64,000 nt of DNA, taken from IMG/VR virus record IMGVR_UViG_3300045738_001212, positions 32,001 to 96,000 of that record. One strand, given 5' to 3'. The position numbers and the translations under genes were made by a program. The first letter of the stretch is position 1, and every line of letters starts with the position of its first letter. Below the pieces are notes generated by a model. It ran no database searches and was not told the DNA's origin. It saw nothing but the letters and a program-made list of their open reading frames with translations. Below, in pieces: positions 1 to 64,000 of this stretch. This stretch comes from a virus.

Positions 1-29
1 GTATAATGTAACACTTTAGAGGCCGCTTG

Positions 30-323
30 TCAAGCGGTTTTTTGAGTTTCGACGCCGAACATCTTCTCACCGCGACCCACCCACGAAGGGCCGTCAACGA
101 GCCACGACGCTGTGCCAGTATCCGACAAGCAAGCTACCGTCGGGCTTTCAATTTCCCCTTCCGTTAAGCCACAGGCGGCCTTGAAGCGGTCAACGTCAAA
201 ACGCGGGTTGTCCTTGGCAAACTGGGTTGCGGCTAGTGTAGCCAGCACAGCGGCGGGTGTGCCGTTGTTGGCTGCGTTGATGAGGGCGGCGACGAATTCG
301 AAGTGTTCTTTTGTTGTTTTCAT
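30..323 (-). CDS. hypothetical early phage protein (leaderless)
   Basis: 97-aa ORF; TTGACA-N17-TAGACT promoter ends 7 nt before ATG. Confidence 0.7.
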   Translation of the reverse strand: MKTTKEHFEFVAALINAANNGTPAAVLATLAATQFAKDNPRFDVDRFKAACGLTEGEIESPTVACLSDTGTASWLVDGPSWVGRGEKMFGVETQKTA

Positions 324-330
324 TAGGTAT

Positions 331-359
331 AGTCTAACGCTTTAGAGGCCGCTTGTCAA
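331..359 (-). promoter_or_regulatory. sigma70-type early promoter, one of a near-identical repeated set (also ~5-33, ~585-613, ~831-860, ~1138-1167, ~1438-1467)
   Basis: minus strand TTGACA-agcggcctctaaagcgt-TAGACT; spacer sequence shared between the first four copies. Confidence 0.85.
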
Positions 360-364
360 GCTTT

Positions 365-577
365 TTATCTGCATCGTTCAATGTCCTTTTCTCTTTTTAG
401 CTCCGCCTCTTCTTCGTGGGTGAAAAGTCTGCCGAGGGTGATTGACTCAATCTCAAGGCCGATCTTGCTACCGAAATACATATCCCGCACGTTAGCGAAT
501 GAGGTTCCGGTTGCGGCCCAGCGTGTGCCATTGGTTGTGGTTACGATAAAATCGGTTGTTTCTTTTATGTCTTTCAT
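365..577 (-). CDS. hypothetical early protein (leaderless)
   Basis: 70-aa ORF directly behind repeated promoter. Confidence 0.7.
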   Translation of the reverse strand: MKDIKETTDFIVTTTNGTRWAATGTSFANVRDMYFGSKIGLEIESITLGRLFTHEEEAELKREKDIERCR

Positions 578-625
578 TAGGTATAGTCTAACACTTTAGA
601 GACCGATTGTCAAGGATAAAGTTGT

Positions 626-649
626 CCCCCCGCGCAAGCGGGGGGGGGT
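626..649. terminator. GC-rich hairpin, probable terminator
   Basis: cccccc-gcgcaagc-gggggg inverted repeat; similar hairpin at ~2151-2178. Confidence 0.5.
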
Positions 650-856
650 TAGCCTAGACCCCCCTGTGCGCTTCCACACAGGCCACCTCTTTAGGGAAGC
701 CCTTGCGGAGTAGTTCAAGATTGTTGCTGTCAGCCTTACGAATAAGGCGCAACAGTTTAGCGGTGAACCAACTACCCTCTCCACAGAGGATGTTGCCGAT
801 GTTGTTTTTGTCGTAGTTACTCATTGGGTATACTGTAACACTTTAGAGGCCGCCTG

Positions 857-1132
857 TCAAGCACCAAGTGCGTCCCACGGGTCTACGGGTGCGTTGGGTT
901 CCTCGTTCCGTTTCATCCAAGGGGTGCGAAGTAACTCCTCCCATTCGCTTGAGCCAACAGCGTCATGATACGCAGCGCGTACTAGCGCGTGGTGGCCGCT
1001 CATTCTCCAATCCCAATCGTTCATATCCTTTGACTTGATAGTGCTGGTCTTGCCCTCTGGTGAGACATAGGTGAACACATGGTTGTTGGTCTTGCGGTTA
1101 GAGTAGAGTAGAAACTTTTCTTTACCTTCCAT
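857..1132 (-). CDS. hypothetical early protein (leaderless)
   Basis: 91-aa ORF with TTGACA/TACATT promoter abutting ATG. Confidence 0.7.
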   Translation of the reverse strand: MEGKEKFLLYSNRKTNNHVFTYVSPEGKTSTIKSKDMNDWDWRMSGHHALVRAAYHDAVGSSEWEELLRTPWMKRNEEPNAPVDPWDALGA

Positions 1133-1656
1133 ACGTATAATGTACCACGCAAACGTCTCACTGTCAAGGATAAACCACCCAACCCGCCGCGTAGCGGTGG
1201 GTTGTTTTAGCTTGCACTGAGATAAAAAATCTGCGGGCGTTTTTCTGACTCACTGTCGCATGGCCACGCTTACCACGCATGGGGCCACACGCCGACTATT
1301 TCGCTATTTGGGTGATCGCCTAAAGCGTGAGTCTTGGCTACCGTAAGGGTCATGCCCCAGTAAGAGGCTTCGTAATAGCTGCCCGATGTGAAATTCCGGG
1401 TTCTGATTGTCCAGTTAGATGTTTCGCTCATGGGTATAATGTAACACGAAAAACGCTACCTGTCAAGGAAAAACAGTGAGGCTCAAAAAATGCTGCCGCT
1501 TTTTCAACTCACAATCAATTAGGTCAATTAATCACGTTTATATAGGGTAATTGTTTCGCAAGGCACCCCAGTAAAACAGATATTTAGATGATAAGAATTT
1601 CCTATTTACCCCTGATTTCTCCGATGAGAAATACCCCCTTTTTAAGAAATTATATG

Positions 1657-1685
1657 TTGACAGATAGGCTATTTGGTGGTATAGT
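1657..1685 (+). promoter_or_regulatory. sigma70 promoter
   Basis: TTGACA (1657-1662)-N17-TATAGT (1680-1685) with extended TG. Confidence 0.8.
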
Positions 1686-1691
1686 ATTCTT

Positions 1692-1816
1692 GTTGGTGGC
1701 AATGGTAGCCCTCGCTGAATAAGTGAGTGCCCTCGCAGGAAAGCCCCTAGTGGAAGCGCGACGAAGCTAGACGGTGATACGATACTGGAGGGGTGAGGTT
1801 CAATCCCTCGCACCAA
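1692..1816 (+). ncRNA. tRNA-like structured RNA with enlarged variable region
   Basis: begins at predicted TSS; D-like arm GGC-AATGGTA-GCC, 5-bp/7-nt arm, ~65-nt closed domain, T-arm TGAGG-TTCAATC-CCTCG, 3' CACCA pairing with 5' TGGTG. Confidence 0.55.
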
Positions 1817-1825
1817 TAACAATTT

Positions 1826-2023
1826 ATGATGAACGACAAATGTAAATGTGGAGGTTGTGGTGCGCCCGTAGCGTGGGAGTACGACGCCCCTTATCAGGAG
1901 TACCCCGGCGCGAAGGTGTGGGGCGGGGAATGGTTCGTCGAGTGCGAGAAATGCGGGTGGAGCGATGCCACCAAACAAGACTTGAGCCATTACTCCATAC
2001 GCGAGAACACGCGGGGGTGGTGA
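1826..2023 (+). CDS. small zinc-ribbon protein
   Basis: CxxC...CxxC motifs in 65 aa. Confidence 0.5.
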   Translation: MMNDKCKCGGCGAPVAWEYDAPYQEYPGAKVWGGEWFVECEKCGWSDATKQDLSHYSIRENTRGW

Positions 2024-2199
2024 GTTAAGAAAGCCCCCGCATTTTTTTCAACTCAGTGCAAGCCTTTTCTTTTGTCGATCACGAGTGATCGTCTAAATAG
2101 TTTGTCAATCATATTTCCACTATTTTGATCGTCTAAATTTGCTAAACGAAAAGCCCCCCCGCTTGCGCGGGAGGGCTTTGGTTCTTCACCCCTTGGCTT

Positions 2200-3093
2200 T
2201 TAGTTCAGAGCCAGCTTGACCACTTCAGAGGGAACGGCCTTGACCAGCTTGTCAAGCTTGGCGGATTGCTCCGCAGCACCCCGCAGCTTCCGCAGCACCT
2301 TGGTGCTAACGGTGTTGGCGTACTCGAAACGCTCCCTGCTCACGTCATGGGTGAGGTGTTGGGTGGCTGCGTTGTAGAGTGTCCACAGATTGCGGGCTTC
2401 GTCTTCCTCGCGGGCGGGATTCTCCCACACCTTGAGGATGCCGTCCTTGACCACGTTAGACAGCACCTTCGAGCGGTTCAACTGGTCGAGGATGTTGCGC
2501 CCCTGCTCTTGCGTGATGTCACGCTCGCCCAAGATGCTGAAGCCTTGCGCGGCTTCGTTGAAGCTTCCGGTGGCTCTGTCGAGAGCGTCCCCGATAAAGC
2601 TAATCTCTACCGCTGCGGTATGACGGCGATTCATGCCGAACTCATTCTCCAAGGTGGTCATGCCGTTGAGGCAAACCAGCCGCACCATGCCAAGCGCGAA
2701 GGATACGCGCAGGGAACGGTCAAAGGAGTTTTGCAGGGTGAGGCGCATTCCTAATTCCATGCCCTTCACTCTGTCCTCGCGCCGTGTGGCGATGGCCGTC
2801 TCATTCGCGAAGTCGTACTGCGCGAACATCTTCTCGCCGCGACCAGTCACGACAATGTGGCGGCTTGTGGGAACCATCCCGCGAGACTCAAAAGCCTCTT
2901 CGGCATTGGCAATCAAATCACCGTTTTGCACAAAGCCGTACTGCTCCGTGCCCCAACCTAATTCCTCGCCCGTATCGGTACGGACGTGCGCGTATACGCG
3001 GGAGCGGTTGCTGTTGGGAAGGGTAAGGGGGACACGCTCCACGGTGTAATCGAAAGCGGTGGGGTCGGAGGTTTGAATAGTGTTTCTGGCCAT
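2200..3093 (-). CDS. DUF932-family phage/plasmid protein
   Basis: NSFDRS...RLVCLNGM...RRHT motif typical of DUF932. Confidence 0.75.
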   Translation of the reverse strand: MARNTIQTSDPTAFDYTVERVPLTLPNSNRSRVYAHVRTDTGEELGWGTEQYGFVQNGDLIANAEEAFESRGMVPTSRHIVVTGRGEKMFAQYDFANETAIATRREDRVKGMELGMRLTLQNSFDRSLRVSFALGMVRLVCLNGMTTLENEFGMNRRHTAAVEISFIGDALDRATGSFNEAAQGFSILGERDITQEQGRNILDQLNRSKVLSNVVKDGILKVWENPAREEDEARNLWTLYNAATQHLTHDVSRERFEYANTVSTKVLRKLRGAAEQSAKLDKLVKAVPSEVVKLALN

Positions 3094-3315
3094 GATTTGT
3101 AGGTCTTTCTTGGTTAAGGGTTATCTCTCACTCACTACAAAGAGTGTATCACCAATCCACTATCCTGTCAAACCTTTTTTTCTGTCATTGGATACAAACC
3201 CGCCGCGCAGCGGTGGGTTTGGGCTTGCACTGAGTTAAAAAATGTGCGGGCGTTTTTACGACTCATTCCCTCCGTTAACCCATCCCTCCGGGCTGGGTTT
3301 ATATTTACACGCTAT

Positions 3316-3600
3316 TTAACTCTCATTCTTTTGCTTATTGCTAAACGGCGAAATCGACTCGGCTCCGCGCAAGTGATGCCGGATACCTAGTTCCACCTTA
3401 TGTTCAGCAGTATAGTCCCAATCGTCTTGGTCAAGGCTATACTCTGATTGGTATGCTGCCTCCATGTTGAAATTGAAATCACATAGAGTCGTGTCGTCAG
3501 TAAGGTTATGCTTCTGCACATACTCACTCAATGCCTCTGCGATAATCTTTATACGCAAGGGGTCGCCTTCAAGTATCATCTCATGCTCTTGTATCTTCAT
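3316..3600 (-). CDS. hypothetical protein
   Basis: 94 aa, GGAGGA RBS, ATGA-type overlap with upstream gene. Confidence 0.65.
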   Translation of the reverse strand: MKIQEHEMILEGDPLRIKIIAEALSEYVQKHNLTDDTTLCDFNFNMEAAYQSEYSLDQDDWDYTAEHKVELGIRHHLRGAESISPFSNKQKNES

Positions 3601-3797
3601 TTATCCTCCAATCTCTCGTGTTCTAAAACATCATACTTATTAGCGTCGTCGAGGGTATAACCGTATTCCAGTTGACAGTCGTCTCCATAGTCTCCCTCCC
3701 CACTCATTGCCGTCTTGATAGCGTCGGCCTCATCCTCTGCCTCTACCACGATGTAGCAGTAGTGAACCTCTGGAACCTTAACTGTGAATGTTTTCAT
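3597..3797 (-). CDS. small acidic phage protein (VEAEDEADAI family)
   Basis: RBS GGAGGA; paralogous to ORFs at 5110, 8203, 11994. Confidence 0.65.
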   Translation of the reverse strand: MKTFTVKVPEVHYCYIVVEAEDEADAIKTAMSGEGDYGDDCQLEYGYTLDDANKYDVLEHERLEDK

Positions 3798-3994
3798 TTA
3801 TCCTCCAATCTCTTAAACTTGTCTACTATGATATCACAAACATCTTCCGTAATGGATTGCTTCTCTTCGTCTGTGAACGTGAATGGTGGGGTGTAGCCCT
3901 CCATGTATGTAATCACATCTTCCTGTAGCTGCTCCTTCACCTCTTTAATGACAAGGGATTGCGTGTGCTGAAATGGTTTGCGTAATGTTCTCAT
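3794..3994 (-). CDS. hypothetical protein
   Basis: 66 aa, in coupled operon with RBS. Confidence 0.6.
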   Translation of the reverse strand: MRTLRKPFQHTQSLVIKEVKEQLQEDVITYMEGYTPPFTFTDEEKQSITEDVCDIIVDKFKRLEDK

Positions 3995-3996
3995 GC

Positions 3997-4191
3997 TTAA
4001 TCCTCCACTCCGTAAATTTCTTCGTAGTGTTCAATAATCTCATGGTCGTCTATGTTATCCATGCCAACGCAACCTTCCCAAAGGACTTGTTTCAAATCCT
4101 CGTCTGAAAAGCCCTCCCATTCAGATTCAAAAAGACGCTCGCGCATCGCTTGAATTTCTTTATCTGTATATTCTTTTACTGTGTCAGTCAT
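3997..4191 (-). CDS. small acidic hypothetical protein
   Basis: 64 aa, GGAGGATTAAATTATG start context. Confidence 0.65.
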   Translation of the reverse strand: MTDTVKEYTDKEIQAMRERLFESEWEGFSDEDLKQVLWEGCVGMDNIDDHEIIEHYEEIYGVED

Positions 4192-4616
4192 AATTTAATC
4201 CTCCAGTAGATGGTCTTTGGCTGCTTCAATTACCTCTTGGTAATACTCGTTGTCCATTGGCTTAAAGCCTTCGAGACAATCTGAAATGGCGCATAGGCCA
4301 TCGACTATTCTGCTTCTGTCCACCATTCTCCCATTGTGGCTAATTGGGCCTTCATCTTGTTTCATGCTGTGATGTACTCTCCTTCCTCATTGAATACGAG
4401 TTCGAGATGTTTCAACTCCCAAGCGTTAGGTGCGTCCTTGAACCATTGGGTGTCCATGAACTTAATCCATGCGCGAGCGTTAGCGTGGGTGTAGGAAATG
4501 CCATCTGCAAACATCACATAGCTCTCATCCCATGTGTTGTAGAAGGTGGCCGTGTAGGCTTTCATTGTAGGTTTCATTACAAGTAATATACCACACCGGA
4601 GCGTGGTTGTCAAGGA

Positions 4617-5051
4617 CTATTCGCTTAACGAGATTTGGTGGTCGCTCTCGGGAATGTTTACCTTTGAGATGTTTTCCTCCCACCTTTGATTCTCAAACAT
4701 GTTGGCGACGGCTTTTGCTACATCTTCTTTTGAAACGTCAGAGAAATCCCTTTTAGGTGTGCTGCCTAATACCTCACCCCAAGGGACATTGATTCTCCAC
4801 CCGACTGCTAAACACTCATGCCATACACCCTTCACGCAAACGTAATCACCCACCATCATTGAGCGAACTTCGAGCTTCTTAAAGAGGGTACACTCCCGAC
4901 CACTCCCGTTGTTCCAATCCTCCCACACCGCGTCAAGGATGTCTGGGTCTGTGTACTCACGCCCCTTGCTGTCCTCTACTGGGTAGTCCAACCAGAACTT
5001 CTTACATTGCTTCTCGGTCATGTCCCGATATTGAATTTTAACTCTTATCAT
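4617..5051 (-). CDS. hypothetical phage protein
   Basis: 144 aa, RSMMVGDYV motif. Confidence 0.6.
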   Translation of the reverse strand: MIRVKIQYRDMTEKQCKKFWLDYPVEDSKGREYTDPDILDAVWEDWNNGSGRECTLFKKLEVRSMMVGDYVCVKGVWHECLAVGWRINVPWGEVLGSTPKRDFSDVSKEDVAKAVANMFENQRWEENISKVNIPESDHQISLSE

Positions 5052-5705
5052 AATCGTTTGCTCCGTGGGTGTAGGTTTCGCTCATAGATATAATGTAACA
5101 CACAAGGTACTACTTGTCAAGAGGTTTCTTCTTAATCATATCCAGTAACTTCTTATCGCACACGCGGGGGTGCTTTCCCCACTTCTCAACTACGTCTGCC
5201 ACCTGCTCACCCTTCTCATAGTCGGGTAGCTTAACAACGTACATGGAGTCACGGTCTCTTAACGTCTCATTGTATACCACGATCATCGGGTCGTCTGAAA
5301 GACGAGCCGATTGAATAGCCTCCTCCTCGGAGTTGGCATCTACGATATAGGTAGCCGAGTGCATTTCAGTTGTTATGACTTTATACTTCATGCCCAGTCC
5401 CCCTGTGAGTCTCCATCTATACCGTGCCTTTGGCATAGCTCATCCCATTCTGTCTCCTCGTAGCGTGACTGCCTTGATTGAGTGTCAAGTGCTACTTCTT
5501 TTAAGTGATTGGTAAGTTCTCCTACATCCTCGAATTGGATGCGAACGATCTTCTCCATTGCCTTGTCTAGTGCTGCTCCATGTAGGTTTCTTGTAGGTTT
5601 CATTACAAAGACTATACCCTACTTCTACCCCCGTGTCAATATCAAAGTTTTTTAAAGTTTTTAATTGCACTGAGTTAAGAAATGTGCCCCCGCTTTTTTA
5701 ACTCA

Positions 5706-6242
5706 CTACCTTGTGATGGGTTTGCTGCACTGTTGACATCGATATTTGCGCCCACGCCTAATCCTATTATGTATTGTCGTGGATATCATATGAGGTCTAT
5801 CAATACAGCCACAGGTGTATTTCCACCGTCTCTGTTTCTTAGTGGATGAGTTCGTGGTATCATAGTTGTGACACCTATCAGGACGTAAGCCAAGCTTACG
5901 CATTACGTTCTTCCATTCGCGCCCGTGCGCCGTGCCACCGAATAGGCAATCTTTAATTAGGTGCGCGTACTCATGGCCAAGCGTTTGCTTTATAAAATGC
6001 TCGGTGTTTTCTTTTAAGAGAATGTAGTTTATTCGTATTTCGTTTTTATTAGAGTTTGCCGTTCCGGCCACCCTGCCTTTCAAGTTAAAGCGCAGCCTTG
6101 TCTCTGGCATACTATGCTTAAACTTTTTCTCTGTGTACTCGTGCAACTCCCTTATTCTATCCTCACACAAACGCACAAGGTCAGCCGTCCTTGGCGCGGC
6201 CAGCCCTGATTCCGTCTCTGTGAAATGTTCTATGATGATCAT
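5706..6242 (-). CDS. SprT-like zinc metalloprotease
   Basis: HEYAH, HGREWKNVMRKLG, C-terminal YxCxC and CxxC. Confidence 0.85.
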   Translation of the reverse strand: MIIIEHFTETESGLAAPRTADLVRLCEDRIRELHEYTEKKFKHSMPETRLRFNLKGRVAGTANSNKNEIRINYILLKENTEHFIKQTLGHEYAHLIKDCLFGGTAHGREWKNVMRKLGLRPDRCHNYDTTNSSTKKQRRWKYTCGCIDRPHMISTTIHNRIRRGRKYRCQQCSKPITR

Positions 6243-6300
6243 TGTTTTCTAGATATCCAAATGTAGCCGAGCCAAAGTATAACCGCTATGAGTACCCACA

Positions 6301-7098
6301 TTATACAGCCTCCATTTGTTTGCGCTTGCTGTAGCCGTTCCACCCACGCCGTTTCAGTTCCTGTAGTGCTTGGCTTGCTGCGCTACCCTTTGGCTGTGTG
6401 CCGTGAATGAGTAAGGCAAAGCTCTTTGTGCCGAATGCTGCGTGGTAATCATCGTGGTCAATTTCAAAGTCCATTGCATCAGCTTGTTCCTCGCTGTAAA
6501 CTACCTCCGCGTACTTTAGGCCATGCTCGACAATCAGCGCGTCATGCTTGCCACCGTAGGAGGCGGTAAGCGCAAAGTTTGAAGGGATTGAATCAATACG
6601 CGCCACCCAATACTTTAGGCTTTTCGTGTATGCGTAAAAATGTTTGTCAGGCATACGCCGCGCAACTTCAAGCCATGCGTCAAAATACGCTTGATTGAAA
6701 AAGTCACCGCCAACATGGACACGCATGATATCAAATTTTTTGGGAAGCATCGATTCCAGCAAATCAGCAATGGCTTTCACTTGGTCTTTGTCATAACGCC
6801 ATGCGTCCATCATCACTTCTTTAATTGCCTCAAAATTACGCCACACCATTGCGCGAGTGTTTTTGTACTGTGATTCAGAGCTTGCGGCGAAGCAACGAAA
6901 TTCCGTGTCAGGCCCATCCGTGATTTTACCCGTTTCCCTGTTGGCCTTGGATAAGCATTCTTTGGCGGCGGGACAAGTCCACCCACTAGGCAAAGTGAAG
7001 GATTTAATAGTTTTGCCGAGCCGGTTTGCCATCGCGATAAGCTTGGCGTTGGCTTGTGAGAATGTGAGAGTCAAAGGTTTAGTCGTAGTAGGTTTCAT
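6301..7098 (-). CDS. GP88-family phage protein (Cys-cluster, radical-SAM-like)
   Basis: LPSGWTCPAAKEC, RVHVGGDF, YAYTKS motifs. Confidence 0.7.
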   Translation of the reverse strand: MKPTTTKPLTLTFSQANAKLIAMANRLGKTIKSFTLPSGWTCPAAKECLSKANRETGKITDGPDTEFRCFAASSESQYKNTRAMVWRNFEAIKEVMMDAWRYDKDQVKAIADLLESMLPKKFDIMRVHVGGDFFNQAYFDAWLEVARRMPDKHFYAYTKSLKYWVARIDSIPSNFALTASYGGKHDALIVEHGLKYAEVVYSEEQADAMDFEIDHDDYHAAFGTKSFALLIHGTQPKGSAASQALQELKRRGWNGYSKRKQMEAV

Positions 7099-7135
7099 GG
7101 TTATAATATAGCAGGTTTCGCTGTGTCTGTCAAGG

Positions 7136-7597
7136 TTAAACGCCTATAAAATGCGCTGCGGTTTTCTTCGTCCAAAAGCCGTCGGCATCTATATTCCCAC
7201 CGTTACTCGCTCGCCCACCATTGCCCACGGGAATGGGAGCAACACTATACTCGCCCATGTTTGAATGTTTAATGAAGGGTTCGGAAACTAAACTGTTGAA
7301 CCTTAAACGCGCAAGTAGTCGAGCGTATCGCCTAATCTTTTCCTTGAGCTTGTTTCCGAATTTGCCTAGTAGGTAGGCGAGGGATGAGTTGTAAAGATAC
7401 TTCTTATAGCTTTCCTCTGTCGTCCAGATGTAAGCGAACCTCTCAGACATATGAATCAACTCGCCGTTGTAGGCTCCGTGGTTGTACCAACTGAAATCTT
7501 GTGATTCGATTTCCTTGGGGTCATTAGATTGGATACCAACGGCCCAGCTTGAGCCTTGGGGACAATAGAACAGTGAGGGTTTCTTTCTAGGTTTCAT
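7136..7597 (-). CDS. hypothetical protein (leaderless)
   Basis: 153 aa, promoter abutting ATG. Confidence 0.65.
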   Translation of the reverse strand: MKPRKKPSLFYCPQGSSWAVGIQSNDPKEIESQDFSWYNHGAYNGELIHMSERFAYIWTTEESYKKYLYNSSLAYLLGKFGNKLKEKIRRYARLLARLRFNSLVSEPFIKHSNMGEYSVAPIPVGNGGRASNGGNIDADGFWTKKTAAHFIGV

Positions 7598-7647
7598 ATG
7601 TATAATGTAGCATAAAAAAGTCCCCCTGTCAAGGGGGACTTTCAGTG

Positions 7648-7968
7648 TTAGGCCGAGGCTAAACCTTTGCCGTAGTCGATTAAGTCGAGGTCGTGCGTTG
7701 CCGCAGCAGTCGCGTCAGTGATGTCCGAGAATTCGAATATCTCAATCGCTGGCAAGTTGTTGCCGTACTTTCCCTCTGGGAGGTCTGAATACTTTGGCAC
7801 TACGGCCTCGCGGAGAAGGGCGATCTTCTTTAGGTCATCTCTGATGAGTTGGGCCTCCATTCCGTCATTGCCGAGATTATGCTCGTCGATTCTTGTCTGT
7901 GCTTCTGCGACATCTTTTTCAAGTCGCACGATATGTTTGCCGAAGGCAATCTCTAGTTTGTTATTCAT
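7648..7968 (-). CDS. hypothetical protein (leaderless)
   Basis: 106 aa, promoter abutting ATG. Confidence 0.65.
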   Translation of the reverse strand: MNNKLEIAFGKHIVRLEKDVAEAQTRIDEHNLGNDGMEAQLIRDDLKKIALLREAVVPKYSDLPEGKYGNNLPAIEIFEFSDITDATAAATHDLDLIDYGKGLASA

Positions 7969-8202
7969 CTAGAACAATGTACCATCGATTACCCTGTTTG
8001 TCAATTAAAATCGATTAAAACTTTTTAAAATTTTCCGCTTGTAGTGAGTGAAAAAATGTGCCGCCGTTTTCTAAACTCATTGCAAGAAAAAAAGCCCCCC
8101 CGAAGGGGAGCCTCTCATGAACGGTTATTTAACCTTTATTTATTTGCTTATTATTTACGGCTTATTTATTTGCCAATTATTTAATTAATATTTATTTGCT
8201 AA

Positions 8203-8403
8203 TTATTTAATCATTTCATCGCTTACATCGTCCTCTACTATTGCCCAGTCTACTTCCCATGAGCCTTCTACATATGTTCCATTGTCTGGTAAGCCTATGC
8301 CCATGTCCGACTCTGCTATCTCAGCAGCGTGTTGGCGCGTGTCCGACTTAACAGTTACCCAACCATACATCTGCCAAGCTACTGGTACTTTGTATTCTTT
8401 CAT
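8203..8403 (-). CDS. small phage protein
   Basis: 66 aa, paralogue of 11994-12263. Confidence 0.6.
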   Translation of the reverse strand: MKEYKVPVAWQMYGWVTVKSDTRQHAAEIAESDMGIGLPDNGTYVEGSWEVDWAIVEDDVSDEMIK

Positions 8404-9372
8404 TTAACGCTCCTCCTTTCCGAACATTGCTTCTAGGTATTGCTTGCCTTGCGGCGTGATGTTGCGACCCGCAGTCGTGATTTCCATGAGGTCATTCTTT
8501 TGCAAGTACAACTCATAGTCACGGCGCAGCGATTCAGGCGTCATGCCTGTCTTGGAGCCGAGGCGGGTAAGGGACACGTCCCGACTCACCTGAAGTATCC
8601 GAAGCACTTCAACTTCTTTCGGACGCAACCCAAGAGGACGGATGCCAAGGGTATGGGTGAGGCTATTCCAATCAGCGAAACCGAATGCCTTTCCATTACC
8701 GTTGGCGTCCAAATACATTTGAATCTTTATTGCCATTTTTTGTGCGGCGCGAGCATTGCCACGAAGCACGGATGCGACTTCAGCTACCAAGCCATCCTCG
8801 AACTTAAGGTCAGGAAGATTGATTTGCACGATAGTACCCAATTCAGTATAGGTGTACTCTTCTAGGTCAACCCTATCCAGCCTGTCCATGAGCGCATGAA
8901 ACACTTTGTGTGGTTCACTGGTGGCGAACAGGAAGGTCTGACGACGGAAATCGAAGTCTACCGTGTAGTCATCATAGCTAAAAGAGTTACGATTGCGTGG
9001 GTTGGGATTAAGGATAGTCAGCAATGCCATCTCCACGTCTTGAGGAATCTCGCTTGCTTCATCAAACAAGATAGTGACATCACGGTCATTGAGGTGAGGA
9101 ATAATTAACTCATCAAAGAATTTTTTAACATTTTTAAGAGTAGAACAATTTACTTCTATGTATCTTTTAGGCCCATCATCTCCATCCTTCACCAACTCTT
9201 TTGCGAGAGCAGTTGCCAACATGGTCTTGCCACACCCCTTTGGCGCGGTGAACATTAAGTTGGGGATGAGTCCTGCTTTCTCGTAGGAATCAATGTAGAA
9301 GTTGAGTTTGCGTTTTGCGGTGTCTTGTCCGATGACACCATTGAATCTTGGAAGCTTGTAGGTTTCGCTCAT
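8404..9372 (-). CDS. ruvB: RuvB-like AAA+ ATPase (Holliday junction helicase family)
   Basis: Walker A GCGKT, Walker B ILFDEA, RGNAR sensor, C-terminal winged-helix ending TTAGRNITPQG. Confidence 0.75.
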   Translation of the reverse strand: MSETYKLPRFNGVIGQDTAKRKLNFYIDSYEKAGLIPNLMFTAPKGCGKTMLATALAKELVKDGDDGPKRYIEVNCSTLKNVKKFFDELIIPHLNDRDVTILFDEASEIPQDVEMALLTILNPNPRNRNSFSYDDYTVDFDFRRQTFLFATSEPHKVFHALMDRLDRVDLEEYTYTELGTIVQINLPDLKFEDGLVAEVASVLRGNARAAQKMAIKIQMYLDANGNGKAFGFADWNSLTHTLGIRPLGLRPKEVEVLRILQVSRDVSLTRLGSKTGMTPESLRRDYELYLQKNDLMEITTAGRNITPQGKQYLEAMFGKEER

Positions 9373-9648
9373 GTATAAAGCATACCATTAATCTAGTATG
9401 CTGTCAAGGACTAATTTCCTTTCTCGGCTCGACGAATAACCTCTTCCATAACGTCTCTCATTACGCGCTGGTCGGCTTTACTGTGATAAACGTGATGACC
9501 ACTAACGACATCAAAATTATTAATAATAATATTCTTCTTCCACGGATTGCATTCATCTACCACTTCATTCCATGCGGTTTCATATCTTGCCGCCATGCCT
9601 GTTGGTGGTGGGGGTGGGAGTTTCATCTTATCTTTTATTACACTCATT

Positions 9649-9915
9649 TTACCACTTCTCCTCTACTTCTACGTGAGTCTTATCGTTCTCTTCGAAGTCG
9701 GTGACTTTCACGTTTACGTTTTCTTTGGTGTTATCTGAAACAGCAGTTATATCAGGAGTGACAACCCCGAGGTCTACGGCCCACTTGCGTGAGACTTTAA
9801 CCACCATGCTGGGGCGAAGAAGCTCGTTCAACTGAGCAAGAGTGATATTGCAAAATGAGTAGGAACCTTTTTTGCGTCCACTACCAACTTTCCTCTTTTT
9901 CTTTTTATCGGCCAT
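9649..9915 (-). CDS. basic hypothetical protein (possible DNA-binding)
   Basis: GSGRKKGSYSF basic N-terminus; leaderless promoter. Confidence 0.55.
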   Translation of the reverse strand: MADKKKKRKVGSGRKKGSYSFCNITLAQLNELLRPSMVVKVSRKWAVDLGVVTPDITAVSDNTKENVNVKVTDFEENDKTHVEVEEKW

Positions 9916-10056
9916 ATAAGAATAATAACCGAAATCTACTCCCCTGTCAAGATTTTTTTAAAGAAAAGAACAAGCATAAAAACAATAATACTAATAAATA
10001 AAAATGAGATGTATGCTATTGTCAACACCCCTATATAGCAGCCCACCACTATCTCT

Positions 10057-10395
10057 TTAAGCGTCCTCATCGAATCTGTATTTCAAGTCATTGTATAGTA
10101 TGCGCGAAAGTGTATTGCCGAACGCTAATACTTGCGTCTCGGTAAGCTCTGGGAAGTAAGCGTGAGCAGTCTCATGGATGACCGTGTTAAGTATCACTTG
10201 ATTGGAGCGATGAGGGTTTATCAAGATGGTCGTAGGCTCTTTTCCTATCACAGGATAGAAGCAGACACCATCGCAATCCTCTCCCCACCTGCGCTTGTCC
10301 GGCTTCCTGAAGACGAATTCATAGGGAACGCCTTTGCAATTTTTAAATTTTAAATAATTTTTCAATTCCACCCCTAAGCTAAAATAGTCTAACAC
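10057..10395 (-). CDS. small HExxH metallopeptidase-like protein
   Basis: NTVIHETAHA; paralogous to 11315-11569. Confidence 0.6.
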   Translation of the reverse strand: MLDYFSLGVELKNYLKFKNCKGVPYEFVFRKPDKRRWGEDCDGVCFYPVIGKEPTTILINPHRSNQVILNTVIHETAHAYFPELTETQVLAFGNTLSRILYNDLKYRFDEDA

Positions 10396-10544
10396 GATAC
10401 AGGATAATCCTGAATAAGTCTAATAAGATAGGATATTCCTAAATAACCCCAAAAAAGACTAAAAGAACACGTCTATATTTTACCATATATTTCGCCTTTT
10501 TGCAAGCATTATTTCAGGCGTTTAGAAAAACTTGGAGCAAAGAA

Positions 10545-10658
10545 AGACCCCCCGCTACAAGAACTTAAGCAGCGGGGGGTCGGGATATCCCCCTGAATCC
10601 CGCTGTGAGGCAGGACTCCAACCAGTTGGGTCAGGAGGTGGTCCGGTGAACCAACTGT
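10545..10658 (-). ncRNA. candidate small RNA with anti-Shine-Dalgarno loop
   Basis: TTAGAA-N17-TATAAT promoter (10665-10693), stem-loop exposing CACCTCCT, GC terminator at 3' end, no ORF. Confidence 0.5.
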
Positions 10659-10694
10659 ATAAGTATTATACGATAGGAGGTGTTTTGTTCTAAT

Positions 10695-10760
10695 GAAAAA
10701 AGCCCCTGACCGAAGTCAGAGGCAGGTGAGATGAATGTCCTAGACTGGAAGTCTTCGGAG
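10695..10760 (-). ncRNA. candidate small RNA
   Basis: TTAGAA-N17-TATAAT promoter (10765-10793), terminator ctgac-ttcg-gtcag plus T-run. Confidence 0.45.
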
Positions 10761-10837
10761 CGATATTATAATTTTAAATTAAATTTATTCTAATTTTTTT
10801 TACTGCTTGATAGCAGCGGTGAATGAATTAAAGAAGT

Positions 10838-11186
10838 TGTTGTAATCCTTTTAATTAGTCAGCACACCAGTGATGTTTTAATCCTCTATATTTGGAATCA
10901 ATAAATTTGCTATTTTTTCTCCCTTTCAGACCGTGTTTTAATCCTCTAATACTTAAATGGAGTCATGTTGTTGTAATCCTCTCACCCTATTACTCTCTGT
11001 GTTTTAATCCTCTATATTTGGAGTCAATAAATTTGCTGTTTTTTTATCGGCGTTTGGTTATGTGTTTTAATCCTCTAATACTTAAATTAAATGGCTTTCA
11101 GGGCGATGTTTTAATCCTCACAAAATACATTCCCGAGCTTCATGTGTTTTAATCCTCGTGCTTAAAGCGGCGAATGTTGTAATCCA
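10838..11186 (-). CRISPR. degenerate CRISPR-like array A, 9 repeats
   Basis: TGTT(G/T)TAATCCTC at 10838, 10874, 10934, 10969, 11000, 11063, 11107, 11145, 11175; two carry a 37-nt long form TGTTTTAATCCTCTATATTTGGARTCAATAAATTTGC; unique intervening sequences. Confidence 0.8.
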
Positions 11187-11194
11187 CTACAAGA

Positions 11195-11223
11195 AGTATA
11201 CCACCAGCCTTATTTCGAGTCAA
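11195..11223 (-). promoter_or_regulatory. sigma70 promoter driving array A
   Basis: TTGACT-N17-TATACT, ~9 nt upstream of first repeat. Confidence 0.75.
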
Positions 11224-11314
11224 GAAGATTTATGGGGAAAAATTAATTAATATATTTAAACTTTTTAAAATTTGCGGGGGCCAGATTTGTTTTGACTTTG
11301 TATCAGATTTATGA

Positions 11315-11569
11315 TTACCTTTTCATACGTCGATAGTTCTTCGCCCAAATGACATTGCACATTTCAGTTGCAGTTTGATCTATTCTGGTTTCAGGCCAAG
11401 CAGGATTATAGATGTGGAGCATTTCATGAATAAGAGTATTTAAATATTGTTTAGATTTTAATCTGCCATCTATTTCAATTTTATTTTCTCCTACCCACGC
11501 TAAACCTAGAGCCTTCTCCCTACCGAGAGGCCGCTCTACTACTTCAATTTTAGTCTTTCTTCTAGGCAT
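11315..11569 (-). CDS. small HExxH metallopeptidase-like protein
   Basis: NTLIHEMLH; GTGTAATT motif upstream of ATG. Confidence 0.65.
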   Translation of the reverse strand: MPRRKTKIEVVERPLGREKALGLAWVGENKIEIDGRLKSKQYLNTLIHEMLHIYNPAWPETRIDQTATEMCNVIWAKNYRRMKR

Positions 11570-12405
11570 ATGGGTAATTACACAATGCTACCAACTTTAT
11601 TATAGGTATATTTTGGAGAATATATAAAAAGCGGTCACCCATTTTTTTAAATTTTAATAAACAAATTAACCACTCTCTTCTTTGTATACTATGCCCTTTA
11701 GACCTCTTTTACTAGGTTTTCGGGGGGAAAGTGGGGCAAAGGTGTAGGTTTCTGTGGAGTAGGGGGATTGTAGGCAAGTAGTAGGACAGCGTAAACCAAA
11801 CAAAAGCCTTTTGCAATGCAAATAAACAAAAAAATGCGTTGGACGAAACAATTACAGGCAATGTTGTCTAAATCATCCCTCCTGCTTAACCCCTATCAAG
11901 ACGAGAAGCATCTCAATAGTAACAGGCATTGTTTCTGAGTCCGATGCCAACGCTCACCGTCGATTAGTTAGGGATAATAGTTGCGACAAAAAGTTATTTA
12001 ACCAACAAGGCTACTTCCCCCCAATTTACCTTACAAGAACCCTGCACCATCTCATCGACAATGGTATGGCAGTCTCCTATCCCTTCGCATTCACAACCGC
12101 TTTGCTGGACTAGCTCCGCTGCGTATTCGATGTTATTAGCCTTCACGGCTATCGTGCCTTTCACGACCCAAGTAACAGGTACTTCGTATTTCATTTCGTT
12201 TGGCCTAATGTCTTTTATCCTTATCATTAATCTATATGTGGCGCACCTAGTAACGCCCAGCATATTCTAAACCCAAGGAAGCATATCACTATTATAACTA
12301 TATCACCAATCATGTTTATCCTTTCTTTTGTTGTTGTCTTCGTCCGTACTGATGCCATAAATCTCCGATTTTGCGTTTTGCCCATTCGCTCTTGCCAACT
12401 AGTTG

Positions 12406-12804
12406 TGTTGTAGTCCTCTTAGTCCTCTTTCGCTCGATAAACTCTTTAAACTCTTTAAGGCGTAGCCGCGATGGTACATTAGCATCACCGTTCTTGACGA
12501 TGTTAGCCATGCGATTGTACAGTTCGTCTAGTATCTCTTTATCAGTCATTTCATTATAGGAAGCATTGTTGTAATCCTCATTTTACCGTTTTTTTTGCTG
12601 AGTCCTTCTTTGTTGAGTGCTATGTTCCAAAATGGAACTAACCTCTTCCTCGGCAAGTTGTTTGGGTATGTGTTAGGTGTCGTAATCCTCTTGTCGTGTG
12701 TTGTGCGTGTCAGTGTCTTTTCTTGTTGTAATCCTCTCAAATCCATCGGGTTGGTATGTGCCGCAATCCTCATGTACTCAGGGAGCTTTTTTGTTGTAGT
12801 CCTC
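12406..12804 (-). CRISPR. degenerate CRISPR-like array B, ~6 repeats
   Basis: core repeat at 12406, 12567, 12678, 12724, 12759, 12792; irregular spacing. Confidence 0.6.
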
Positions 12805-14250
12805 TCCCTTGTAATCTTCGGCGGTAACGCTCTTGTACGCAAGGTTATTCGCCTCTTCCCTGTGCAACAGGTCATACATCTTTGGACTCTCACTGGTGGC
12901 GCAGCCGCCAGCAAACAATAATATCAATATAATAATAACTTTCATTTTAATTTAGCTCGGCCTATGGCCTGAATCTGTCTCTTTAAGGTGTTTTCCCCAA
13001 GCTTCCATTTGCTGCTCTTCAGTTAATTCAAAGACGGCGGCGATCATTCGCCTCTCGTCACTCAAGCTCGACTTATCTTTAAAATACTCTTCTCTCCATT
13101 TTAGCCACTCTTCGTAGTTCATTTTCTCACTTGTGCTTTTGTTTTCCACCTGCGGTGAATTCATTTTTCCCCTCCACAATGTCTGGCCTCTCCCTTTCAA
13201 TCATGTCTATGATGTCTTGGCAACGGTCAAAGTATTGGTCTATGCTAAAAGTCGATGACCTTGGCGAATTGGGGCATCTATCGTAGATTGCTTGCAATAG
13301 TTCGTAATTTCTCATCGCTCTATCCTTTCAAAGTGCTTGTCTACAATGTCGAGTAAATCAACCTCTATTCCCCTGACGTACTCAAAATCAGCCATCGGCA
13401 AGTCGCTCAAAAGAGTAGCGAAATACTTTTCAACATCTTCGTGAATGTCTGCCTTAACGTCTAGTATTTTGTATCCCATTATGCGTCCTCCCCGTAAAAG
13501 ACTTTCCATTCGCTGTCGAATACCTCATTGTCGTAGTGGGCTAGACCCTCTTCTATCTTGTCCACCGCGAACTCGTACAGGTCTTTGTCGTCCCATGAGT
13601 CAACCATGTCTCGCGCCAACTTCTCCCTGTTCTCATCATTGTTGGTGATGAGTTGGCCTCCGTTTGGTAATTGTAGTTTCCACATATTGTTATCCTTTCT
13701 TAATTTAGTTCGTGTTGAAAACATTCTAGTTCCCCGCCATTTTTCATCTTGAGTACATAGATTCGGTGCTTACCCCTCCTGCCATGCTTATCAATTACCG
13801 TCCCGTATCCTGAGCATATGCCTTCGTCGGGGTCTTTCCAGTACACTTCGTCTCCAATTTCAAATACCATTAGTCTTCCTCCCTCATTACGTCATTCCTG
13901 TAATCTTGCATTTGGAAAACTGCCTCCATGACTGCATCATGGCATTTTTCATCGTCAGCTTCTAGTGCTTCAGCAGAATAATTTCTCGCTGTTTCCAATA
14001 GTATGCCCATTGCTTCTCTATTAGTCATAATTTTACCTTTCTTTTTTAAATAATTTTTTAATGCTGCTTCCGCCTCATAGAAGGTGGAACTATCCGTGTT
14101 GTTGTGCTTCATTCCTCCCTCATTAGATCATTTGAGTAGTCTTGCAGTTGATCAATCGCTTCGAGAATTTCTTCTTCTTCTTCGTAATCGTCTGCGTGAC
14201 GATTCGCTATCTTCAATACCAACTCCATTGCTTCTTTGTCGCTCATGCTT

Positions 14251-14649
14251 TTACCTTTCTTTTTGCGCTTCATTCTTCTCGCGCTTTTTTATATCTCTTT
14301 GGTTATATCTTGTCTGCGCTTCGGATGGCATATCTTTTTTGACTGCCGCGACTGCCGCTTCGCCTTCCTCATCTGTCGGCCAAGGGTAACCGCGCCCAAT
14401 TTTTCTTTTACTTTTTTTCTCCACCAAGGCGGGACTTTTGACAGGCGGCAAATCTCCCTCTTCGTAGGTATCAAAGCCCGATATGGCCTCCATATACTCC
14501 TGCTCCGTAAAAAGCTCTCTAATGCGCTTCTGGAGGGCATTAATGACCATCTGCTTCTCGTTCTTAAGGCAGTCGTACCAATCCTCGTACTCACTATTGG
14601 GAACTGCGAACGCTATATCCATTGCGTGATTGTATTTCTTTTCTTTCAC
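14251..14649 (-). CDS. hypothetical protein
   Basis: 132-aa ORF. Confidence 0.55.
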   Translation of the reverse strand: MKEKKYNHAMDIAFAVPNSEYEDWYDCLKNEKQMVINALQKRIRELFTEQEYMEAISGFDTYEEGDLPPVKSPALVEKKSKRKIGRGYPWPTDEEGEAAVAAVKKDMPSEAQTRYNQRDIKKREKNEAQKER

Positions 14650-14678
14650 TGTTTACCTTTCTTGTTGTTGTCTCCTAG

Positions 14679-14726
14679 TGTTTTAATCCTCTTATACTTA
14701 TGATCTGCTGTTATGTTTTAATCCTC
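14679..14726 (-). CRISPR. two-repeat mini-array C
   Basis: TGTTTTAATCCTC at 14679 (with TTATACTTA extension) and 14714. Confidence 0.6.
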
Positions 14727-15046
14727 TGTCTTCGCCTGTTAAAACCCATCGTATGTACTCATACATTAGCTTGCTAAAGCTGATGCCGTTACAACTTACT
14801 CGGCTTACTCGATTTTTAAAAAATTTAAATTCACCGTGCTTCATTATACATCCCACTCATTCATTGCCTCTTCCAACACTTGCTCAAAGCTTTTACTATG
14901 CGCGTTTGCTTCTGCTGCTGCGTTTAGCGCACTCCACATCACCTCCGCTTCAAGCCCCCAAGGACGAGCCGCTGCAAGAGCCTGTTCGACTAATTGAATC
15001 TTTGATGGCCTTGGGTTGGTTGAGTCTATGTCTTTGAGTTTCATGT

Positions 15047-15454
15047 TTATTCTGCCGCCCATCCTGCGAAAAGATAAAGGTCATCTCCATCTATGTCGCC
15101 GCATTTAGCGGCCCAAACTTTTTCCCACTTCTCGGTATTGTCCCACGCTTCTTCTTCCCAATCCGCGACACATTTTTTACACCATTCGTCCTCAGTCATA
15201 TCCTTAAAGTGCTTATCAATTTGCTTGAAACCGAAACCATTCCCTACGTTGACTGTAAACTTGACAGACCCTTCGCGCTCGCGAGCAAGAAGTCCCTCAA
15301 GCTCTTTAGTCCTATCCAAATAGCCGCTGGTAGTTGAAATGGTTCCGTTATAGCCATTACTCCCGTGCTGGCTCGTAGCGTAAGTTACAGCGGTGTCATA
15401 AGCTTCTCTCATCGTTTCTCCTACTGCTCTGTCTGATAGGTTATGCGCTCCCAT
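15047..15454 (-). CDS. hypothetical phage protein
   Basis: 135 aa, HGxxGYNGTIST motif and C-terminal YLFAGWA. Confidence 0.65.
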   Translation of the reverse strand: MGAHNLSDRAVGETMREAYDTAVTYATSQHGSNGYNGTISTTSGYLDRTKELEGLLAREREGSVKFTVNVGNGFGFKQIDKHFKDMTEDEWCKKCVADWEEEAWDNTEKWEKVWAAKCGDIDGDDLYLFAGWAAE

Positions 15455-16855
15455 TTTATTCTCTTTCTTCTAAGGGTTGACTGTTTTTAATTCTCTCCGC
15501 TTGTAGTTGTAGCCACAACTTTGCTTCTTCACCGGACTTGAAAGGCCCGAAATCATCTATGTACCAAGTGGTGTTGTCTTCAGCACTAGTGAACTTACTA
15601 AATGTAAGGTCGTCGGTACTCATTCTTTTGGTTCCAGCATCATTGCCATATCCTTAATCCACTTCATCGCTTCGTCTCTTGACTCGAAATTGGCAGGAAA
15701 GATATATTGTACCTCATTATCTCCCCACACCCATTGGCCCACCACCCACTTCTCTTTGCCATTGGGCCACTTGCCAAACTTGAATGCTTTAACATATTTT
15801 TCTAATACTTCCATAATGCTCCCTCCTTTAATCCTTCCATTAGGTGATCTTCCTTTACCCGCATCTGTTCAGTTGAATCATACTCATTCTCAAAATCATC
15901 TGACTCATTGACAACTTCCCAACTGTCCTTGTCCTTCTCATAGTAGATTGCTATGTTCTGGTGAAGGAATCCTCGTTGAAGGTAGCCCTCGAAATGTTCC
16001 ATGCCATCTGACCCAATATCGGCTAACTCTTTTAAGTGTTCGATAGATTTTACTTTTAATCCTCTCATAATTTATCCTTGCGCTAATAATACCATTGATT
16101 TAATCCATACCAGTCCAAACAATGAGGTAATGAGATATTGTGTGCGTAGTTTCATTTAATCCTCCTAGCTTTCACTTCAAGGATTTCGTACCCCATTGCC
16201 GCCGCTTGGTGTTTATAAGCCTCGTAGACTGCCTCTACGCTCCTAAACGCCCCCTTCGTTAACGTCCACAAGGGGTTGTCACACCTTACGGGTTCGCTAT
16301 ACTTAATGTGCATCCAATACTGTTTCATAATCTAATCCTCCATTTGTGATTTTGTTTTCCATTTTAGGAGAGGACAACAATTTTAATCTGCGGTTCGGAC
16401 AGGCCAACTTTCTTTTCTAGTTTGGCAAGACCCTTGCGATACTGTTCTTCGTCCATCCATGTGAAATGTGTAAACTCGGTCGGAATTTTTGATTTTGTTT
16501 TGTTTTCTAGTTTTGCTTTCATTTTGCACCTCCTATGACTACTGGAGGTCTTTCCCGAAATTCATCTATGTAAACGTCGAGTCCTTCTGAACAAAATTCG
16601 TGGACGTAACTCCAATCCATCTTGTCGTTTATGCGCCGTGCAGCCCACTCCCACTCTTCGTCTGTCCATTCAGACTTGCCAGTGTCCTCGTTAGGTTGAC
16701 CGTGGCCAAACATATCCTTTGTCCACCAAGCAATGACTATGCTTTCTTCTGGGTCTAGGTCGCTGAGATATTTAATTGCTTCTTTCGCTGTCACGCGGAT
16801 TTACCTTTCTTCTCTTGGGATTAAAAAAATTACCTTTCTTATCCCTGTGGGTTTA

Positions 16856-17104
16856 TTACCTTGTTCGCCAAACCCGACTAGTCTCATCATTTACCTTGCG
16901 GATGGTGACGCCGAACTCGTCTAAGGTTTTGGACTGTTGATACTTTGCAGCGGAGTAACAGTTCCCTCTTAACTCCGAGTCAAACTCAAACGATTCTCCG
17001 ACTTGTAAAGCCGAAACCGCTTTCGCTATGCTGCTAGTATGTGTTTCTGGCATTGGTATGCCCCTCTGTACTTGGTACTTGTCTAGTTGTTTCATAACAT
17101 TCAT
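16856..17104 (-). CDS. small putative DNA-binding protein
   Basis: GIPMP...LQVGESF...RVWRT pattern. Confidence 0.5.
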   Translation of the reverse strand: MNVMKQLDKYQVQRGIPMPETHTSSIAKAVSALQVGESFEFDSELRGNCYSAAKYQQSKTLDEFGVTIRKVNDETSRVWRTR

Positions 17105-17185
17105 AATAATTTTTTAAAATTTTAAGTTGTAGAGGACACCGAGAGAAGGAGGTAGAAGACTCTCGATGTCCTCTGTTGGGCAACC

Positions 17186-17971
17186 CTATTCTTGGGCTGA
17201 AATCTCTCCCGTCTCGTAATCGTACTCGCCTTCAAAGTAGGTATCTACCACTGGCTCATCCAAAGCCCTTGAGAACACTCCTACGACCTTGTAAGTAGTT
17301 GTCCTGAGTTTCTGACAATCGCAATCCTTCGGGACGCTCACAACGTCAGCGGGATCAATCTCAACTATCACAACATTACTTTGATCGCCACCGAAACTTT
17401 GTGCGTACTCCAAGCTACCCGCATGGAATCCATAAGAACAACCAATGTCGGAATCATCGCAAACAGCGTTGCGAGTCATGGAGTTTACGTCTCCGACCTT
17501 GTTGGAGAATTTACCAGAGTAATGGTCAGTCCAACTACGATTAACGCTCTTGTAGGCAAGGAACTTGCCGTCTGGCGTGAAGGGCATATTCTTGTGCTTC
17601 AAGAATGTGTACAACTCGTTTACCGAGCGGCGTGATGGGTTCACCATCAGACGGTCAAGGAAACGCATGAGTGGTTTGAAATTGCCCTGTATTTGAACGA
17701 GGTCAAGAATACGCTTTGCAATCACGTTGTCGATTTTCTCATCCTTATAACGTAGGATACCAGCGATAAAGTGAATGTTTCCTTCGGAGTGTTTGAGAAT
17801 TGTTGCGGGTATGTCCATAGCCCTGCGAACATTCTCCCAATCTTCCGCCGCAATCGCAGCGCGAGCGGCTTTCCAGTTTGGGTGGTCACTGTTTATCACA
17901 AACATACGATCATCTAGATGTACCGTGAGTGAGTCAGGGGTAAGCACATATTGTTTATCGGCCATTAACAT
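17186..17971 (-). CDS. rIIB: rIIB-like protein
   Basis: FLAYKSV, GFHAGSLEYA, VEIDPADVVSVP motifs; downstream of rIIA-like gene. Confidence 0.8.
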   Translation of the reverse strand: MLMADKQYVLTPDSLTVHLDDRMFVINSDHPNWKAARAAIAAEDWENVRRAMDIPATILKHSEGNIHFIAGILRYKDEKIDNVIAKRILDLVQIQGNFKPLMRFLDRLMVNPSRRSVNELYTFLKHKNMPFTPDGKFLAYKSVNRSWTDHYSGKFSNKVGDVNSMTRNAVCDDSDIGCSYGFHAGSLEYAQSFGGDQSNVVIVEIDPADVVSVPKDCDCQKLRTTTYKVVGVFSRALDEPVVDTYFEGEYDYETGEISAQE

Positions 17972-18308
17972 AATTTAATCCTCCTTGATTTCCCAATTTT
18001 TGAGTTCTGGTTTTAGTTTAATATCGGTTCCAACTTTGCCGTCAAAACTGTCATACACGACCCAACCGATATGCTTTCTGTTTATCTCAGTTCCGTGAGC
18101 GAGAACCTCGCCAAAACTTTCGATATCAAAGTCGCTTGAATCCTTTTCGTTATTCCCCCATGCGAGTCCCACTAGAGTGCAATCATCTCCGATTGGCTTA
18201 GTGAAGCAAATCTCAGCGGTTGGGGGTTTAACTTTCATCTATAAGAAGTATAACTCTAATCCATTCTGAAGTCAAGGATTTTTTTTAACTTTCTGAGAGT
18301 CGTACTCG

Positions 18309-19085
18309 TCAGAACCCCAAGACGCTGAAGAACCCCTCACAATATGGATTTCTCTTCTTCTCTTCTTCCACGTACAACTTGGACAGATCATTGACAGAAA
18401 CCGAACTCTCTCCCCCGCATTGGAAAAGTGTTAGATTTTTATATCGCCGCATAAAATCTAAGATTCTTTCAAAGCCCCCTCTCTTTTGAGAAAGCCAAGG
18501 CGTATGAATCTCTACGTAGATTGGAACCTGCAAGTCTCCAGCGTTCTCGATGATGACATCCTCCATGCCTTCCACGTCAATTTTTAAAAAATTTAAATCG
18601 TTAATTCTTTCGCTCTCGATAAGGGAAGGTAAGGAAATTGATTCGGCCTCGAAAGAGTTTGCTTCGTCAGCGAAAAAAGCAGCAGTCCTACTTGAACCCA
18701 AGGCTGGACAAGTGTTCGGGCAACCTAGTTTAATGCTCTCAGAATCGCCTCCTAGAGCCTTTGGTAGCAGCTTGACATTTGATATGCCATTTATGTGGAT
18801 GTTCTTGCCTGTGATCCTCAGAGCTTCTGAATCCGGCTCAACTGCGTAAACTGTCTTCGCAAGTTCCGCTCCGTACAAAACAGTCTGCCCCAAGTGGACA
18901 CCCGCATCTATGTAAGAGTGATCCTTATCCAGAAAAGACTCTAACACTTTATAAGTATGGCTCTCCCAATCATCCCAAGCCCAGAAGTTTGGGATAGATG
19001 GAGTCTCGTTCTCGTAAACAAAAAAACGAACGCCCCTGCGTTTTACTTCTGTCAGGGAGTTCGTTCTGTATGGGTCTTCACTCAC
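18309..19085 (-). CDS. FkbM-family SAM methyltransferase
   Basis: IDAGVHLG, AVEPD, FLKIDVEGME; likely GTG start overlapping upstream TGA. Confidence 0.8.
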   Translation of the reverse strand: MSEDPYRTNSLTEVKRRGVRFFVYENETPSIPNFWAWDDWESHTYKVLESFLDKDHSYIDAGVHLGQTVLYGAELAKTVYAVEPDSEALRITGKNIHINGISNVKLLPKALGGDSESIKLGCPNTCPALGSSRTAAFFADEANSFEAESISLPSLIESERINDLNFLKIDVEGMEDVIIENAGDLQVPIYVEIHTPWLSQKRGGFERILDFMRRYKNLTLFQCGGESSVSVNDLSKLYVEEEKKRNPYCEGFFSVLGF

Positions 19086-19317
19086 TTTTTCTTTTTGGTT
19101 TTCTTCGCCTCCTTGGCGGCTGTTTCGTACTTTATATTCTCTCGCAGTTCTGACTTGGGGCAGTATGCCCAACCATCGCTAAGTAAATTTCTTAATTGCT
19201 TAAATGATTCTTGGTACTTGCCTTCTGAGTCTGCCTCTTTGGCGATTTCTCTCATGGTGAACCATTGGTTTGGCAGCGGTGATATTTTGGTATACTTTTT
19301 TCCTTTTTTTAGTGTTT

Positions 19318-19617
19318 TCATAAAGCCTCTAAATACTCTAACTCCTTTTCTACGTCTTCTGGTTTAAGCCATCCCTTCACTTGGTCATGCCAAGCTTCAA
19401 TTTCCATCATCTTTTCACCGCCAGCATAGAACGCCCCCATTTCAAACAACCCTTTTTCGTGACCATAAGATGATCCATGCCTCACCACTGATACTTCAAT
19501 CCCATTGGAAAGAGCCGTGTACGCTTGGCAGGGATCAGCAAGCCATCCACCCTCTACCTTGTAGGACTTCCCGTATGCCTCGTCCATCGCTTCAAATTCT
19601 AGATTGTCAAATTTCAT
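19318..19617 (-). CDS. hypothetical phage protein
   Basis: SVVRHGSSYG...GLFE motif. Confidence 0.6.
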   Translation of the reverse strand: MKFDNLEFEAMDEAYGKSYKVEGGWLADPCQAYTALSNGIEVSVVRHGSSYGHEKGLFEMGAFYAGGEKMMEIEAWHDQVKGWLKPEDVEKELEYLEAL

Positions 19618-19739
19618 ATTTTTTTTAAAATTTTAATTGCGTCATCCAACTAAAAGAAGGAGACGGGGGAAGCAACCTACTCGCTCCCCCCGCCTCTAGA
19701 ATGCCCCACCGGAAACCTACTAACGATGAGGCAGATTGT

Positions 19740-21923
19740 TTACTCATCGCACTCATCCAACTTTTTCATATAGTCGCAGAGCGCATTTAAAGCGTCTTTC
19801 CCTTTGTCTTGACGCGCATTGTAGCTGCTAGTGTCAACATGAATTACCAGAGGATAATCCTTTTCCACTTCGTCTGCAAGCTTTTTTAAGGACGTATCCT
19901 GCTTGCCCTTTGCTTTAGGAATTTCAAATCCCCAATCTCTAGCGTTCATTCTGATCTGCTCCACCTTTGTACGAATCTCTTGAGATTCGCCGTACTGTCG
20001 CTGAACAGAAACGTAAGGATGCTCACTTCCGAGAAGTTTTTCAGCCAAATCTAACTCTTCAATTCTGTGATTCCATTCGTGGAGGAACCAGTCTCTTTTC
20101 CCTTCGCTAGATTGGGATGAAATACGATCCAGTTCGGAAAGATTTTCTTCTTCGACAACCTCCGAAAGGTTATCAGCTACCCACTCATGCAACTCCACCC
20201 AATTAGGATTGTCCTTGAGCTTCTTGGATTCTGCTTTTGTGAAACCGTGCAAGGTGTCGGGCATTTCGATTTTATGCTCTTTCAAATACTTTTCGACTCT
20301 CTCGTAAGGCTCGTCAAATTTAACAGGCTCGTCGTAGGGGTAGTCCTGTTCTGGACGCTGAACCTTGTAGCGGTTAATCACCACGTACACGCCTTCATCC
20401 TCATCCACGTCAACCTCTGCCGCCACCCAACGATCACGCCACTTGCCCCATCTGTATCCAGATTTATCCCAAGTGAATGTCTTGTGAGTAGTCCGACCAT
20501 ACGATACTCCGTTGCCAACCCTCTTCGGAGGTTTCGGTAAACCGTCCAAAGAAATCGTTTCCACGTCGAAACCCATCTCTTTGCAAATTTGCTTTTCGGT
20601 TTTGGGTTTGTCGCCGCCGTTAGTCACGCTGAGTACCTTGTCAAAAGTGACGAGGTAAACTTTACGCCCCTCTTCCTCCTGTTGCAGGGTAACGATCTTA
20701 CCCAACGCAAGACGGAAATGTCCAACGTCATTCTTTACCACTACAACTTTGTCGCGGCATTCTATATTGGTTGTCTCCCTAAAGCGTAAATTACCAGCGC
20801 GAGTTTTCTTTAGACAACGAATGTTTACGTTGTTGTACTTGTAGAAGTTGTACTTACCATCATCAATCTTCTTACCGTTGAACGTGATGTTCTCCCGCGC
20901 CCAAGTTGACAACTCGTAGAGACTGCTACCATAGTCGCAAATCTCACCGAGCAAACTCTTGGCGTCAAACATGGTGTTGCAACCGTTGAATTTTTTCTCG
21001 ACTTCATCCTTCAACTCCTTGCTCACTTTTTTGATTTTAGTGATGAGAGCTTTCTTGGTGATGTCGGTAAGTTCAAGAGCTTCACGACTTGCCGTGATGT
21101 TCAACTCACCAATTTCAAACTCTAGAATAAGATGATCGTTTACGATTGACCTTGCTGGATCATCCCTGTCCAAATCCAAGTCATAAGCATCCCACTCGTA
21201 AGGAATCCCGCCCATGACCGCAACAGGATTGTTACCGCTCTCTTTAAGATACTTCCAATCGCTACCCTCAAACAGCGTCTCAACCTTAAGCCCATCAAGT
21301 TCGTGGTCTTCAAGACCATGAATAACTGGCTTCACCTTGAAATGTTTGAACAGGTTAATCGACTTACTGATAAACTTATCTATGTCTGCCTCTCTGACGG
21401 GAATGATAATCTCCAAACCGTCCTTCTCATCAGTTGGGCTTGCGACGAGCTTGGCAATCTGTCCGATTTTGGTTTCATCAATATAAGCGGTGTAACTATG
21501 CCTCTCACCGTCAATGTAAGAATTGATTACAAAACTGTCACCGTAAGCAAATCCTGACTTGGAACCGAGTCCGAGCATACCAATCTGTGCATTGGAATTG
21601 CGCTTCGTTGACTCCCCATACATCGCGTAAACTTCCGCAATCTCTTCCTCGTTAAGTGCGGGGCCAAAATCACGGACAATAAAAGACGGATCAAAAACGC
21701 TAGGCATGGTGACTTCAATCGGTAAGTCTTCTTTCCCTACTTCCCTGTTAGCGTCGATGGCGTTCGCCGTGTACTCTCTAACTACTGCTAAGATTTTGTC
21801 AGAGTAAAGTTGGTTGCGGAGAACATTTAGAATGTGAGCGAGTCCAGTTTGTTTGATTCCAAAGGAGACGGCCTTGGTTATGCCTTGGCTCTGGATTTCG
21901 ATGGGGTCTTCAAGAATTTTCAT
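19740..21923 (-). CDS. rIIA: rIIA-like protein (GHKL ATPase N-terminus)
   Basis: LYSDKILAVVREYTANAIDA, RDFGP, STKR, IGMLGLGSKS, ITASREAL. Confidence 0.85.
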   Translation of the reverse strand: MKILEDPIEIQSQGITKAVSFGIKQTGLAHILNVLRNQLYSDKILAVVREYTANAIDANREVGKEDLPIEVTMPSVFDPSFIVRDFGPALNEEEIAEVYAMYGESTKRNSNAQIGMLGLGSKSGFAYGDSFVINSYIDGERHSYTAYIDETKIGQIAKLVASPTDEKDGLEIIIPVREADIDKFISKSINLFKHFKVKPVIHGLEDHELDGLKVETLFEGSDWKYLKESGNNPVAVMGGIPYEWDAYDLDLDRDDPARSIVNDHLILEFEIGELNITASREALELTDITKKALITKIKKVSKELKDEVEKKFNGCNTMFDAKSLLGEICDYGSSLYELSTWARENITFNGKKIDDGKYNFYKYNNVNIRCLKKTRAGNLRFRETTNIECRDKVVVVKNDVGHFRLALGKIVTLQQEEEGRKVYLVTFDKVLSVTNGGDKPKTEKQICKEMGFDVETISLDGLPKPPKRVGNGVSYGRTTHKTFTWDKSGYRWGKWRDRWVAAEVDVDEDEGVYVVINRYKVQRPEQDYPYDEPVKFDEPYERVEKYLKEHKIEMPDTLHGFTKAESKKLKDNPNWVELHEWVADNLSEVVEEENLSELDRISSQSSEGKRDWFLHEWNHRIEELDLAEKLLGSEHPYVSVQRQYGESQEIRTKVEQIRMNARDWGFEIPKAKGKQDTSLKKLADEVEKDYPLVIHVDTSSYNARQDKGKDALNALCDYMKKLDECDE

Positions 21924-22053
21924 AGGTTTCAGTTTCTTTTGTTGGTAGGTTAATCTCTAATGCTATTAAGAGTATACTCTCGTTCTCTTTTCGAGTCAAG
22001 AGTTTTTTTTCATTTTAAAGTTTTTATGAGTGTTCATAAGTGTAATTCTTTGT

Positions 22054-22383
22054 ATGCACACCATTGAAGACCTTCATTTGCTACTGCAAAGCCTACGAGA
22101 GGAAGCGATGGAGAACGGGTTTGAGTTGAATGTAGAACATACAGCAGACGATAATCTATTCGTGATTGCTAACCTTAAAACCGAAAAGGTTGCTTGCCTT
22201 GCCCTCACTGAAATTAGTGGTACGGATGTAATAGTATCTTATATGATTTCCCTGCGTAAATGGAAATGGTATGATGATGAAGGCTTTAGTAGGGAACAAG
22301 TAGTCGATAAAAGGGACATCAGAGAAGACATCTTTAATTTCATCCCCGCTGATAAAATTATAAAACACCTAAAAGAAAAATGA
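22054..22383 (+). CDS. hypothetical protein
   Basis: ORF; start chosen 8 nt after GTGTAA motif. Confidence 0.55.
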   Translation: MHTIEDLHLLLQSLREEAMENGFELNVEHTADDNLFVIANLKTEKVACLALTEISGTDVIVSYMISLRKWKWYDDEGFSREQVVDKRDIREDIFNFIPADKIIKHLKEK

Positions 22384-22889
22384 TCGAGGCGAAAAATATC
22401 AAAACCAGAACCAACCTAGCTCAATTTGTAGGGAAAATAGGTGCTGAACTGGGAGTCCAAACAGGCAACTTTTCCCGACACCTCATTCGACACTCAAGCT
22501 GCGATAAGTTTTACTCGATAGATAAATGGAGCGGAGACAGAGGTCATGACGGAACAGAGTACGCAGCGACAGTAAGTAACCTCAAAAAGTTCGGAGGGAG
22601 AAGCAAAATTATAAGATCATCTTTTTCTGACGCTCTCCCCATGTTTAAAAACGAATACTTCGATTTTGTCTACATAGATGGATATGCTCACACAGGGCAA
22701 GAGGGAGGAGAAACAATAAACTCATGGTGGAGGAAGGTGAAGTCAGGAGGTTGCTTCGCGGGGCATGACTACCACCCTCAATTTCCATTAACCTGCAAGC
22801 ACGTTGATGAATTTGTAAAAAATCATTCTCTTGAACTTCACCTTACTAAAGAAAAATACTATCCTTCTTGGTTCGTCTTCAAGCCCTGA
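22380..22889 (+). CDS. class I SAM-dependent methyltransferase (Methyltransf_24-like)
   Basis: GAELGVQTG, FDFVYIDGYAH, KSGGCFAGHDY. Confidence 0.8.
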   Translation: MIEAKNIKTRTNLAQFVGKIGAELGVQTGNFSRHLIRHSSCDKFYSIDKWSGDRGHDGTEYAATVSNLKKFGGRSKIIRSSFSDALPMFKNEYFDFVYIDGYAHTGQEGGETINSWWRKVKSGGCFAGHDYHPQFPLTCKHVDEFVKNHSLELHLTKEKYYPSWFVFKP

Positions 22890-23005
22890 GCCAAATTTTT
22901 TAAAATTTTTATAAGACTGAAAAGGCTAAAGAAGCTAAAGTCTAAGACTTATTCATTGATGCCGCCGCGCACCCACCCGTAATTAAAGTTCGCGTGTACG
23001 CTATA

Positions 23006-23178
23006 TTTATTTGGCGATTTTGAAATTTGCGTGGACTTTTCGAGTTCGCTCTCGCGTGATATACGTTTATTTGGCGATTTTGAAATTTGCGTGGACTTTT
23101 CGAGTTCACTCTCGCGTGATATACGTTTATTTGGCGATTTTGAAATTTGCGTAGACTTCTTACGTATACGTTTATTTG
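23006..23178. repeat. 60-bp tandem repeat, ~2.9 copies
   Basis: unit TTATTTGGCGATTTTGAAATTTGCGTGGACTTTTCGAGTTCRCTCTCGCGTGATATACGT. Confidence 0.9.
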
Positions 23179-23199
23179 GATTTTTTATTATTTGCGGGG

Positions 23200-23571
23200 T
23201 CATTTATAGACCTTCTTTGTCCTCTTGGGCATGGGAACACCGTTCTTGGTCTTCTCCTTTTTGCTCCATTTTATTTTCTTGTAATTTGCACTAAACTTTG
23301 CGCCGACACTTCTCGGCCAATCACCTTTCCCTGCGTCTCTGTATTGTCCTCTTCTCACTCTTTGAACTTCCTTATAATCGTAACCACACGCTGGCCCTTC
23401 GAGTTCGTAATGATTTTTTACGTAATGTCCACCGGAGGTTACGTCTTCGCACATTCTTGAGGTCTTCACGACCCCTTTGCCTTTGGTTTTATCTATCGTC
23501 TTCTTTTCCTGCAAGACCTTGTACTTGCCCTCTAGAAGCTTAGTCTTATTTTTTTTCCTTTTTCTTGCCAT
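23200..23571 (-). CDS. basic hypothetical protein
   Basis: Lys-rich, AGKGDWPR motif. Confidence 0.55.
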   Translation of the reverse strand: MARKRKKNKTKLLEGKYKVLQEKKTIDKTKGKGVVKTSRMCEDVTSGGHYVKNHYELEGPACGYDYKEVQRVRRGQYRDAGKGDWPRSVGAKFSANYKKIKWSKKEKTKNGVPMPKRTKKVYK

Positions 23572-24297
23572 GCTTATTATAAATAAATCACAGGAAAAAT
23601 TCCAGAATTTGATCGTCTTTTACTTTAAAGCTAAAAAATTTGATTATCTCTGATGTTGAGGGCACTGATCCGTCTTGAATTTCCCCTACAGCCATCATTT
23701 CCCCATATTTTGCCTCAAACTCTGTTTCTCCTTTGCTTATGTACAGGGTACATTTTTCATATATTATTAATAATATGTGGTTTTTGGAGTGGCATTCCCA
23801 TCTAGCTTTCCCCTCGGGAGAGAAAGAGCCCGTTATACACTCAATCTTCCGGTTACCGTATTCCCAAAGGTCTATCTTGGGAACTGTACGTTGAAGACTA
23901 ATTGCTTCACTAAGGTCCATCTTTCTCTTGGTATTTTTCCGCCCAAAGAAACAGCTTATAGCCAGCTAGGGTGGCTTCTTTATTGTCTGGCGAATCAACA
24001 TGTTGCAGAAACAGCAAAATGTTATCCGACAACTCCCTTTCGTCCATTTGGGCTACGACCTGTTTGACCCAGAGTTTTTCGTGAGGTTCCACCACATCTA
24101 ATCTTTCCAAAAATAACTTGAGCCGAGTATAAGCTCAAACTCTTCAATAAGCGTGTCCTCTTCCATGTTTTTATATCCGTCACTTCCCGCATATAGAAGC
24201 TCACACAACTGTGCGCCAGCTAAATTTTCAGCCCAATGCTCCGCTAACGCAGTACGCATCTGTTCTATTTGGTCACTCGCGTAGGCGGTTTTCATGC

Positions 24298-24639
24298 TTA
24301 GTAAGCTCTCGCGATGTCTAGCCTTGCCGCTTCATCTTGAGCGTGTTTCATGGTTGCCCACACGTCATGATAGGCGACCAACCTGCTCGTGTCCTTAACT
24401 GAATTTTTATAATTGCTATAGTTTAATTCAGACTCAAGATATTTTTGGAGCCGCACGGCTACCACTTCTTTTGGAAGATATGTTCGATACTTGTAATCAG
24501 TACCCGCGTCCACCTCTATGTCCGCATCGGGAAAATGGGCTTCTATATCGCCTTTATATCGCCCACGGACAAGAAACTCACTCTTTTCGTGAAAATTCTC
24601 CACTACGCTAAGAAAACCCTTGTTTGTGTATAACCACAT
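24298..24639 (-). CDS. conserved phage hypothetical protein
   Basis: MWLYTNKGFLSVV...LVRGR...DYKYR...YSNYK. Confidence 0.65.
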   Translation of the reverse strand: MWLYTNKGFLSVVENFHEKSEFLVRGRYKGDIEAHFPDADIEVDAGTDYKYRTYLPKEVVAVRLQKYLESELNYSNYKNSVKDTSRLVAYHDVWATMKHAQDEAARLDIARAY

Positions 24640-25003
24640 GTTGTTACCCTTTCTTTTTTTTTGGTTTAGTTGGTTTAGTTGGTTTAGTTGATTCACCGAG
24701 AATCTTTTTTTCTTCTCGACGTTGTTTGTCTTGCTTGGTCTTTTTATTTGGCCAAAAGTTCTTTGCTCCGTGAGCTTTGCATAGGTCATCCCACCAATCT
24801 TTATCCGATTTCACTTCTGGATTATCTATGGCTACGGGTGTTCTATGTACGATTTTTCCTGTGCTGTGTGTAGAATTCATAACTTTACTAAAAAAAGTTT
24901 AACATACTCCTGCTTTAAGGTCAAGAAGAAAAGCCTTTATTTTTTAAAAAAAATTAAAAAAAACTCAATTAGGATTTTCCCCTTTATAAGTGTAATTACT
25001 AAC

Positions 25004-25438
25004 GTGCCTATCGAACTAATAACAATGATCGGCGGCGGCGTTACGGGCTTCATCTTTCGCTATATGGCTGAAAGGGCAAAGGAAAGATCAAGGCTCTGGG
25101 AAATGGCTCTCGGCAATAAGGAAGCTGAAGATACTAGCGCAGACAAAGCCGCCAAGAGAGTACCCGTAGACGTTGGGAAATGGGTCAGAAGACTGATCGT
25201 TGTTTGTGTTTTATTTGGCGTGATACTCGCTCCGTTTATTCTAACCCTCTTAGGATACTCTACAATCGTAGAAATAGAAGAGACTGACCCTACTTGGTTT
25301 TTTGGGCTGTTCGGTGGTGGAACTGAAATCTCGTTCATCGAGCTTCCCGCCTATTTAATGGTGAATGAAGTAAGACAAACGCTAACCGCAATCATAGGTT
25401 TCTATTTTGGAAACGCAACAGCAGCATGTAAAACATAA
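25004..25438 (+). CDS. holin-like membrane protein
   Basis: 2-3 hydrophobic segments, C-terminal IIGFYFG; GTG start 8 nt after GTGTAA. Confidence 0.5.
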   Translation: MPIELITMIGGGVTGFIFRYMAERAKERSRLWEMALGNKEAEDTSADKAAKRVPVDVGKWVRRLIVVCVLFGVILAPFILTLLGYSTIVEIEETDPTWFFGLFGGGTEISFIELPAYLMVNEVRQTLTAIIGFYFGNATAACKT

Positions 25439-25763
25439 TGGCAGTAAGAAAAAAAGCGTTCACATACGAACATAAAAAAGTTAAGAAGAAAACTCGTCAA
25501 GGCTGTGGCCAATACAGCAAGGGTATGAAAAAATACAGAGGCCAAGGTGGGCCACGTAAAAGATGTAAACTACAAAAGAAATGAGCTCGTGGTACTTAAC
25601 GTTATTGTGGCTGCCGTTTTTTTGCTTAATGCTTTGGCTATTGCACATAACTAAAAAGAAAAAGTGAAAGACTCTTACCCCAGATTAATTCCCATGTGGG
25701 CTTTGCCCATACCTATACTGATAGCCCTTTGGGCGTCTACATGTCAGTAACCAAGGATAAAAA

Positions 25764-26540
25764 ATGAAATTTAAACAGAAATCTAAATGCTCTAGCAACA
25801 AGGTTAATAAAACCCTACTTCTTCAACTCTTTGTTGTTATTGGCGTGGGTATGCTCATTACCTGCGCTTCTGGATGTAAAACAGGAGGGAAACGGTTGAA
25901 CCCAAATTCTGCCGGAACGATTATTCGGACAAGTGATCCTCGCTCCAACTTTCAACCTCTACCACCAATACCCATTACTCCGCCAAAATCAACACCAGCA
26001 ACGACAAGTGACGCCGTAAGGTCTAGACCCGTCTTACCAGAGCCCAAGTCTGCCGAAGCTAATCCCGTCGTAATTACCCCAGAACCAGCGGGAGAAACAG
26101 AACCATTTACGCCAACGATTAGCACTCCACCAGTAAAACTTCCGCCAGTAAAACTTCCGCCAGTAAAACTTCCGCCAGTAAAACTTCCGCCAATAAAAGC
26201 AGAAGTTAAGTTGCCCGCAAAGCTAATCAAAGGCGACAGTGGGAGCGTTGTTATCACCGATGACGATGGAGCAGCGGGTAAAGACCCACAAATCGCTGGC
26301 TCACATGAGGCTGCTCCAGTAAAAGAATCAACGAATAACTGGCTAGGATTATTTAGTTTTTATATAATTTGCCTTCTTGGCTTAATCATTCTCTGGGTTG
26401 TGTATGACATCATTAAGGATGCCATCCAAATGAAAAAACAAGGCTCCCCAATCAATGACCACCTAGAGAATCTAAAAAAGCCAGCTAAAGGCACAAGAAA
26501 AAGTAGAAAAAAAGCAATCACAAGGAAAAATAAAAAATGA
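25764..26540 (+). CDS. proline-rich membrane protein/lipoprotein
   Basis: N-terminal hydrophobic helix plus SGC, PVKLP x4 (15-bp repeats ~26129-26190), C-terminal TM helix. Confidence 0.6.
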   Translation: MKFKQKSKCSSNKVNKTLLLQLFVVIGVGMLITCASGCKTGGKRLNPNSAGTIIRTSDPRSNFQPLPPIPITPPKSTPATTSDAVRSRPVLPEPKSAEANPVVITPEPAGETEPFTPTISTPPVKLPPVKLPPVKLPPVKLPPIKAEVKLPAKLIKGDSGSVVITDDDGAAGKDPQIAGSHEAAPVKESTNNWLGLFSFYIICLLGLIILWVVYDIIKDAIQMKKQGSPINDHLENLKKPAKGTRKSRKKAITRKNKK

Positions 26541-26810
26541 AAAAAAGACTCAAGAAAATCTGGAACAAATTCGTACACTGGTGTTGTAAAGTGGGTCTAT
26601 GTAACTTAGACAAGTGCGCTTGCGACTGTCACGGACACCCCAAGGGGCGTAGCAAGGCTTTCTATCCCACCACTCTAAAAGAAGCGAAAGTCACAGTGAA
26701 AGCTGATACGACTGAACTCAAAAAGGTAGTCGAAAAACATAACGCACCCAGCATTGAAAAAGAAAAAACAACATCAAGAGGCAACATGTCCTTTGGCGAT
26801 TAAGCCCCAG

Positions 26811-27485
26811 TCACGGGCGATAACTGTTTTTATTACAGTGAGGAAACTTTGACGAAGGGGAAGGTACATTTAAGAACGGGCATAGCTTTTCGTATCCATC
26901 ACCCTTGGTGATGTCCATTTCAAGAATATTTTCAAGTGGATTATCAAACTTATAGTTTTCGACTCTCTCGTAAAAATTTAAATAAATTTTTATAAAAGCC
27001 TCTCTCTCAAAAAAAAGTCGCCCGAATCTATATTTTCTATTCACAACCATTCGGTCCGATAAATTTCTTCTTCCACCTTTCGGGCCAAACTCTCCGAACT
27101 GTCTCGCGCATGACATTAGCCACGGCTCTAAGTCTCTTTTAGTCCAGACCAGCCTAGCGTTAGGATACTGTTCTTTTATTTTTTCAAAATCAATCAACCC
27201 ATAAATCTCGGCAATGGAATCCTTTCTTTCCAGAACCTTGTACCAATAGTCTTCATCAAACCAGTCGCAAGGGAAGCTGAAAGTGGAGGCACCTTCTCGG
27301 CATTGCCGGACGAGCAGTTCCCGAAATAATTCGTCTTTCTTTCTAGAGCTTGCCAGTAGTCTCCGATGACGTTGCTCTTTGACCACTAAAGAGTGGCGAG
27401 CAGAGAAACCTAATTTTCTAAGAGCTTTGCAAAAGCTTACCGTACCAGTTTTTGGTAAACCTATGCATATGATCTTTTGTTTCAC
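26811..27485 (-). CDS. sulfotransferase-family protein
   Basis: IGLPKTGTVS 5'-PSB loop; DGYEKLCPFL...FPHCN. Confidence 0.8.
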   Translation of the reverse strand: MKQKIICIGLPKTGTVSFCKALRKLGFSARHSLVVKEQRHRRLLASSRKKDELFRELLVRQCREGASTFSFPCDWFDEDYWYKVLERKDSIAEIYGLIDFEKIKEQYPNARLVWTKRDLEPWLMSCARQFGEFGPKGGRRNLSDRMVVNRKYRFGRLFFEREAFIKIYLNFYERVENYKFDNPLENILEMDITKGDGYEKLCPFLNVPSPSSKFPHCNKNSYRP

Positions 27486-28609
27486 TAAGCCTCGATCCCA
27501 AGCCGACTCAATCTCTTACCGAACTTGCCGTAAGGGACATGATTGTAAGACAAGTTTCTAGGGAAAGGCTCCCAATAGCCTCTGCGCTGCGCCATGTCCT
27601 TGTCAAAAAACCCTTCCGCCATCAAACTCGCCACACTTGCGGCGGGAAACGCGGTAGCTTTTTGCATTGCTGAAAACTCACTTAAGCCGCCAAAGACTGC
27701 CAATTCCTTTTTCCATTCAACGTCACCTCCATCCACAAATACCTTCATCAAGACGACATCTCCTACTCCCCCCTCGTCCCTGCACCCCCTCTCAAAAGCT
27801 TCTCTCACGCAATCTTCACTCTGATATTCCATTAAGAAGCGAACTACGTCTCGGTGTCCTTTATATCTAAGAGTTTTATAAACGCAGTTTTTAACGCCTT
27901 TTTCTTTCATAGAATGCACCGTATGAGACGCTCCCCCGCTTGTATAAAACGCCTCTAGGTTGCCTAATATCCCACAATCTACGCTCTCCAAACCGTCCAT
28001 CCCCTTCACTAACTTTATTTTGCCATCTTGCAGTATTTCGCAATTATCTTTATACTCGTTTATAAGCCCATCTATAGACCACGTAACGATATAATCTAGG
28101 GGGTGATTTACTTTTACTGTCGGTAAACCACCAACCAGCATCTTAACGGAGTCCACCTGCGTATGAATTTGTTTACACCCATGCTCCGCTAGAATATTCA
28201 CCCATCCCGGAGCTAAACCAAGGTCAGTAAACACTGGCTTGGACGCTTTCTCTTTGGCGTATTCATTAATCCTATGTGATACATCAATTCTGCCCCCCAA
28301 ATCACAGTAACGAAATCCTTTATCAATACACCACGACGCAAGCTTTTCGGTTTGGTGATACGGCAAACTGCTGATTACAACATCAGGTTTTTCAAAAGAC
28401 AGAGCCCTGTCCCAACCTTTCTTTTCATCCGTAAGGTAAAACACCCCGCCAATTCCATCTACGTATTTCCTAAAAGGCTCTACCGCGTCCTTGTTGGAGT
28501 CTACACCAATCACATAGAAACCAAGCTTATTCATGGCGTAACATATTGCTTGGCCCATTCTTCCTACGCCAAGAACTGCTGCTTTTTTACCATCAATGAG
28601 GGCTTTCAT
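27485..28609 (-). CDS. saccharopine dehydrogenase-family oxidoreductase (lysine 6-dehydrogenase-like)
   Basis: GVGRMG Rossmann, YCDLGG, GLAPG, TWSIDGLINEY, YKTLRYKGH, AMQKATAFP. Confidence 0.85.
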   Translation of the reverse strand: MKALIDGKKAAVLGVGRMGQAICYAMNKLGFYVIGVDSNKDAVEPFRKYVDGIGGVFYLTDEKKGWDRALSFEKPDVVISSLPYHQTEKLASWCIDKGFRYCDLGGRIDVSHRINEYAKEKASKPVFTDLGLAPGWVNILAEHGCKQIHTQVDSVKMLVGGLPTVKVNHPLDYIVTWSIDGLINEYKDNCEILQDGKIKLVKGMDGLESVDCGILGNLEAFYTSGGASHTVHSMKEKGVKNCVYKTLRYKGHRDVVRFLMEYQSEDCVREAFERGCRDEGGVGDVVLMKVFVDGGDVEWKKELAVFGGLSEFSAMQKATAFPAASVASLMAEGFFDKDMAQRRGYWEPFPRNLSYNHVPYGKFGKRLSRLGIEA

Positions 28610-28963
28610 CTACTCTCTCCAAGATAACTTTATCAAATTGTCGCCTAAGAACTCTTGCGTGTACCTAACTGCATCCATAGGATCAAAAGCCTTACAGGTA
28701 TAAATATCGACAGAAAAGAACTTAGGAATCCTGTCGTCCCAAGTATAAATGTGCATCCCGCTTTCTTTCCAATGGACAAAGGCGCACCATCCATATTTGG
28801 GTTCATGATTCAAAACGGGAGAAGTAATTGGCTCCATGTCTAATACCGCACTGATTTCCTTGGCGTATTGAGTCATAGCCTCGGGCAAGAAGAGATTATG
28901 CAGCGTCCCTTCTATAATCAAACGCTGCCTACAGATATCAGGAGCTAAGTCTTCCCAAGGCAT
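28610..28963 (-). CDS. speD: S-adenosylmethionine decarboxylase-like proenzyme
   Basis: WKES (pyruvoyl cleavage E-S), HIYTW, SVDIYTCK. Confidence 0.7.
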   Translation of the reverse strand: MPWEDLAPDICRQRLIIEGTLHNLFLPEAMTQYAKEISAVLDMEPITSPVLNHEPKYGWCAFVHWKESGMHIYTWDDRIPKFFSVDIYTCKAFDPMDAVRYTQEFLGDNLIKLSWRE

Positions 28964-28987
28964 TACGTTTATTATATGGCCTTATGC

Positions 28988-29356
28988 TCATTTCTTCCAC
29001 CCTTCCTCGGGCTGGCCAACTTCTTTGTGTTTTCTATAGTCCACCAGTAGTTCTTCGCCCCTCTTTATGTCCTTAGATGAATATAAATAATTAAAATTAT
29101 CAACATAGACGATCTTACAGTTGGGAGATTCTGAATGGTTGAATAAGTGATTCGGCTTTATGTTGACCCACCCGTGGTCGGGATGTAATACGTGAATCTG
29201 CTGGAGGTCAAAGTCCTCCTCAATGTCGTATTTGGCAAATAAACCTTTGCCATGTATCTCACTGGGTTTAAGCTCAATCATGTCCCCCAGACAACCATCC
29301 ACCGATTTGGTAAGCACAATGGGAATCTCTTTGTCTAGTTTCATATCTTCGTCCAT
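28988..29356 (-). CDS. SET-domain lysine methyltransferase
   Basis: SEIHGKGLFA, NHSESPNC, GEELLVDY. Confidence 0.85.
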   Translation of the reverse strand: MDEDMKLDKEIPIVLTKSVDGCLGDMIELKPSEIHGKGLFAKYDIEEDFDLQQIHVLHPDHGWVNIKPNHLFNHSESPNCKIVYVDNFNYLYSSKDIKRGEELLVDYRKHKEVGQPEEGWKK

Positions 29357-29496
29357 CCTTCAACTGAGTAACCACCATAAGGTCATTACTCCTATAAAAA
29401 TGCCTATTTCAATTGTGTACATGGCGTTAAACCACAAGCACATAGACGCCACAATCATAGATATCCCTATCAACAAATCTCTCCAACTCCTCTGAT

Positions 29497-30075
29497 TCAT
29501 CTCTCTGGTTTCCTGTGTATTTCTGAGGGAAGCAGTTCGTGAAAGTGCCATTCTTGATTTTGGGATTCGCTTCCGTCGCCCTTACCTGACGACTTTCCTA
29601 CGCTAAAGCCAAGCCTTGGTAGACCCTTGCCTTTAGCCAACCTTCCAACCACTGGCTGCCCACTCTTGAGCCTTGGCATGATTCCTTTTTGCAATTGCTC
29701 ATGAAGCCCCCTACTGTATTCTAACCCATATAGGCGTGGCTCAATCTTTTCTTTCCTGTAACCAAAAAACCTCGCAAAGAGATTAGACTCAGGTTCGCCT
29801 ACTGATTCCAATAAGACATAGATTCTGCCCTTGGATTTTGTAAATTTATTTGGCTCCTTAATAATGACCCAATGAATTAACACTTTTTCAGGCACATCAT
29901 CTTCTAGTGCTGGCCACCCCAAGAATGAGCTAATAGACGACCAAAAAATGATAGTAAAGACGCAAAACGCAGAAATACAAGCAGTTTTAAAATACCACCT
30001 CAACTTCGACTCTGTTAGCACCCAAAAAGTTAAGCCTCCGAATACTAGCAATAAAATTGGTAACGCTACATTCAT
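29497..30075 (-). CDS. membrane protein
   Basis: two N-terminal TM helices, LGWP, EPRLY motifs. Confidence 0.6.
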   Translation of the reverse strand: MNVALPILLLVFGGLTFWVLTESKLRWYFKTACISAFCVFTIIFWSSISSFLGWPALEDDVPEKVLIHWVIIKEPNKFTKSKGRIYVLLESVGEPESNLFARFFGYRKEKIEPRLYGLEYSRGLHEQLQKGIMPRLKSGQPVVGRLAKGKGLPRLGFSVGKSSGKGDGSESQNQEWHFHELLPSEIHRKPER

Positions 30076-30520
30076 GGTATCAAGTCATCTTTCAGGTACA
30101 TTTCATAAAATTTTTCCAACTCATTTTCTATATCAAAGTCCAGTTCCCTGTCCATGCCCGTCTCGGCAAAATAAATATTACACTCGTCTTCGTTCAGATC
30201 AAGCCACTCTTCAAAAGTCATTTTTGTTTTTTGCTCAATTTGCTTTTTGGAGGGCATTTTAATAATATTTTTCATTACACGTTTATCTCATCGACATATT
30301 ACTTGGACATGTCCTTTAAGGCTTTAAAAAGGTACTTGTCTTATCCATTTTGCATCCTTCCATTATCTTTTCGATAAGCCATTTTTCCATGCCCCTTTTT
30401 GTGGCCCTCTTTTTGCCCGTCGCCTTCTTGTAGGCTTGCTTCCACTCTTCATCGAACTCACATTCAAGGAGTAAGCTCCCATCTTTTTGCGGTTTTTCTG
30501 ATAATATTTTGAACATCATA

Positions 30521-31144
30521 TTAAAATGTTATTTTGCGCTCCAGCTTCCACAAGCTACCGGAAATTTTGCGTGTCCAGTTAAGTGATCTAGTTAAAAGCC
30601 TAAACTTAAATCTTACTAGCTTATTCCAATACTTGAAGCAATATTTGTATCTCCATTTCTCTTCATATTCTTTTCGGTCTTTTGCTTCTTCTTTCCATTT
30701 TATCTGATTGGCTTTGATCTCTGTGTTGTCATCAAGCCTGTATTGTGCTAGTTCCACGTCTCCTTGCACTTCTCCACTCTTTACATGGACGCGGTAATCT
30801 ATCCAAGCATCATGCGTACTGTCTACATCATGAAGAATATCGTAGAACGTAATATAGCCTGTAAAGTTGTCCCTTACCCACTCATGGCTCTTTTCTTCCA
30901 TAGACCACATAGGACTCCAAAACCCCCCGCTATCTCTATCCTTCTTCTCCTTTTCAGTTAGCTCCCTGTCCTCGTACTCCACCTTCTTCTCGTAAAGAAT
31001 TTTATCTTTGCCAATCTTGTACTCCATGAGGCAGTTAGCCAAATCCTTGGTTTGGAATACGTGGTCGTACCTAAAAGTAGGGACAGTATTCGCCCCGCCT
31101 CGTGGTAGCGGCATTTCGCAACTTATATTATCAAACATCCCCAT
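30521..31144 (-). CDS. conserved phage protein (MGMFD...FQTK family)
   Basis: paralogue of 59578-60144. Confidence 0.65.
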   Translation of the reverse strand: MGMFDNISCEMPLPRGGANTVPTFRYDHVFQTKDLANCLMEYKIGKDKILYEKKVEYEDRELTEKEKKDRDSGGFWSPMWSMEEKSHEWVRDNFTGYITFYDILHDVDSTHDAWIDYRVHVKSGEVQGDVELAQYRLDDNTEIKANQIKWKEEAKDRKEYEEKWRYKYCFKYWNKLVRFKFRLLTRSLNWTRKISGSLWKLERKITF

Positions 31145-31546
31145 AATTAATATCCATTCTGTCTTGTTATTGTCGTCCCAAATCCTAAAATTCTCAAAGT
31201 AAAATACCAATAAAACTCATCTTCTCTATGCAAAAAACACTCAGTAGGAAAACTAAAGCCATATGCGTAATACGGCTCATCGGGAGCCACCCAGCCCAAT
31301 TTCTTTCTTCTCCCTACCCACGGGAAATTGACATCGACTTCCCAATAGTCGCTCCAGTGTTTTTCTTTTCTATAAAGTTTCATTTTTTTAAAATTCTAAT
31401 TAGCAAAAGAACAGCTATCACCATTAAAGTCCATTTAATCCAAAGCAAAGCGTCGGTTATTTCCGGTGGCGTTACTATTTGTATGTCTGGGTTAACCTCT
31501 ATATTTATAGGGGGGCCAAGGATACCGTCAATTATTCCTTTCTTGT

Positions 31547-31984
31547 TCACAATAAAGCTTCTTCTATATTAATTTTATTTTTATTTTCACCCAAGGTGTG
31601 TGAGAAAAGGTCGTCGTATCTTTCTTGATAATAATTTAAATACTTGAGCATACCGTATTTCCTGATTTTGTCTTGAAAATTGGTGTCAAATTCTGGAAAG
31701 TCGGCAGTGTAATAATCTTCATTGTCTTTTATTTTTTCGTATTCTTCTTTGTATAGGTCTACATGATCCAAAAGGCCAATTATCCTATAGAGGTCTTTTA
31801 GCACTTTTACAATAATGACACCAAGCTCCTTGCTCGTCTCCTCGAAAGTTTTATTTAATTTCTCCGCTTCTTCAGGGTCTTCGAGGAACAAAACAAGTTC
31901 TTCGTTGGATATTCTATGATGCTCCTTAAGGTAAAACCCCAAAGAGTCATAGTTCATCATGTAATCATCAAAAAAATCTTTCAT
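31547..31984 (-). CDS. hypothetical protein
   Basis: 145-aa ORF. Confidence 0.55.
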   Translation of the reverse strand: MKDFFDDYMMNYDSLGFYLKEHHRISNEELVLFLEDPEEAEKLNKTFEETSKELGVIIVKVLKDLYRIIGLLDHVDLYKEEYEKIKDNEDYYTADFPEFDTNFQDKIRKYGMLKYLNYYQERYDDLFSHTLGENKNKINIEEALL

Positions 31985-31993
31985 AATTTAAAT

Positions 31994-32422
31994 TTAGAGG
32001 GACAAATATGGTTTTCCCTCACAAAGTTCTGTCGCCATTGCAATTGCTCCGTCAGCGTATTTTCTTGCGAGTCTTGATTCGGTTGCTCTTTCTTCTTCGG
32101 TAAGTTCTTCGCCTTCTACTCCAATGTCCACCTCGTAGTAGAATCTTAATTCGCCGAATTTTATTTTTACTTGTTTCGCAATGAACTTGGGTTTAATTAT
32201 CTTGCCACCCCCAAGTCCCACTCTATATGGATTAGTTAGGACATGACTTAATTTGTCAATTACTGGCAACCAATCTTCGGGTACATCCAAGCCCCAATGC
32301 ATACAAGACTTGTAGTAGTAGGCCCAAGCTCGGGAACTGTAGGCCTCAGCGTAATCCGGCTTTAGCCCTATGGCTTCCCGATAGAGGCTGGGGTATTTTT
32401 CTAGTATTTCTTGTTTTTCCAT
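31994..32422 (-). CDS. phage protein (QVKxKFGxLRFY family) with TPR-like insert
   Basis: QVKIKFGELRFY; AIGLKPDYAEAYSSRAWAY TPR consensus fragment. Confidence 0.6.
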   Translation of the reverse strand: MEKQEILEKYPSLYREAIGLKPDYAEAYSSRAWAYYYKSCMHWGLDVPEDWLPVIDKLSHVLTNPYRVGLGGGKIIKPKFIAKQVKIKFGELRFYYEVDIGVEGEELTEEERATESRLARKYADGAIAMATELCEGKPYLSL

Positions 32423-32456
32423 TTTGTCCCAACTGTAAAGGAATCCTTGTCAGTTG

Positions 32457-33179
32457 CTAATCCCACAAATTTAAATAATATTTACCAAACAAGTCCAGCC
32501 CCTCTTGAGTTCTCTTGCCGTGCTTGTCGCATAGTGTCCAATCCCACTTTCTCTTATCCAATCCATCATACGCAACGCTACCATCGCTATAAGTGGTCTT
32601 CTTGTGCCTTTCGTCATAGTCCTTGGGCTTAATTGGCTCAATTGGGTCATCCCAGTGCTTGAACGACCAAATCATTTTATCTAAAGTTCTCTCCCATTTA
32701 CGCATGGCCCTGTCCATAGCTAACGCGCTCTCATTTCTGCTTAATTCAGAGTCGGCTGCATGGTCATAATCCTTTTCAAACATCTCGCTAGGACAACCGT
32801 TAAGATTATTTCGGAGGTACTTCAAGCGGGGCAAAACCGTCTTTGAGTGCCAACTATGAAAGTTCCACGCCTGTTCATGTGGGAAGCCCGTTTGCCAAGT
32901 CTGACGTTTATTACGCCACCAACCCGCAATCACTTCATACTTCCAGTAGAATCGCCACCAGACTCTTGTGTACCAAGGAGTCTTTGCCCTATCGGCAATA
33001 TCTTCCATGAATCGTCCAACGATTTCTTCTTTTATGATTGTTCTTTCTTCTTTACTCATCGCTTGTCTTATGCTTGTCTTTCGCTCCACAGCACTCCGGT
33101 GACGGAGTAACGGTTTCTTCAGGGGTTTCCCTCTGTAACCCAAGTTGCCACGCAAGTTCTTCATCGAGGTATTTTGCAA
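32457..33179 (-). CDS. hypothetical phage protein (true start likely internal)
   Basis: C-terminal EGLDLFGKYYLNLWD motif. Confidence 0.6.
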   Translation of the reverse strand: MQNTSMKNLRGNLGYRGKPLKKPLLRHRSAVERKTSIRQAMSKEERTIIKEEIVGRFMEDIADRAKTPWYTRVWWRFYWKYEVIAGWWRNKRQTWQTGFPHEQAWNFHSWHSKTVLPRLKYLRNNLNGCPSEMFEKDYDHAADSELSRNESALAMDRAMRKWERTLDKMIWSFKHWDDPIEPIKPKDYDERHKKTTYSDGSVAYDGLDKRKWDWTLCDKHGKRTQEGLDLFGKYYLNLWD

Positions 33180-33771
33180 TGCTCTCGTTGTGAAATCCCC
33201 ACGCTTGCAGAGCTTTCACTACTTGCCCCATTGTCTCACCAATATCCAAGTCGTCGTTGGTAATACTTATGCTTACCTTCGAGTGCATAGTGTCCGCACT
33301 TAAGCGAGACTGATCTTCGGTTGGTTCAATTGTTATTTTCATTATACTCCCCCGTGCTCATGGGTTATGTCCTTTTCTAAAGCTGGGTCGAGGGACACGG
33401 CTTTCAGGAGAGCGGCCTCATCTTCGGACTCCTTGTCTATCTCCCTTACCCACGTCGTAACATCGTCATGTTCTTCTTGAATCCACAGGGCAAGTTCTAT
33501 GGCTTTTTCTTTATTTAGAATAACTTCGTCTTCGAAGTAATTGCCTTTGATTAGCACCATCCAGCACAGTCTCAGTCGCATCCACCAAGATAATTTGATG
33601 GGATTGATGCCCTGACGCCAATAGCTAAAGTACATCTCTTCCTCACCGTCGAACTTGGTAATGAGCATACCTTCGCCCCAACAGTCACACTTTATGAATT
33701 TTTCTCTGTCCGCCATCTAAATAGGGTAACAGAATTCTTCAGACGTGTCAAGCTTAAATCGACCACTTTAC

Positions 33772-34197
33772 TCATAATTCTAATTGCCGTTTTAACTCTC
33801 GCCAACCGTCCTTTACGTTTCGATCTGTATTCATCTCGTGGTTTGGAGCCCCGTCTTCAAAATCTTCTACATGATGTTCTTTTCTTAGCCTCCTGTTCGA
33901 TCTTAGTAAAATTTCTATTATTTGTCCCTTATTATTGCTTCTTAATTCTTTTCGCAGATGCTCATAAGGGTTTACTAAGCACATAACTACATGAGCACTT
34001 TTTTTGTTTAAATAGGTCGCCACAGCGTTTGCGTTTCTTATATTTTCTTCACGACCTTCTCTGCCGTAGTTTATATTCGTAAACATTTCTCGAAACTCGT
34101 CTCCATCAATGACGAATGGAGTTTGAAGACGTTCCGCTAATAGCTTACCCAAGGTCGTTTTGCCCGACCCCGGTTGCCCATACAACAGATAGATCAC
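33772..34197 (-). CDS. cysC: adenylyl-sulfate kinase-like P-loop kinase
   Basis: GQPGSGKTT, IDGDEFR, YGREGREENI. Confidence 0.7.
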   Translation of the reverse strand: MIYLLYGQPGSGKTTLGKLLAERLQTPFVIDGDEFREMFTNINYGREGREENIRNANAVATYLNKKSAHVVMCLVNPYEHLRKELRSNNKGQIIEILLRSNRRLRKEHHVEDFEDGAPNHEMNTDRNVKDGWRELKRQLEL

Positions 34198-34287
34198 CTG
34201 TTATTTGCCCTTTTTCTTCTTCTCTTTTTTGGGCTTCTTTTTTTCTCTTTTTGGTTTTGCTTTATCTCTTCCCATGATGTTTCTCCT

Positions 34288-34653
34288 TTATTTTACAAAT
34301 CTATCTACATTATATCCACTATCTTCAACAGCTTTTATGATGCGCGTCTTGTCGTGTTTTTTGATACCTTTGGGGTCAATGCGCGGATGTATTTCATATA
34401 TTAAAACCAAGCCAGTTTTATAATTAACATGTATTGATTTAATAAAGGACAATTTCATCAATCCCTTTTTCAGTCCAACCGCGCAAGATGGACACACCAA
34501 CCCCTTTACGTAAACTTTATATGCGAGTATGGAATCAATTTCACCAGTCACCGATATCGGACCCAAGGGGTGTAGCTCTGGGCGTGATTGCTGTTGGGTT
34601 GACGGACAACCCGCCACAAAAACTGCCGCAATTAATAATAGTAATTTTTTCAT
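34288..34653 (-). CDS. heavy-metal-associated (HMA) domain lipoprotein
   Basis: lipobox VAGC, GLVCPSC, AVEDSGY. Confidence 0.75.
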   Translation of the reverse strand: MKKLLLLIAAVFVAGCPSTQQQSRPELHPLGPISVTGEIDSILAYKVYVKGLVCPSCAVGLKKGLMKLSFIKSIHVNYKTGLVLIYEIHPRIDPKGIKKHDKTRIIKAVEDSGYNVDRFVK

Positions 34654-35159
34654 TTAATAGTGTCCTCCCTCGCATCCTTCATCGGGTATATTATGTAAAT
34701 TATTTTTTGGGTCTTGTTTCCCCCACATTTCAGCAAACCCCTTAAAGAACAAGTAGGCGATTAACCCCCACAAAGAAGCAGCTATACAAATCAGAGTCCA
34801 TTTGATAATTCCTATTTCTTTTAATAATTCTTCCCACATAATTTTAATATATTTTAGTTTTTGTAAAGGTTCCATCGTCTTCCAGCACCCAAACTACATC
34901 TCCTTCTCCACAGTCTTTAGTTAATTTTATTTCGTATTCGCCCTTCTCGTTTATAATTCCTACTGTTTTCGTGCAGTGCCGTAAATATTCTGCCTTTGCT
35001 GTCCTTATGCCTTCGTTTACCGTTCCCTCTTTTAATTTCTTTTCCGTTATTTTTTTAGCCTTGGGCTTCTTCTTGGTCTTGGCGGGTTCTTTCTTCTTTA
35101 GGCTACCTACTATACCTACTCCTAAATTTTTATGTTCTCCGGTGTCTTTCATTTGTGGT

Positions 35160-35390
35160 TCATCCGTCGTCTCCTATAGCGTCAACTGGGCAACCGTTCA
35201 TGGCCTCGGCGCACAAAGCTTCTTCTTCCTCGTTCTCGGGTTGTTTGTAGACGAACGAATAGCCGCCGTCTTCATTACGTTTATAATTGTCCGGGGCCGT
35301 TTCGCGGCACAGGTCGCAGTCGATACACTCGGTATCGCAGTAATATTTCCCCGCAACGTTATCTTCGTATTTGTCCTCTTTGAATGCCAT
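35160..35390 (-). CDS. ferredoxin
   Basis: CIDCDLC...CPVDAI. Confidence 0.9.
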   Translation of the reverse strand: MAFKEDKYEDNVAGKYYCDTECIDCDLCRETAPDNYKRNEDGGYSFVYKQPENEEEEALCAEAMNGCPVDAIGDDG

Positions 35391-35391
35391 A

Positions 35392-35991
35392 TTATTCTCC
35401 TAACGGATTCAGCAAGCTCGCTGGTAATTCATTGATTTCTACCACTTTTCCGTTCTCGTCTGTCCTAAAGCGGAAGGCTGTTTTCTCGTCGCCCGTTGCG
35501 TTAAAAATTTTTTTCTTTAATACTATTTCTTTGTAAGGCTTAATTCTTATTAGCGTTATCGTCGCCTCTATAGGTTTTTTGTCTTTCTTGGAGTAGACGT
35601 GGACATTAACAATGTTGTCTCCCTGCACTGCCCCGCGAAAAGCCACAATTTCCTCATTGAACCCAATTATCTTGCCTTTCTCATCTTTTGCTAGGCTGTT
35701 ATTCCTAGACTTACCAAGGGCATCATGATTCAAACTAATCAAGCTACCCTCTCCTCCTTCCCTGTTATTAAAGCTTACGACATGCCCCGACGCTGCTTGC
35801 ACATAAAGGTCTAGGTCATCCTCACTGTCCCCAGCCCACGTTAATGTCACTTCGTATAGAGTATTCGGAGGGCGCGTCTTCGTCTTCTCTTCCTCGTTTT
35901 TAAGTAAGAAAAGAATAGCTACCAACATCAACAAGCAACAAAAAAGCACATCGATGAATGGCCTAAATGAAAAATATCTTCTAATCGTCAT
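35392..35991 (-). CDS. ExbD/MotB-like membrane-anchored protein
   Basis: N-terminal PFIDVLF TM with conserved Asp; DDLDLYV periplasmic domain. Confidence 0.6.
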   Translation of the reverse strand: MTIRRYFSFRPFIDVLFCCLLMLVAILFLLKNEEEKTKTRPPNTLYEVTLTWAGDSEDDLDLYVQAASGHVVSFNNREGGEGSLISLNHDALGKSRNNSLAKDEKGKIIGFNEEIVAFRGAVQGDNIVNVHVYSKKDKKPIEATITLIRIKPYKEIVLKKKIFNATGDEKTAFRFRTDENGKVVEINELPASLLNPLGE

Positions 35992-36466
35992 GCTCTAACT
36001 TAGACTTTAAAATCATTAGCTGCACTTGAAGTGGCAAACTAAAGACTATACCACAAATAGTGGTATAAAATGCAGTATTTAAACCGATCTTAAGTCCGGC
36101 CACTATGCTACTTACAGACGCTTCCTCGTTAAGATTAGTAGCTGTAGCTAAACACAGCCCAAAGACCGTACCCAGCAAACCGAGGGAAAAGAAATGCTCG
36201 GCAGCAAACCAACCCACATCTGAACGAGCAATCAATTTCGCTCTGTCGTCCTTTTCTCCGATTGTGCTTCCGCTCCCTATCCTGTCGGCTAGATAGCATA
36301 GCCTTCCCACTAAACCAGAAACAGCCACATACAGGGTCATTATCACGATACTCAAGTAACTAACGTCACCCTTGATCATTAATGAAACAACCCCCTTTGT
36401 CTCAGCAAAGAAAATTGCCGTTAACATAACGGCGTTTAACAAGAACCATTTTACAAAAGTAGTCAT
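35981..36466 (-). CDS. MotA/TolQ/ExbB proton-channel family protein
   Basis: LGLLGTVFGL and GLNTAFYTTICG helices. Confidence 0.8.
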   Translation of the reverse strand: MTTFVKWFLLNAVMLTAIFFAETKGVVSLMIKGDVSYLSIVIMTLYVAVSGLVGRLCYLADRIGSGSTIGEKDDRAKLIARSDVGWFAAEHFFSLGLLGTVFGLCLATATNLNEEASVSSIVAGLKIGLNTAFYTTICGIVFSLPLQVQLMILKSKLEHDD

Positions 36467-36652
36467 TTGTTTCCCTCCCCTTTGTCGAAAAAGTCTATCT
36501 CTATTTCGCCTTTAGCTTTTTTCCATTTTGAGTGACAGACCGCTGCCCTTTGCTTCGGGTCTGCGAATTCTTTTCTCATTACTGGATCGCTCATGCATTT
36601 GCTTATGAAACCCTTTTGGTCTTGGTTTCCCTTCGGTGACGGTAATGGCATT

Positions 36653-37048
36653 TTATAGTTCCTCTATTCTTTTAGATTTGTCATCTATGATTAAATCACA
36701 AGCTGGCTTGATATACTTACCCTTGGAACCTGTCGATAAATCATGAAATTTACAACCCCAAGATTCCAACTGCCCCCAAGTAAATTCATAATAACACCTC
36801 TCTAGTGCTCTAGATTTCTTAGAACCACCCCTAGCGGTCCAATAGATAACGTACCAACCTTCGTCATATAGTTTGTTTATTTTTGCAATATTAGCCGTGT
36901 GCCCAATGGCTTTATCATATCTTCTTTCGCCCTCATAAAAACATATCGTTTCGTCTACGTCTACCAATACGACCCGTCTATCATCAGAAGAAAGCTTCTT
37001 CGACTCATGGAATTCTGCGTTTTCGGTGCTCTTCGGGTGTTCTGTCAT
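36653..37048 (-). CDS. HAD-superfamily phosphatase
   Basis: DVDET, WTARG, KP...IDDK. Confidence 0.75.
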   Translation of the reverse strand: MTEHPKSTENAEFHESKKLSSDDRRVVLVDVDETICFYEGERRYDKAIGHTANIAKINKLYDEGWYVIYWTARGGSKKSRALERCYYEFTWGQLESWGCKFHDLSTGSKGKYIKPACDLIIDDKSKRIEEL

Positions 37049-37466
37049 TTTTCTCTCCTCTTTCCACGTTTTTCATAATGCTAAGGCAATTATTTAACAT
37101 ACCCCAACATAAAAAAGCGACTACCACGGCTACTACGAAAAGAACAATCTCCATCTTATTCATCCTTACGCTTGAACTTTTTCATTCCATACCTTACAGC
37201 CAACAAGACCGCTAAAGTAACGACGCAATACCAGAGTAAATTCCCCACTGTTTCTGCTGTGATAGGCGGATTGTTCGAGACGGGAAGCTTTATCACCTTA
37301 CCATTTTCGTCAACGACAGGCTCGGATTTTGTTTCGTTTTCCTTTTTCAAACCTATCGCTTCGCCAATGTCTTCCCCAACTGATTTTGCAATCGTATAGG
37401 GAAGCTTTATGATCTTGCACCCAGATAAACAAATCAAAATACAAAATAAATATACACCTACATTTT

Positions 37467-38948
37467 TCATTTCATTCCTTGCGGGAAGCTCAACCCCTCT
37501 CCGTGATTAATAGTCCAACTAATTTCATGAGTTACGGCTCTAAATGTTCTAGCCGCACTTGGAAAACCGTTACCTGATTTCTTTACGCCACCGAAAGCTA
37601 GGTGAGATTCCGCAGCGATAGAGCCACCGTTCCAATAGATCATCCCAGCGTCACATTCGTCTCGCATGATTCTGGCTTTCTTAAAGTCTTCCGTCACAAC
37701 CCCGAGAGCTAATCCATAATCAGTATCATTATAGATTCTCATGGCGTCACCAATGTCTCCGAATGGAACTATCGCTATGTGAGGACCAAACACTTCTTCC
37801 TTCAAATAAGGGACATCTCTCCACTCCGTCCCATAGATGGTCGGGCTCATAAAGAAACCCTTTGAGCCTATCCTTCCTCCCTCCCTCATTAATGTTGCCT
37901 TCGGGTCGCGGACTACCATTTCGTTATACGCTTTAACTTTCTCCATTCCCTGCCTGTTAATTAGCGGGCCGTAATAAATGCTTGCGTCAGGCTTTCCGTT
38001 AGGTAAGAAAGGGTTGCCCGTTTTGACTTTATCGACTTCAGAAACAAACCTCTTAGCAAATTCATCAGCAATTCCCTGCTGGACAATAAGCCTTCCAGAA
38101 GAAACGCATCTCTGACCTGAAAGTTTCAACGCGCTTGATAAACACGCATCTAAAGCTAAGTCCATATTGGCATCATCGAATACGACAACGGCACTTTTAC
38201 TTCCCATCTCGCAAGAAGTTGTCTTGTGCCAGCTTTCGGCTGCCACTTTCCTAATGTGTTGTCCTACTTCCGCGCTCCCAGTAAAACAAATGTGATCAAC
38301 GTCTGCGTGAACAAGGGCGTCACCAGCTTCACCCTCTCCATGAATAACATTAAAAACCCCATCGGGTATCCCAGCTTCATTATATATCTCAGCACACAAC
38401 TGGCTCGAATAGGGAGCGTCCTCGCTTGGTTTTAAAACGACAGTGTTACCTTCTACTATGGCAGGAGCAGCGCACCAAAACCCCCCTATGGCTACGGGAA
38501 AATTAAAAGGACTAATAATTGCGATAACTCCTTTAGGCTTACGCAACATATAACTATCTTTTTCCGCCAATTCAGAAGCTAACGCTTCGCCTTGTGGCGT
38601 CCTCCCTGAGCCAAAGGTGTACTGAGCCATATGAATAGCTTCATTAATCTCCGCGATGCTTTCGTTAAAATTTTTGCCTGTTTCCAAAGATATAGCCTCG
38701 GCGACTTCCCAAGTCCTTCTCCCAAGTATTGCAGCTACCCTAAGCATGTATTCGGCACGTTCTATTCGGCTGACCCTCTTCCACTTCTCAAAAGCTTCCC
38801 GAGCAACGCCTACCGCTCTGTTAACTACGTCCTCTGAAGACTTTGGAAACAACCCCAGTACTTCTTCTGTCGCGGGATTTATGTTTTCATAGTTCTCGGA
38901 TTCCTCCTCAAACTGCCCATTGATATAATTTTTTCCGTTCCAGATCAT
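37467..38948 (-). CDS. aldehyde dehydrogenase
   Basis: PFNFP, KPSE, FTGS, EMGSK, GQRC, EEVFGP, FGGVKKSG. Confidence 0.92.
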   Translation of the reverse strand: MIWNGKNYINGQFEEESENYENINPATEEVLGLFPKSSEDVVNRAVGVAREAFEKWKRVSRIERAEYMLRVAAILGRRTWEVAEAISLETGKNFNESIAEINEAIHMAQYTFGSGRTPQGEALASELAEKDSYMLRKPKGVIAIISPFNFPVAIGGFWCAAPAIVEGNTVVLKPSEDAPYSSQLCAEIYNEAGIPDGVFNVIHGEGEAGDALVHADVDHICFTGSAEVGQHIRKVAAESWHKTTSCEMGSKSAVVVFDDANMDLALDACLSSALKLSGQRCVSSGRLIVQQGIADEFAKRFVSEVDKVKTGNPFLPNGKPDASIYYGPLINRQGMEKVKAYNEMVVRDPKATLMREGGRIGSKGFFMSPTIYGTEWRDVPYLKEEVFGPHIAIVPFGDIGDAMRIYNDTDYGLALGVVTEDFKKARIMRDECDAGMIYWNGGSIAAESHLAFGGVKKSGNGFPSAARTFRAVTHEISWTINHGEGLSFPQGMK

Positions 38949-38950
38949 TA

Positions 38951-39520
38951 TTATTTTCCTTTTGTGCTCTTCATGAGCTTCTTAACGCTATCTCTACAAA
39001 AGCCATCACCTTCTCTGCTGATAAGCTCGTAAACTACCCCAGTCAATTCGCTAGGTTTGGTAAATACTTGCACTAGATTGGGAGATTCACAAGTAATAGG
39101 TTCCTCAGAATAAAATTCAGCGAACCCTTCTTTTTCCCACTTGCTCATAACGGCTTCTACGTCATCTGTTTGATAAGCTATATGATGTACGCCGCCCACG
39201 CCTCCTCTTTCCGCTACCCAATCATCTACGATAGAACCAATAGACCCATCACTAACAAAAATCTCAGGTGGAGCGTGATACGAATGAAATTCGACTTCCA
39301 CATCCATCGGTGTCGTAGGCCGATCCGCCAATAATATATCCCACTCTCCCGTGTCGATAGGGCGATCCTCCGGTGGAAGCAAGGCTAAACAATCGGCTGT
39401 AGAATCATCTTCAAACTTTATCTGAAACTCCGTCCCAACCGAATAACCGAAAGCTTTTTCAAAAAAAACAGCAGTTTTACGCCTATTTTTCACTCGGTAC
39501 GCGATATGGTCGAGTCTCAT
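38951..39520 (-). CDS. VOC-superfamily protein (HPPD/glyoxalase-like)
   Basis: LDHIAYRV, GGVHHIAY, LVQVFT, YELISR. Confidence 0.75.
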   Translation of the reverse strand: MRLDHIAYRVKNRRKTAVFFEKAFGYSVGTEFQIKFEDDSTADCLALLPPEDRPIDTGEWDILLADRPTTPMDVEVEFHSYHAPPEIFVSDGSIGSIVDDWVAERGGVGGVHHIAYQTDDVEAVMSKWEKEGFAEFYSEEPITCESPNLVQVFTKPSELTGVVYELISREGDGFCRDSVKKLMKSTKGK

Positions 39521-39605
39521 ACTTATTATATTAGTCTCACTTTCGTTTTCTACTTAGAAATAGCCAACTCCCTAAAGTATTATAGGTATACCTTCGGGGA
39601 AAGGA

Positions 39606-39947
39606 ATGAAAAGGAATCCTTGGAAAAAACTGCTGAGAAAAGTGGAGCTATGCGGTAGTGCGAAAGCAAATAGATCGCGGATAAAAGACGTGACAATCAC
39701 AGAGGAAGACCTCAAAGAGCAATTCCTAGCTCAAAATGGCTGTTGTTACTGGTTCGAAATCCCAATTGATATCGATGACGTATATACGTCTAACAATCCT
39801 ATGGCCCCTTCCGTGGATAGAATCGATAACGACAGAGACTATCACAAAGACAACATTGTTATCTGCACCATCTTCGCGAACATGGGGCGCGGCAAATGCG
39901 AGTTCGAAAAATTTAAAAAAATTATCCAATCACTCCGATGGAACTAA
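39606..39947 (+). CDS. HNH-like endonuclease
   Basis: QNGCC...SVDRIDNDRDYHKDNIVIC...NMGR. Confidence 0.65.
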   Translation: MKRNPWKKLLRKVELCGSAKANRSRIKDVTITEEDLKEQFLAQNGCCYWFEIPIDIDDVYTSNNPMAPSVDRIDNDRDYHKDNIVICTIFANMGRGKCEFEKFKKIIQSLRWN

Positions 39948-40489
39948 AAGGAAAAAAATCCAGAAATATTATTAACGTTCTTTGGCTCATCGCTATATTG
40001 CTATTTGTTATTTGGGCTATGATAGGACACAGATACCGCTTCACCCACAACAGAGGAGAAAGCATGGAACCTGCTCACTCTGATGGCGAGTGGATGATTG
40101 TCGAAAAAAGAAACAGGTTGCCGAAAGACTGGACGCCCGATAGATATGATGTCGTCGTTATTGAAAACAGGGGGGAGAAAGAGAACCTTGTCAAAAGAGT
40201 GATAGGCTTACCCGACGATACAATAGAAATTAAAAAAGGATATATTTTTCTAAATGGAAAAAAATTAGAAGACCCCTACGGGAACAACCAAAGGCTGTCC
40301 TTTTTTTTGACTGACGAAAATGGAAAAGATTTACACTACTGGGGCACAAAAGAGAAAGTGATCCAATACGTAAACCAAAAACGAATCACCATAAGCAAGG
40401 GATTCGTCTGGGTTATTGGAGACAACAGAGCCATTTCTTGGTTTGGTGAACTACCCCTAGTCGATATTAAGGGACTGGTAGTCCTCTAA
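39938..40489 (+). CDS. lepB: signal peptidase I
   Basis: TM helix, GESMEP (Ser), VKRVIGLP (Lys), VIGDNR. Confidence 0.85.
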   Translation: MELKGKKSRNIINVLWLIAILLFVIWAMIGHRYRFTHNRGESMEPAHSDGEWMIVEKRNRLPKDWTPDRYDVVVIENRGEKENLVKRVIGLPDDTIEIKKGYIFLNGKKLEDPYGNNQRLSFFLTDENGKDLHYWGTKEKVIQYVNQKRITISKGFVWVIGDNRAISWFGELPLVDIKGLVVL

Positions 40490-41154
40490 TCGGTCTTCGG
40501 CTGTGGTCCTCTAGACATAAGGCTCCAAGAAAAATATATGTTTTCAGTCATCTCTTTCGAGAAGGTCGCTTGATACTGAAGCCAAGCGGGAAACACCATG
40601 ACTTTCCCTTCTTTAAGGTCCATCGAAAAAGCGTCAGAATTAAAAATATTAGGTGAAGCGACAGGAGGCTTGATTATCCACGCTTGGGGTCTGGGGTCAT
40701 AAAACGTGACTTTACCTCCTGTTCCCTTCAAGCAATAAATGCCCGCCAACAAGTTATTCGGGCGCATTTCCATCGGGGAAAACTCAGGCTCCTTGACTTT
40801 ATATCCCTTCAGCGATGTCACCATCAAGCTTTCGAAACGAATTCCCACAAACCCAAGCACCCTCTGGGCACTTTCCGAAAGAACATGAGCCAAGGGTTTG
40901 TACTCTTCGAAAGTCTGAAGATTAAAATCGGTAGTCCAATTCGGAGAGTCTTTGGCTCTCATCTTTTCCAAGCTCTCGGGTAAAGAAGAATCCAATTTCT
41001 CCTTCTCTTCCTTGTTGAACTCAAATTCGAAAAGATTCGTCGGGAATATCGGAAAATGCTTTTTGTCCTCAAAAATGGTATCTTCATCTGGTTTTGGAGG
41101 CTCGACGGCTTTCATGGGTTTGATCTCTTCTGGTGCTATTTCTTCAGTATTCAT
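40486..41154 (-). CDS. putative 2OG-Fe(II) oxygenase-like protein, metal ligands degenerate
   Basis: IFPT, AGIYCL, FYDPRP, VMVFPAWL fold motifs but His ligands absent. Confidence 0.6.
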   Translation of the reverse strand: MNTEEIAPEEIKPMKAVEPPKPDEDTIFEDKKHFPIFPTNLFEFEFNKEEKEKLDSSLPESLEKMRAKDSPNWTTDFNLQTFEEYKPLAHVLSESAQRVLGFVGIRFESLMVTSLKGYKVKEPEFSPMEMRPNNLLAGIYCLKGTGGKVTFYDPRPQAWIIKPPVASPNIFNSDAFSMDLKEGKVMVFPAWLQYQATFSKEMTENIYFSWSLMSRGPQPKTD

Positions 41155-41523
41155 TTGTATGCCTTATTTTTCCGCCCTTTATTTCTCTTTTTTTGATGTT
41201 TTTTATACTTCTCTATGCGATCATACACCTCTTGATCTTCGGTTTCATACTCAGGAAACAAAAGGCCAAACGTGTCGCAATATTTTATAAACCAATCCAC
41301 GCACTCATGCAAGACTAAATTGGTATGATTTAACATCAACTTAACTGGGACATGGCTCTTGGAAATGGTACTAATCATCTGATCTGCGGCGTTAATGTTC
41401 ACGAAGTCCTTCGTGAAAACAAAACCGTCATTACTGACAGACAAAACGTAATCCTTCGGATAAATACGCATATTCCAAACGCAATCATTAACTAAGTCTA
41501 CGCTGCCCCTGATCTTCTTCTTC

Positions 41524-42450
41524 TTATCCGAGGATTTCCGCAAGCTCTTTCTTTCTCCTCTCTAAGGTAAAACGTAATTTACGAAAAGCTATTGCTTCAA
41601 TTTGGCGAATACGTTCTCTGGTCACCTTATACTTTGCCCCAATTGTCTCTAGGGTACTATTGTCTCTCGTCCCGAACCCAAAACGAAGTTTCAAGATATC
41701 TACTTCCCTTGGGGTAAGTCTTTCTTCCATTAGCTCACGTAACTGCGTGAACCTATCATTCATCTCCACTTCCTTATCTGGACGCATGAAAACGTTATCA
41801 GGAATAATTTCTGCCATATCCTGATCTTCACTTTCTCCGATTTTCTTATCCAACGAAACTACAGAGTCTCTTGCGAAAAGAATGTTCTGCACTTGCAAAA
41901 CTGATATTCCTATTTCGTGAGAAATTTCTTCCTGAGAGGGTTCATGCTTAAACTCTTCCTTATATGTATTAATGAAATCAAAGACTTTCTTGGTCTTTCC
42001 TTGGTAGTGGACAGGAAGCCTGATTAAATTAGCTTTATTCGCTATAGACCGTAGGATATTTTGCTTGATCCACCAGACCGCGTAAGTAGAAAACTTTACA
42101 GTTACTCCGCTCTTAGCCTTCACTCCGGGTAGATACTTGTCTACCGCCGTGGCTAGACCAATGTTTCCTTCGCTTATTAAATCAATAAAATCCATCCTGC
42201 CTTTGTATCTTTGAGCGATGTTAACCACAAGACGTAGATTTGCCAGTATCATTTTTTCCCTAGCTGCCGCTCCAGCTTTGCGGGTGTGTTGTCCGGCCCT
42301 AGCGTTAGTTTTCCATTTTTGGATTTTAGTCGCAAGAACTTGCTCTTCTCCCCTAGATAAAAGGGGGGCGTTTAGAGCTTCCGAACTATACATCCCCATA
42401 AGGCTGCGATCTTGATATATACTATCCTTGATTTTGGCCTTTTTTTTCAT
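41524..42450 (-). CDS. RNA polymerase sigma70-family (RpoD/SigA-like) factor
   Basis: ANLRLVVNIA, DLISEGNIGL, KFSTYAVWWIKQ, IRLPVH, TLETIG...VTRERIRQIE; no region 1.1. Confidence 0.9.
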   Translation of the reverse strand: MKKKAKIKDSIYQDRSLMGMYSSEALNAPLLSRGEEQVLATKIQKWKTNARAGQHTRKAGAAAREKMILANLRLVVNIAQRYKGRMDFIDLISEGNIGLATAVDKYLPGVKAKSGVTVKFSTYAVWWIKQNILRSIANKANLIRLPVHYQGKTKKVFDFINTYKEEFKHEPSQEEISHEIGISVLQVQNILFARDSVVSLDKKIGESEDQDMAEIIPDNVFMRPDKEVEMNDRFTQLRELMEERLTPREVDILKLRFGFGTRDNSTLETIGAKYKVTRERIRQIEAIAFRKLRFTLERRKKELAEILG

Positions 42451-42986
42451 CGTAATTCCTTTTTTAGTAATCTCCATCTATCGCTATCTATCTTTTTCTC
42501 TCCACTGTCAATGCTCTTCAACATGGCTACTACTTCTTCAATGTTATCGTAAATATAATGATGAGGCAGCATCCCCATCATCCATAGAGGAGTCGCGTGT
42601 TTGCCCCCCTCCATAGAAATGAAAATGGGCTTCTTCATTCTAACCGCTGTGACTATCTCCTCCGCGCTACCCCAGCTTGCTATCTCTGGTAAAAGGTGAG
42701 CTATAATAAAATCGCATCTATCAACAAGATTCAAGTCGTAGCTGCGAACGGTCTTCATTCTCTCGGCTACGTCATTAAAGTAACCATGCTTCTGGCAATG
42801 ATCTAGTGAAAGACGAGTGTCTTCATCCTCATTTACATCCTTTACGAATGGCTTTTTGTAGGGGTTAAAAATTCTAATATCTAGGGGGGCGAGTTCTCCT
42901 TCTACATACTCCCTCCAATCGCGACCATTCGCATATTGCATATGGCCGACCAAATAAGTCCTAGTCTTATATAAGAGGTTTTCCAT
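42447..42986 (-). CDS. nucleoside 2-deoxyribosyltransferase-like protein
   Basis: YLVGHM, DWRE, FNPY, DLNLVDRCD, GSAEE. Confidence 0.65.
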   Translation of the reverse strand: MENLLYKTRTYLVGHMQYANGRDWREYVEGELAPLDIRIFNPYKKPFVKDVNEDEDTRLSLDHCQKHGYFNDVAERMKTVRSYDLNLVDRCDFIIAHLLPEIASWGSAEEIVTAVRMKKPIFISMEGGKHATPLWMMGMLPHHYIYDNIEEVVAMLKSIDSGEKKIDSDRWRLLKKELR

Positions 42987-43239
42987 AGGTAATACTTATG
43001 GAAAGTATAATCCTCTTCAAGGAAAATGTCAAGAAGAAAAGTTGCTATCCAATGACTCCAAACAGTCCTCGGCATTAGCCAATATTTCTAACTGTTTAGC
43101 CATTTCGTCTACTATTTGTGGGTGTTCCCCGATTCCAGCGGCATTTGAGGAGTAAACATCTAGCGTAGCAAGGGCAGAAGCTTTTTCAGCTTCGTACCTT
43201 TGTCGTAGGGCGTTGAATAATAATTTATTTTTTTTCATT

Positions 43240-43779
43240 TTAAAAAGACTGTTCGAGTTCGTCGATTCTTAGATTGTACATATCTACTAGGGTTGTAAAG
43301 TCATTTGACTCATCCCTGTCCCCTTTCTCGAAGAGCCTTGCTTTCTGAAAATACTCTTCTGCTGACATATCCCCGCAATACCAAACATTTTTCAATCCGT
43401 GATAGTCTACTCCCCCCTGTCTCTCTAGACCATCCGCTGCTTTCCCGTAAAAATTACGTCCAGAAAACTCCAGACTAATGAAAACGTACCTATCGGGAAG
43501 CTGGTGCCTACTGGTCTTAGCTACTGAGACATCATAATGTGGAAGTGGAGCAACTGTTCTCCTTTTTGTTTTCACTTCGAGTTTTTCGGAATCATATTCC
43601 AAGTCATGGTCTTTATGATCTGCCACCTCGACCCCAAGGTGCTTGCAGAGAGCAAGTTCCCCTAATCTACCAGCAGCATTACCTTTTCCTTTGACTATGG
43701 AATCTTTAATGCCGCCCAACTGTCTGGCCCATTCATTGGCCGACCTTATCATCTCTCGGTTGTGCGGAAGAATTTTCAT
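43240..43779 (-). CDS. putative PD-(D/E)XK nuclease
   Basis: GRLGE...HDLE...LEVKTK. Confidence 0.5.
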   Translation of the reverse strand: MKILPHNREMIRSANEWARQLGGIKDSIVKGKGNAAGRLGELALCKHLGVEVADHKDHDLEYDSEKLEVKTKRRTVAPLPHYDVSVAKTSRHQLPDRYVFISLEFSGRNFYGKAADGLERQGGVDYHGLKNVWYCGDMSAEEYFQKARLFEKGDRDESNDFTTLVDMYNLRIDELEQSF

Positions 43780-44160
43780 TTATATTGTATGGGCGATTAA
43801 ACTCGATGGCGTTTGAATTGGTGTTGTCATCCTCTTTAACTATTACTTCTTTTAAAACCACCAGCGATGAAGGAATCTTCCCTTGGGATATCAAATAAAG
43901 AAACACTGATTGAAATGTCGCTAAAAATAGCAAAAAACAAACTAATACCCTTAAGTTCCTAACTTTTTTCCTTAGCTCTTCCACAGTCTTGTTTCGATTT
44001 AATACATACGTCTAAACTGTTCATAGCATTCCTAAGATATAAGCTCTCACTCTTGGAATGCTTACCCACCTCCACTATTCTCTCAATTTTGGAATAAACC
44101 TTTTCCAACGCTGGAAGGTGTACCTTTTGTCCTCTAATCATAACAAGTGGTAGTAACCAA

Positions 44161-44242
44161 TGTCGTAATCCTCTGTATTTAGAATCAATAAATTTGCAGT
44201 ATATTGATAGCTACTCCAGTGGTGTCGCATGTCGTAATCCTC
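44161..44242 (-). CRISPR. two-repeat mini-array with one long-form repeat
   Basis: 37-nt TGTCGTAATCCTCTGTATTTAGAATCAATAAATTTGC (44161-44197), 32-nt spacer, core repeat at 44230. Confidence 0.7.
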
Positions 44243-44580
44243 TTAACTGTCCTTAACGAGCCTTTTTGATATCGGCAGTTACCTTATCGAAAGGCTCCTT
44301 GACGTAATGAGAGTTAGCTTCAGTAACGACAACCGTTCCTTCTTTATCGGTCTGCTGCCCGTCGGCTTGCCCCGCAAAGGAGTAGTACTCGATGATTTTG
44401 TCAACTCTGACAGCTAACTGTTCGGTAGCTGCGCGGAGTGTCCCATGTACGTTGGTTTTATACTTATTTAGTTTTAGTGTTTTCATAAAATTTAAGCGCG
44501 AGAGACAGAGCAGAAAGGTATTAACGACCCCGCCTCTCGCAAGTGTAGTTCCGCGTGACACTTCCCTACACTAAATTAAT

Positions 44581-44745
44581 GGGTGAGAGGATTCTCATTT
44601 ACCTCTATCGTTTCGGAGTCACAGCTTGAGTTTCAGTGAGAAACCCTACTTTGAACCAGCCCTTGTAAGCCCCCAGAGACGGTAATCTCCTGCAAACAAG
44701 CCCTGTACCTTAACTGCCGCGACAGCAGTTTATTCGGTCACACCC
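44581..44745 (-). ncRNA. candidate multi-hairpin structured RNA
   Basis: ends pair (GGGTG/CACCC); internal hairpins AACTGC/GCAGTT, GGAGA/TCTCT, GGGTTTC/GAAACTC, AGAGG/CCTCT; intergenic. Confidence 0.5.
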
Positions 44746-45124
44746 TTCGCTGGCGATCAACCAGCAAAATTATTTTAAAGAACAAATATTTTAGAATCTT
44801 CTATGAAGACTCTGGGGTGATATTGATCAATATCTTTCCCGTCTTTTACATTTACAAATTTTCTTTTTTTGTTTACCCGCACTTGATGTTTCCATTTGGG
44901 GCGAGAAGACTTCTTTTCCTCTAGGGAACGAATGTCGCCCAAGTCTACGCAACCCGTAAGAGTTCGCTTGGTGATAGCGACATCCCCCATGTGCAAAGCG
45001 TGTGTGCGCTTAAGCACTACAGGTTTGTCGCCGTATGCGTGTGCTCGCTTACTGCCCTTAACCTCTAGGCACTTCTTCTTTGAATTGTAAATTACTACTA
45101 CTTGCACGTTGTTATTTCTCCAGT

Positions 45125-45171
45125 TGTCGTAATCCTCTATAAATCGGTTAAGGGGTATTGTTGTAATCCTT
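45125..45171 (-). CRISPR. two-repeat mini-array
   Basis: core repeats at 45125 and 45159, 21 nt between. Confidence 0.6.
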
Positions 45172-45658
45172 CAATTAACTCGCCAACTTGACCCTGCCAA
45201 GCCTTGATCCTCGTAATCGCTCTCTGATAAATACTGCTGAACTTCCTCATCGGAAGCGAAAAGCATATTCTTCTCATCAATGTAAAAAATACTTTTGTGG
45301 TAAGCCATCTTGCGAATTACGCCTCCATGAAAGCCTACTCCGCTATCTTCCTTACCGTGAACGCAGGTTATTTTAACTACGTTAGCTGCGTCACTCATAT
45401 ATTTGGCGCATAAGCCCAGCCCTTTCACTTTATAAATCCTGCCTCTGACGGGCTCATGGACGCTTTCGAACGCGCTCTTGATTTCTTCAATATCCTTATC
45501 AACACCATCATCCAGCCAATCGTCCTCATCATCTCCGTACTTCCAAGCTCCTTCAACCCCCTTGGTTCCTTCGTGGCCTACTGGACAGGAATGCTCCTTG
45601 GGCTGCTCTTCCGGCTTGTCCTCGTAAAAAACTTCAATTCCTAAAAGATGAGACTTTT

Positions 45659-46303
45659 TCATAACAGATTTCTATTTTTTATTATCTTCCTTGCTCTTCG
45701 TCTAGCGTAAAATACCCTGCTCATAATCGTTCCTATCGAGCACTTCATTATTTTAGCAGCTTCGGCATAAGATTTTTCTTCTTCTATCACTAGCTCAATA
45801 ACCCTTTTTTGTTCGGGGTTCAGGCTCCCTTTTATCTGCGCCAAAACCTTCTTAAAGTGCTCAAAGCTTTCTTTCTCTTCAAGTCGGTTGCTGGGGCTTT
45901 CATCGTTAAGTAAGAGTATACCAGAACCTTGTAAGAAGTCAAGAGGATTTTTATCATTTTCTAAACAAAAATCTGCACAAAAATCTGAATAGGAAATCTC
46001 CTTAGATTTACGTCTTTTGTCCTGCCTGTAGAAATCATAGAAAGAATTGCGCCCAACCCTGAAAAACCACGTAGCAAAGGCACTTTTGAACTTAAAGGTC
46101 TTTATCCTCCTCCAAGATTTTACGCATGTAAGCTGCAAGATGTCTTTCGCGTCGGCTTCAGATACCCCCATTTTGAACAAAGAAGAGCGCACTAGGGCAC
46201 TATGACGCCCAAGAAGAACCTCGAATGCCTCCTTGCTACCTCTTTGACTCTTCTTTACTAAAGCTTCGTCTTTGAGGTTGGAAAGTTGAACTTTTTTGCT
46301 CAA
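45659..46303 (-). CDS. ECF-type RNA polymerase sigma factor
   Basis: DEALV...GSKEAFEVL, FKFKSAFATWFFR, SYAEAAKIMKCSIGTIMSRVFYAR. Confidence 0.88.
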   Translation of the reverse strand: MSKKVQLSNLKDEALVKKSQRGSKEAFEVLLGRHSALVRSSLFKMGVSEADAKDILQLTCVKSWRRIKTFKFKSAFATWFFRVGRNSFYDFYRQDKRRKSKEISYSDFCADFCLENDKNPLDFLQGSGILLLNDESPSNRLEEKESFEHFKKVLAQIKGSLNPEQKRVIELVIEEEKSYAEAAKIMKCSIGTIMSRVFYARRRARKIIKNRNLL

Positions 46304-46324
46304 TTTTTCTTAAGCTACGGCGAA

Positions 46325-46555
46325 TGTTGTAATCCTCTATACCGATTGGAAGTACTATGTTGTGATCCTCTCAAATACTGGAACAACTCAAATGTTCTAA
46401 TCCTCTGTGCTTCTTTCATTCGGTGGTGTCGTAATCCTCACGCTTATCAAACGAGATGTCGTAATCCCCTTACTTGATACTAGGCTGTGCATAGTTCATC
46501 CCATGTTCTAATCCTCATCCTAATCCTAATCGATTTCGTGGTGTGTCGCAACCCT
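46325..46555 (-). CRISPR. degenerate CRISPR-like array D, 7 repeats, immediately 3' of tmRNA
   Basis: core repeats at 46325, 46358, 46393, 46427, 46457, 46504, 46544; 17-34 nt between. Confidence 0.8.
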
Positions 46556-46561
46556 AAAAAA

Positions 46562-47020
46562 TGGTGGAGGCGGCGGGAATCGAACCCGCGTCTTTGGAGC
46601 CATCGGCTCAAATATACTACAAGCTTAATCAGTGCCATGTTCCTCGTATATAGCAGGTCACTGATTAAACCAACCGGGCCGCTCAAAGAGCGACTGGGAC
46701 TAACGTAAAACGTTAGACGCCTACACGAGTTTGAAGTCACATTTTATACTAGCGTTACAACCGCCCTAGTTTTTTGCTCGCTATCGACGCCCTAGCTCCT
46801 TAACGAGCATCCAGAGTAGGACGGGGCAGAACTTAAGCTGCCAGCGTGGCCTCTTCGGCCCAACCGAAACGAGCGAGAATCTCGTCTGCTTCAGCCAGAG
46901 AAGGAGCCATGTCAATATTACTATTGGCATATATGTTTTTAATGGAAGTTTTAAGAGGCCAACCATCATCCTCTGCTTGCAATCTGGCGTAAGATTCCAA
47001 ATCGAATCCAGTACGCCCCC
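46562..47020 (-). ncRNA. ssrA: tmRNA
   Basis: 5' GGGGGCG pairs with CGCCTCC-A-CCA (G3:U70), GGATTCGA, T-arm GGTTCGATTCCC, tag ORF 46833-46928 ending LAA-stop. Confidence 0.93.
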
Positions 47021-47534
47021 ACAAATATTACACTATAATTCACACCGATGGATTAATTGTTTCGCCTGTTTTGGGCTTTTTTTATTTCTTTTACTCCGTT
47101 TTTGGCAAATTCCTGACAGTGCTTTGCAAAAAAACCGTCCATCCCACATTTTTCCGCCCCTAAATATGAGTATAAGACTATAGCTAGGTTATTTTGCCCA
47201 GCTATCTGGCATTCGTCCGCCATGTCTTCAAGCACCGTCGCCAAAGTCTCTTCTCTGTTCTTCTTCCTCATTTAATTATTTTTAAAAAGATTTTTATCCT
47301 TCAACTCCGCTTTAAAGTTCCGTATCCCTTCCCATCTATAAACAGTGATCGGTATGGTAACGGGCGTCAACAATACATACCATTTTACTGTAAAAAACAC
47401 AAGATACAAAAGGTTACCCAATCCAAATAGCCAAGGATTTGATAACCAGCCCCAATCGTACTGAAACTGCTGCCATAAGAAGACCGAATAGGCGTCTAAT
47501 ACTCCTGAAAGATTTTCTGGATTCATGTCGTTTG

Positions 47535-47918
47535 TTATTTGATTTTTTTTGCGTGTCCCGCTTTTACCAAGAATTCGTTTACGGATTTGCCGTGGTATTT
47601 TCTCGTCCTTATGAAATTTTTAGTTAGTTGAACCTCGCCCAAGCACCTTCCGTATTTTCCGACACCAAGGGAAATCAGGGAAATTTCATTGTCACTGTTC
47701 TCAAGTATCTCCTTGAGCTTGGCCTTGGCTGCGAGCCCTTTCTTTTTCTCCACCTTGTCTCTCGTCCTGCTTTCGTAGGCGTCTATACCCGCTAACCTAA
47801 TGCGCTTCTTAACCCAAGTCTCAAAACCAAGGTCAATCATAGCGTCAATAGTGTCTCCGTCAACTACTTTAACTACTTTAGCTTTGTAGCGATACATCTT
47901 AGCTATTCCCCAGCCCAC
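47535..47918 (-). CDS. thermonuclease (SNase-like)
   Basis: KVVDGDT, RIRLAGIDAYE, GKYGR, LVKAGHA. Confidence 0.85.
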   Translation of the reverse strand: MGWGIAKMYRYKAKVVKVVDGDTIDAMIDLGFETWVKKRIRLAGIDAYESRTRDKVEKKKGLAAKAKLKEILENSDNEISLISLGVGKYGRCLGEVQLTKNFIRTRKYHGKSVNEFLVKAGHAKKIK

Positions 47919-48272
47919 TCTTCTTGTATTACGTGGTCTATTAAGCCCTCTATCCAGTCATTAAACGTATCTTGATCGAAGTCAGTCTCCCCCGTTTCCG
48001 CCCTGTACATGTCGAGAAACTCTTCATCCACCTCCATGAGGAGTTCTCTCTTGTTGCCCTTCACTTCTAGTTCTCTTATTACTTTTATTTTCATTAATAG
48101 CTCCTATTTTAGCCAGAAGTTCGTCTATCAAATCAAGCTGAGACATTGCGTAGACGAATCTCGTTCTGCTTAGATTGCTACCATGAGGGCTATATTTGTG
48201 CAACTCTTTTGTTCGTAGTTTTTTCCTTTTTTCAAGGATTTCTATAATCTTGTGTTTATCCATATACTCGTA

Positions 48273-48894
48273 TGTCGTAATCCTCTTAATATCGTCGGGA
48301 CGAAGCATGTCGCAATCCTCTTGTGCAGTCCAACCATATTTGTGTTCTAATCCTCTTAAAATCAGACTATGCGTACCCTGCGTGTTCTAATCCTCTTAAA
48401 ATATACAGGAGCAATCATGTTGCAATCCTCACTCTTAAAAGTTCACTACGGCGTGCTGTGTTGTAATCCTCTTTAAATCGCAAGCTGCTCATGTGTTATA
48501 ATCCTCTTGGTCCAAAGTATGACTGATGTTGTAATCCTCTTATACTTAAATTCGGTTACATGAGGTGCGTGTTGTAATCCTCGCTGGTTTTGTTGGTAAT
48601 GTTTTAATCCTCTTATACTTAAAAAACGCGCACAGCTTGAAATGTTTTAATCCTCTCAAATTTTACCACGATACTCCATGTTGTAATCCTCTCATGCTAA
48701 AATTACTTCTTCTGTTGTCGTAATCCTCTTTAACAGCCGTCGCAATGTTTTAATCCTCATACTTAAACTGTGCAGATTGACTCCCTGTGTTGTAATCCTC
48801 TTATACTTAAATTAGGATAAATCCGAATTATGTTTTAATCCTCTTACTTAAATTGTCAAATTCAGTCATCAGTAGGGTAAGTGTTTCAATCCTC
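48273..48894 (-). CRISPR. main degenerate CRISPR-like array E, 17 repeats
   Basis: 13-nt TGTYN(T/C)AATCCTC at 48273, 48308, 48343, 48383, 48418, 48459, 48494, 48527, 48570, 48600, 48643, 48679, 48716, 48746, 48788, 48831, 48882; 17-38 nt between, part of which is a shared TTATACTTAAA extension. Confidence 0.85.
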
Positions 48895-49137
48895 TTATGC
48901 TTGTTGATTCCTTATTTGCCTTATGGCTCTACGATGCATCCTCATGTGCTGGGGGTGAGCTTCGCACTCGCCATCAATTAATTCCATATCACATATCTCG
49001 CATTTAGGCTCGTTTAAGTCAGTCGAATGGTGTGTTTCACGGTAATGTTGTAATCCTAAATCTTCTGCTGTCGAAGGAAACTTGCAGTTAGCCCTTTCGA
49101 GTTCAAGAATAGTTATGTTTCTTTCTTCTTCAGTCAT
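48895..49137 (-). CDS. small Cys/His protein between nuclease and array
   Basis: 80 aa, CEIC...CEAH, overlaps nuclease stop; contains a repeat-like 12-mer at 49046. Confidence 0.45.
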   Translation of the reverse strand: MTEEERNITILELERANCKFPSTAEDLGLQHYRETHHSTDLNEPKCEICDMELIDGECEAHPQHMRMHRRAIRQIRNQQA

Positions 49138-50608
49138 TCTTACCTCCCAGCACGTAATTCTTAATGTTCATCGCCGCCAGCTTGTCGCGGTCATTCACCA
49201 CTCCACACTCAGGACACTCCCACACGCGCTGTGAGAGCTTTAAATCGTTGTAGATGTACCCACAGCCACACTTTTTAGATGTAGGCTCAAAACGGTCAAT
49301 TCTGATCATGTGTTTACCCGAGTGGTCGGCCTTATATTGGAACTTCGTGAAGAAGCTCCCCCAAGCAACGTCACTGATTCGGCGACTCATACCTCGCTGC
49401 TGGGCTCGACCATTGCGCTTATATTTTCCGTCCTTACCCTTTATGGGAGCTTTCTTTTCCTTCATTTGGGCAATGTTCAAATCCTCAACCGCAAAAGCAT
49501 TGAAGGGCATGTCTACTAGCGATCTGCTAAGTTCATGAGTGAAGTCGTCTCTCTTGTTTTTAATAGCCTCATCGATCTTCGCGCAAACCAGTCTTTGCTT
49601 ATTGTAGTTCTTACTCTTGAACTCCTTTCTAGCGAGCCGCCTTTGTCGAATTTTCTTTCGACGCAAGAGTCTTTGGTCGGTTTTGTACGGAGATAGCTTA
49701 TCGTCCGAGTATTCAAGCCCGAACTTGTCTAGGAAAACAGAGTTCTCAATTTTCGATTCGTCTGAAAGAGTTATGTAGTTTTTAATCCCTACGTCAATCC
49801 CAACAGTATTGGACTCATCAAATTCTTTCTTCTCTGGCATCGGAACTCCAGTATCCACGGGAATGAATACGTAATATTTATTCGTTGGAGTCCGAGTGAA
49901 AACGCACATGCCGAGTTTGGCCTTTGGGTGCTTCTCCAAAAACTCTTGCATGTTGATGTGCTGCTTAAACTTAATCCAAGTTTTGCACAGGGGCAGCTTG
50001 AATCGATTTTTTTCCCACTCCCATTTCATTTGGTTCGCTTCGCAATCAAAGTATTGGTTGTCCATCCAACTTCTAAAACGGGGGAATCCTTTATTTGGTT
50101 TTTTTGCAAAGTCTTTTTTGCTCTTCCAAAAGCCCTTAACTCTACGCTTTTTAAAACCCTCCCTATATGAAACTGCCAGCCTTTTGTATTGCCCTCCGAC
50201 AAGCCTACTCGGTGTTTCTTTTATCCAGTTGTATTCTTTGTCGTCGCCCTTTCTAAGCTTACGAAAATCTTTATCGGCCTGAGCAATGTCCAGCAACGGA
50301 AACCCAGAACATCTAATCTCTTTCTGGACTGCCTTATGTTCGTCTGACTTCTCTTCGTATACCCCGTCAGCAAGGTCTTTTTTCATTTTATCCTTAAGGT
50401 CTTGAAGATGTTTTTCGCCCCCAGACTTTTTCCATTCCTCGGTTCGTTCGTTTCTGGTATCCCAGTTTTTGGTTTGTCGGTCTACTTGCCAATTCCAATA
50501 CTTGCGGGCAGCGGCGAAGCTTTTGCTGAGAAAGTGGGTGCCGTCTTTATTTGTGTCAATTCGGTATTTTATGGCGATGACGATATTCTTAAGTTCTTTT
50601 TTGTCCAT
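49130..50608 (-). CDS. TnpB/Cas12f-like RNA-guided RuvC nuclease
   Basis: N-terminal KYRI...F...R..WN, GFPRF, RuvC-I VGIDVG, RuvC-II AVEDL, Zn finger PTSKKCGCG...CPECG, RuvC-III DRD..AAMNI. Confidence 0.9.
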   Translation of the reverse strand: MDKKELKNIVIAIKYRIDTNKDGTHFLSKSFAAARKYWNWQVDRQTKNWDTRNERTEEWKKSGGEKHLQDLKDKMKKDLADGVYEEKSDEHKAVQKEIRCSGFPLLDIAQADKDFRKLRKGDDKEYNWIKETPSRLVGGQYKRLAVSYREGFKKRRVKGFWKSKKDFAKKPNKGFPRFRSWMDNQYFDCEANQMKWEWEKNRFKLPLCKTWIKFKQHINMQEFLEKHPKAKLGMCVFTRTPTNKYYVFIPVDTGVPMPEKKEFDESNTVGIDVGIKNYITLSDESKIENSVFLDKFGLEYSDDKLSPYKTDQRLLRRKKIRQRRLARKEFKSKNYNKQRLVCAKIDEAIKNKRDDFTHELSRSLVDMPFNAFAVEDLNIAQMKEKKAPIKGKDGKYKRNGRAQQRGMSRRISDVAWGSFFTKFQYKADHSGKHMIRIDRFEPTSKKCGCGYIYNDLKLSQRVWECPECGVVNDRDKLAAMNIKNYVLGGKND

Positions 50609-50609
50609 A

Positions 50610-50788
50610 ATTATAATCCTTATTAAGTTTGGGGGTGGGAGGGAGGATTATTTCACTCCCACCCCCGAGGATTTTGTTGCCCCGAAAGCGACCCTTATGT
50701 AGACGAGCTATATAAGAAATCTTAATCTCTCGTATCTGACAACCGTAACTTCCCGTCCAACCGACGGTAGAGTTCGTATCAGCGAACT
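50610..50788 (-). ncRNA. candidate tracrRNA/omega-like leader RNA
   Basis: non-coding, several hairpins, two AATCCTC anti-repeat segments and a GTTGT segment; TTGACT-N16-TATACT promoter at 50795-50822. Confidence 0.55.
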
Positions 50789-50818
50789 ATGAAGAGTATA
50801 CCTGAAACTGTTTTGAAG

Positions 50819-51979
50819 TCAAGAGTTTTTTCCGAAAACTTCGTTCGACTGTTGGGTAACGCGAACGAAAGTGGCGCACTTGGGCATATCCTTTAGCCTT
50901 CTTGCTCCGATGTAAGTGCAGGTAGAGCGTAATCCACCAAGAATATCTTCTATCGTGCGCTTAACAAGTCCTCTATGTTCTACCCTAACCGTTTTCCCTT
51001 CGGACGAACGATAGTCCGCAACGCCACCGTTGTGCTTTTTCATGGCCGTCTCGGAACTCATTCCGTAAAAAGTCTTATATTTTTTGCCATCTATTTCTTC
51101 TTCTTGTCCTTCGCACTCCGTATGTCCAGCCAACATCCCGCCAAGCATGACAAAATCAGCACCTCCACCAAAAGCCTTGGCAACGTCCCCAACACAGGTA
51201 CAACCGCCATCAGCCATAATATACCCGCCAACGCCATGAGCGGCGTCGGCACACTCAACCACCGCGCTAAATTGGGGATAACCAACACCAGTCTGAATAC
51301 GAGTAGTGCAAACAGAACCACTTCCAATACCAACCTTGACGATATCTGCTCCATTTAAAATTAATTGCTCCGTCATCTCGCCAGTGACAACGTTCCCAGC
51401 AATGATAATAAGTGCTGGGTGCTCTTCCCTGACCCGTTTAATAAAGTCACAAAACCTCGCGGTATAGCCATTGGCTGCGTCAATACAAACAAATTGAGTA
51501 TGATAAAAATTCCAAGTAATATTATGGAGGTAGTCCATATCGTCAAATTTATTTTCGTCGTATTTAATGCCAATAGAGGGAGATATATGTTCATAAATTC
51601 TATTTTGCCAACAAGCTGAGTCTGGATCATGTTTCCAGTCCGCTGAGTTAGCTTCCTTGCTTTCCTGTGTTTTGTAAACTCCGTAGCCATCCATCTTGTG
51701 TAGCCATCTTTTTATATCGTTGTGTTTGCTGATGCAGGTAAGCATACGGTGTCGAGCGAAAGCCTTTGCCATCTCAAAGGTTCCGACTGTATCCATATTT
51801 GAAGCTACAATTGGAACGCCTTTCCAACCGTAAGCTTTTGGGTCAGCACCTTCCCCGCCAGCGTTAGGAAAAGTAAACTCGCGAACCAAGTCAACTTCCT
51901 TACGAGAAGTTAAGGTGGAACGCTTCGGGCGAAGAAGAACGTCCTTGTAGTCTAATTTTATTTCTGGTTCAATTCTCAC
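50819..51979 (-). CDS. guaC: GMP reductase
   Basis: [47 protein letters not shown]. Confidence 0.92.
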
Positions 51980-52248
51980 TATGAATTATCTAAAGGATTA
52001 TTTTCATTTGGATTATTTTCCATACCACTCCCTAGCTCTATTTGGGTGGTGACAGGAAAGGGGGCGTTCATTTGTCGGTGTTTTTTCGAAATGATTCGTC
52101 TGAGATTTTTTCATTTTCCTCTGTTTCTTTTCAATTTTTTGATCAAGCAACCAGCCTTTAACAATCTGAGACTTGGTGAGGTCAGGGAATTCCTTCCTTA
52201 ACCGAGACATTTTTCTCTTGGATATCTGCGATTTCCCTTTCTTAGTTT

Positions 52249-52920
52249 TCATTTACGAACCAGTGGGGTTAAAATGAGGTATCCTGTATCGGAAAAAGAT
52301 TTCGTGATGTTATGGGTATCCTCAAATAACCTATATACGAAATCACTACCTCCAGAATTACTGAACTGATGCCTATCGGCCCAATTTCCCTCCTCAAACG
52401 CTCCCTCCTCGTAAATTCTCAAATCGTCAATGATCAAAACGTCTCCAGAGACATTTTTGTGTTCAACGATCATAGTTAGCTCGCTCTCAAGAGGTAACTC
52501 AATTTCATCTTTTTTGTTCTCGTCTCCGTCATGGTGATGAGTAGGCAAGTGAGCATCTAGCCAAAAGAAAGTCGGAACGTCTTTATTGTCCTCTAGTATC
52601 TTAGGCAAAACATCTGCGGAATGACCCAAATGAGAACGAACGCTTGGGACACTAGAGAAGTCATATTTATTGAAAGAGCTTTCTACCAACTCAACCGTGT
52701 AAATCTCCTCAAATGGCTTAATGTCATTTAAGCCCCATTCGCGAGTCGGACACCAATCATTTTCGAACTCGGCGTGAACCTTGACCCTTTCCTTCTCGTC
52801 ATTTATTCCTGCTAAAAATAGTGCCCCACGCGGAGGGCAACCCGTGCCTGTCTCAATGGCAATTTTAAGGCCGTGGTCGTCCTTGATCCTTTCAACTTCC
52901 CATTTCCATAGTACTCCCAT
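52249..52920 (-). CDS. methyltransferase-fold hypothetical protein
   Basis: IETGT, FFWLDAH, LIIDDLR. Confidence 0.55.
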   Translation of the reverse strand: MGVLWKWEVERIKDDHGLKIAIETGTGCPPRGALFLAGINDEKERVKVHAEFENDWCPTREWGLNDIKPFEEIYTVELVESSFNKYDFSSVPSVRSHLGHSADVLPKILEDNKDVPTFFWLDAHLPTHHHDGDENKKDEIELPLESELTMIVEHKNVSGDVLIIDDLRIYEEGAFEEGNWADRHQFSNSGGSDFVYRLFEDTHNITKSFSDTGYLILTPLVRK

Positions 52921-53171
52921 GCTTAAATAATATTAAATAATTTTAATAGGATCACCACCTGAAGAGTTAGGGTGCAGAAGCCCAAAAAGGTACGCAAAAA
53001 CTCCATTAGGTGATTATACCTGTCCAGTTTGTACTCCGTTTTTCTTAGCCAATCTGGACTATTTTCGTACTTACCCTCTCCAATTCCGACATTTTTGAGC
53101 TTTTTCCGAAATTTTGCCGCTTTTTTCTTCTGTTTTTCCTCTTCCATCTAAGGATTATGCTCCAGTTCTTC

Positions 53172-53402
53172 TTACATGTCAAGCCAATTTAAATAACCAT
53201 AAATATTTAAAATCACCAAAGCGAAAGACATCGCCGCTGTCGGATACGCTTCTTTCTTGAGGCAATAGATTCCTATAAGAGTATTTCCGACCACCCAGAC
53301 AAGCCAAGAACTTATCATCTGATTAGCGTTCAGGTAGTACCCGACAAGAACGAACAACGCCCCTATCCACCCTAACATGTGCGTTTCGTAATACTTCTTC
53401 AC
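53172..53402 (-). CDS. PnuC-like small membrane protein
   Basis: three TM helices, WLVWVVGN, NIYGYLNW. Confidence 0.6.
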   Translation of the reverse strand: MKKYYETHMLGWIGALFVLVGYYLNANQMISSWLVWVVGNTLIGIYCLKKEAYPTAAMSFALVILNIYGYLNWLDM

Positions 53403-54151
53403 ACGGTTGTGACTCCCCTCTTTGCGACCACTCGGGAGGCGCATTTATTTGCGAAATCTAAAGCTCTGGACGCGCTCTTGCAGGACATTATGTTCACGGC
53501 GAATGAGGCTAGAAAAGTATCTCCTGCCCCCGACAAGTCTTGGACTTCTCTCGCTTTAAATGATGGGTGTAGTTCTTTTTGGTAACGGCAGCCTTTCTCT
53601 CCTTGGGTAACTATAAGTTTATCCATCCAGACGTTATCAAAGTCTTCATTATCTTTCTTGTAGTGTTCCTTGCTTTTTTCGTACTCTTGCTGGTTTATAA
53701 CGAAGAATCTCATATCGCGCCCCAAGGGCAAAATAAAATTTTTCTTACTATGCACGAAGGTATTCGGATGGCTCTTACAAATCCAAGCAATATCTAGATT
53801 AGTAAGGAAGCCCTTATTATAGTCTGAGACGATTACCCCGTCATATCCCTCTAGACACCCCGGAGTTTGCTCGAACTTCTCCTTGGTGTGATCGTTTTCA
53901 TCAACCCTAAGAAGCATTTGGTTAGTTTTCATATCAACGTATCTTGATTTGATGATATGATTTTTGTTAGTAAATATGTCGCATTCGACACCGTGAGCCT
54001 CGACATTAGCTTGCACGTTTTTCGCCATCCCCCCGTTTGAAATTTCCTCTACTGGATTAAAAACAGGAACAGGTGCCTCTGGGCAAATCCTATCGCAGTC
54101 TCCATACTTAAACTTATCCGTGCAACTATCGCCTATTACTAAAAATTTCAT
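53399..54151 (-). CDS. PfkB-family kinase, HldE/RfaE domain I-like
   Basis: VIGD, RICPEAPVPV, GGMAKNV, SDYNKG, DLSGAGDTF. Confidence 0.85.
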   Translation of the reverse strand: MKFLVIGDSCTDKFKYGDCDRICPEAPVPVFNPVEEISNGGMAKNVQANVEAHGVECDIFTNKNHIIKSRYVDMKTNQMLLRVDENDHTKEKFEQTPGCLEGYDGVIVSDYNKGFLTNLDIAWICKSHPNTFVHSKKNFILPLGRDMRFFVINQQEYEKSKEHYKKDNEDFDNVWMDKLIVTQGEKGCRYQKELHPSFKAREVQDLSGAGDTFLASFAVNIMSCKSASRALDFANKCASRVVAKRGVTTV

Positions 54152-54759
54152 ATTAACCTTTGGCTTTCTTTGTCTTTGAAAAGTTTTTTCTCCGTGCAGT
54201 AATAACACCTAAGCAGATCGCTGTCTATCCCTAGCAGACGCCTTATTTCTACCAATTCGTATCCCGACAACGCCCTAAAGTCTGCTGTAGAAAGGTCTAC
54301 GTTACACCTACTGCCCGCCATTACGCCATTGTAAAAGACAAACCTCTCTTCTTCTCCAAACTCGTATCCCTCTGGATACAGATACTTGCAAACCCACATG
54401 AACAAATTTCTGCGCCACCTTCTCATCTTCTTAGCTGACCCCATCGTGTAGCCGATAACGAAAGCTTCATCTTTGACCAGCAGCCCCCTGCCTAAAACAA
54501 TATGTATACAATCATGAGTAAATAAATCTACTGCTCCAGTAAATAATCTAGATGTAAAATATTTAGGATTTTCAGTTAACTTAATCATTAATGGAACATC
54601 TTCTTGGGCCAGCGCAAAAGACTTCATGCTGTCTTTCGCTTTGCCTAACGTGATCTCCCTGCCTAAGCGGATATGCCACGCTTCAGCCCTTTCTTGGGCT
54701 ATCCGTTTCTGCCACCTCTCTTCTCCCTTAGCATACGCTTTGTGTTGTAGAGGGGTCAT
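54148..54759 (-). CDS. Coq4-like HDxxH protein
   Basis: HDCIHIVLG...DEAFVIG. Confidence 0.45.
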   Translation of the reverse strand: MTPLQHKAYAKGEERWQKRIAQERAEAWHIRLGREITLGKAKDSMKSFALAQEDVPLMIKLTENPKYFTSRLFTGAVDLFTHDCIHIVLGRGLLVKDEAFVIGYTMGSAKKMRRWRRNLFMWVCKYLYPEGYEFGEEERFVFYNGVMAGSRCNVDLSTADFRALSGYELVEIRRLLGIDSDLLRCYYCTEKKLFKDKESQRLI

Positions 54760-54761
54760 TT

Positions 54762-55499
54762 CTACTCATGTGCCGACTCGTCTGGCTTTAAATGAAAACC
54801 CCTAAACTCATCCCACCCCATCGCCTCAAGCTCCTCCTTAGTCCATTCGTGGGCCTTCCAATCTAAGGCTTCACTTGTACTTGGGAATTCTTCGATAAAG
54901 ATATTTTTTATGGCATTAGCTACGTCTCTATGTTCTTTCTGGGTATTTTCTTCTGTCCTTAACTGGATGTAATGAATCCAACTACGAACAGTCCCATTCA
55001 TGTACATCGTGGTCTGTGTGCCTAACGGAAGAACGGCTCTGGCGCATTCTTTAGCTACGCCAGATTCAATAAGCCTGTCGTAAACCTCTTTCGCTTTGTG
55101 CATTGAATCTAAAGCTAGGTCAATCAACGCGCTGTCTTTAACGGGAACCAAGCTGCTTTGCCTGTTTTTTGTTGCTGGAGAACGAAGCTCTAGGGGCTCA
55201 AGGTCTGTAGCTTGACTGTATCGTTGGCTAAATTCTTGAAAACTAAAGCTCCTATGTCTTAATATTTGCGCCGCTATCGCTCTGCTGGTGACTATCCCCA
55301 CGCACATGCTCGCGAGTTCGAATGGCGACCAATGCTTATGTTTGATAAGAAACTTAAGTAATTTTGGTGCGGTTTTTGTATTTGATTGATTCTCCGGGTT
55401 AGAGACTCTCGCGCAGTAGGCGATAAGGTCTTCTGCCGTTTTAGGCGAATGATGCAACGGGCGACGAGGTTTCGTAATTGAGATTAGCTCAACTTTCAT
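54762..55499 (-). CDS. thyX: FAD-dependent thymidylate synthase
   Basis: HWSPFE, RHRSFSFQEFSQRY, KECARAVLP, TQKEHR. Confidence 0.93.
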   Translation of the reverse strand: MKVELISITKPRRPLHHSPKTAEDLIAYCARVSNPENQSNTKTAPKLLKFLIKHKHWSPFELASMCVGIVTSRAIAAQILRHRSFSFQEFSQRYSQATDLEPLELRSPATKNRQSSLVPVKDSALIDLALDSMHKAKEVYDRLIESGVAKECARAVLPLGTQTTMYMNGTVRSWIHYIQLRTEENTQKEHRDVANAIKNIFIEEFPSTSEALDWKAHEWTKEELEAMGWDEFRGFHLKPDESAHE

Positions 55500-55785
55500 A
55501 AGATTAGAACCCGTTCTCTCTCATCCCTTCGGCAACTTCCCAAAGGCAGTCTTCTATCTTCGCTTCTACGCTATAGGTCTTTTTTACTGCATCTTTAAAT
55601 TCGCCCCACTCACTACTGCTTTCCCCAAACAAATCTGAAAGCTGGGTATCGTCATCAATATCAAATTCAAGCTTACCCGCCAAAAAGAGTAATTCTTCAA
55701 TTTGCCTATGGAACCTTTCGCTTGCGTAAGAGGGGTTCTCGAAATCGTGGATCGGTTCATCGTCTTCTGGGAAAATTGGCATGTT

Positions 55786-56037
55786 TTAGTCCTCCTTTTT
55801 GCTGTATCTAACCTCTTTGAATTTTTCTTTTTTGTAGTTTTTTCTTTTTATCACGAGGTCACGGTCATAATGGTCCATCATGTTCCCAATTCTGTAAAGA
55901 ACATCCCCCATTTCTTCTACTATGCCCTCGGAAAGGTCTTTGTGAGGCTTGTTTATTTGCTGCATCAAGACCGTGGCGAGTTCATTTAGCTCTTCCACGC
56001 ATTTGCGAAAATCATATTCTTTTAGGTCGTTAGGCAT
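55786..56037 (-). CDS. MazG-like NTP pyrophosphohydrolase
   Basis: EELNEL...EEMGDV. Confidence 0.7.
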   Translation of the reverse strand: MPNDLKEYDFRKCVEELNELATVLMQQINKPHKDLSEGIVEEMGDVLYRIGNMMDHYDRDLVIKRKNYKKEKFKEVRYSKKED

Positions 56038-56614
56038 ACTCTACTTTGCTCCAGTCTGTAAGTCTCTCGCCTGTTTGGGCGTTAACGAGGAAGGCTTTGC
56101 CCTCCTTGTCTTTGAGTTCGGCAATTTCGTCTACCTCCCAATGAATTTGTCTACCCGTATCTCCATTGAACCAATAGTGAGCAATGTGATACTCGGTAGG
56201 AGGCGCACCTTGGGACAAACTCTTGTCGTAATGATATACATTCCTGTAAAAAATATCATAAATAGAATCCATAAGATTTATGTCGTCTTTAGTTCTAACG
56301 TGCATATCAACAAAATCTGTAGCATCATCAAAGGCCCGAAAATGTAGGACGCCGCCGTCCATCCAGCCAGCGTAAGGCCAACCCTTATCTTCTTCAAAAG
56401 TCATATACTCTCTTTGGTGGGCAAAGCTACCTCTGATGTTCTTACTAAATGTCCATTCTCCCTGTCCTCGCTCATAACAGTAGACCCTGTAAGGCCAATC
56501 GCACTTACTTTCTTTCTCTGGCCCTTTTTCGTCATCTTCATATTTACAGGTAATTGCGATAGCTGGAATTGCCACCACAGGAACCGCCGATTTGATGAAT
56601 TGTCTTCTGTTCAT
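56030..56614 (-). CDS. hypothetical protein with Tat-like signal
   Basis: MNRRQFIK N-terminus. Confidence 0.55.
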   Translation of the reverse strand: MNRRQFIKSAVPVVAIPAIAITCKYEDDEKGPEKESKCDWPYRVYCYERGQGEWTFSKNIRGSFAHQREYMTFEEDKGWPYAGWMDGGVLHFRAFDDATDFVDMHVRTKDDINLMDSIYDIFYRNVYHYDKSLSQGAPPTEYHIAHYWFNGDTGRQIHWEVDEIAELKDKEGKAFLVNAQTGERLTDWSKVEYA

Positions 56615-57092
56615 GATTTATAGACTTTATAGAATTTACGTTTTCTGAGAGCTTTAAGCTCCTTGACGGAAGTCCCTTCTCCCAGCTTGTTATTTGCTCG
56701 GTCCATAAGAATCTTCGTGATAAATGTATGCATTCCTTTTTGGGTAACTCGCTTTTTTCCGGTCTGTTGCTTGTAATATTCCTCAAACATTTTATCCCAA
56801 ACATATCTAACAGTTACCGTCCCATCTTCCTCCACTTCATTTTCTGCTACTTTGAAATGCCCAGCGTTGCCAGCATCTTGATAGGCGGCTCCAGCCTTCA
56901 CTATCTTGTCTATCCCCGATCCTTCCTTATTTCTTTTTTTTCGGGGCACCGCTGTCTCCTGTTAAAATTCTGTTAATTCTAAATATGTGGAATTTAGCTT
57001 TTATTCTTTCCTCTATTTTCTCGGCCAAATCCTCTCGACACGCTTCAGAAGCCAAATTTAGCTGTTTGGCCGATTCGTCCTCAAACACCCCT

Positions 57093-57380
57093 TCAACAAT
57101 TTTTCTGAATTCGCGTGTCATATCTTTTTAAAAAAATAGGGGTGTGTTCACCGACGTATGCATCTATCACATTAAAAACAAAATACTCTTCCGCTTCCTC
57201 ATAGGACATCCCGTCACTTCGCAAAACCTCAAGGCACTTATCATAATCGTAACAAGCTTTCGGGACTACATCTTTCCCCGAAGCAATCCCCAAAAAAGCT
57301 TTTTCAAAATTATCAGCGAAAAGAACATTGTCCCTATCGTGGGGATAGTGCTCTTCAACGAAATTTAATATATCGTCCAC
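57093..57380 (-). CDS. conserved phage hypothetical protein
   Basis: MSYEEAEEYFVFNVIDAYVGEHTPIF motif. Confidence 0.65.
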   Translation of the reverse strand: MDDILNFVEEHYPHDRDNVLFADNFEKAFLGIASGKDVVPKACYDYDKCLEVLRSDGMSYEEAEEYFVFNVIDAYVGEHTPIFLKRYDTRIQKNC

Positions 57381-57930
57381 TATAGCTAAATTTCCCCGTC
57401 GGGGAAAAAATCATTTTTTTTCTTTGTCAAAAATTTTCTTAATTTCGCTAAGGAGCTCCGTCCTTTTCGCTTTAGACAGTTCCCCCTCCGACGCTTGCAT
57501 GGCTCTCACACAAGGGGCAACCTCCGCCAAAAGTTCTGCCAAAAATTGATCTTCTTCGCGTAACTCCTTGGGGTATGGGAATTTGGCCTGTTCTCCCTCT
57601 CTATCTTCGGTGTTAAACTTAAATGTATTCATAATCTTCCCAGAATAGTAACCTAATCTGGCTAAAAGTCAAGAAGAGAATCCATGCCCCCGTTGGCAAT
57701 CACCTACAAACAGCAGGAAATCTACGCCTGTAACCCTAGACCGCGTAGCTTCCGCTGCGGCAACATCTTGCTTCCAGAGGGCATGGACAGGGGGCTAGTC
57801 GCCCCCTTAAATTTTTTCTAACCCTTCAACTACCTCATCCCTTTCTACAATTGATTGAAATTCATTAACGCAAAGAATTGATGTCACTAAAGCCCTTGAA
57901 GCGGCCTCTTCGTGTTCTGAAGAATAAAAC

Positions 57931-58896
57931 TCATAGTCTAGGCTCTCGATTAGCCCAGCTATATGATTTACTTTCTTGTCTAGTTGCCGTGGAGACATTT
58001 TGGTTTTTTATCCAATTTTTAAGCCTGTCCTCTGGTGGAGATTTCAATAGTTTTTTTAGTCTATTTGTGTCTGCCCTGCTTGTCCTGACTTCTCCGGTTC
58101 TCCCCGGTTCAAATTCTATTGGCCAATCTACAGCCTTCGCTATGTCTAAAATGCTGTGACTCTCGCCTGTCCCTATGTTTATTATACCTCCCAAGATTTC
58201 TTTATTATCAGAAAAAGCGCACAAAATATTGTATCTGGCTACGTCTCCCACGTATATAAAGTCTCGCTCCTGCAAACCGTCTCCGTAAATCTTGAGCGAC
58301 CTACCTCCATCCTTAGCGTCTAAAAACGTCCCGATTACTGGAACGTAAGCCCCTCGTACTGGTTGCCGTTCTCCGTAAACATTGAAGTACCTCAAAGAAA
58401 CTGTCCCCAAACCGTAAACCTTATAATATGATCTCACCGCATTTTCACCCATGACCTTGCTTGCCGCGTAAGGATTCAACGGATCGGGAGCAAGGCTCTC
58501 TGTTAAGGGCGGATCAAGGGAACCGTACACGGAAGCAGAAGAAGAAAAGATAAGCCGCTTGCCTCCGTAAAGCCAAGTGCAATCTAAAACATTCATCGTG
58601 CTAGAAAAATTATTCTCTAAGGTCCGCCTTGGGTTTTGTATCGCTTCCTGAATATTGGAATAAGCGGCAAGGTGAAAAACATACTCTGGTTTTTTTTCAC
58701 GAAAAAGGGCAGCGGTCTTAGAGTAGTCGCATAAATTAAAACGATGATTGTCTGATTTTTTATTCCAATAAAACGAGTCGTGAGATGAAGACGATTCGTT
58801 ATCTACAACAGTAACCTCATGCTCCGACGAGATAAGAGCGTCTACTACGTGGCTCCCTATGAAACCAGCACCGCCAGTTACTAGGCATCTACTCAT
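57931..58896 (-). CDS. NAD-dependent epimerase/dehydratase
   Basis: TGGAGFIGSH, YAASK, LRYFNVYG, GDGLQERDFIYV. Confidence 0.92.
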   Translation of the reverse strand: MSRCLVTGGAGFIGSHVVDALISSEHEVTVVDNESSSSHDSFYWNKKSDNHRFNLCDYSKTAALFREKKPEYVFHLAAYSNIQEAIQNPRRTLENNFSSTMNVLDCTWLYGGKRLIFSSSASVYGSLDPPLTESLAPDPLNPYAASKVMGENAVRSYYKVYGLGTVSLRYFNVYGERQPVRGAYVPVIGTFLDAKDGGRSLKIYGDGLQERDFIYVGDVARYNILCAFSDNKEILGGIINIGTGESHSILDIAKAVDWPIEFEPGRTGEVRTSRADTNRLKKLLKSPPEDRLKNWIKNQNVSTATRQESKSYSWANREPRL

Positions 58897-59569
58897 CTTG
58901 TTTAGGCGTGATTCTAGAGTCGGGGTTTAGGTCTATCACTTTTCCGTCTTCAGCAAGATGCCGCCAGAAGGTGAGTTCTGTCTTTGGTCTGTGATTTCTC
59001 CCAAGAGTTTGCCTGTCTCCCAGATGATGCTTGTCGTTACTTTCTAAGTCCCACCAATCAAAACCAAGTAAAGTTATTTGATCACATTCTGGCGGCGGAA
59101 CGTCTTGGGTGTAACGTTCTCTGGGGCGATATTTTTTATCGAGACTTTGACTTGTGAACCACCAAGCTGCTATGGCTCCTGTTGACCAAGCTAAGTAATC
59201 TACATGGTGATCTAGTCGTTTTGGTTGTCCGGCCTTCATCCTCATGTAGTTGTCCATGTCGTAGACCATTTGCCTCTTTGTTTTGTACAGCAAATCCACC
59301 GACTCATGCCCCTTGAATTTCTTGTAGGTTTTGTCTGCCCGTGGGTTCCACTCCCAAGAGTGTTCGTAAATTGCGTCATACTTTTCCCGCATCCTTACGG
59401 CATCAAAAACGGTAGTAAACCAAATATTTGTTTTGGCCCCCACCTGTTTTTCAAACCCCTTAATGTGGTACCAATTGAAACGAACAACGATATCAAAAGA
59501 GTCTACTACCCCTCCAAACTCGTGATCCATGACGGACGGGCCATTTCCAACTAGAATAAGACTGCTCAT
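58889..59569 (-). CDS. GT29 sialyltransferase-like glycosyltransferase
   Basis: LVGNGPS...DSFDIVVRFN...VGAKT sialylmotif-L-like; STG; LLGFD. Confidence 0.65.
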   Translation of the reverse strand: MSSLILVGNGPSVMDHEFGGVVDSFDIVVRFNWYHIKGFEKQVGAKTNIWFTTVFDAVRMREKYDAIYEHSWEWNPRADKTYKKFKGHESVDLLYKTKRQMVYDMDNYMRMKAGQPKRLDHHVDYLAWSTGAIAAWWFTSQSLDKKYRPRERYTQDVPPPECDQITLLGFDWWDLESNDKHHLGDRQTLGRNHRPKTELTFWRHLAEDGKVIDLNPDSRITPKQDE

Positions 59570-59577
59570 GTTAGCCT

Positions 59578-60144
59578 CTACATTAACCAACGCTCTATCT
59601 TCCACGTTAGTTTTATCCCCCATCCAAGTATCCACCGCGAACAAAACGTCGCTCTTCTAACGCACAGAACGTAAAGAAAGTGCACCTTGTACCACCACTT
59701 GTCTTGTTTTTCGGTTTCTTCTTTAACAAATTCGAGAAGCTTTTTCTGAGCGTTTAACCTGCTAGAGTTATCTTCCTTATCGCACTCCATTAGACGCACC
59801 TCTTTGACTTCCCCCTTCCAAAATAAAATCTTATACTGAACCCAGTAGTCGTATTTTTTTGCAAGATGAACGGCTCCGAATGTCATTTCTCCTGAATAGT
59901 CCTGTTTTTCAAGTTCTCTTGATTTTTCTTTTATTTCTGGGCCGTATTTCCCGGCGACAACTTCTTTTTCTATCTTCCATAGGTAAACTTGTCCATCGTC
60001 TGTTATCTCATATTCGTCCAAGGAAGCGGGAGGCATAGAGAAGGTCTGGAATTCTATCTTCTCGGGTTTAAAGGTCTTGCTGCCCTTGAGCTCGTCTGGC
60101 ACGGGCAGGGGGTATTCGCATTTTACATAATCAAACAACATCAT
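59578..60144 (-). CDS. conserved phage protein (MxxFD...FQT family)
   Basis: paralogue of 30521-31144. Confidence 0.65.
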   Translation of the reverse strand: MMLFDYVKCEYPLPVPDELKGSKTFKPEKIEFQTFSMPPASLDEYEITDDGQVYLWKIEKEVVAGKYGPEIKEKSRELEKQDYSGEMTFGAVHLAKKYDYWVQYKILFWKGEVKEVRLMECDKEDNSSRLNAQKKLLEFVKEETEKQDKWWYKVHFLYVLCVRRATFCSRWILGWGIKLTWKIERWLM

Positions 60145-61631
60145 GTCGATATCTCCTCGGCGTCAACAATCGCTTGATCTAGGGGTACACGACAGGTGTT
60201 GTCGGATTTTTTCCACTCATGCTTTTCTCTCCAAGGCTCTCCCTCATCAATACACTTAATGATACGATATATCGTGTCACATGACTCTATGCCAAACCAA
60301 TTACCTTCTCCGTGTACATTTTCATCCCAAATAACCTCCCCCCCATAACTTACCACAACTCTGTTCTCTGAAGTTTCTATCCCTATCTTGCGTTGAGCAA
60401 CCCAAATAAGTATGGAGATGTCCTGCTTCAAAGCTCTAGACATAAACTCTAACTCTTTGACTAGACCTACGGTGATCATTCTTCGTCAACAATCTCCTTT
60501 AACAACTTCAGGTGATGGAGTATCCAACTGTCTCCAACCCTATCCTCTGCCTTGGAATTAAGCTTTGCTCTTGCCTCCATTATCTCTTCGTGTTCGATCA
60601 TTTGATCGAGTAGTTTGTAGAACTCTGGTTTCATGATTCTTCAACAACGAAATCTTCGTTATGCTCTCCCTTAAGAATCTTAACATAGTCTTTGGCTTTC
60701 TTTCGTCCTTCTTTGGTTAGGGGGAACGCTCCGTATCTGTGTCTTCTTTTCTTTGAGAGAACCAGATAGCACCTCTTTGAGGACTTTCTTTTAGCGGGCT
60801 TCTTCATTATTTTTCATGTATTTTACAATATTGTTTTCTTCAATCTGAAGTTTTCGCAAAATCTGCCATATTTCCTTCCTCTTTTCCTCTGTTTCTGGCG
60901 AGTCTTCTGGCAGCTTCTCTATTTCTTCGATCCTTTTATCGAGTTTTTTTTCCCACCAGTTAACACTGCTCTCAAGCATCGAGTGTTGAAATAAGGCTTC
61001 TCTTAATTTTTTCTTTTGGGAATCAGTCATATTAAAAGTTCATCACTATTTCTTCGTCTCCCAAGTCAAGCTTGACTAGGATTTTCTTAGCTTGGAGTTC
61101 CTCCTTCATCTTACGCGCTATATTATACAAGCACTCATGACAAACCCTAACTTTCGGGTTGTTTTTGTCGAAAAAGTAACTGATCTTGCGGTTATCAAAT
61201 AGAATCCTGTACTCTCTCAGGCTATAGGTTATCCCGCATTCAGAACAAACGAACTTTCTCTTACGAGTTTCGTGGGGCTGGATCAATCCAAGCTCTACTA
61301 TGGGAATCTTCTTTGCCATTTGCCTACTATATTTTAATTTTAAATTAATAAAAATCAACTAAATTTAATTTTCCGAGATGATTTCCAAGATAATTTGCTC
61401 CTGATTTTTCAAAAACCCCTCTGTATGGAGGTATTTTATGATCAAAATAGCTTCAGGCTTGGACAGGTCACCTGCCACATCGTAAATTTTCACCCTATCC
61501 TCAAGGACATCAACACTTAAGCCGTTAACAACTATTTGTTTCACATGGATAATTACACTTGACTTTCCGCAAGGTCTTGACATAATTCTCGAATCCTGAC
61601 TTTCAGTCGGGGTTTTAATAAGAAAACATAT

Positions 61632-61823
61632 ATGAAAACACTAATAGCTATAGCAACAATCGCGCTCCTCGGAGCGGGTTGTACAAGTACCGTAACCCTT
61701 GGACCAGAGGCTAACGCAGATGGAATCATTGGAGCTTCGGCTAACGAATCAGGAGCAAGCCTAACCTTGCCACTCGTTAAGGCTGAACTCGGTACTACTA
61801 CCACGACCACTAAGAAAAAATAA
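61632..61823 (+). CDS. small lipoprotein
   Basis: signal peptide with GAGC lipobox; terminator follows. Confidence 0.65.
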   Translation: MKTLIAIATIALLGAGCTSTVTLGPEANADGIIGASANESGASLTLPLVKAELGTTTTTTKKK

Positions 61824-61855
61824 ATTAATTTAATTTAATTTTTCTAAAAGAACAC

Positions 61856-61884
61856 ACCCTCGCCTTTTCGGGCGGGGTTTTTTC
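61856..61884 (+). terminator. intrinsic terminator
   Basis: ccctcgcc-tttt-cgggcgggg followed by T-run. Confidence 0.65.
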
Positions 61885-61909
61885 GTTTTTAGGTGTAATT
61901 ACTTCTAAG

Positions 61910-62332
61910 ATGAAGAATGTCGTTCTAAAAATCAAAAATTTACTGCTCGGCTCACTAAGAACCCTCGAAAAACACCAAGTCACCGTATACGCATCAATTA
62001 TCTTAACGATTTTCTTTGTTTCGTTTTGGACCCTCCAAAAAGTTAATCACGCAAAAGAAATGGCTCAAATAAAAAAAGAAAATATTTCATTACGAGGAGC
62101 TCTAAGCGAGTCCGACAAAGCTATAGAAGATTCTTGGGAAGTGATTCAGCTTCAAGCCAAAACCTTACAAAAGTATGAAAACATCGTTGATAGAGCTCAA
62201 AACGCTCTGAATACTCAAGCTAGATTTATCAACGACCTAGTAGAATACCTAAAAAAAATCAAACACTGGCCGCCGAAAGAACCAAGACCAGAAAGTGACC
62301 CTAGCAAATGGATAACCTTTACAAAGGAATAA
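61910..62332 (+). CDS. membrane-anchored coiled-coil protein
   Basis: single N-terminal TM helix then heptad-rich region. Confidence 0.55.
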   Translation: MKNVVLKIKNLLLGSLRTLEKHQVTVYASIILTIFFVSFWTLQKVNHAKEMAQIKKENISLRGALSESDKAIEDSWEVIQLQAKTLQKYENIVDRAQNALNTQARFINDLVEYLKKIKHWPPKEPRPESDPSKWITFTKE

Positions 62333-62336
62333 AAAA

Positions 62337-63065
62337 ATGAGCGAAGAAAAAGACCACAGATCAAAAAAAGAAATCGCCGCTGATATTCTTCTCAAAGAGG
62401 CCGAGGCAGCACTAAAGGTGGCCGAGGCAACCAAGGTGAACGCGGAAGCAAAAAAAGCCCAGTTCCACGCCCACGAAGCCGAACTCAAGTATCACGAGAC
62501 ACGACTAAAGTATGACCGCGATCAAGCGGTAGACGAAAGAAACTTCCTTTACAGATTCGACGGTGGCGTCGATGCAAGCTCCGTGAAAGCGTGTATGAAA
62601 AAGCTCACAGAATGGTCAAGGCTAAATTCGAAATGCGACATCGAAATTGTTTTCTCCTCCCCCGGAGGAAATATTATTGATGGGTTTGAATTATTTGATT
62701 TTATCCAAGAGTTAAGAGCTAAGGGGCACCACATAACAACAGGTTCCTTGGGCTATGCGGCGTCAATGGCTGGAATTCTATTGATGGCTGGAGACACTCG
62801 TTGGATCGGACATCAAAGTTGGATGATGATTCACCGAGCAGCCTTCGGAGCTTATGGAAAAACGTTTGAAATCGAAGACGAAGTTAAGTTCGTCAGAAGA
62901 ATTGAATCCAGAATCGTAAACATCTTTGCCCTAAGATCAAAGCTGACGAAACAAAAGATCAAGAGAAACTGGGATAGGAAAGACTGGTGGATTTCGGCAG
63001 ATGAATGTCTAGAACTCAGCCTAGTTGATGAAATCAGAGGGATGATGCCTGAGTATAAGAAGTAA
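62337..63065 (+). CDS. clpP: ClpP-like serine protease
   Basis: SSPGG, YAASMA (Ser), MIHR (His), DWWISADE. Confidence 0.85.
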   Translation: MSEEKDHRSKKEIAADILLKEAEAALKVAEATKVNAEAKKAQFHAHEAELKYHETRLKYDRDQAVDERNFLYRFDGGVDASSVKACMKKLTEWSRLNSKCDIEIVFSSPGGNIIDGFELFDFIQELRAKGHHITTGSLGYAASMAGILLMAGDTRWIGHQSWMMIHRAAFGAYGKTFEIEDEVKFVRRIESRIVNIFALRSKLTKQKIKRNWDRKDWWISADECLELSLVDEIRGMMPEYKK

Positions 63066-63066
63066 G

Positions 63067-63420
63067 TTACTTCTTCTTTTTCTTTAGCCACGGTGGGAGA
63101 TTATTTCCGCCTTCCTTCTCCTCTCCCTTCTTGTCTCCCTTCTTGTCCCCTTTCTTGTCCCCTTTCTTGTCTCCCTTTTTCTTGAAGGGGTTTTCTTTGT
63201 TCTTCTTCGCGCTATCCTCTACAATTTTAACGCACTTCGTTTTGTCTTCGTTTACCTCGTAGCCCGAATTACATTTAGGTGGATAGCCCGCTTTCTGTTC
63301 AGCCCTAAGCTCCTCGATGGCCATTCGGACGCCCTCAACGTCCTCGGTAAAATCAATTTCCAAAGTGCCGCGTTCGTCCACTTTTTTTAACCAAGTCTTT
63401 TTGTTTTTATAGTCCCACAT
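63067..63420 (-). CDS. Lys-rich hypothetical protein
   Basis: KKGD x4 (12-bp repeats), NLPPWLKK. Confidence 0.55.
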   Translation of the reverse strand: MWDYKNKKTWLKKVDERGTLEIDFTEDVEGVRMAIEELRAEQKAGYPPKCNSGYEVNEDKTKCVKIVEDSAKKNKENPFKKKGDKKGDKKGDKKGDKKGEEKEGGNNLPPWLKKKKK

Positions 63421-63698
63421 AATATTTTATACACAAAATTACCCACTTAGGGAAGAGAAGGGCACGGTACATAGAACTGGGTATGCACCGCACCCTCCTC
63501 GTTTACTCGCCTACATGTCTTATTTCGGGCCTGTTTATTGGCCTGAATCTTTAGAACAAGAACACCCACAATCAGCCACCGAACAAGCACCAGACTCACA
63601 ACAATTTGCTGCGTCACAGTTACAGTTGGAACAACCAGAGCTTCCCCAGTTACAACCAATAGCCAATGCCATTACGAATAAAACTAAAATCTTTTTCA

Positions 63699-64000
63699 TT
63701 ATCTTTTATCCTGAATGATTATTACTTTAGGATAAATTACGCGCAACATGAATGGAAACATCTTCTTCACGGCTTCCTCCTCTGCGTCTTTGACCTCTTT
63801 TTTCTCTTTCGGCGTGTTTTCGACGGGCATTTTCTCTAATTCATCTTCGCTAGGCATTTCCACTGAACCGTCTAAGGCCCACATAATTTTGTGCTCCTGA
63901 CAATACCCAACCATGCGGCGTATAGGTACGATTAAATTAAACCCTTCTCCCGCTCCTCTCACCAACATCCCCACGTATTTTGCATTTTCATCACGCTTTA
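63699..64000 (-). CDS. C-terminal part of possible trypsin-like protease (truncated by window edge)
   Basis: frame open to edge; YVGMLVRG...FNLIVPI resembles trypsin-like C-terminal strands. Confidence 0.4.
   Translation of the reverse strand, partial: KRDENAKYVGMLVRGAGEGFNLIVPIRRMVGYCQEHKIMWALDGSVEMPSEDELEKMPVENTPKEKKEVKDAEEEAVKKMFPFMLRVIYPKVIIIQDKR

What the first reader, a model, noticed from the sequence alone, without database searches (positions are those of the whole stretch)
10838..48894. Same repeat forms seven dispersed, co-oriented arrays (~45 copies) across ~38 kb
Seen: arrays at 10838-11186 (9), 12406-12804 (6), 14679-14726 (2), 44161-44242 (2), 45125-45171 (2), 46325-46555 (7) and 48273-48894 (17). 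All are in one orientation matching local minus-strand transcription, mostly intergenic. Inference: one effector is fed by a distributed guide library in different transcription units (early region versus later), allowing timed guide expression. The two-repeat units resemble viral mini-arrays.
Basis: partly seen in the sequence, partly recalled or inferred. Interest (0 to 1): 0.85.

Follow-up and report, generated by a model that had tools for sequence, protein, structure and literature searches.

The report
Phage TnpB guide-like short-repeat arrays
A marine T4-like phage carries about 45 same-strand copies of a 13-14-base repeat, each followed by 17-30 bases of unique sequence; they lie in seven clusters beside and far from a domesticated TnpB nuclease gene and its conserved small RNA, and most likely form a dispersed library of short guide RNAs, though no target has been found.

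Summary
On the minus strand the core GAGGATTRNRACA occurs 51 times at up to 1 mismatch (1.3 expected), always in one orientation. About 44 copies sit in the seven clusters named.

The largest cluster (17 units) lies directly 3' of a single-copy, syntenic 492-aa TnpB with an intact RuvC triad. A conserved, structured ~170-nt small RNA upstream of TnpB carries two AAUCCUC anti-repeats. No omega-RNA-like structure exists at the usual 3' position.

Cluster A1 (9 units) is a non-coding transcription unit with its own sigma70-type promoter and terminator.

About 45 marine metagenome contigs carry the same repeat. In 203 distinct units the gap between cores starts sharply at 17 nt. Units duplicate, drop out and reassort between arrays.

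Best reading (about 0.5): a TnpB-derived, tracr-dependent guide system with minimal repeats and dispersed arrays.

Weak points:
- No convincing protospacer was found.
- The pairing is only 7-9 bp.
- About a third of the spacers are conserved, and some double as gene leaders.

"Timed expression" is not supported: both mapped promoters are of the same early class.

Earlier notes of this scan on this same genome had already flagged the TnpB and the small RNA.

The parts
10838..11187 (-). Array A1: 9 repeat+spacer units, non-coding
   Evidence: No minus-strand ORF. Homologous arrays in L021, L024, L068, L082 and others have conserved flanks but different content.
11195..11223 (-). Sigma70-type promoter of A1 (TTGACT-17-TATACT, TG-extended); +1 falls on the first core (GTGGATTACAACA)
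   Evidence: conserved in relatives.
10702..10723 (-). Intrinsic terminator closing the A1 transcription unit
   Evidence: 9-bp stem, 6 GC pairs, T-run; conserved in L021.
12406..12804 (-). Cluster A2. Three intergenic units (12759-12771, 12724-12736, 12678-12690). Two single units lie 17 and 20 nt before start codons (12567-12579, 12406-12418). One copy is inside coding sequence (12792-12804).
   Evidence: The same locus in L075 holds 10 units and shares only the first two spacers.
14679..14726 (-). Cluster A3: 2 units upstream of gene 14251-14649
   Evidence: 5 units at the homologous place in L024.
44161..44242 (-). Cluster A4: 2 units separated by a promoter-like fragment (AAATTTATTGATTC...)
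45125..45171 (-). Cluster A5: 2 units. Both spacers are conserved in relatives; the second ends 17 nt before the GTG start at 45107.
   Evidence: In L010 an 87-aa gene lies between these two units.
46325..46555 (-). Cluster A6: 6 units plus one degenerate copy, between the 3' end of a tmRNA gene and the ECF-like sigma gene. The last spacer is the conserved leader of the sigma gene.
48273..48894 (-). Array A7: 17 units directly 3' of TnpB and the small ORF
   Evidence: no minus-strand ORF above 37 aa.
48895..49137 (-). Small conserved ORF (80 aa, CxxC) overlapping the TnpB stop codon; contains a degenerate core at 49046-49058
   Evidence: (54% and 40% identity to relatives). No Pfam match.
49130..50608 (-). 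TnpB/Cas12f-like RNA-guided nuclease, 492 aa, single copy
   Evidence: Pfam OrfB_IS605 + Cas12f1-like_TNB + HTH. RuvC D/E/D and Zn ribbon intact. Model pLDDT 85.6; best structural match ISDra2 TnpB. One copy and no Cas1 in the genome.
50622..50792 (-). Conserved structured small RNA with two AAUCCUC anti-repeats: one in a single-stranded linker, one in the loop of the terminal GC hairpin
   Evidence: Of 45 predicted pairs, 10 show compensatory changes.
50795..50822 (-). Sigma70-type promoter of the small RNA/TnpB unit (TTGACT-16-TATACT)

Best explanation
The repeats are the short 'repeat' halves of guide RNAs for the phage's domesticated TnpB nuclease.

Proposed mechanism (inferred throughout):
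1. The ~170-nt small RNA upstream of tnpB acts as a tracrRNA-like scaffold. That it is a real, structured, conserved RNA always paired with this tnpB is shown; its role is inferred.
2. Host RNA polymerase transcribes the arrays as long precursors. A1 has its own early promoter, A7 forms the 3' part of the tnpB operon, and the others ride on polycistronic early transcripts.
3. Each GAGGAUUA pairs with (U)AAUCCUC of the scaffold.
4. The non-complementary but conserved UUAMAACA is read by the protein.
5. The next 17-20 nt serve as the guide for TAM-dependent DNA cleavage by the intact RuvC site, probably on competing phages or the host.

There is no adaptation module. The library changes by duplication, loss and recombinational reshuffling of whole units, which is shown by comparison of relatives. 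The phage's own arrays are spared because the repeat end is presumably not a TAM (inferred).
For: Repeat anatomy:
- 51 copies against 1.3 expected, all on one strand.
- The same holds in about 45 independent marine contigs, with 0 reverse copies.
- The repeat has sharp boundaries and the spacers carry no positional information.
- In 203 distinct units the gap between cores is <=16 nt in 4, 17-30 nt in 152 and >30 nt in 47. The lower limit fits a guide of 16-20 nt.

Link to TnpB:
- The largest array is immediately 3' of tnpB, the position typical of type V arrays (PMC10691335).
- TnpB has an intact RuvC triad and Zn ribbon, invariant across its clade, and a TnpB fold.
- It is single copy, syntenic in relatives, and has no TnpA or Cas1.

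Small RNA:
- It is present upstream of tnpB in all 8 relatives examined, whatever the upstream neighbour.
- 10 covarying pairs support its structure.
- AATCCTC occurs 8 times on that strand of the 158-kb genome, twice within 24 nt in this RNA. TAATCCTC occurs there and nowhere else on that strand.
- No conserved structure exists where a canonical omega RNA would lie.

Arrays as RNA:
- A1 is a dedicated non-coding unit with a strong promoter, +1 on the first core, and a terminator. The flanks are conserved while the content differs in relatives.
- Units behave as modules: a perfect unit duplication in L099, single-unit indels within a population, and the same spacer in A7 here but in A1-like arrays elsewhere.

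Weaker points:
- The last 13 nt of the Un1Cas12f1 sgRNA scaffold before the guide (GAAGGAATGCAAC) match the GCA variant of the core at 10 of 13 positions.
- One conserved spacer of relatives matches 21 of 21 nt in a primase-like gene of an unrelated phage contig.
Against: No targets for this phage's spacers:
- Own genome at <=3 mismatches is at shuffle level.
- Cultured phages give only chance-level hits.
- Exact scans of IMG/VR found nothing.
- GTDB genomes gave 13 scattered hits for one conserved spacer, about as expected by chance.
- Relatives' loci are at shuffle level.

Other weaknesses:
- The single 21-nt match has p of about 0.01-0.03 and stands alone.
- Repeat:anti-repeat pairing is only 7-9 bp. 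Its predicted duplex energy (-11 kcal/mol) is no better than that of random 16-mers.
- 14 of 44 spacers are conserved in relatives. Several last units sit 17-21 nt before start codons, so they may be leaders rather than guides.
- Spacers are not more conserved than the degenerate repeat positions.
- Two relatives with TnpB and the small RNA (L014, L026) show no repeats in the 1.6-4.3 kb available downstream.
- Spacer length is irregular and no processing signal is known.
- No expression data exist.
Confidence: 0.5

Rival explanations
1. RNA-level regulatory sites or a sponge. The small RNA has a CCUCC-containing, anti-Shine-Dalgarno-like seed. It binds GAGGAUUA in the leaders of a set of early mRNAs, and the multi-copy arrays titrate it (or 30S subunits). 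TnpB is not involved, and the spacers are filler or leaders.
For: The core contains an SD-like GAGGA and the small RNA loop holds UAAUCCUCC. Single units lie 17-21 nt upstream of start codons in the window and in relatives, and some of these leaders are conserved. Spacers are no more constrained than the degenerate repeat positions. No targets were found.
Against: The non-complementary part UUAMAACA, and the rule 'not G' at the next base, are as conserved as the pairing part, which implies another reader. The small RNA is always attached to tnpB, which otherwise lacks any guide RNA. Most genes have no such leader. The sharp 17-nt minimum gap is not required by a sponge. Only about a quarter of units offer an ATG in register.
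Confidence: 0.18
2. DNA-level sites. The 13-bp motif is bound on DNA by a phage protein or by the TnpB-small RNA complex using AAUCCUC as a short fixed guide with TGT as a TAM-like element. It would mark or regulate the early region, in the manner of TldR or sigma-TnpB.
For: Read on the + strand, TGTYNY followed by AATCCTC has the TAM-then-target geometry of TnpB. The motif is confined to one ~38-kb early region and is strictly oriented. An ECF-like sigma gene is syntenic 3 kb away, and its leader carries a conserved unit. The 30-bp minimum centre-to-centre spacing could be a footprint.
Against: RuvC is intact, whereas TldR and sigma-TnpB are nuclease-dead (PMC10691335). A 7-9-nt guide is very short. 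Seventeen tandem sites inside a dedicated promoter-terminator unit have no obvious DNA-level purpose. No -10 or -35 partner element lies at a fixed distance.
Confidence: 0.12
3. Recombination or regulatory cassette boundaries, like the PeSL elements of T4-type phages. The repeat marks borders of mobile small-gene cassettes, and the arrays are stubs left by cassette loss.
For: The units lie in hyperplastic regions of small ORFs. In L010 an 87-aa gene sits between two units that are adjacent in the window. Promoter fragments lie inside arrays. Units reassort between loci. PeSL precedent: PMC2839356, PMC4122927.
Against: Recombination between two boundaries leaves one boundary, not an array. There is no stem-loop or full promoter in the unit. 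A1 is a conserved, dedicated non-coding transcription unit. The 17-nt minimum gap and the complementary small RNA are left unexplained.
Confidence: 0.08

Closest known systems
TranC / type V systems with a split omega RNA (tracrRNA + crRNA), e.g. LaTranC, Cas12f (Jin et al. 2025, as cited in PMC13565253; PDB 9JFO, 8J12)
   Same: A small TnpB-fold effector with an intact RuvC site. A separate structured RNA carries an anti-repeat. The repeat lies 5' of the guide and the main array lies 3' of the effector gene. There is no adaptation module. The repeat end resembles the Cas12f repeat end.
   Different: The repeat is only 13-14 nt, against 23 nt or more. Spacers vary from 17 to 30 nt or more. The arrays are split into at least seven places over 38 kb, some as single units in front of genes. 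The scaffold gene lies upstream of the effector. The protein is closer to ISDra2 TnpB than to Cas12f or TranC.
IS200/IS605 TnpB-omega RNA (ISDra2; PDB 8H1J, 8EXA)
   Same: Best sequence and structure match. RuvC and Zn ribbon are conserved. The inferred guide length is 16-20 nt.
   Different: No TnpA, single copy, fixed syntenic position in phage genomes. No omega-RNA structure at the 3' end of the gene. Many guides instead of one.
Phage-encoded miniature Cas12 systems (Cas12p 'hacker', bioRxiv 10.1101/2025.01.20.633832; Cas-lambda, Cas-phi)
   Same: Phage-borne compact type V effectors, with tracrRNA in the case of Cas12p, thought to target rival nucleic acids. Cas12p is a structural neighbour (rank 8).
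   Different: Those systems have canonical CRISPR arrays next to the effector and larger proteins (500-800 aa). Here the repeats are minimal and dispersed.
TldR and sigma-associated dTnpB/dCas12f (PMC10705468; PMC10691335 section 'Sigma-TnpB')
   Same: Domesticated, immobile TnpB with short guides. A sigma factor gene lies nearby.
   Different: Those proteins are nuclease-dead and use a single adjacent guide RNA. Here the RuvC triad is invariant, and the sigma gene is 3 kb away with no shown link.
PeSL mobile regulatory cassettes of T4-type phages (PMC2839356, PMC4122927)
   Same: Short repeated elements between small early genes in hyperplastic regions of T4-like phages, associated with modular shuffling.
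   Different: PeSLs are promoter plus stem-loop composites that occur singly. They do not form arrays with unique spacers and have no complementary small RNA.

Membership tests
CRISPR-Cas type V (Cas12 + CRISPR array) | Effector of the TnpB/Cas12 fold with a RuvC D-E-D site | tested here: met
CRISPR-Cas type V (Cas12 + CRISPR array) | Array of regularly spaced direct repeats of about 23 nt or more, with spacers of similar length | tested here: not met
   The conserved repeat is 13-14 nt, with an optional 11-nt A/T-rich extension. Gaps are 17-30 nt or more and irregular. Rfam CRISPR-DR models give only 17 bits against a 45-bit threshold.
CRISPR-Cas type V (Cas12 + CRISPR array) | Spacers match foreign DNA next to a PAM | tested here: inconclusive
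   No match for the window's spacers. One isolated 21-nt match for a relative's spacer.
CRISPR-Cas type V (Cas12 + CRISPR array) | Adaptation genes cas1/cas2 (absent in many type V subtypes) | tested here: not met
   No Cas1 in the 158-kb genome.
TranC / tracr-dependent split-omega systems | A separate scaffold RNA with an anti-repeat complementary to the repeat | tested here: met
   A conserved structured small RNA with two AAUCCUC. The pairing is only 7-9 bp and its energy is not distinctive.
TranC / tracr-dependent split-omega systems | Effector loaded with scaffold plus array-derived RNA, and guide-dependent cleavage | not testable with these tools
   Needs RNA-seq, RIP and TAM-depletion assays.
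IS200/IS605 TnpB-omega RNA transposon | Mobile element: TnpA or transposon ends, multiple copies | tested here: not met
   Single copy. Same synteny in relatives and no TnpA nearby.
IS200/IS605 TnpB-omega RNA transposon | Omega RNA overlapping the 3' end of tnpB | tested here: not met
   Consensus fold of 8 relatives is -2.65 kcal/mol with 4 pairs and no covariation.
TldR / sigma-TnpB (nuclease-dead RNA-guided regulators) | Loss of RuvC catalytic residues | tested here: not met
   D272, E375 and D475 are invariant in 28 aligned sequences.
PeSL regulatory cassettes | Early promoter plus stem-loop composite at cassette borders | tested here: not met
   The unit has no -35/-10 pair and no hairpin.

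The most novel reading that the evidence does not exclude
Each repeat+spacer unit placed directly in front of a small accessory gene is a guide-plus-cargo cassette. During co-infection, the TnpB-small RNA complex loaded with that leader-derived guide would cut a related phage at the matching site that lacks the cassette. Repair would then copy the cassette across. This would be RNA-guided homing of phage accessory genes. The gene-less arrays would be stockpiles of guides kept after cargo loss, and early mRNAs would double as guide precursors.
Probability: 0.08. Interest if true: 0.92.

Novelty: new variant of a known kind. Interest (0 to 1): 0.72.

Why it matters
If the units are guides, this would be the most reduced repeat-spacer architecture known to me for a TnpB/Cas12 enzyme. 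It has a 13-14-nt repeat, spacers of variable length, and a library scattered over a phage's early region instead of one array.

It would be a living example of the step between a one-guide transposon nuclease and a CRISPR array, with units visibly duplicating and reshuffling and no Cas1. It occurs in an abundant group of marine phages (about 45 contigs). It would also offer a compact multiplex guide format.

If the units are not guides, the system is still an undescribed small RNA/repeat regulon of T4-like marine phages.

Tried and rejected
Readings rejected:
- General ribosome-binding site. Most genes lack the motif upstream.
- Mini-ORFs. Only about a quarter of units have an in-register ATG, and frames run through into the next unit.
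- Sigma70 or ECF promoter array. No partner element lies at a fixed distance, spacer positions carry no information, and start codons lie only 17-21 nt after the core.
- Replication iterons or helical phasing. Gaps are spread over 17-30 nt.
- Genuine CRISPR. No significant Rfam CRISPR-DR hit. L042, found by the pattern, is an unrelated real CRISPR.
- The idea that spacers are more conserved than degenerate repeat positions. Mismatch rates are 11.7% and 10.9%.

Target searches that found nothing usable:
- Self-targeting in the own genome.
- Cultured phages.
- Five exact IMG/VR scans. One further scan gave the single L142 match.
- One GTDB scan, with scattered chance hits.
- 268 spacers against 0.4 Mb of relatives' DNA and against L142.

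Other dead ends:
- Duplex energy of the small RNA with the repeats is not distinctive.
- L014 and L026 carry no alternative repeat family near TnpB.
- Whole-record scans of the long ENA/JGI relatives were not possible, nor was a relatives search for a virus record.
- No close cultured relative or host could be named; the best rIIA match is 27.5% identity to Roseobacter phages.


Full report
OBSERVATION

Shuffles give 1.34 on average. In the whole 158-kb virus record there are 37 exact copies forward and none reverse, all inside this window.

A position-by-position count over 44 copies shows a sharply bounded repeat:
- an A before the core in 34 of 44 copies;
- 13 conserved bases, of which positions 8-10 are degenerate;
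- a following base that is almost never G;
- then no information at all.

Some copies carry an A/T-rich 5' extension (TTTAAGTATAA).

A few of the 51 hits are not array units:
- 12792-12804 codes E-D-Y-N at the end of a gene.
- 49046-49058 lies in a small ORF.
- 49474 is the E-D-L-N of the RuvC-II motif of TnpB itself.
- 55782 is the ribosome-binding site of a gene.
- 4910, 42818 and 55076 are isolated hits outside the clusters.

WHAT SURROUNDS THE REPEATS

The window is the early/middle region of an uncultured marine T4-like phage. It encodes rIIA, a clamp-loader-like ATPase, two sigma factors and metabolic genes. The nearest cultured relatives are Roseobacter phages, at only 27.5% identity for rIIA.

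The 17-unit array A7 begins at the stop codon of an 80-aa ORF that overlaps the end of a 492-aa TnpB gene at 49130-50608.
- Pfam finds HTH_OrfB_IS605, OrfB_IS605 and Cas12f1-like_TNB.
- Alignment to ISDra2 TnpB shows the RuvC D/E/D triad and the Zn ribbon intact. They are invariant in 28 aligned homologues.
- The AlphaFold model (pLDDT 85.6) is closest to ISDra2 and ISFba1 TnpB, followed by Cas12f, Fanzor2, Cas12p and LaTranC.
- The gene is single copy, and the genome has no Cas1.
- Homologues of 58-78% identity sit at the same syntenic place in related marine phage contigs, with no TnpA.

Upstream of tnpB a TTGACT-16-TATACT promoter drives a ~170-nt RNA.
- It is present in all eight relatives examined, whatever gene lies upstream.
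- It has 45 predicted pairs, 10 of them with compensatory changes.
- Near its 3' end it carries AAUCCUC twice: once in a single-stranded linker and once, as UAAUCCUCC, in the loop of a GC-rich terminal hairpin.
- On that strand of the 158-kb genome AATCCTC occurs only 8 times, and TAATCCTC occurs only here.
- Where a canonical omega RNA would lie, at the 3' end of tnpB and beyond, relatives share no structure.

This agrees with the earlier follow-up note e1-5731328 on the same genome, whose claim I re-tested.

ARRAY A1 IS A DEDICATED NON-CODING GENE

A TG-extended TTGACT-17-TATACT promoter at 11223-11195 places +1 on the first core, GTGGATTACAACA. Nine units follow, and a strong terminator closes the unit at 10723-10702. 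No ORF is present. The promoter belongs to the same class as those of the small RNA, rIIA and others. I therefore see no evidence for differential timing.

A6 starts a few bases after the CCA end of a phage tmRNA gene. The remaining units fill intergenic gaps.

RELATIVES

A two-core pattern scan found 5 viral loci and 89 metagenome stretches. After removing regular tandem repeats and one unrelated true CRISPR (L042), about 45 marine contigs carry the same repeat, and reverse-strand copies are essentially absent.

In 203 distinct units the gap between cores is distributed as follows:

| Gap between cores | Units |
|---|---|
| 16 nt or less | 4 |
| 17-30 nt | 152 |
| more than 30 nt | 47 |

The longer gaps often hold promoter-like fragments. 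The base after the core is T in 55%, C in 29%, A in 15% and G in 1%.

Last units of arrays, and the single units of relatives, sit 16-21 nt before start codons. Most genes have no such element.

TURNOVER VERSUS CONSERVATION

The flanks of A1 (promoter and tail) are nearly identical in L021, but the interior shares only one diverged spacer. At the A2 locus, L075 has 10 units where the window has 4-5, and only the first two are shared.

Within one population single units are present or absent (L082, L054, L107). L099 has a perfect tandem duplication of one unit. The same spacer can sit in A7 here and in A1-like arrays elsewhere; examples are CGCACCTCATGTAACYGAA in 13 contigs and TGGAGTATCGYGGTAAAATTTGA.

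Of the window's 44 spacers, 12 have homologues among the metagenome contigs and 2 more in L010/L017. Three of these are leaders of genes, including the ECF-like sigma gene.

I could not show that spacers are under tighter constraint than the degenerate repeat positions. Mismatch rates are 11.7% for spacers and 10.9% for those positions.

TARGETS

- None in the own genome beyond shuffle level.
- None in cultured phages.
- None in IMG/VR for the three window spacers scanned, nor for the most conserved spacer, which the window shares with relatives.
- Thirteen scattered hits in GTDB genomes for that same spacer, about as expected by chance.
- Nothing above shuffles in 0.4 Mb of relatives' DNA.

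One conserved spacer of the L082 group matches 21 of 21 nt in a primase-like gene of an unrelated phage contig, L142. I put this at p of about 0.01-0.03. No other spacer hits that contig. It is a lead only.

INTERPRETATION

The following features fit a TnpB-derived, tracr-dependent guide system whose omega RNA has been split, as described for TranC (PMC13565253; PMC10691335):
- strict strandedness;
- a sharp repeat edge next to variable sequence;
- a 17-nt minimum spacer;
- the main array 3' of an active-looking, immobile TnpB that has no omega RNA of its own;
- a dedicated structured RNA bearing the complement of the invariant half of the repeat;
- a stand-alone promoter-to-terminator array gene.

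The non-complementary half of the repeat (UUAMAACA, then not G) is just as conserved, which points to protein contact. It resembles the last bases of the Cas12f sgRNA scaffold before the guide at 10 of 13 positions. That resemblance is a lead, not a test.

Against this reading:
- no targets for this phage's spacers;
- pairing of only 7-9 bp with unremarkable energy;
- conserved, leader-like spacers;
- two TnpB + small RNA relatives with no repeats in the short flanks available.

I put the guide-library reading at about 0.5. The rivals are an RNA-level regulon or sponge at about 0.18, DNA-level sites at about 0.12, and PeSL-like cassette borders at about 0.08.

COMPARISON WITH KNOWN SYSTEMS

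The system works most like a tracr-dependent type V or TranC system, but it fails the CRISPR array definition on repeat length and regularity. It is not an IS605 transposon: it is immobile and has no 3' omega RNA. It is not a TldR or sigma-TnpB: RuvC is intact. It is not a PeSL.

I found no description of 13-14-nt repeats dispersed in this way in the papers searched. I class it as a new variant of a known kind.

Noticed in passing
window 46562-47020 (-): Full-length phage-encoded tmRNA gene (Rfam RF00023, 123.9 bits, E 8e-50), which ARAGORN did not report. The insertion in the tag-coding region is unusually long. Two ORFs listed over it are probably spurious. Array A6 begins just after its CCA end.
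   Followed up: partly
window 44576-44766 (-): manA RNA motif (Rfam RF01745, 57.3 bits against a gathering score of 55.2) in the 213-nt gap between two small genes. It contains one of the genome's few sense-strand AATCCTC words.
   Followed up: no
window 1-8004 and the 5 kb before the window (-): A run of about 17 TTGACA-N17-TAYAYT promoters, each followed 6-7 nt later by ATG. These look like leaderless small early genes, many starting ATGAAACCTAC.
   Followed up: no
window 48895-49137 (-): An 80-aa CxxC ORF overlapping the tnpB stop codon, conserved in five relatives with no Pfam match. Its N-terminal coding repeat (GLQQxMNE) coincides with one or two degenerate copies of the repeat core. It may be an accessory protein, or an ORF grown over former array units.
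   Followed up: partly
L142:1968-1988 (IMGVR_UViG_3300031812_000259): A 21/21-nt identity between the conserved spacer TCGTAGGTGGATTCGTTGAA(T) of relatives' A1-like arrays and a primase/polymerase-like gene of an unrelated phage. This is the only candidate protospacer.
   Followed up: partly
L042 (Ga0187893_10035223): An unrelated GC-rich genuine CRISPR with 67 repeats of about 37 nt ending in GAGGATTGAAAC, picked up by the search pattern. The likeness to the phage core is probably coincidental.
   Followed up: no
window 10946-11075 and 44173-44230; L068, L082, L111 arrays: The long 'spacers' inside arrays contain diverged copies of parts of the A1 promoter region (TTGACTCCAAATAT... and CGAAATAACGTG...). 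This suggests repeated recombination between promoter and array.
   Followed up: partly

Follow-up and report, generated by a model that had tools for sequence, protein, structure and literature searches.

In the current model of type V origin, which is cited together with TranC in PMC13565253 and bioRxiv 10.64898/2026.03.27.714800, an omegaRNA divided to give a tracrRNA and a short crRNA, the latter then multiplying into arrays. TranC loci (LaTranC structures 9JFO and 9JFQ) combine a TnpB-sized, IS605-descended effector with a separate tracr-like RNA and arrayed guides, and have no adjacent adaptation genes. The arrays described in these accounts are single, lie next to the gene and have 32-38-bp repeats, and one of the described systems, CauTranC9, is likewise from a phage genome. 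The Thermus Lalka phages encode Cas12r-CRISPR, whose nuclease is type V-like, whose repeats are degenerate and which has no adaptation genes. In this system one repeat is enough for a guide, 18 nt of spacer are used and the targets are competing mobile elements; the one array, next to the gene, has repeats of 29 bp and spacers of 31-33 nt, the handle measures 26 nt, and a tracr or scout RNA was not detected (bioRxiv 10.64898/2026.04.20.719267). The large Cas12 proteins Cas12c and Cas12d belong to bona fide CRISPR loci and need a separate scoutRNA of short complementarity alongside their crRNAs, and Cas12d spacers are described as only 17-19 nt long (bioRxiv 10.1101/2023.12.12.571249). ISDra2 TnpB uses a single cis omegaRNA at the 3' end of its gene, in a transposon with TnpA. 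A tetraloop joins the tracr-like and crRNA-like parts of this RNA; the crRNA-like part, made up of the 3' strand of stem 4 and a pseudoknot strand at -6 to -2, measures 16 nt, as does the guide (PMC10097598).

We analysed a locus of an uncultured marine phage of lytic type with a 158-kb genome, in a 64-kb stretch of DNA that we call the window. A sequence-only reading had proposed a compact type V-like system here, consisting of a TnpB-like nuclease and an adjoining array. The locus includes the following features:

50795-50822, minus strand: strong sigma-70-type promoter (TTGACT-16-TATACT) driving the helper RNA and tnpB operon
50631-50790, minus strand: structured non-coding RNA of ~160-165 nt (the helper RNA), a tracr/scout-like candidate conserved upstream of tnpB
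50609-50621, minus strand: tag-like sequence AAGGATTATAATT in the tnpB ribosome-binding region
49130-50608, minus strand: tnpB-like gene (492 aa, RuvC D272/E375/D475 intact), present as a single copy in the genome
48895-49137, minus strand: zinc-finger ORF (80 aa, CxxC...CxxH) whose start overlaps the tnpB stop
48273-48894, minus strand: array A, 17 units of GAGGATTRNRACA with 17-38 nt to the next tag

The 492-aa protein matches HTH_OrfB_IS605, OrfB_IS605 and Cas12f1-like_TNB in Pfam. These matches, all above the cut-offs (PF01385, 56 bits; PF07282, 64 bits; PF12323, 27 bits), delineate a RuvC-like TnpB core and a C-terminal zinc-ribbon (TNB) domain. In alignment, ISDra2 TnpB has its catalytic motifs DVGIK, (T)E(H)L and DRD at D272, E375 and D475, residues that do not vary across the 14 clade members (alignment A1; 58-80% identity), bearing out the earlier claim of a TnpB with an intact RuvC triad. 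The closest solved relative is ISDra2 TnpB (PDB 8H1J and 8BF8; sequence E 6e-22, Foldseek E 2e-17), and 8H1J and 8IAZ head the fold search. Searches by sequence and by fold both place Cas12f behind TnpB, and LaTranC matches weakly (E 2e-11), in the zinc-ribbon region only. The N-terminal helical region is ~60-80 residues longer than that of ISDra2 TnpB. By sequence and by fold, the phage protein is a TnpB closest to ISDra2 and not a Cas12. The proposed type V-like system is supported in part, in its linked repeats, spacer-like unique parts and fitting lengths, but not in its effector.

Unlike ISDra2, the phage tnpB has neither TnpA nor a 3' RNA, nor are transposon ends apparent. No match to Y1 TnpA (PF01797) or serine recombinase (PF00239) was found in the whole 158-kb genome, in searches that did match control genomes, and Cas1 had no match anywhere in it; the sequence-only reading had noted the absence of tnpA and resolvase beside the gene and of cas1 from the window. 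No conserved non-coding segment follows tnpB in the clade. In L007 the next gene begins ~30 nt past the tnpB stop, and other loci have a conserved protein ORF there instead. An ordinary transposon TnpB with a 3' omegaRNA, named earlier as the outcome that would count against a new system, is matched in the nesting of the protein among TnpBs but not in the RNA. The 80-aa zinc-finger ORF is kept in W, L006, L087-L090 and L093 and has no Pfam match. It contains an in-frame tag-like unit (49046-49058), and the L006 ORF contains two.

One early promoter precedes, in order, the helper RNA, tnpB, the zinc-finger ORF and the 17-unit array, and no terminator was found between tnpB and array A. The promoter position is kept in all close-clade loci. 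The helper RNA, located within 210 nt upstream of tnpB and inside the stretch covered by the sequence-only reading, comprises three hairpins, namely a variable one at the 5' end, CCGUC-GGUUG-GACGG, and a G+C-rich one at the 3' end (50631-50666), together with a long-range stem. AAUCCUC occurs in it twice, as an invariant linker (50667-50673) and in a loop (50643-50649). We identified this RNA upstream of tnpB in 11 of 11 close-clade loci, with a 469-aa gene between the two in L091, and in only two IMG/VR contigs, both of which also have tnpB. Six of the 41 predicted pairs show compensatory changes (alignment A2). In most relatives a U-tract terminator follows the 3' hairpin; an RNA with such an end cannot carry a 3' guide. 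A search of Rfam for a known family gave no match. Comparison with outgroup omegaRNAs yielded one weak covariance-model match (14.9 bits), exactly at the 3' end of L076 tnpB. This match is absent from sister loci and from metagenome loci, and we therefore treat it only as a lead.

The 13-nt tag GAGGATTRNRACA has exactly 17 matches at 48273-48894, all on the minus strand, in agreement with the 17 same-strand copies reported earlier. Across the window we identified 37 exact matches, against 0.02 expected by chance. Allowing one mismatch gives ~43-45 copies, every one on the same strand (43-45 to 0). Array A, first taken to be the whole system, is real, but it belongs to a set of ~45 units that is accompanied by the separate tracr/scout-like RNA. 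The copies form eight same-strand clusters over 44 kb downstream of tnpB, and the other 114 kb of the genome contain none. Beyond array A, the tag search recovered:

46325-46516, minus strand: array B, 6 units, immediately downstream of the tmRNA gene of the phage (46562-47020)
45125-45171, minus strand: array C, 2 units, first spacer 24/26 conserved in the L006 contig
44161-44242, minus strand: array D, 2 units
14679-14726, minus strand: array F, 2 units
12567-12804, minus strand: array G, 5 units, two of them with one mismatch; a lone degenerate unit lies at 12406-12418
10838-11223, minus strand: array H, 9 units, with a promoter (TTGACT-17-TATACT) at 11195-11223
4910-4922, minus strand: lone tag match, the most downstream copy

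The array H promoter is of the same class as that of the tnpB operon, and the first tag begins 7 nt past its -10 box.

Positions 1-7 of the tag are invariant, positions 8-10 vary (8 and 10 are only A or G), and the ACA is invariant. Unit periods range from 30 to 51 nt. In array A, each tag is followed by 17-22 nt of unique sequence, and TTTAAGTAT(AA) often comes next. The unique part measures ~19-20 nt where this extension is clear, and two units have just 17 nt between cores (period 30), both as stated in the sequence-only reading. The shortest units are 13+17 nt (n=4). The conserved part of a unit is 13 nt, extended by up to 11 degenerate nt (at most 24 nt), and TTTAAG follows the tag at a variable distance of 13 to 21 nt or more. 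Regular ~25-40-bp repeats with similar-sized spacers beside an effector are not what this locus contains, and the sole Rfam match to a CRISPR direct repeat has an E-value of 2.4.

Arrays of known TranC, Cas12f and Cas12r have 29-38-bp repeats, in contrast to the 13-nt tag. The phage also differs from the TranC systems so far described in its 17-22-nt spacers, in its eight clusters spread over 44 kb and in the position of its helper RNA upstream of the gene. Cas12f (type V-F, Un1Cas12f1) is similar in its miniature TnpB-derived effector, its tracrRNA and its non-palindromic repeats. Cas12f repeats are canonically 36-37 nt, usually with cas1, cas2 and cas4. The published Un1Cas12f1 sgRNA scaffold does end in ...GAAGGAATGCAAC, as stated in the sequence-only reading, and its ...GAAGGAAUGCAAC loosely resembles GAGGAUUACAACA, a resemblance only. 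The 16-nt guide and 16-nt crRNA-like segment of ISDra2 match the unit sizes seen here. The lengths of tag and putative guide are in keeping with the guide RNAs of TnpB and type V systems.

Tag units are present in every close-clade locus that has downstream flank, and the 71-kb relative G005 shows the same tag polarity. Together with the shared operon, this distribution supports a link between the repeats and TnpB. The check for the same array beside homologues, which the sequence-only reading had suggested, showed that the 17-unit array itself is not conserved there; it is absent from L006 and L007 (78% and 58% homologues). At the place equivalent to AAGGATTATAATT, these two loci have a near-consensus tag, ~20 nt and then the tnpB start. 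No tags occur in the 20 kb around the same marker gene in more distant relatives that lack both tnpB and the helper RNA, and a search through the neighbouring sigma factor found no further relatives besides the L006 contig. Single tag matches at outgroup tnpB 3' ends (L056-L075) fall in an unrelated conserved coding gene. Among 185,579 prokaryote genomes, the candidate tag arrays all proved to be either ordinary CRISPR repeats ending in GAGGATTGAAAC or tandem repeats within coding sequence, and none lay near a tnpB.

Several observations support the view that the unique parts behave like spacers. Those of array A are unrelated to one another, and spacer positions 2-18 show no positional signal. 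Two contig fragments, G1 and G2, share the promoter and first tag of array H but have 7 and 3 units with unrelated spacers. The similarity of these spacers to those of array H is no better than that of shuffles, though the flanks are 72-80% identical. Related phages keep the tag and array promoter with unrelated spacers, yet a few units are nearly perfectly conserved between phages. One G2 spacer (unit at position 131) is identical over 25/25 positions to the antisense of a conserved 203-aa gene of the L007 phage, at a non-syntenic site; the window's own allele of this gene has 3 mismatches to it. The match begins only with the fourth spacer base and leaves the three TAM-proximal nt mismatched, and a search for a variant target that also pairs the first three bases found none.

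This relative's match is the only one to a foreign element, one target for ~100 spacers. For the window's spacers the searches below yielded no target, and no PAM or TAM could be derived. Self-targeting was rejected, with no spacer matching the phage's own genome beyond chance. Cultured phages (50,697 in GenBank) gave chance-level matches only, involving the repeat, and five more distant related contigs likewise yielded chance level only.

The invariant single-stranded AAAAUCCUC and the loop (U)AAUCCUCC of the helper RNA complement invariant tag positions 1-7(8), and this anti-repeat is identical in all members. The complementarity is just 7-8 bp, and its RNAduplex energy is equalled or bettered by 7% of shuffled tags and by itself is not significant. 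Splitting an omegaRNA at the ISDra2 tetraloop predicts a handle of ~13-16 nt, which the tag matches. A separate RNA of short complementarity working with crRNA-like units would also be comparable to the scoutRNA of Cas12c and Cas12d.

We consider it rather probable that the locus encodes a domesticated TnpB with a split omegaRNA, in which a tracr/scout-like RNA works with tagged guides from dispersed micro-arrays, probably against competing phages. A TnpB needs a guide RNA. Here tnpB is intact and conserved without a conserved 3' RNA, and the upstream RNA is the only conserved RNA, which we count in favour of a split guide. The TnpB would be a domesticated one that has lost its transposon context, with its guide RNA divided in two. 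The ~160-nt RNA may serve as a tracr-like or scout-like scaffold without a guide of its own, and each unit may provide a 13-nt handle and a 17-20-nt guide. The handle GAGGAUU is predicted to pair with the invariant scaffold AAUCCUC, approximating stem 4 (repeat:anti-repeat) of the ISDra2 omegaRNA, and (R)AC near the handle 3' end may form a small pseudoknot with the invariant GGUUG loop. Host RNases or TnpB could cut the strings at A/U-rich TTTAAGTATAA stretches, and the resulting RNP would cleave TAM-flanked DNA that matches the guides. The most likely targets would be co-infecting related phages or other mobile elements, in marker exclusion or superinfection competition.

A bolder version, which we hold to be doubtful, is that the virus has built a multiplexed guide library for phage-versus-phage warfare, with TnpB, a trans scaffold and dozens of tagged guides. 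Its units would be gained without Cas1-Cas2 or TnpA, giving array targeting an origin independent of CRISPR adaptation. In such a library the guides would lie scattered in early transcripts, some starting at promoters or trailing the tmRNA.

An alternative that we judge unlikely is a small-RNA network with no part for TnpB. The upstream RNA would be an anti-Shine-Dalgarno regulator (a cis leader, a trans sRNA or both, with AAUCCUC as seed) and the arrays its sponges or decoys. It is similarly improbable that the tags are Shine-Dalgarno-like sites in arrays that titrate the upstream RNA, ribosomes or an RNA-binding protein. Equally, AAUCCUC could act in cis and regulate tnpB by pairing with its AAGGAUUA ribosome-binding site, which tells against the split guide. 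The tag contains GAGGA and gives a good start of translation when an ATG follows, examples being tnpB itself (AAGGATTATAATT-ATG) and the unrelated contig L003; the helper RNA is sRNA-like in its single-stranded conserved stretch beside a terminator hairpin, and a sponge tolerates any spacer and any copy number. A generic ribosome-binding site was rejected, as the regions upstream of ~130 ORFs lack the tag, and few units precede a start codon. Conservation runs 6 nt past the Shine-Dalgarno-like part, with ACA invariant, and the helper RNA occurs only with tnpB. The neutral spacers of a sponge would be expected to retain some homology between phages that are 80% identical, but none is kept, while a few units are conserved nearly perfectly. 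The 25/25 match to a foreign phage gene would also be left unexplained.

We regard as very unlikely that the units mimic host CRISPR, as Racr-like decoys or crRNA-like regulatory RNAs that are loaded into host Cas proteins to block or redirect immunity. Solitary repeat mimics are described from phages (PMC10651486), and so are phage-encoded cr-like RNAs by which host Cas proteins are hijacked (10.1101/2024.10.29.618823). In bacteria, many ordinary CRISPR repeats, which may not be the host's, end in ...GAGGATTGAAAC(A), like the first unit of array A, and short spacers suit binding without cleavage. Variation at tag positions 8-10 is unexpected for a Cas-recognised 5' handle, and the conserved part is just 13 nt, with no Cas6-type hairpin. 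Nor does mimicry account for the tags occurring strictly together with tnpB and the helper RNA, for the common operon or for the complementarity to the helper RNA.

A selfish or decaying TnpB beside unrelated DNA repeats, such as recombination cassettes that shuffle the early region or sites for a DNA-binding protein (for example tandem sigma-factor promoters), is likewise very unlikely. T4-type phages shuffle early genes through repeated regulatory cassettes, ECF -35 boxes contain AAC, this phage has two sigma factors with an ECF-like sigma gene among the arrays, and the protein nests among TnpBs. The absence of TnpA, the single tnpB copy and the conserved active site argue against a selfish or decaying TnpB; tandem promoters fail because no -10 box follows the tag at a fixed distance and 17 promoters 30-50 nt apart would be senseless; and the strict single-strand bias and placement solely downstream of tnpB indicate a role at the RNA level.

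The question at stake for the split-omegaRNA reading is how TnpB became Cas12. The locus resembles the stage at which the omegaRNA was split: minimal, with a 13-nt handle, guides of approximately mature length and no adaptation genes. Tag arrays of this kind are invisible to standard CRISPR finders. The reading, if correct, would suggest that cryptic guide strings are overlooked elsewhere. As a natural step between transposon nucleases and Cas12, the locus would then be open to direct testing. Its 492-aa protein, one scaffold RNA and ~30-nt guide units would make a very compact architecture for a multiplexed editor, and the phage would provide a new example of RNA-guided competition between phages.

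We assign the 492-aa protein to TnpB by membership, as judged from sequence and a predicted fold. The tnpB copy number in the genome is one, and the locus comprises the following features:

50795-50822, minus strand: consensus promoter TTGACT-16-TATACT, upstream of the helper RNA (a structured scaffold RNA) and tnpB
49130-50608, minus strand: tnpB ORF, 492 aa, with matches to HTH_OrfB_IS605, OrfB_IS605 and Cas12f1-like_TNB, all over Pfam cut-offs
48895-49137, minus strand: small zinc-finger ORF coupled to tnpB, whose variable central part holds in-frame units resembling the 13-nt tag repeat plus spacer (a single unit in the window, two at 11475-11726 of the related contig L006)

Among natural solved structures, ISDra2 TnpB is the nearest by sequence (E = 6e-22), and the sole better score belongs to an AI-designed RNA-guided nuclease. 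The predicted model, of modest pLDDT (69), is closest overall to ISDra2 TnpB (8H1J, Foldseek E = 1.6e-17), with ISFba1 TnpB next; among solved structures, Cas12f, Cas12m and LaTranC score below TnpBs in both sequence and predicted fold. The intact RuvC D/E/D triad reported in the sequence-only reading holds: D272, E375 and D475 align to the catalytic motifs of ISDra2 TnpB, and none of the three varies across the clade of close TnpB relatives. That reading had also noted no tnpA or resolvase beside tnpB and no cas1, which extends to the whole 158-kb genome, where no Y1 TnpA, serine recombinase or Cas1 was found. TnpA and a 3′ omegaRNA were both looked for and neither was found; the locus is thus not an IS605 element. 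Repeat regularity and Cas1 were likewise not found, so it is not canonical CRISPR-Cas either.

A conserved RNA of ~160 nt, the helper RNA, lies at 50631-50790 between the promoter and the tnpB start and occupies the same position in 11 of 11 close-clade loci (the window, 2 IMG/VR contigs and 8 metagenome contigs). RNAalifold predicts 41 pairs, 6 of which show compensatory changes (for example, CCGUC/GACGG to CCGUG/CACGG), and in most relatives the 3′ end forms a G+C-rich hairpin with a U-tract behind it. No Rfam family matched the helper RNA, and its core pattern occurs in IMG/VR only in the two tnpB contigs. In one relative (L091, 1632-3041), a 469-aa ORF with its own TTGACT promoter sits between the helper RNA terminator and tnpB. 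Because this gene separates the two, the helper RNA is an independent gene.

Two invariant helper RNA segments are complementary to the tag sequence GAGGAUU: the single-stranded linker AAAAUCCUC and the hairpin loop (U)AAUCCUCC. A further pairing may form between GGUUG, an invariant loop of another hairpin, and (N)RAC near the tag 3′ end. The complementarity to the tag is short, and 7% of shuffled tags equal or beat its RNAduplex energy. The anti-repeat is identical in all clade members and is also complementary to tnpB's own ribosome-binding site (AAGGAUUA), and may therefore act in cis.

Downstream of tnpB we found no conserved RNA; an 80-aa CxxC...CxxH ORF there is conserved and translationally coupled, and in the related contig L007 the next gene begins ~30 nt past tnpB. 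A covariance model of the helper RNA core gave a sole off-clade match (14.9 bits; L076, 10911-11025), precisely at the 3′ terminus of a phage tnpB from the outgroup (33% identity), the expected site of a canonical omegaRNA. This match was not reproduced in the L076 sister loci. On this single match, the scaffold may be homologous to a canonical omegaRNA. The scaffold hairpin of L007 and L006 is directly followed by a near-consensus tag and ~20 nt, which could be a remnant of an ancestral cis arrangement.

The window contains 37 copies of the tag core GAGGATTRNRACA, where 0.02 would be expected; all are on the minus strand, with zero copies in the remainder of the 158-kb genome. With one mismatch allowed, we identified ~43-45 tag units in eight clusters:

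48273-48894, minus strand: array A, 17 units
46325-46516, minus strand: array B, 6 units, directly downstream of a tmRNA gene
45125-45171, minus strand: array C, tag cluster
44161-44242, minus strand: array D, tag cluster
14679-14726, minus strand: array F, tag cluster
12567-12804, minus strand: array G, tag cluster
10838-11187, minus strand: array H, 9 units
4910, minus strand: single tag copy, the eighth cluster

The original observation, a TnpB with 17 minus-strand tag copies, is thus confirmed and extended to eight clusters and a helper RNA. Every cluster lies transcriptionally downstream of tnpB, with the same polarity in a 71-kb related phage contig (G005). Array A, the scaffold and tnpB form one transcription unit that no terminator interrupts. 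Array H is headed by a consensus promoter identical to the TTGACT-type promoter of the helper RNA and tnpB and begins 7 nt past the -10 box, which would place the first tag at the 5′ end of the transcript. Since array B starts ~45 nt after the CCA end of the tmRNA, the two may be co-transcribed.

The tag is invariant at positions 1-7 (GAGGAUU) and 11-13 (ACA), restricted to purines at positions 8 and 10, and free at position 9. G is never seen at spacer base 1, and spacer positions 2-18 carry at most 0.2 bit, that is, no positional information. The minimum unit period is 30 nt (13 + 17, n = 4), and an A/U-rich TTTAAGTAT(AA) frequently stands just before the next tag. Similarity among the array A spacers does not exceed that among shuffled sequences, and they have no match above chance in the phage's own genome. 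Tag and spacer units seem able to insert or duplicate within a coding gene, because the in-frame units of the zinc-finger ORF are absent from its homologues in L087-L090 and L093.

Two related phage contigs, G1 (~80% nucleotide identity) and G2 (~72%), share the array H promoter and first tag with the window. Unit counts are 7 in G1, 3 in G2 and 9 in the window, and the G1 and G2 spacers resemble those of the window no better than shuffled sequences do. By contrast, L006 or L087 keeps a few other window units near-perfectly (24/26, 26/26). Complete replacement next to perfect retention is the pattern of arrays with turnover, and neutral drift would not produce it. One G2 spacer (unit at position 131) has 25-nt identity to the antisense of a conserved 203-aa phage gene in L007, whereas the sequence flanking the spacer bears no relation to this gene. 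The window allele differs from the spacer at 3 positions. Because the match starts at spacer position 4, the L007 allele would mismatch TAM-proximal bases and no TAM is derivable.

The 17-unit array is missing beside the 78% and 58% TnpB homologues, whose loci carry only a few units, and no window spacer has a target among GenBank phages or related contigs. In more distant relatives that lack tnpB and the scaffold, tags are absent up to 20 kb from the same marker gene.

The virus record spans 157,997 bp (bases 32001-96000 form the window; CheckV completeness 91%), and its rIIA protein shares only 27-30% identity with the roseophage and Aeromonas T4-like phage proteins. Nearly all window genes lie on the minus strand, including the following, of which the auxiliary ones flank the tnpB locus on both sides:

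53399-54208, minus strand: PfkB-family kinase gene, auxiliary
50819-51979, minus strand: IMPDH/GMP-reductase family gene, auxiliary
47535-47918, minus strand: staphylococcal-nuclease homologue, auxiliary
46562-47020, minus strand: one-piece full-length tmRNA (Rfam RF00023, 124 bits), missed by ARAGORN
45659-46303, minus strand: ECF-like phage sigma factor, 214 aa, preceded by a tag unit
44576-44766, minus strand: manA RNA motif (RF01745, 57 bits, slightly over gathering score), between two tag clusters
42447-42986, minus strand: nucleoside 2-deoxyribosyltransferase-like gene, auxiliary, under Pfam cut-off
41524-42477, minus strand: group-1-like phage sigma factor, 317 aa

The spacer of the unit ahead of the ECF-like sigma gene (ttcgccgtagct.aag) is kept in L006 and L087. 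Genome-wide, a motif like TGGTACATTATAC or CTATATTATAAC lies 0-3 nt before many gene starts (minus-strand examples at 7098, 7597, 1132 and 323), which suggests a promoter class yielding leaderless mRNAs.

A TnpB that is conserved and keeps its active site intact requires a guide RNA. The helper RNA is the sole conserved RNA in the vicinity, and its terminal hairpin or terminator leaves no place for a 3′ guide. According to a cryo-EM study, the ISDra2 omegaRNA is a natural sgRNA: its 16-nt crRNA-like segment, comprising the stem 4 3′ strand and a pseudoknot strand at -6 to -2, is linked by a tetraloop to the tracr-like part and followed by a 16-nt guide (PMC10097598). A cut at that tetraloop predicts the pattern in the window: a scaffold whose last part would be the 5′ strand of a short stem (here AAUCCUC), and separate RNAs that would each comprise a ~13-nt handle and a guide 16-17 nt long or longer. 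We favor, as somewhat probable, a TnpB with a guide split between scaffold and tagged units. The compact type V-like system proposed earlier stands in part: the position of array A in the tnpB transcription unit, the spacer-like turnover and the guide sizes agree with it, whereas the TnpB class of the protein and the dispersal of the units over eight clusters do not.

Could the scaffold instead be an anti-SD sRNA with the arrays as its sponges? Its sRNA-like shape and the SD-like tag fit, but the invariant ACA, the spacer turnover pattern and the foreign 25-mer do not, and we consider this unlikely. An unrelated viral contig (L003, 3885-3927, minus strand) carries two copies of this 13-mer (GAGGATTGAAACA) at a distance of 30 nt; they serve as ribosome-binding sites, one before an 8-codon mini-ORF and one before the following gene, and so show that the tag is inherently SD-like. 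A plain ribosome-binding site reading of the tag was rejected. It is very unlikely that the units imitate host CRISPR repeats: many bacterial repeats do end ...GAGGATTGAAAC, and phages encode repeat mimics (PMC10651486) and cr-like RNAs (10.1101/2024.10.29.618823), but mimicry leaves the link to tnpB and scaffold and the variable tag positions 8-10 unexplained. A selfish TnpB beside unrelated DNA repeats or promoters is very unlikely as well: transposon features are missing, the strand bias is absolute and no second box stands at a fixed distance.

For the putative split-guide TnpB, the functionally closest known systems are the TranC/Cas12f class, in which a tracrRNA and arrayed crRNAs derive from a split omegaRNA (TranC arrays described so far have 32-38-bp repeats), and the scoutRNA systems Cas12c/Cas12d (short complementarity and 17-19-nt spacers). 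Among phages, the closest example is Cas12r of Thermus Lalka phages, which has degenerate repeats, can make a guide from one repeat, draws on 18 nt of the spacer and is directed against rival mobile elements, but differs in its 29-bp repeats, 26-nt handle, single array and lack of a helper RNA. We rate the locus as a putative cryptic, dispersed, minimal-handle guide system of a domesticated TnpB.

Follow-up and report, generated by a model that had tools for sequence, protein, structure and literature searches.

A conserved structured RNA gene upstream of a phage TnpB-family nuclease is a candidate tracr-like scaffold for short, scattered guide units

The described systems closest to the locus reported here are TranC, Cas12f, the TnpB proteins of IS200/IS605 elements, and dCas12f-sigmaE. 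In the work on TranC (Jin et al., Cell 2025, doi 10.1016/j.cell.2025.09.004, as summarised in PMC13565253), TranC is presented as a transposon-CRISPR intermediate under a "functional RNA splitting" model: the effector is TnpB-sized, nuclease-competent, without cas1/cas2 and in some examples phage-borne; the guide RNA is divided into a multi-stem scaffold of 100–200 nt, whose 3' anti-repeat pairs with the guide-proximal part of the repeat, and short repeat-guide RNAs; the repeats are 32–38 bp and the scaffold lies between effector and array. Data for the TranC clade were given in bioRxiv 10.64898/2026.03.27.714800, where the working criterion for a Cas12f or TranC tracrRNA is at least 6 of 10 pairs within the last 16 nt of the repeat. 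Cas12f (Un1Cas12f1, 7c7l; AsCas12f, 8j12) is a miniature TnpB-descended effector with a long structured tracrRNA, where a few unpaired bases separate the repeat:anti-repeat duplex from the guide behind it; two segments of the tracrRNA pair with its repeats, which have the full length of about 36 nt. The omegaRNA of IS200/IS605 begins within the 3' part of tnpB, reaches as far as the right end of the transposon, and holds scaffold and guide in one molecule; in ISDra2 a pseudoknot arises where the nucleotides immediately 5' of the guide base-pair with a remote part of the scaffold (PMC10097598). The dCas12f-sigmaE effectors, which are TnpB/Cas12f-derived and use 14–16-nt guides, are nuclease-dead and stand in an operon with rpoE; the sequence directly downstream encodes single guide RNAs of 85–105 nt, and these work without any tracrRNA-like species (Hoffmann et al., Nature 2026, PMC13472631).

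We examined a window of 64,000 nt from a 158-kb marine phage genome (IMG/VR record IMGVR_UViG_3300045738_001212). Its minus strand encodes a 492-aa TnpB-family nuclease (49130–50608) with WED/REC, RuvC and zinc-ribbon regions, Pfam matches to HTH_OrfB_IS605, OrfB_IS605 and Cas12f1-like_TNB, and an intact RuvC triad (D272, E375, D475) that was invariant across the nuclease alignment (A3). ISDra2 TnpB (8h1j/8bf8), with the same triad and zinc ribbon, was the closest protein both by sequence (E 6e-22) and by fold (8h1j nearest to the AlphaFold2 model, pLDDT 85). The predicted fold resembles TnpB more closely than Cas12f (TM-scores of 0.71–0.78 vs 0.42–0.60, by target length), and relative to ISDra2 TnpB the model has about 80 extra helical REC residues (aa 21–169); LaTranC matched the nuclease only in the C-terminal zinc-ribbon region (E 2e-11) and ranked by fold behind the TnpBs. 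As judged from sequence and predicted fold, the protein is a complete TnpB, and nuclease-competent by its intact triad. Unlike an IS200/IS605 element, the gene is fixed at one syntenic place in related phages, and neither TnpA nor transposon ends were found in any locus compared. Its stop codon is overlapped by the gene of a conserved Cys-rich small protein of 80 aa (48895–49137, minus strand; protein alignment A2), and because this gene fills the space 3' of the nuclease no omegaRNA-like element lies there, in agreement with the first-pass annotation, which had placed the RNA 5' of the gene rather than 3' as in IS605.

The stretch 5' of the nuclease proved to be more than a leader. It holds a conserved non-coding RNA of ~160 nt (50631–50790, minus strand, the strand being fixed by G-U pairs), which has its own promoter and closes with an 11-bp GC hairpin; the start was inferred to lie 5–7 nt past the −10 box, and the end was taken as the foot of the GC hairpin. 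The RNA was delimited by alignment (A1), consensus fold and pair counts; model R1 scored it at 170.6 bits (E 7e-43), and a whole-genome check found a single copy. The first-pass annotation had described a sigma70 promoter and a structured, promoter-driven non-coding RNA tied to the nuclease, and both descriptions stand, with every position that it gave being correct. The promoter (50795–50822, minus strand) is TTGACT-16-TATACT, with 10 of 12 consensus matches, and each of the 14 homologous loci has CTTGAC-N17-TAtAcT in this position. Related marine phage contigs yielded fourteen distinct versions of the RNA, whose alignment columns have a mean identity of 85%; in every pair compared the RNA was more similar (76–94% identity) than the DNA of the nuclease gene (60–89%). 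The nuclease lay 67–1550 nt downstream of the RNA motif in 29 of the 29 loci long enough to show it, and where the upstream neighbour differs (L001, L012, L021) the RNA tracks the nuclease and not the upstream gene. That neighbour in the window is a gene of the IMP dehydrogenase/GMP reductase family. The RNA and the nuclease are separated in L021 by a ~470-aa gene with its own promoter, and in L005, L014 and L015 by a gap of roughly 75–250 nt, the nuclease there using a different ribosome-binding site (AAGGAG in L005, AAGGU in L015). Because of these separations, and of a U-run that follows the hairpin in half of the relatives, we conclude that the stretch is a stand-alone RNA gene, a separate unit from the nuclease. 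Like a type V tracrRNA, it is a multi-stem RNA of 100–200 nt, predicted to be discrete, that adjoins and is co-inherited with a TnpB/Cas12-family effector. An Rfam search of 44000–53000 with E up to 1 returned only tmRNA and manA RNA, and in the RNA region of L031, the nearest ordinary phage TnpB locus, model R1 had no match, so that by these comparisons the RNA has no detectable similarity to described omegaRNA families.

The RNA is built of two 5' hairpins (P1 and P2), a long-range helix (P3/P4) around a variable region, a single-stranded linker and the terminal GC hairpin, all on the minus strand. Helix cells were paired in 98.8% of cases vs 39–51% when partners were slid; 10 cells were changed on both sides, a number reached in 0 of 500 shuffles, and compensatory changes were carried by four helices. 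The fold of the leader taken alone was only moderately unusual (z = −2.47). P1 (50771–50788; AGUUCG...CGAACU with a variable loop) was paired in 100% of cells and has one pair changed on both sides; P2 (50753–50767; CCGUC-GGUUG-GACGG) has an invariant loop, which 10 sequences close with C-G and 4 with G-C. The 5' strand of P3, GUUGUC (50738–50743; columns 57–62), pairs with columns 121–126, its 3' strand GGCAAC (50676–50681; consensus fold and pair counts); one position shows the pair types AU, GC and CG, and the position after it CG, UA and UG. The first-pass annotation had read GUUGU as an anti-repeat segment for the ACAAC end of the repeat. These letters are real (plus-strand ACAAC, 50739–50743), but they are a strand of P3, pairing internally with GCAAC and covarying with that partner: most relatives read ACUGU, others GCUGU, CUUGU or AUUGU, with matching changes on the opposite strand, and relatives with an altered GUUGU keep ACAACA in their tags. 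GUUGU as an anti-repeat is thereby ruled out. The terminal hairpin (50631–50666; fold and alignment) has an 11-bp GC stem, GGGGGUGGGAG/CUCCCACCCCC; because 5–9 U follow it in 7 of the 14 relatives it can serve as an intrinsic terminator in some of them, and the U-run is absent in the window.

The presumed partners of the RNA are short tags. The tag GAGGATTNNNACA is strand-specific: the 158-kb genome has 39 copies in the minus strand and 0 in the plus strand, and a reversed-pattern control also gave 0. Repeat analysis placed 17 units in one array (48273–48894, minus strand), each having a 13-nt tag, GAGGAUURNRACA, followed by a unique insert of 17–30 nt; the conserved core is 13–14 nt and the shortest unit period is 30 nt (13 + 17). 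A second contig with an identical nuclease has the same array span. Whereas a CRISPR array has repeats of about 23 nt or more and foreign spacers, here the core is shorter and there is no cas1/cas2. Further units lie dispersed along about 50 kb of genome on the same strand, some directly before start codons and some where no gene follows; terminal tags are mostly 17–21 nt before the next start codon, and the genes behind them are without a Shine-Dalgarno sequence of their own, here and in relatives. A gene for an ECF-type sigma factor (45659–46303), with a tag in its 5' leader, is about 3 kb away, with other genes and a tmRNA between; different lineages have kept the tag-plus-spacer before it and before the genes that come next. 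Conservation of several spacers extends to phages with nucleases only 65–78% identical, and some spacers resemble one another, unlike acquired CRISPR spacers. Relatives with both RNA and nuclease carry few tags (4 were counted in a 71-kb fragment) or, in L009 and L011, none within ±5 kb. Comparison of 14 loci further showed a tag-like AAGGAUUAUAAUU ("tag 0"; 50609–50621, minus strand) directly before the nuclease AUG, where it doubles as the Shine-Dalgarno sequence. A AAGGATTA-type or AAGGGTTA-type motif follows the hairpin in 10 of the 14 loci, the L009 equivalent of tag 0 being AAGGATTACGACA, 28 nt before the ATG; in 7 of the 14, the window included, a tag-like AAGGAUUA or AAGGGUUA stands 8–9 nt before the AUG.

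Protospacers were found for none of the spacers examined in phage records, IMG/VR, genomes or the phage's own genome: a blastn search of the array against 50,697 phage records gave low-complexity noise only, exact scans with two 20-nt spacers against IMG/VR gave nothing, and one conserved 19-nt spacer had a single chance-level match in 596 Gb of genomes. Self-targeting was rejected, as a scan of the phage's own genome gave 9 matches (at most 2 mismatches in 16 nt) vs about 4 expected, without a convincing excess. One of these matches, differing at a single base, might reflect duplication of a gene start. Also rejected was the idea that the tags provide mini-ORFs with ribosome-binding sites: G never follows ACA, T follows it in 17 of 37 tags, and of roughly 20 T cases about 6, by an eye count, continue as ATG, near the random rate.

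The first-pass annotation had proposed a tracrRNA with a split anti-repeat, naming AAUCCUC and UAAUCCUC, both complementary to GAGGAUU(A) of the repeat, as two of its segments. Both are present. The heptamer AAUCCUC (plus-strand GAGGATT, 50667–50673) lies in the linker AAAAUCCUC (50667–50675, minus strand) between P3 and the terminal hairpin; the linker is invariant in 14 of 14 sequences and unpaired in the consensus fold, its predicted mean unpaired probability being 0.37–0.96. The second copy, UAAUCCUC (50643–50650, minus strand; alignment and accessibility), is in the loop of the 11-bp stem with a predicted unpaired probability of 0.73–0.75, and there AAUCCUCC is invariant while the remaining loop bases vary (UGAAAU, UGAAUU, AGAUU, UGAACUA, AGA). 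Across the 14 distinct homologous RNAs both AAUCCUC copies are invariant, as the proposal expected of anti-repeats (GUUGU varies), and both complement the same invariant GAGGAUU half of the tag. They duplicate each other; they are two copies of one anti-tag and not two halves of a split anti-repeat. Of the proposal, then, a tracr-like scaffold is retained, and the division of its anti-repeat into two or three segments is not. Nor did the caution that such short matches could be chance hold up: AATCCTC in the minus sense occurs only 8 times in 158 kb, 2 of these 24 nt apart within the RNA, for which the Poisson estimate (at least two in one 174-nt stretch) is about 4e-5, and TAATCCTC in the minus sense occurs once in the whole genome, in the hairpin loop. 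When guide units were co-folded with the RNA, the pairing began in 21 of 21 cases where the tag's first G meets the final C of the linker heptamer. The 7–9 contiguous pairs between AAUCCUC/UAAUCCUC and GAGGAUU(A) fall in the guide-proximal part of the repeat, as in type V tracrRNAs, and the 7–8 contiguous pairs within the last 13–14 nt of the repeat are enough for the working threshold used for Cas12f and TranC.

Covariation lends no support to the tag:anti-tag pairing because neither sequence ever varies, tag and anti-tag both being invariant across all lineages found. An exhaustive protein search for distant family members that could supply covariation found none past the 60%-identical cluster, the next hits being ordinary TnpBs (E 2e-44) aligned only from about residue 160 onward. 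A conserved partner for the ACAACA half of the tag was not found in the RNA; the P2 loop GGUUG, considered as partner of the tag's CAAC, could pair with only about half of the tags and is not claimed.

A tracr-like scaffold is supported by the conserved, promoter-driven and structured RNA, by its linkage to the nuclease, and by the invariant, accessible anti-tags. We lean towards the view that the RNA is the tracr-like scaffold partner of the adjacent TnpB-family nuclease, with separate tag-guide units docking on AAUCCUC. From sequence, we infer that the nuclease would bind the ~160-nt RNA as TnpB binds the omegaRNA scaffold or Cas12f binds its tracrRNA, and that in the window the GC hairpin would be read through into the nuclease operon. 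The guides would be separate short units, a 13–14-nt tag (A-GAGGAUU-RNR-ACA) and at least 16–17 nt, coming from the array after the nuclease operon and from other same-strand intergenic sites; each would dock by 7–9 bp, GAGGAUU(A) on the invariant AAUCCUC of the scaffold, with the linker copy beside P3 as the likelier site and the loop copy as a second or alternative one. The 30-nt minimum period and the 17–21-nt spacing between tag and start fit the 16-nt guide of ISDra2 TnpB (PMC10097598). On read-through transcripts the tag-like AAGGAUUA past the hairpin may pair in cis with the heptamer, which would give a single-guide form or feedback on nuclease translation. Several observations count against the scaffold reading: the docking helix has only 7–9 bp, without a conserved complement to the ACAACA half; spacers are conserved or mutually similar; some relatives have few tags or none; and the heptamer looks like an anti-Shine-Dalgarno sequence, the post-hairpin element being the ribosome-binding site of the nuclease in about half of the loci.

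The locus is classed as a variation on the TnpB-to-CRISPR (TranC/Cas12f) theme. It shares with TranC the type of effector, the divided guide RNA and the position of the anti-repeat; it differs in a tag of 13–14 nt, below detection by CRISPR finders, in a scaffold gene that has a promoter and hairpin of its own and lies upstream of the effector, in carrying the anti-tag twice, in units spread over about 50 kb and in part set before start codons, and in inserts some of which are kept between diverged phages. The likeness to Cas12f extends to the order of duplex, few unpaired bases and guide, with a single segment of 7–9 bp supported here rather than two. The Un1Cas12f1 repeat ends ...GAAGGAAUGCAAC, which resembles GAGGAUUACAAC. 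The contact proposed here in trans is of the kind that forms the omegaRNA pseudoknot, in an RNA that, unlike an omegaRNA, is 5' of the gene and has no guide of its own. With dCas12f-sigmaE the locus has in common the protein ancestry, the guide length and an ECF-type sigma gene; the present nuclease, however, has an intact triad, and the sigma gene stands apart from it.

Three other explanations were weighed against the scaffold reading. The RNA might be a trans-acting regulatory sRNA independent of the nuclease, whose AAUCCUC would bind GAGGAUU tags in phage messengers and affect translation, processing or stability, the arrays being sponges or decoys and the adjacency of the nuclease inherited gene order. 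The regular placing of terminal tags upstream of genes without Shine-Dalgarno sequences, the conserved tag-plus-spacer upstream of the sigma-factor gene and the next genes, and the failure to find a target for any spacer would all suit such an sRNA; we nevertheless consider it unlikely, since the RNA stays strictly linked to the nuclease while other neighbours change, a complete, triad-intact TnpB would be left with no other candidate RNA, units also occur where no gene follows, and the 17-unit array with unique inserts and a 30-nt minimum unit fits guides better than decoys. Somewhat less probable still is that the stretch acts in cis on the nuclease operon, as its leader or attenuator, with the GC hairpin terminating or pausing transcription and AAUCCUC pairing with the ribosome-binding site AAGGAUUA to set the nuclease level. 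The anti-Shine-Dalgarno likeness and the post-hairpin ribosome-binding site mean that such a role would also explain the heptamer; the RNA is directly 5' of the nuclease gene, a U-run stands behind the hairpin in about half of the relatives, the AAGGAUUA or AAGGGUUA element precedes the AUG by 8–9 nt in 7 of 14 loci, and AGGAUU can pair with AAUCCU across the hairpin foot. However, the RNA and its heptamers are just as invariant where the nuclease start is roughly 75–1500 nt away and has another ribosome-binding site (L005, L014, L015, L021), in L021 with another gene and its promoter intervening, and about 160 nt kept at 76–94% identity with four covarying helices goes far beyond the needs of an attenuator. 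A cis-leader role could coexist with the scaffold role.

The remaining explanation, which attributes the complementarity to chance and takes the hairpins for a common intergenic terminator behind the upstream gene of the IMP dehydrogenase/GMP reductase family, has in its favour that the matches are only 5–8 nt long, that the leader fold alone is not striking, and that GUUGU indeed turned out to be unrelated to the repeat. It is already contradicted by linkage, alignment, heptamer counts and covariation, and we regard it as very improbable: the RNA has its own conserved promoter and follows the nuclease, not the upstream gene (L001, L012, L021), both heptamers are invariant in 14 lineages, and 2 of the 8 genome-wide AATCCTC fall within it.

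The outcome is a defined RNA gene, with promoter, helices and two candidate docking sites, and one falsified element, GUUGU. If this RNA is the scaffold, it would be a natural and extreme split of an omegaRNA-type guide, with a 160-nt helper and guides of about 30 nt that carry a 13-nt handle; it would bear on the emergence of CRISPR arrays out of TnpB, would draw attention to tag arrays shorter than current CRISPR detection can handle, and would suggest a compact two-RNA design with very short programmable RNAs. A broader proposal is more tentative, and we offer it as a possibility that we rate below the scaffold assignment: that a phage lineage built, from a domesticated TnpB and without adaptation genes, an RNA-guided system where one scaffold RNA is common to dozens of minimal guide units (a 13-nt tag and about 16–17 nt), docked by 7–9 bp and written into phage operons, including their 5' leaders. 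Were this true, guide supply would be tied to the transcription programme of the phage, no natural repeat handle known for a TnpB/Cas12-type effector would be shorter than the tag, and the arrays would form a class invisible to CRISPR finders. Guide units that are scattered and partly conserved in phage operons would amount to a fixed guide set, whose targets might lie in the host genome, in rival phages, or in the phage's own regulation.

The source record is a 158-kb marine phage genome, estimated to be 91% complete, of which the window forms part, and the minus strand carries most of its genes. A 492-aa protein with three TnpB Pfam domains is encoded at 49130-50608 (-), with an 80-aa ORF (48895-49137, -) overlapping its stop codon, and the ~160-nt structured leader RNA (50631-50790, -) lies 5' of this nuclease gene, where the first-pass annotation had set it. 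Also in agreement with that annotation, a TTGACT-16-TATACT promoter was located at 50822-50795, AAUCCUC at 50667-50673, UAAUCCUC at 50643-50650 within the loop of an 11-bp GC stem (50631-50666), and the letters GUUGU at 50739-50743. An IMP dehydrogenase/GMP reductase-family gene occupies 50819-51979; a staphylococcal-nuclease-like gene lies near the nuclease module. The phage has few Shine-Dalgarno sequences, and many genes have their ATG a few bases past the -10 of a CTTGACA-type promoter (e.g., 323, 577, 1132, 4577, 7098, 7597, 9372, 9915); across the whole window these genes appear leaderless.

Contigs carrying relatives of the nuclease, a tight family of 58-79% identity from marine metagenomes, were retrieved, and IMG/VR and JGI metagenomes were scanned in addition with a 22-nt piece of the leader. 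The nuclease was found 67-1550 nt downstream in 29 of 29 motif-bearing loci that reach far enough (two more, outside the 29, stop at a contig edge). The 14 distinct full-length RNA versions aligned with a mean column identity of 85%; the -35 and -10 boxes were kept in homologous loci (CTTGAC-N17-TAtAcT), and for every locus pair identity was higher in the RNA (76-94%) than in the DNA of the nuclease gene (60-89%). No Rfam family matches the RNA. In one relative the RNA and the nuclease are separated by a gene (L021:1082-2574, on the minus strand of that locus) which has ~470 codons and a promoter of its own; in three others (L005, L014, L015) the nuclease start is ~75-250 nt further on, with another ribosome-binding site; and the RNA is present once in the genome. 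For these reasons we regard it as an RNA gene in its own right and not as a 5' UTR. It is very probably functional and part of the nuclease module.

RNAalifold, applied to the aligned homologues, gave a consensus of four helices: hairpin P1 with a variable loop; hairpin P2, closed by a C-G pair in 10 sequences and by a G-C pair in 4; the long-range helix P3/P4, which encloses a variable region; and the 11-bp, GC terminal hairpin. On this structure 98.8% of cells were paired, compared with 39-51% when partners were slid by 1-3 columns. Both-side changes were seen in 10 cells, a number reached in none of 500 shuffles. The U-G pairs in P3 and the hairpin identify the RNA strand as minus. In half of the relatives 5-9 U follow the hairpin, which makes it a terminator there; the window's hairpin has no U-run, so that RNA polymerase probably continues into the nuclease operon.

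The first-pass annotation had read the leader as a split tracrRNA with three segments complementary to the tag, the 13-nt motif preceding each insert (presumed guide). Its observation was confirmed and its interpretation is partly supported: the two AAUCCUC motifs are invariant and predicted to be accessible, whereas GUUGU belongs to an internal, covarying helix. Both copies of AAUCCUC were invariant in 14/14 sequences. Copy 1 lies in a 9-11-nt single-stranded linker, AAAAUCCUC (UA added in relatives), between the P3 3' strand and the terminal hairpin. The loop of that hairpin holds copy 2, and there AAUCCUCC is constant while its neighbours vary (UGAAAU, UGAAUU, AGAUU, UGAACUA, AGA), a pattern that would not be expected of a plain terminator. 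Partition-function folding put the mean unpaired probability of copy 1 at 0.37-0.96 and that of copy 2 at 0.73-0.75, the value for the RNA as a whole being ~0.4. When the RNA was co-folded with 21 tag-plus-guide units, without a shuffled control and with some intermolecular pairs that involve spacers and are probably spurious, the tag paired with copy 1 in all 21, always starting at the tag's first G and copy 1's last C. This pairing spans 7 bp (GAGGAUU), extended to 8 by the A that usually precedes the tag, and that with copy 2 spans 8-9 bp. In the RNA's sense AATCCTC occurs 8 times per 158 kb, two of them 24 nt apart in the leader (Poisson estimate for at least two in one 174-nt stretch, about 4e-5), and TAATCCTC occurs once in 158 kb, in the hairpin loop. 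Chance complementarity is excluded by their conservation and we give it almost no weight.

For the ACAACA half of the tag no conserved single-stranded partner was found in the RNA. GUUGU was rejected as an anti-repeat; it is the P3 5' strand and pairs with GGCAAC at 50676-50681. The two variable positions of P3 read AC, GC, CU or AU in relatives, opposite GU, GC, GG or AU, these both-side changes keeping P3 paired, and tags in phages with a changed P3 are still ACAACA. The invariant P2 loop GGUUG was likewise rejected, as only about half of the tags could pair with it.

The genome carries the tag pattern GAGGATTNNNACA 39 times on its minus strand and 0 times on its plus strand, with 0 for the reversed-pattern control. 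The logo reads A-GAGGATT-R-N-R-ACA, then any base except G, with a weak A/T preference upstream and no conservation downstream. Units of tag and insert repeat every 30-46 nt (mode 35), the minimum being 13 + 17 nt; of the six terminal tags followed by a plausible ORF, four lie 17, 17, 19 and 21 nt before the next start codon and the others 9 and 29 nt, and in relatives this distance is 17-18 nt. Minimum period and spacing are both consistent with a functional unit made up of the tag and 16-17 further nt; ISDra2 has a 16-nt guide (PMC10097598). Genes following a cluster's last tag, usually after 17-21 nt, lack a Shine-Dalgarno sequence of their own (last tags starting at 46337, 45137, 44173 and 12579, all (-), and at L001:8135, 9252 and L012:3690 in relatives). 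A six-tag cluster (46325-46516) directly follows a phage tmRNA at 46562-47020 (-) (RF00023, 123.9 bits) of which ARAGORN gave no report, and a manA RNA motif at 44576-44766 (-) (RF01745, 57.3 bits, barely over the gathering score) adjoins two further tags and contains, at 44593, one of the few AATCCTC copies in minus sense outside the leader.

All 17 inserts of the main array (48273-48894) are unique, and for none of 49 inserts did the phage genome contain a second, convincing match. The insert after tag 46516 (TGGGATGAACTATGCA) has a one-mismatch match at about 24793 (-), in the start region of gene 24789-24298, which may reflect duplication of a gene start and not targeting. No targets were found in the phage records, IMG/VR or species genomes searched; the inserts are therefore not classical adaptive spacers. 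Relatives carry fewer tags (4 in a 71-kb fragment; 0 within 5 kb in two lineages). Some units occupy the same syntenic places with conserved inserts, e.g., upstream of the ECF-type sigma factor gene (45659-46303) and its next two genes; the sigma factor gene's tag-plus-leader (insert starting ttcgccgtagct) is conserved between phages whose nucleases are 71-78% identical. Inserts of mini-arrays in three relatives resemble each other (L012:2210-2325; L024:5153-5270; L025:7352; ccggagaatcRcacttga, ttggagattcacacttgMa), so that expansion of these arrays through tandem duplication and divergence seems likelier than acquisition of spacers.

The nuclease aligns with ISDra2 TnpB (8h1j, 8bf8; E about 6e-22), its D272, E375 and D475, invariant in the family alignment, matching catalytic D191, E278 and D361. 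The AlphaFold2 model (pLDDT 85) was nearest to ISDra2 and ISFba1 TnpB, then to Cas12p, Fanzor2, Cas12f and TranC; the protein has an enlarged helical REC region (aa 21-169). When 1.84 billion cluster representatives were searched exhaustively with phmmer, the result was one family representative (60% identity), followed by ordinary TnpBs (E 2e-44) aligned only from ~residue 160 onward, a gap which marks the family as isolated. The place of a TnpB omegaRNA, 3' of the nuclease, is taken by a conserved gene for a Cys-rich small protein (48895-49137 (-); L001:4422-4673; L015:1969-2214; MTEEER..TILELERA.CKF...NEPKCE.C...L..G.C..H), leaving the upstream RNA as the only candidate RNA partner. In some lineages 1-2 units (33 nt) lie in frame inside this small gene and encode DLGLQ../KGLQQH; the protein may belong to the module as its third component.

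The RNA is thus conserved, structured, promoter-driven and linked to a TnpB with intact catalytic residues, and bears two motifs, invariant and predicted to be accessible, whose sequence complements the invariant half of a strand-specific tag. We lean towards its being a scaffold or tracr-like partner of the nuclease. Host RNases would free tag-guide RNAs from operon transcripts, perhaps cutting at the weakly conserved A/U-rich stretch ahead of many tags, and these would dock on AAUCCUC; at the linker copy the duplex would sit beside P3 with RNRACA and the guide left free. A tag-like AAGGAUUA after the hairpin could also pair in cis with the AAUCCUC motifs, giving a single-guide form or translation feedback; such an element is present in 10/14 loci, is the ribosome-binding site in 7, and in one locus (L009) a full tag, AAGGAUUACGACA, plus 28 nt precedes the AUG. 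A purely cis attenuator of the nuclease is improbable, as it leaves unexplained the invariance in loci whose nuclease starts far away. A small RNA that acts on tagged messengers independently of the nuclease would fit the fixed tag-to-start-codon distance and the conserved inserts, but not the strict linkage to a complete TnpB without other RNA; we regard it as unlikely, if a little less so than the attenuator.

On the scaffold reading, the described systems closest to this one are the TnpB-derived ones of the TranC/Cas12f type, in which the guide RNA is split (PMC13565253; Jin et al. 2025). What sets the present locus apart is a handle of 13-14 nt as against 32-38-bp repeats, a scaffold gene that lies upstream under its own promoter, a duplicated anti-tag, units that are scattered, some directly before start codons, and partly conserved inserts. 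Docking at the linker copy would match the layout of Cas12f, Cas12n and TranC guide RNAs, in which a short stretch of unpaired bases comes after the anti-repeat:repeat stem (bioRxiv 10.64898/2026.03.27.714800), and would recall the omegaRNA, whose guide-proximal bases form a pseudoknot with a distant scaffold segment (PMC10097598). The TnpB/Cas12 survey used standard CRISPR finders (PMC10691335), which would probably miss tag arrays of such short repeats.
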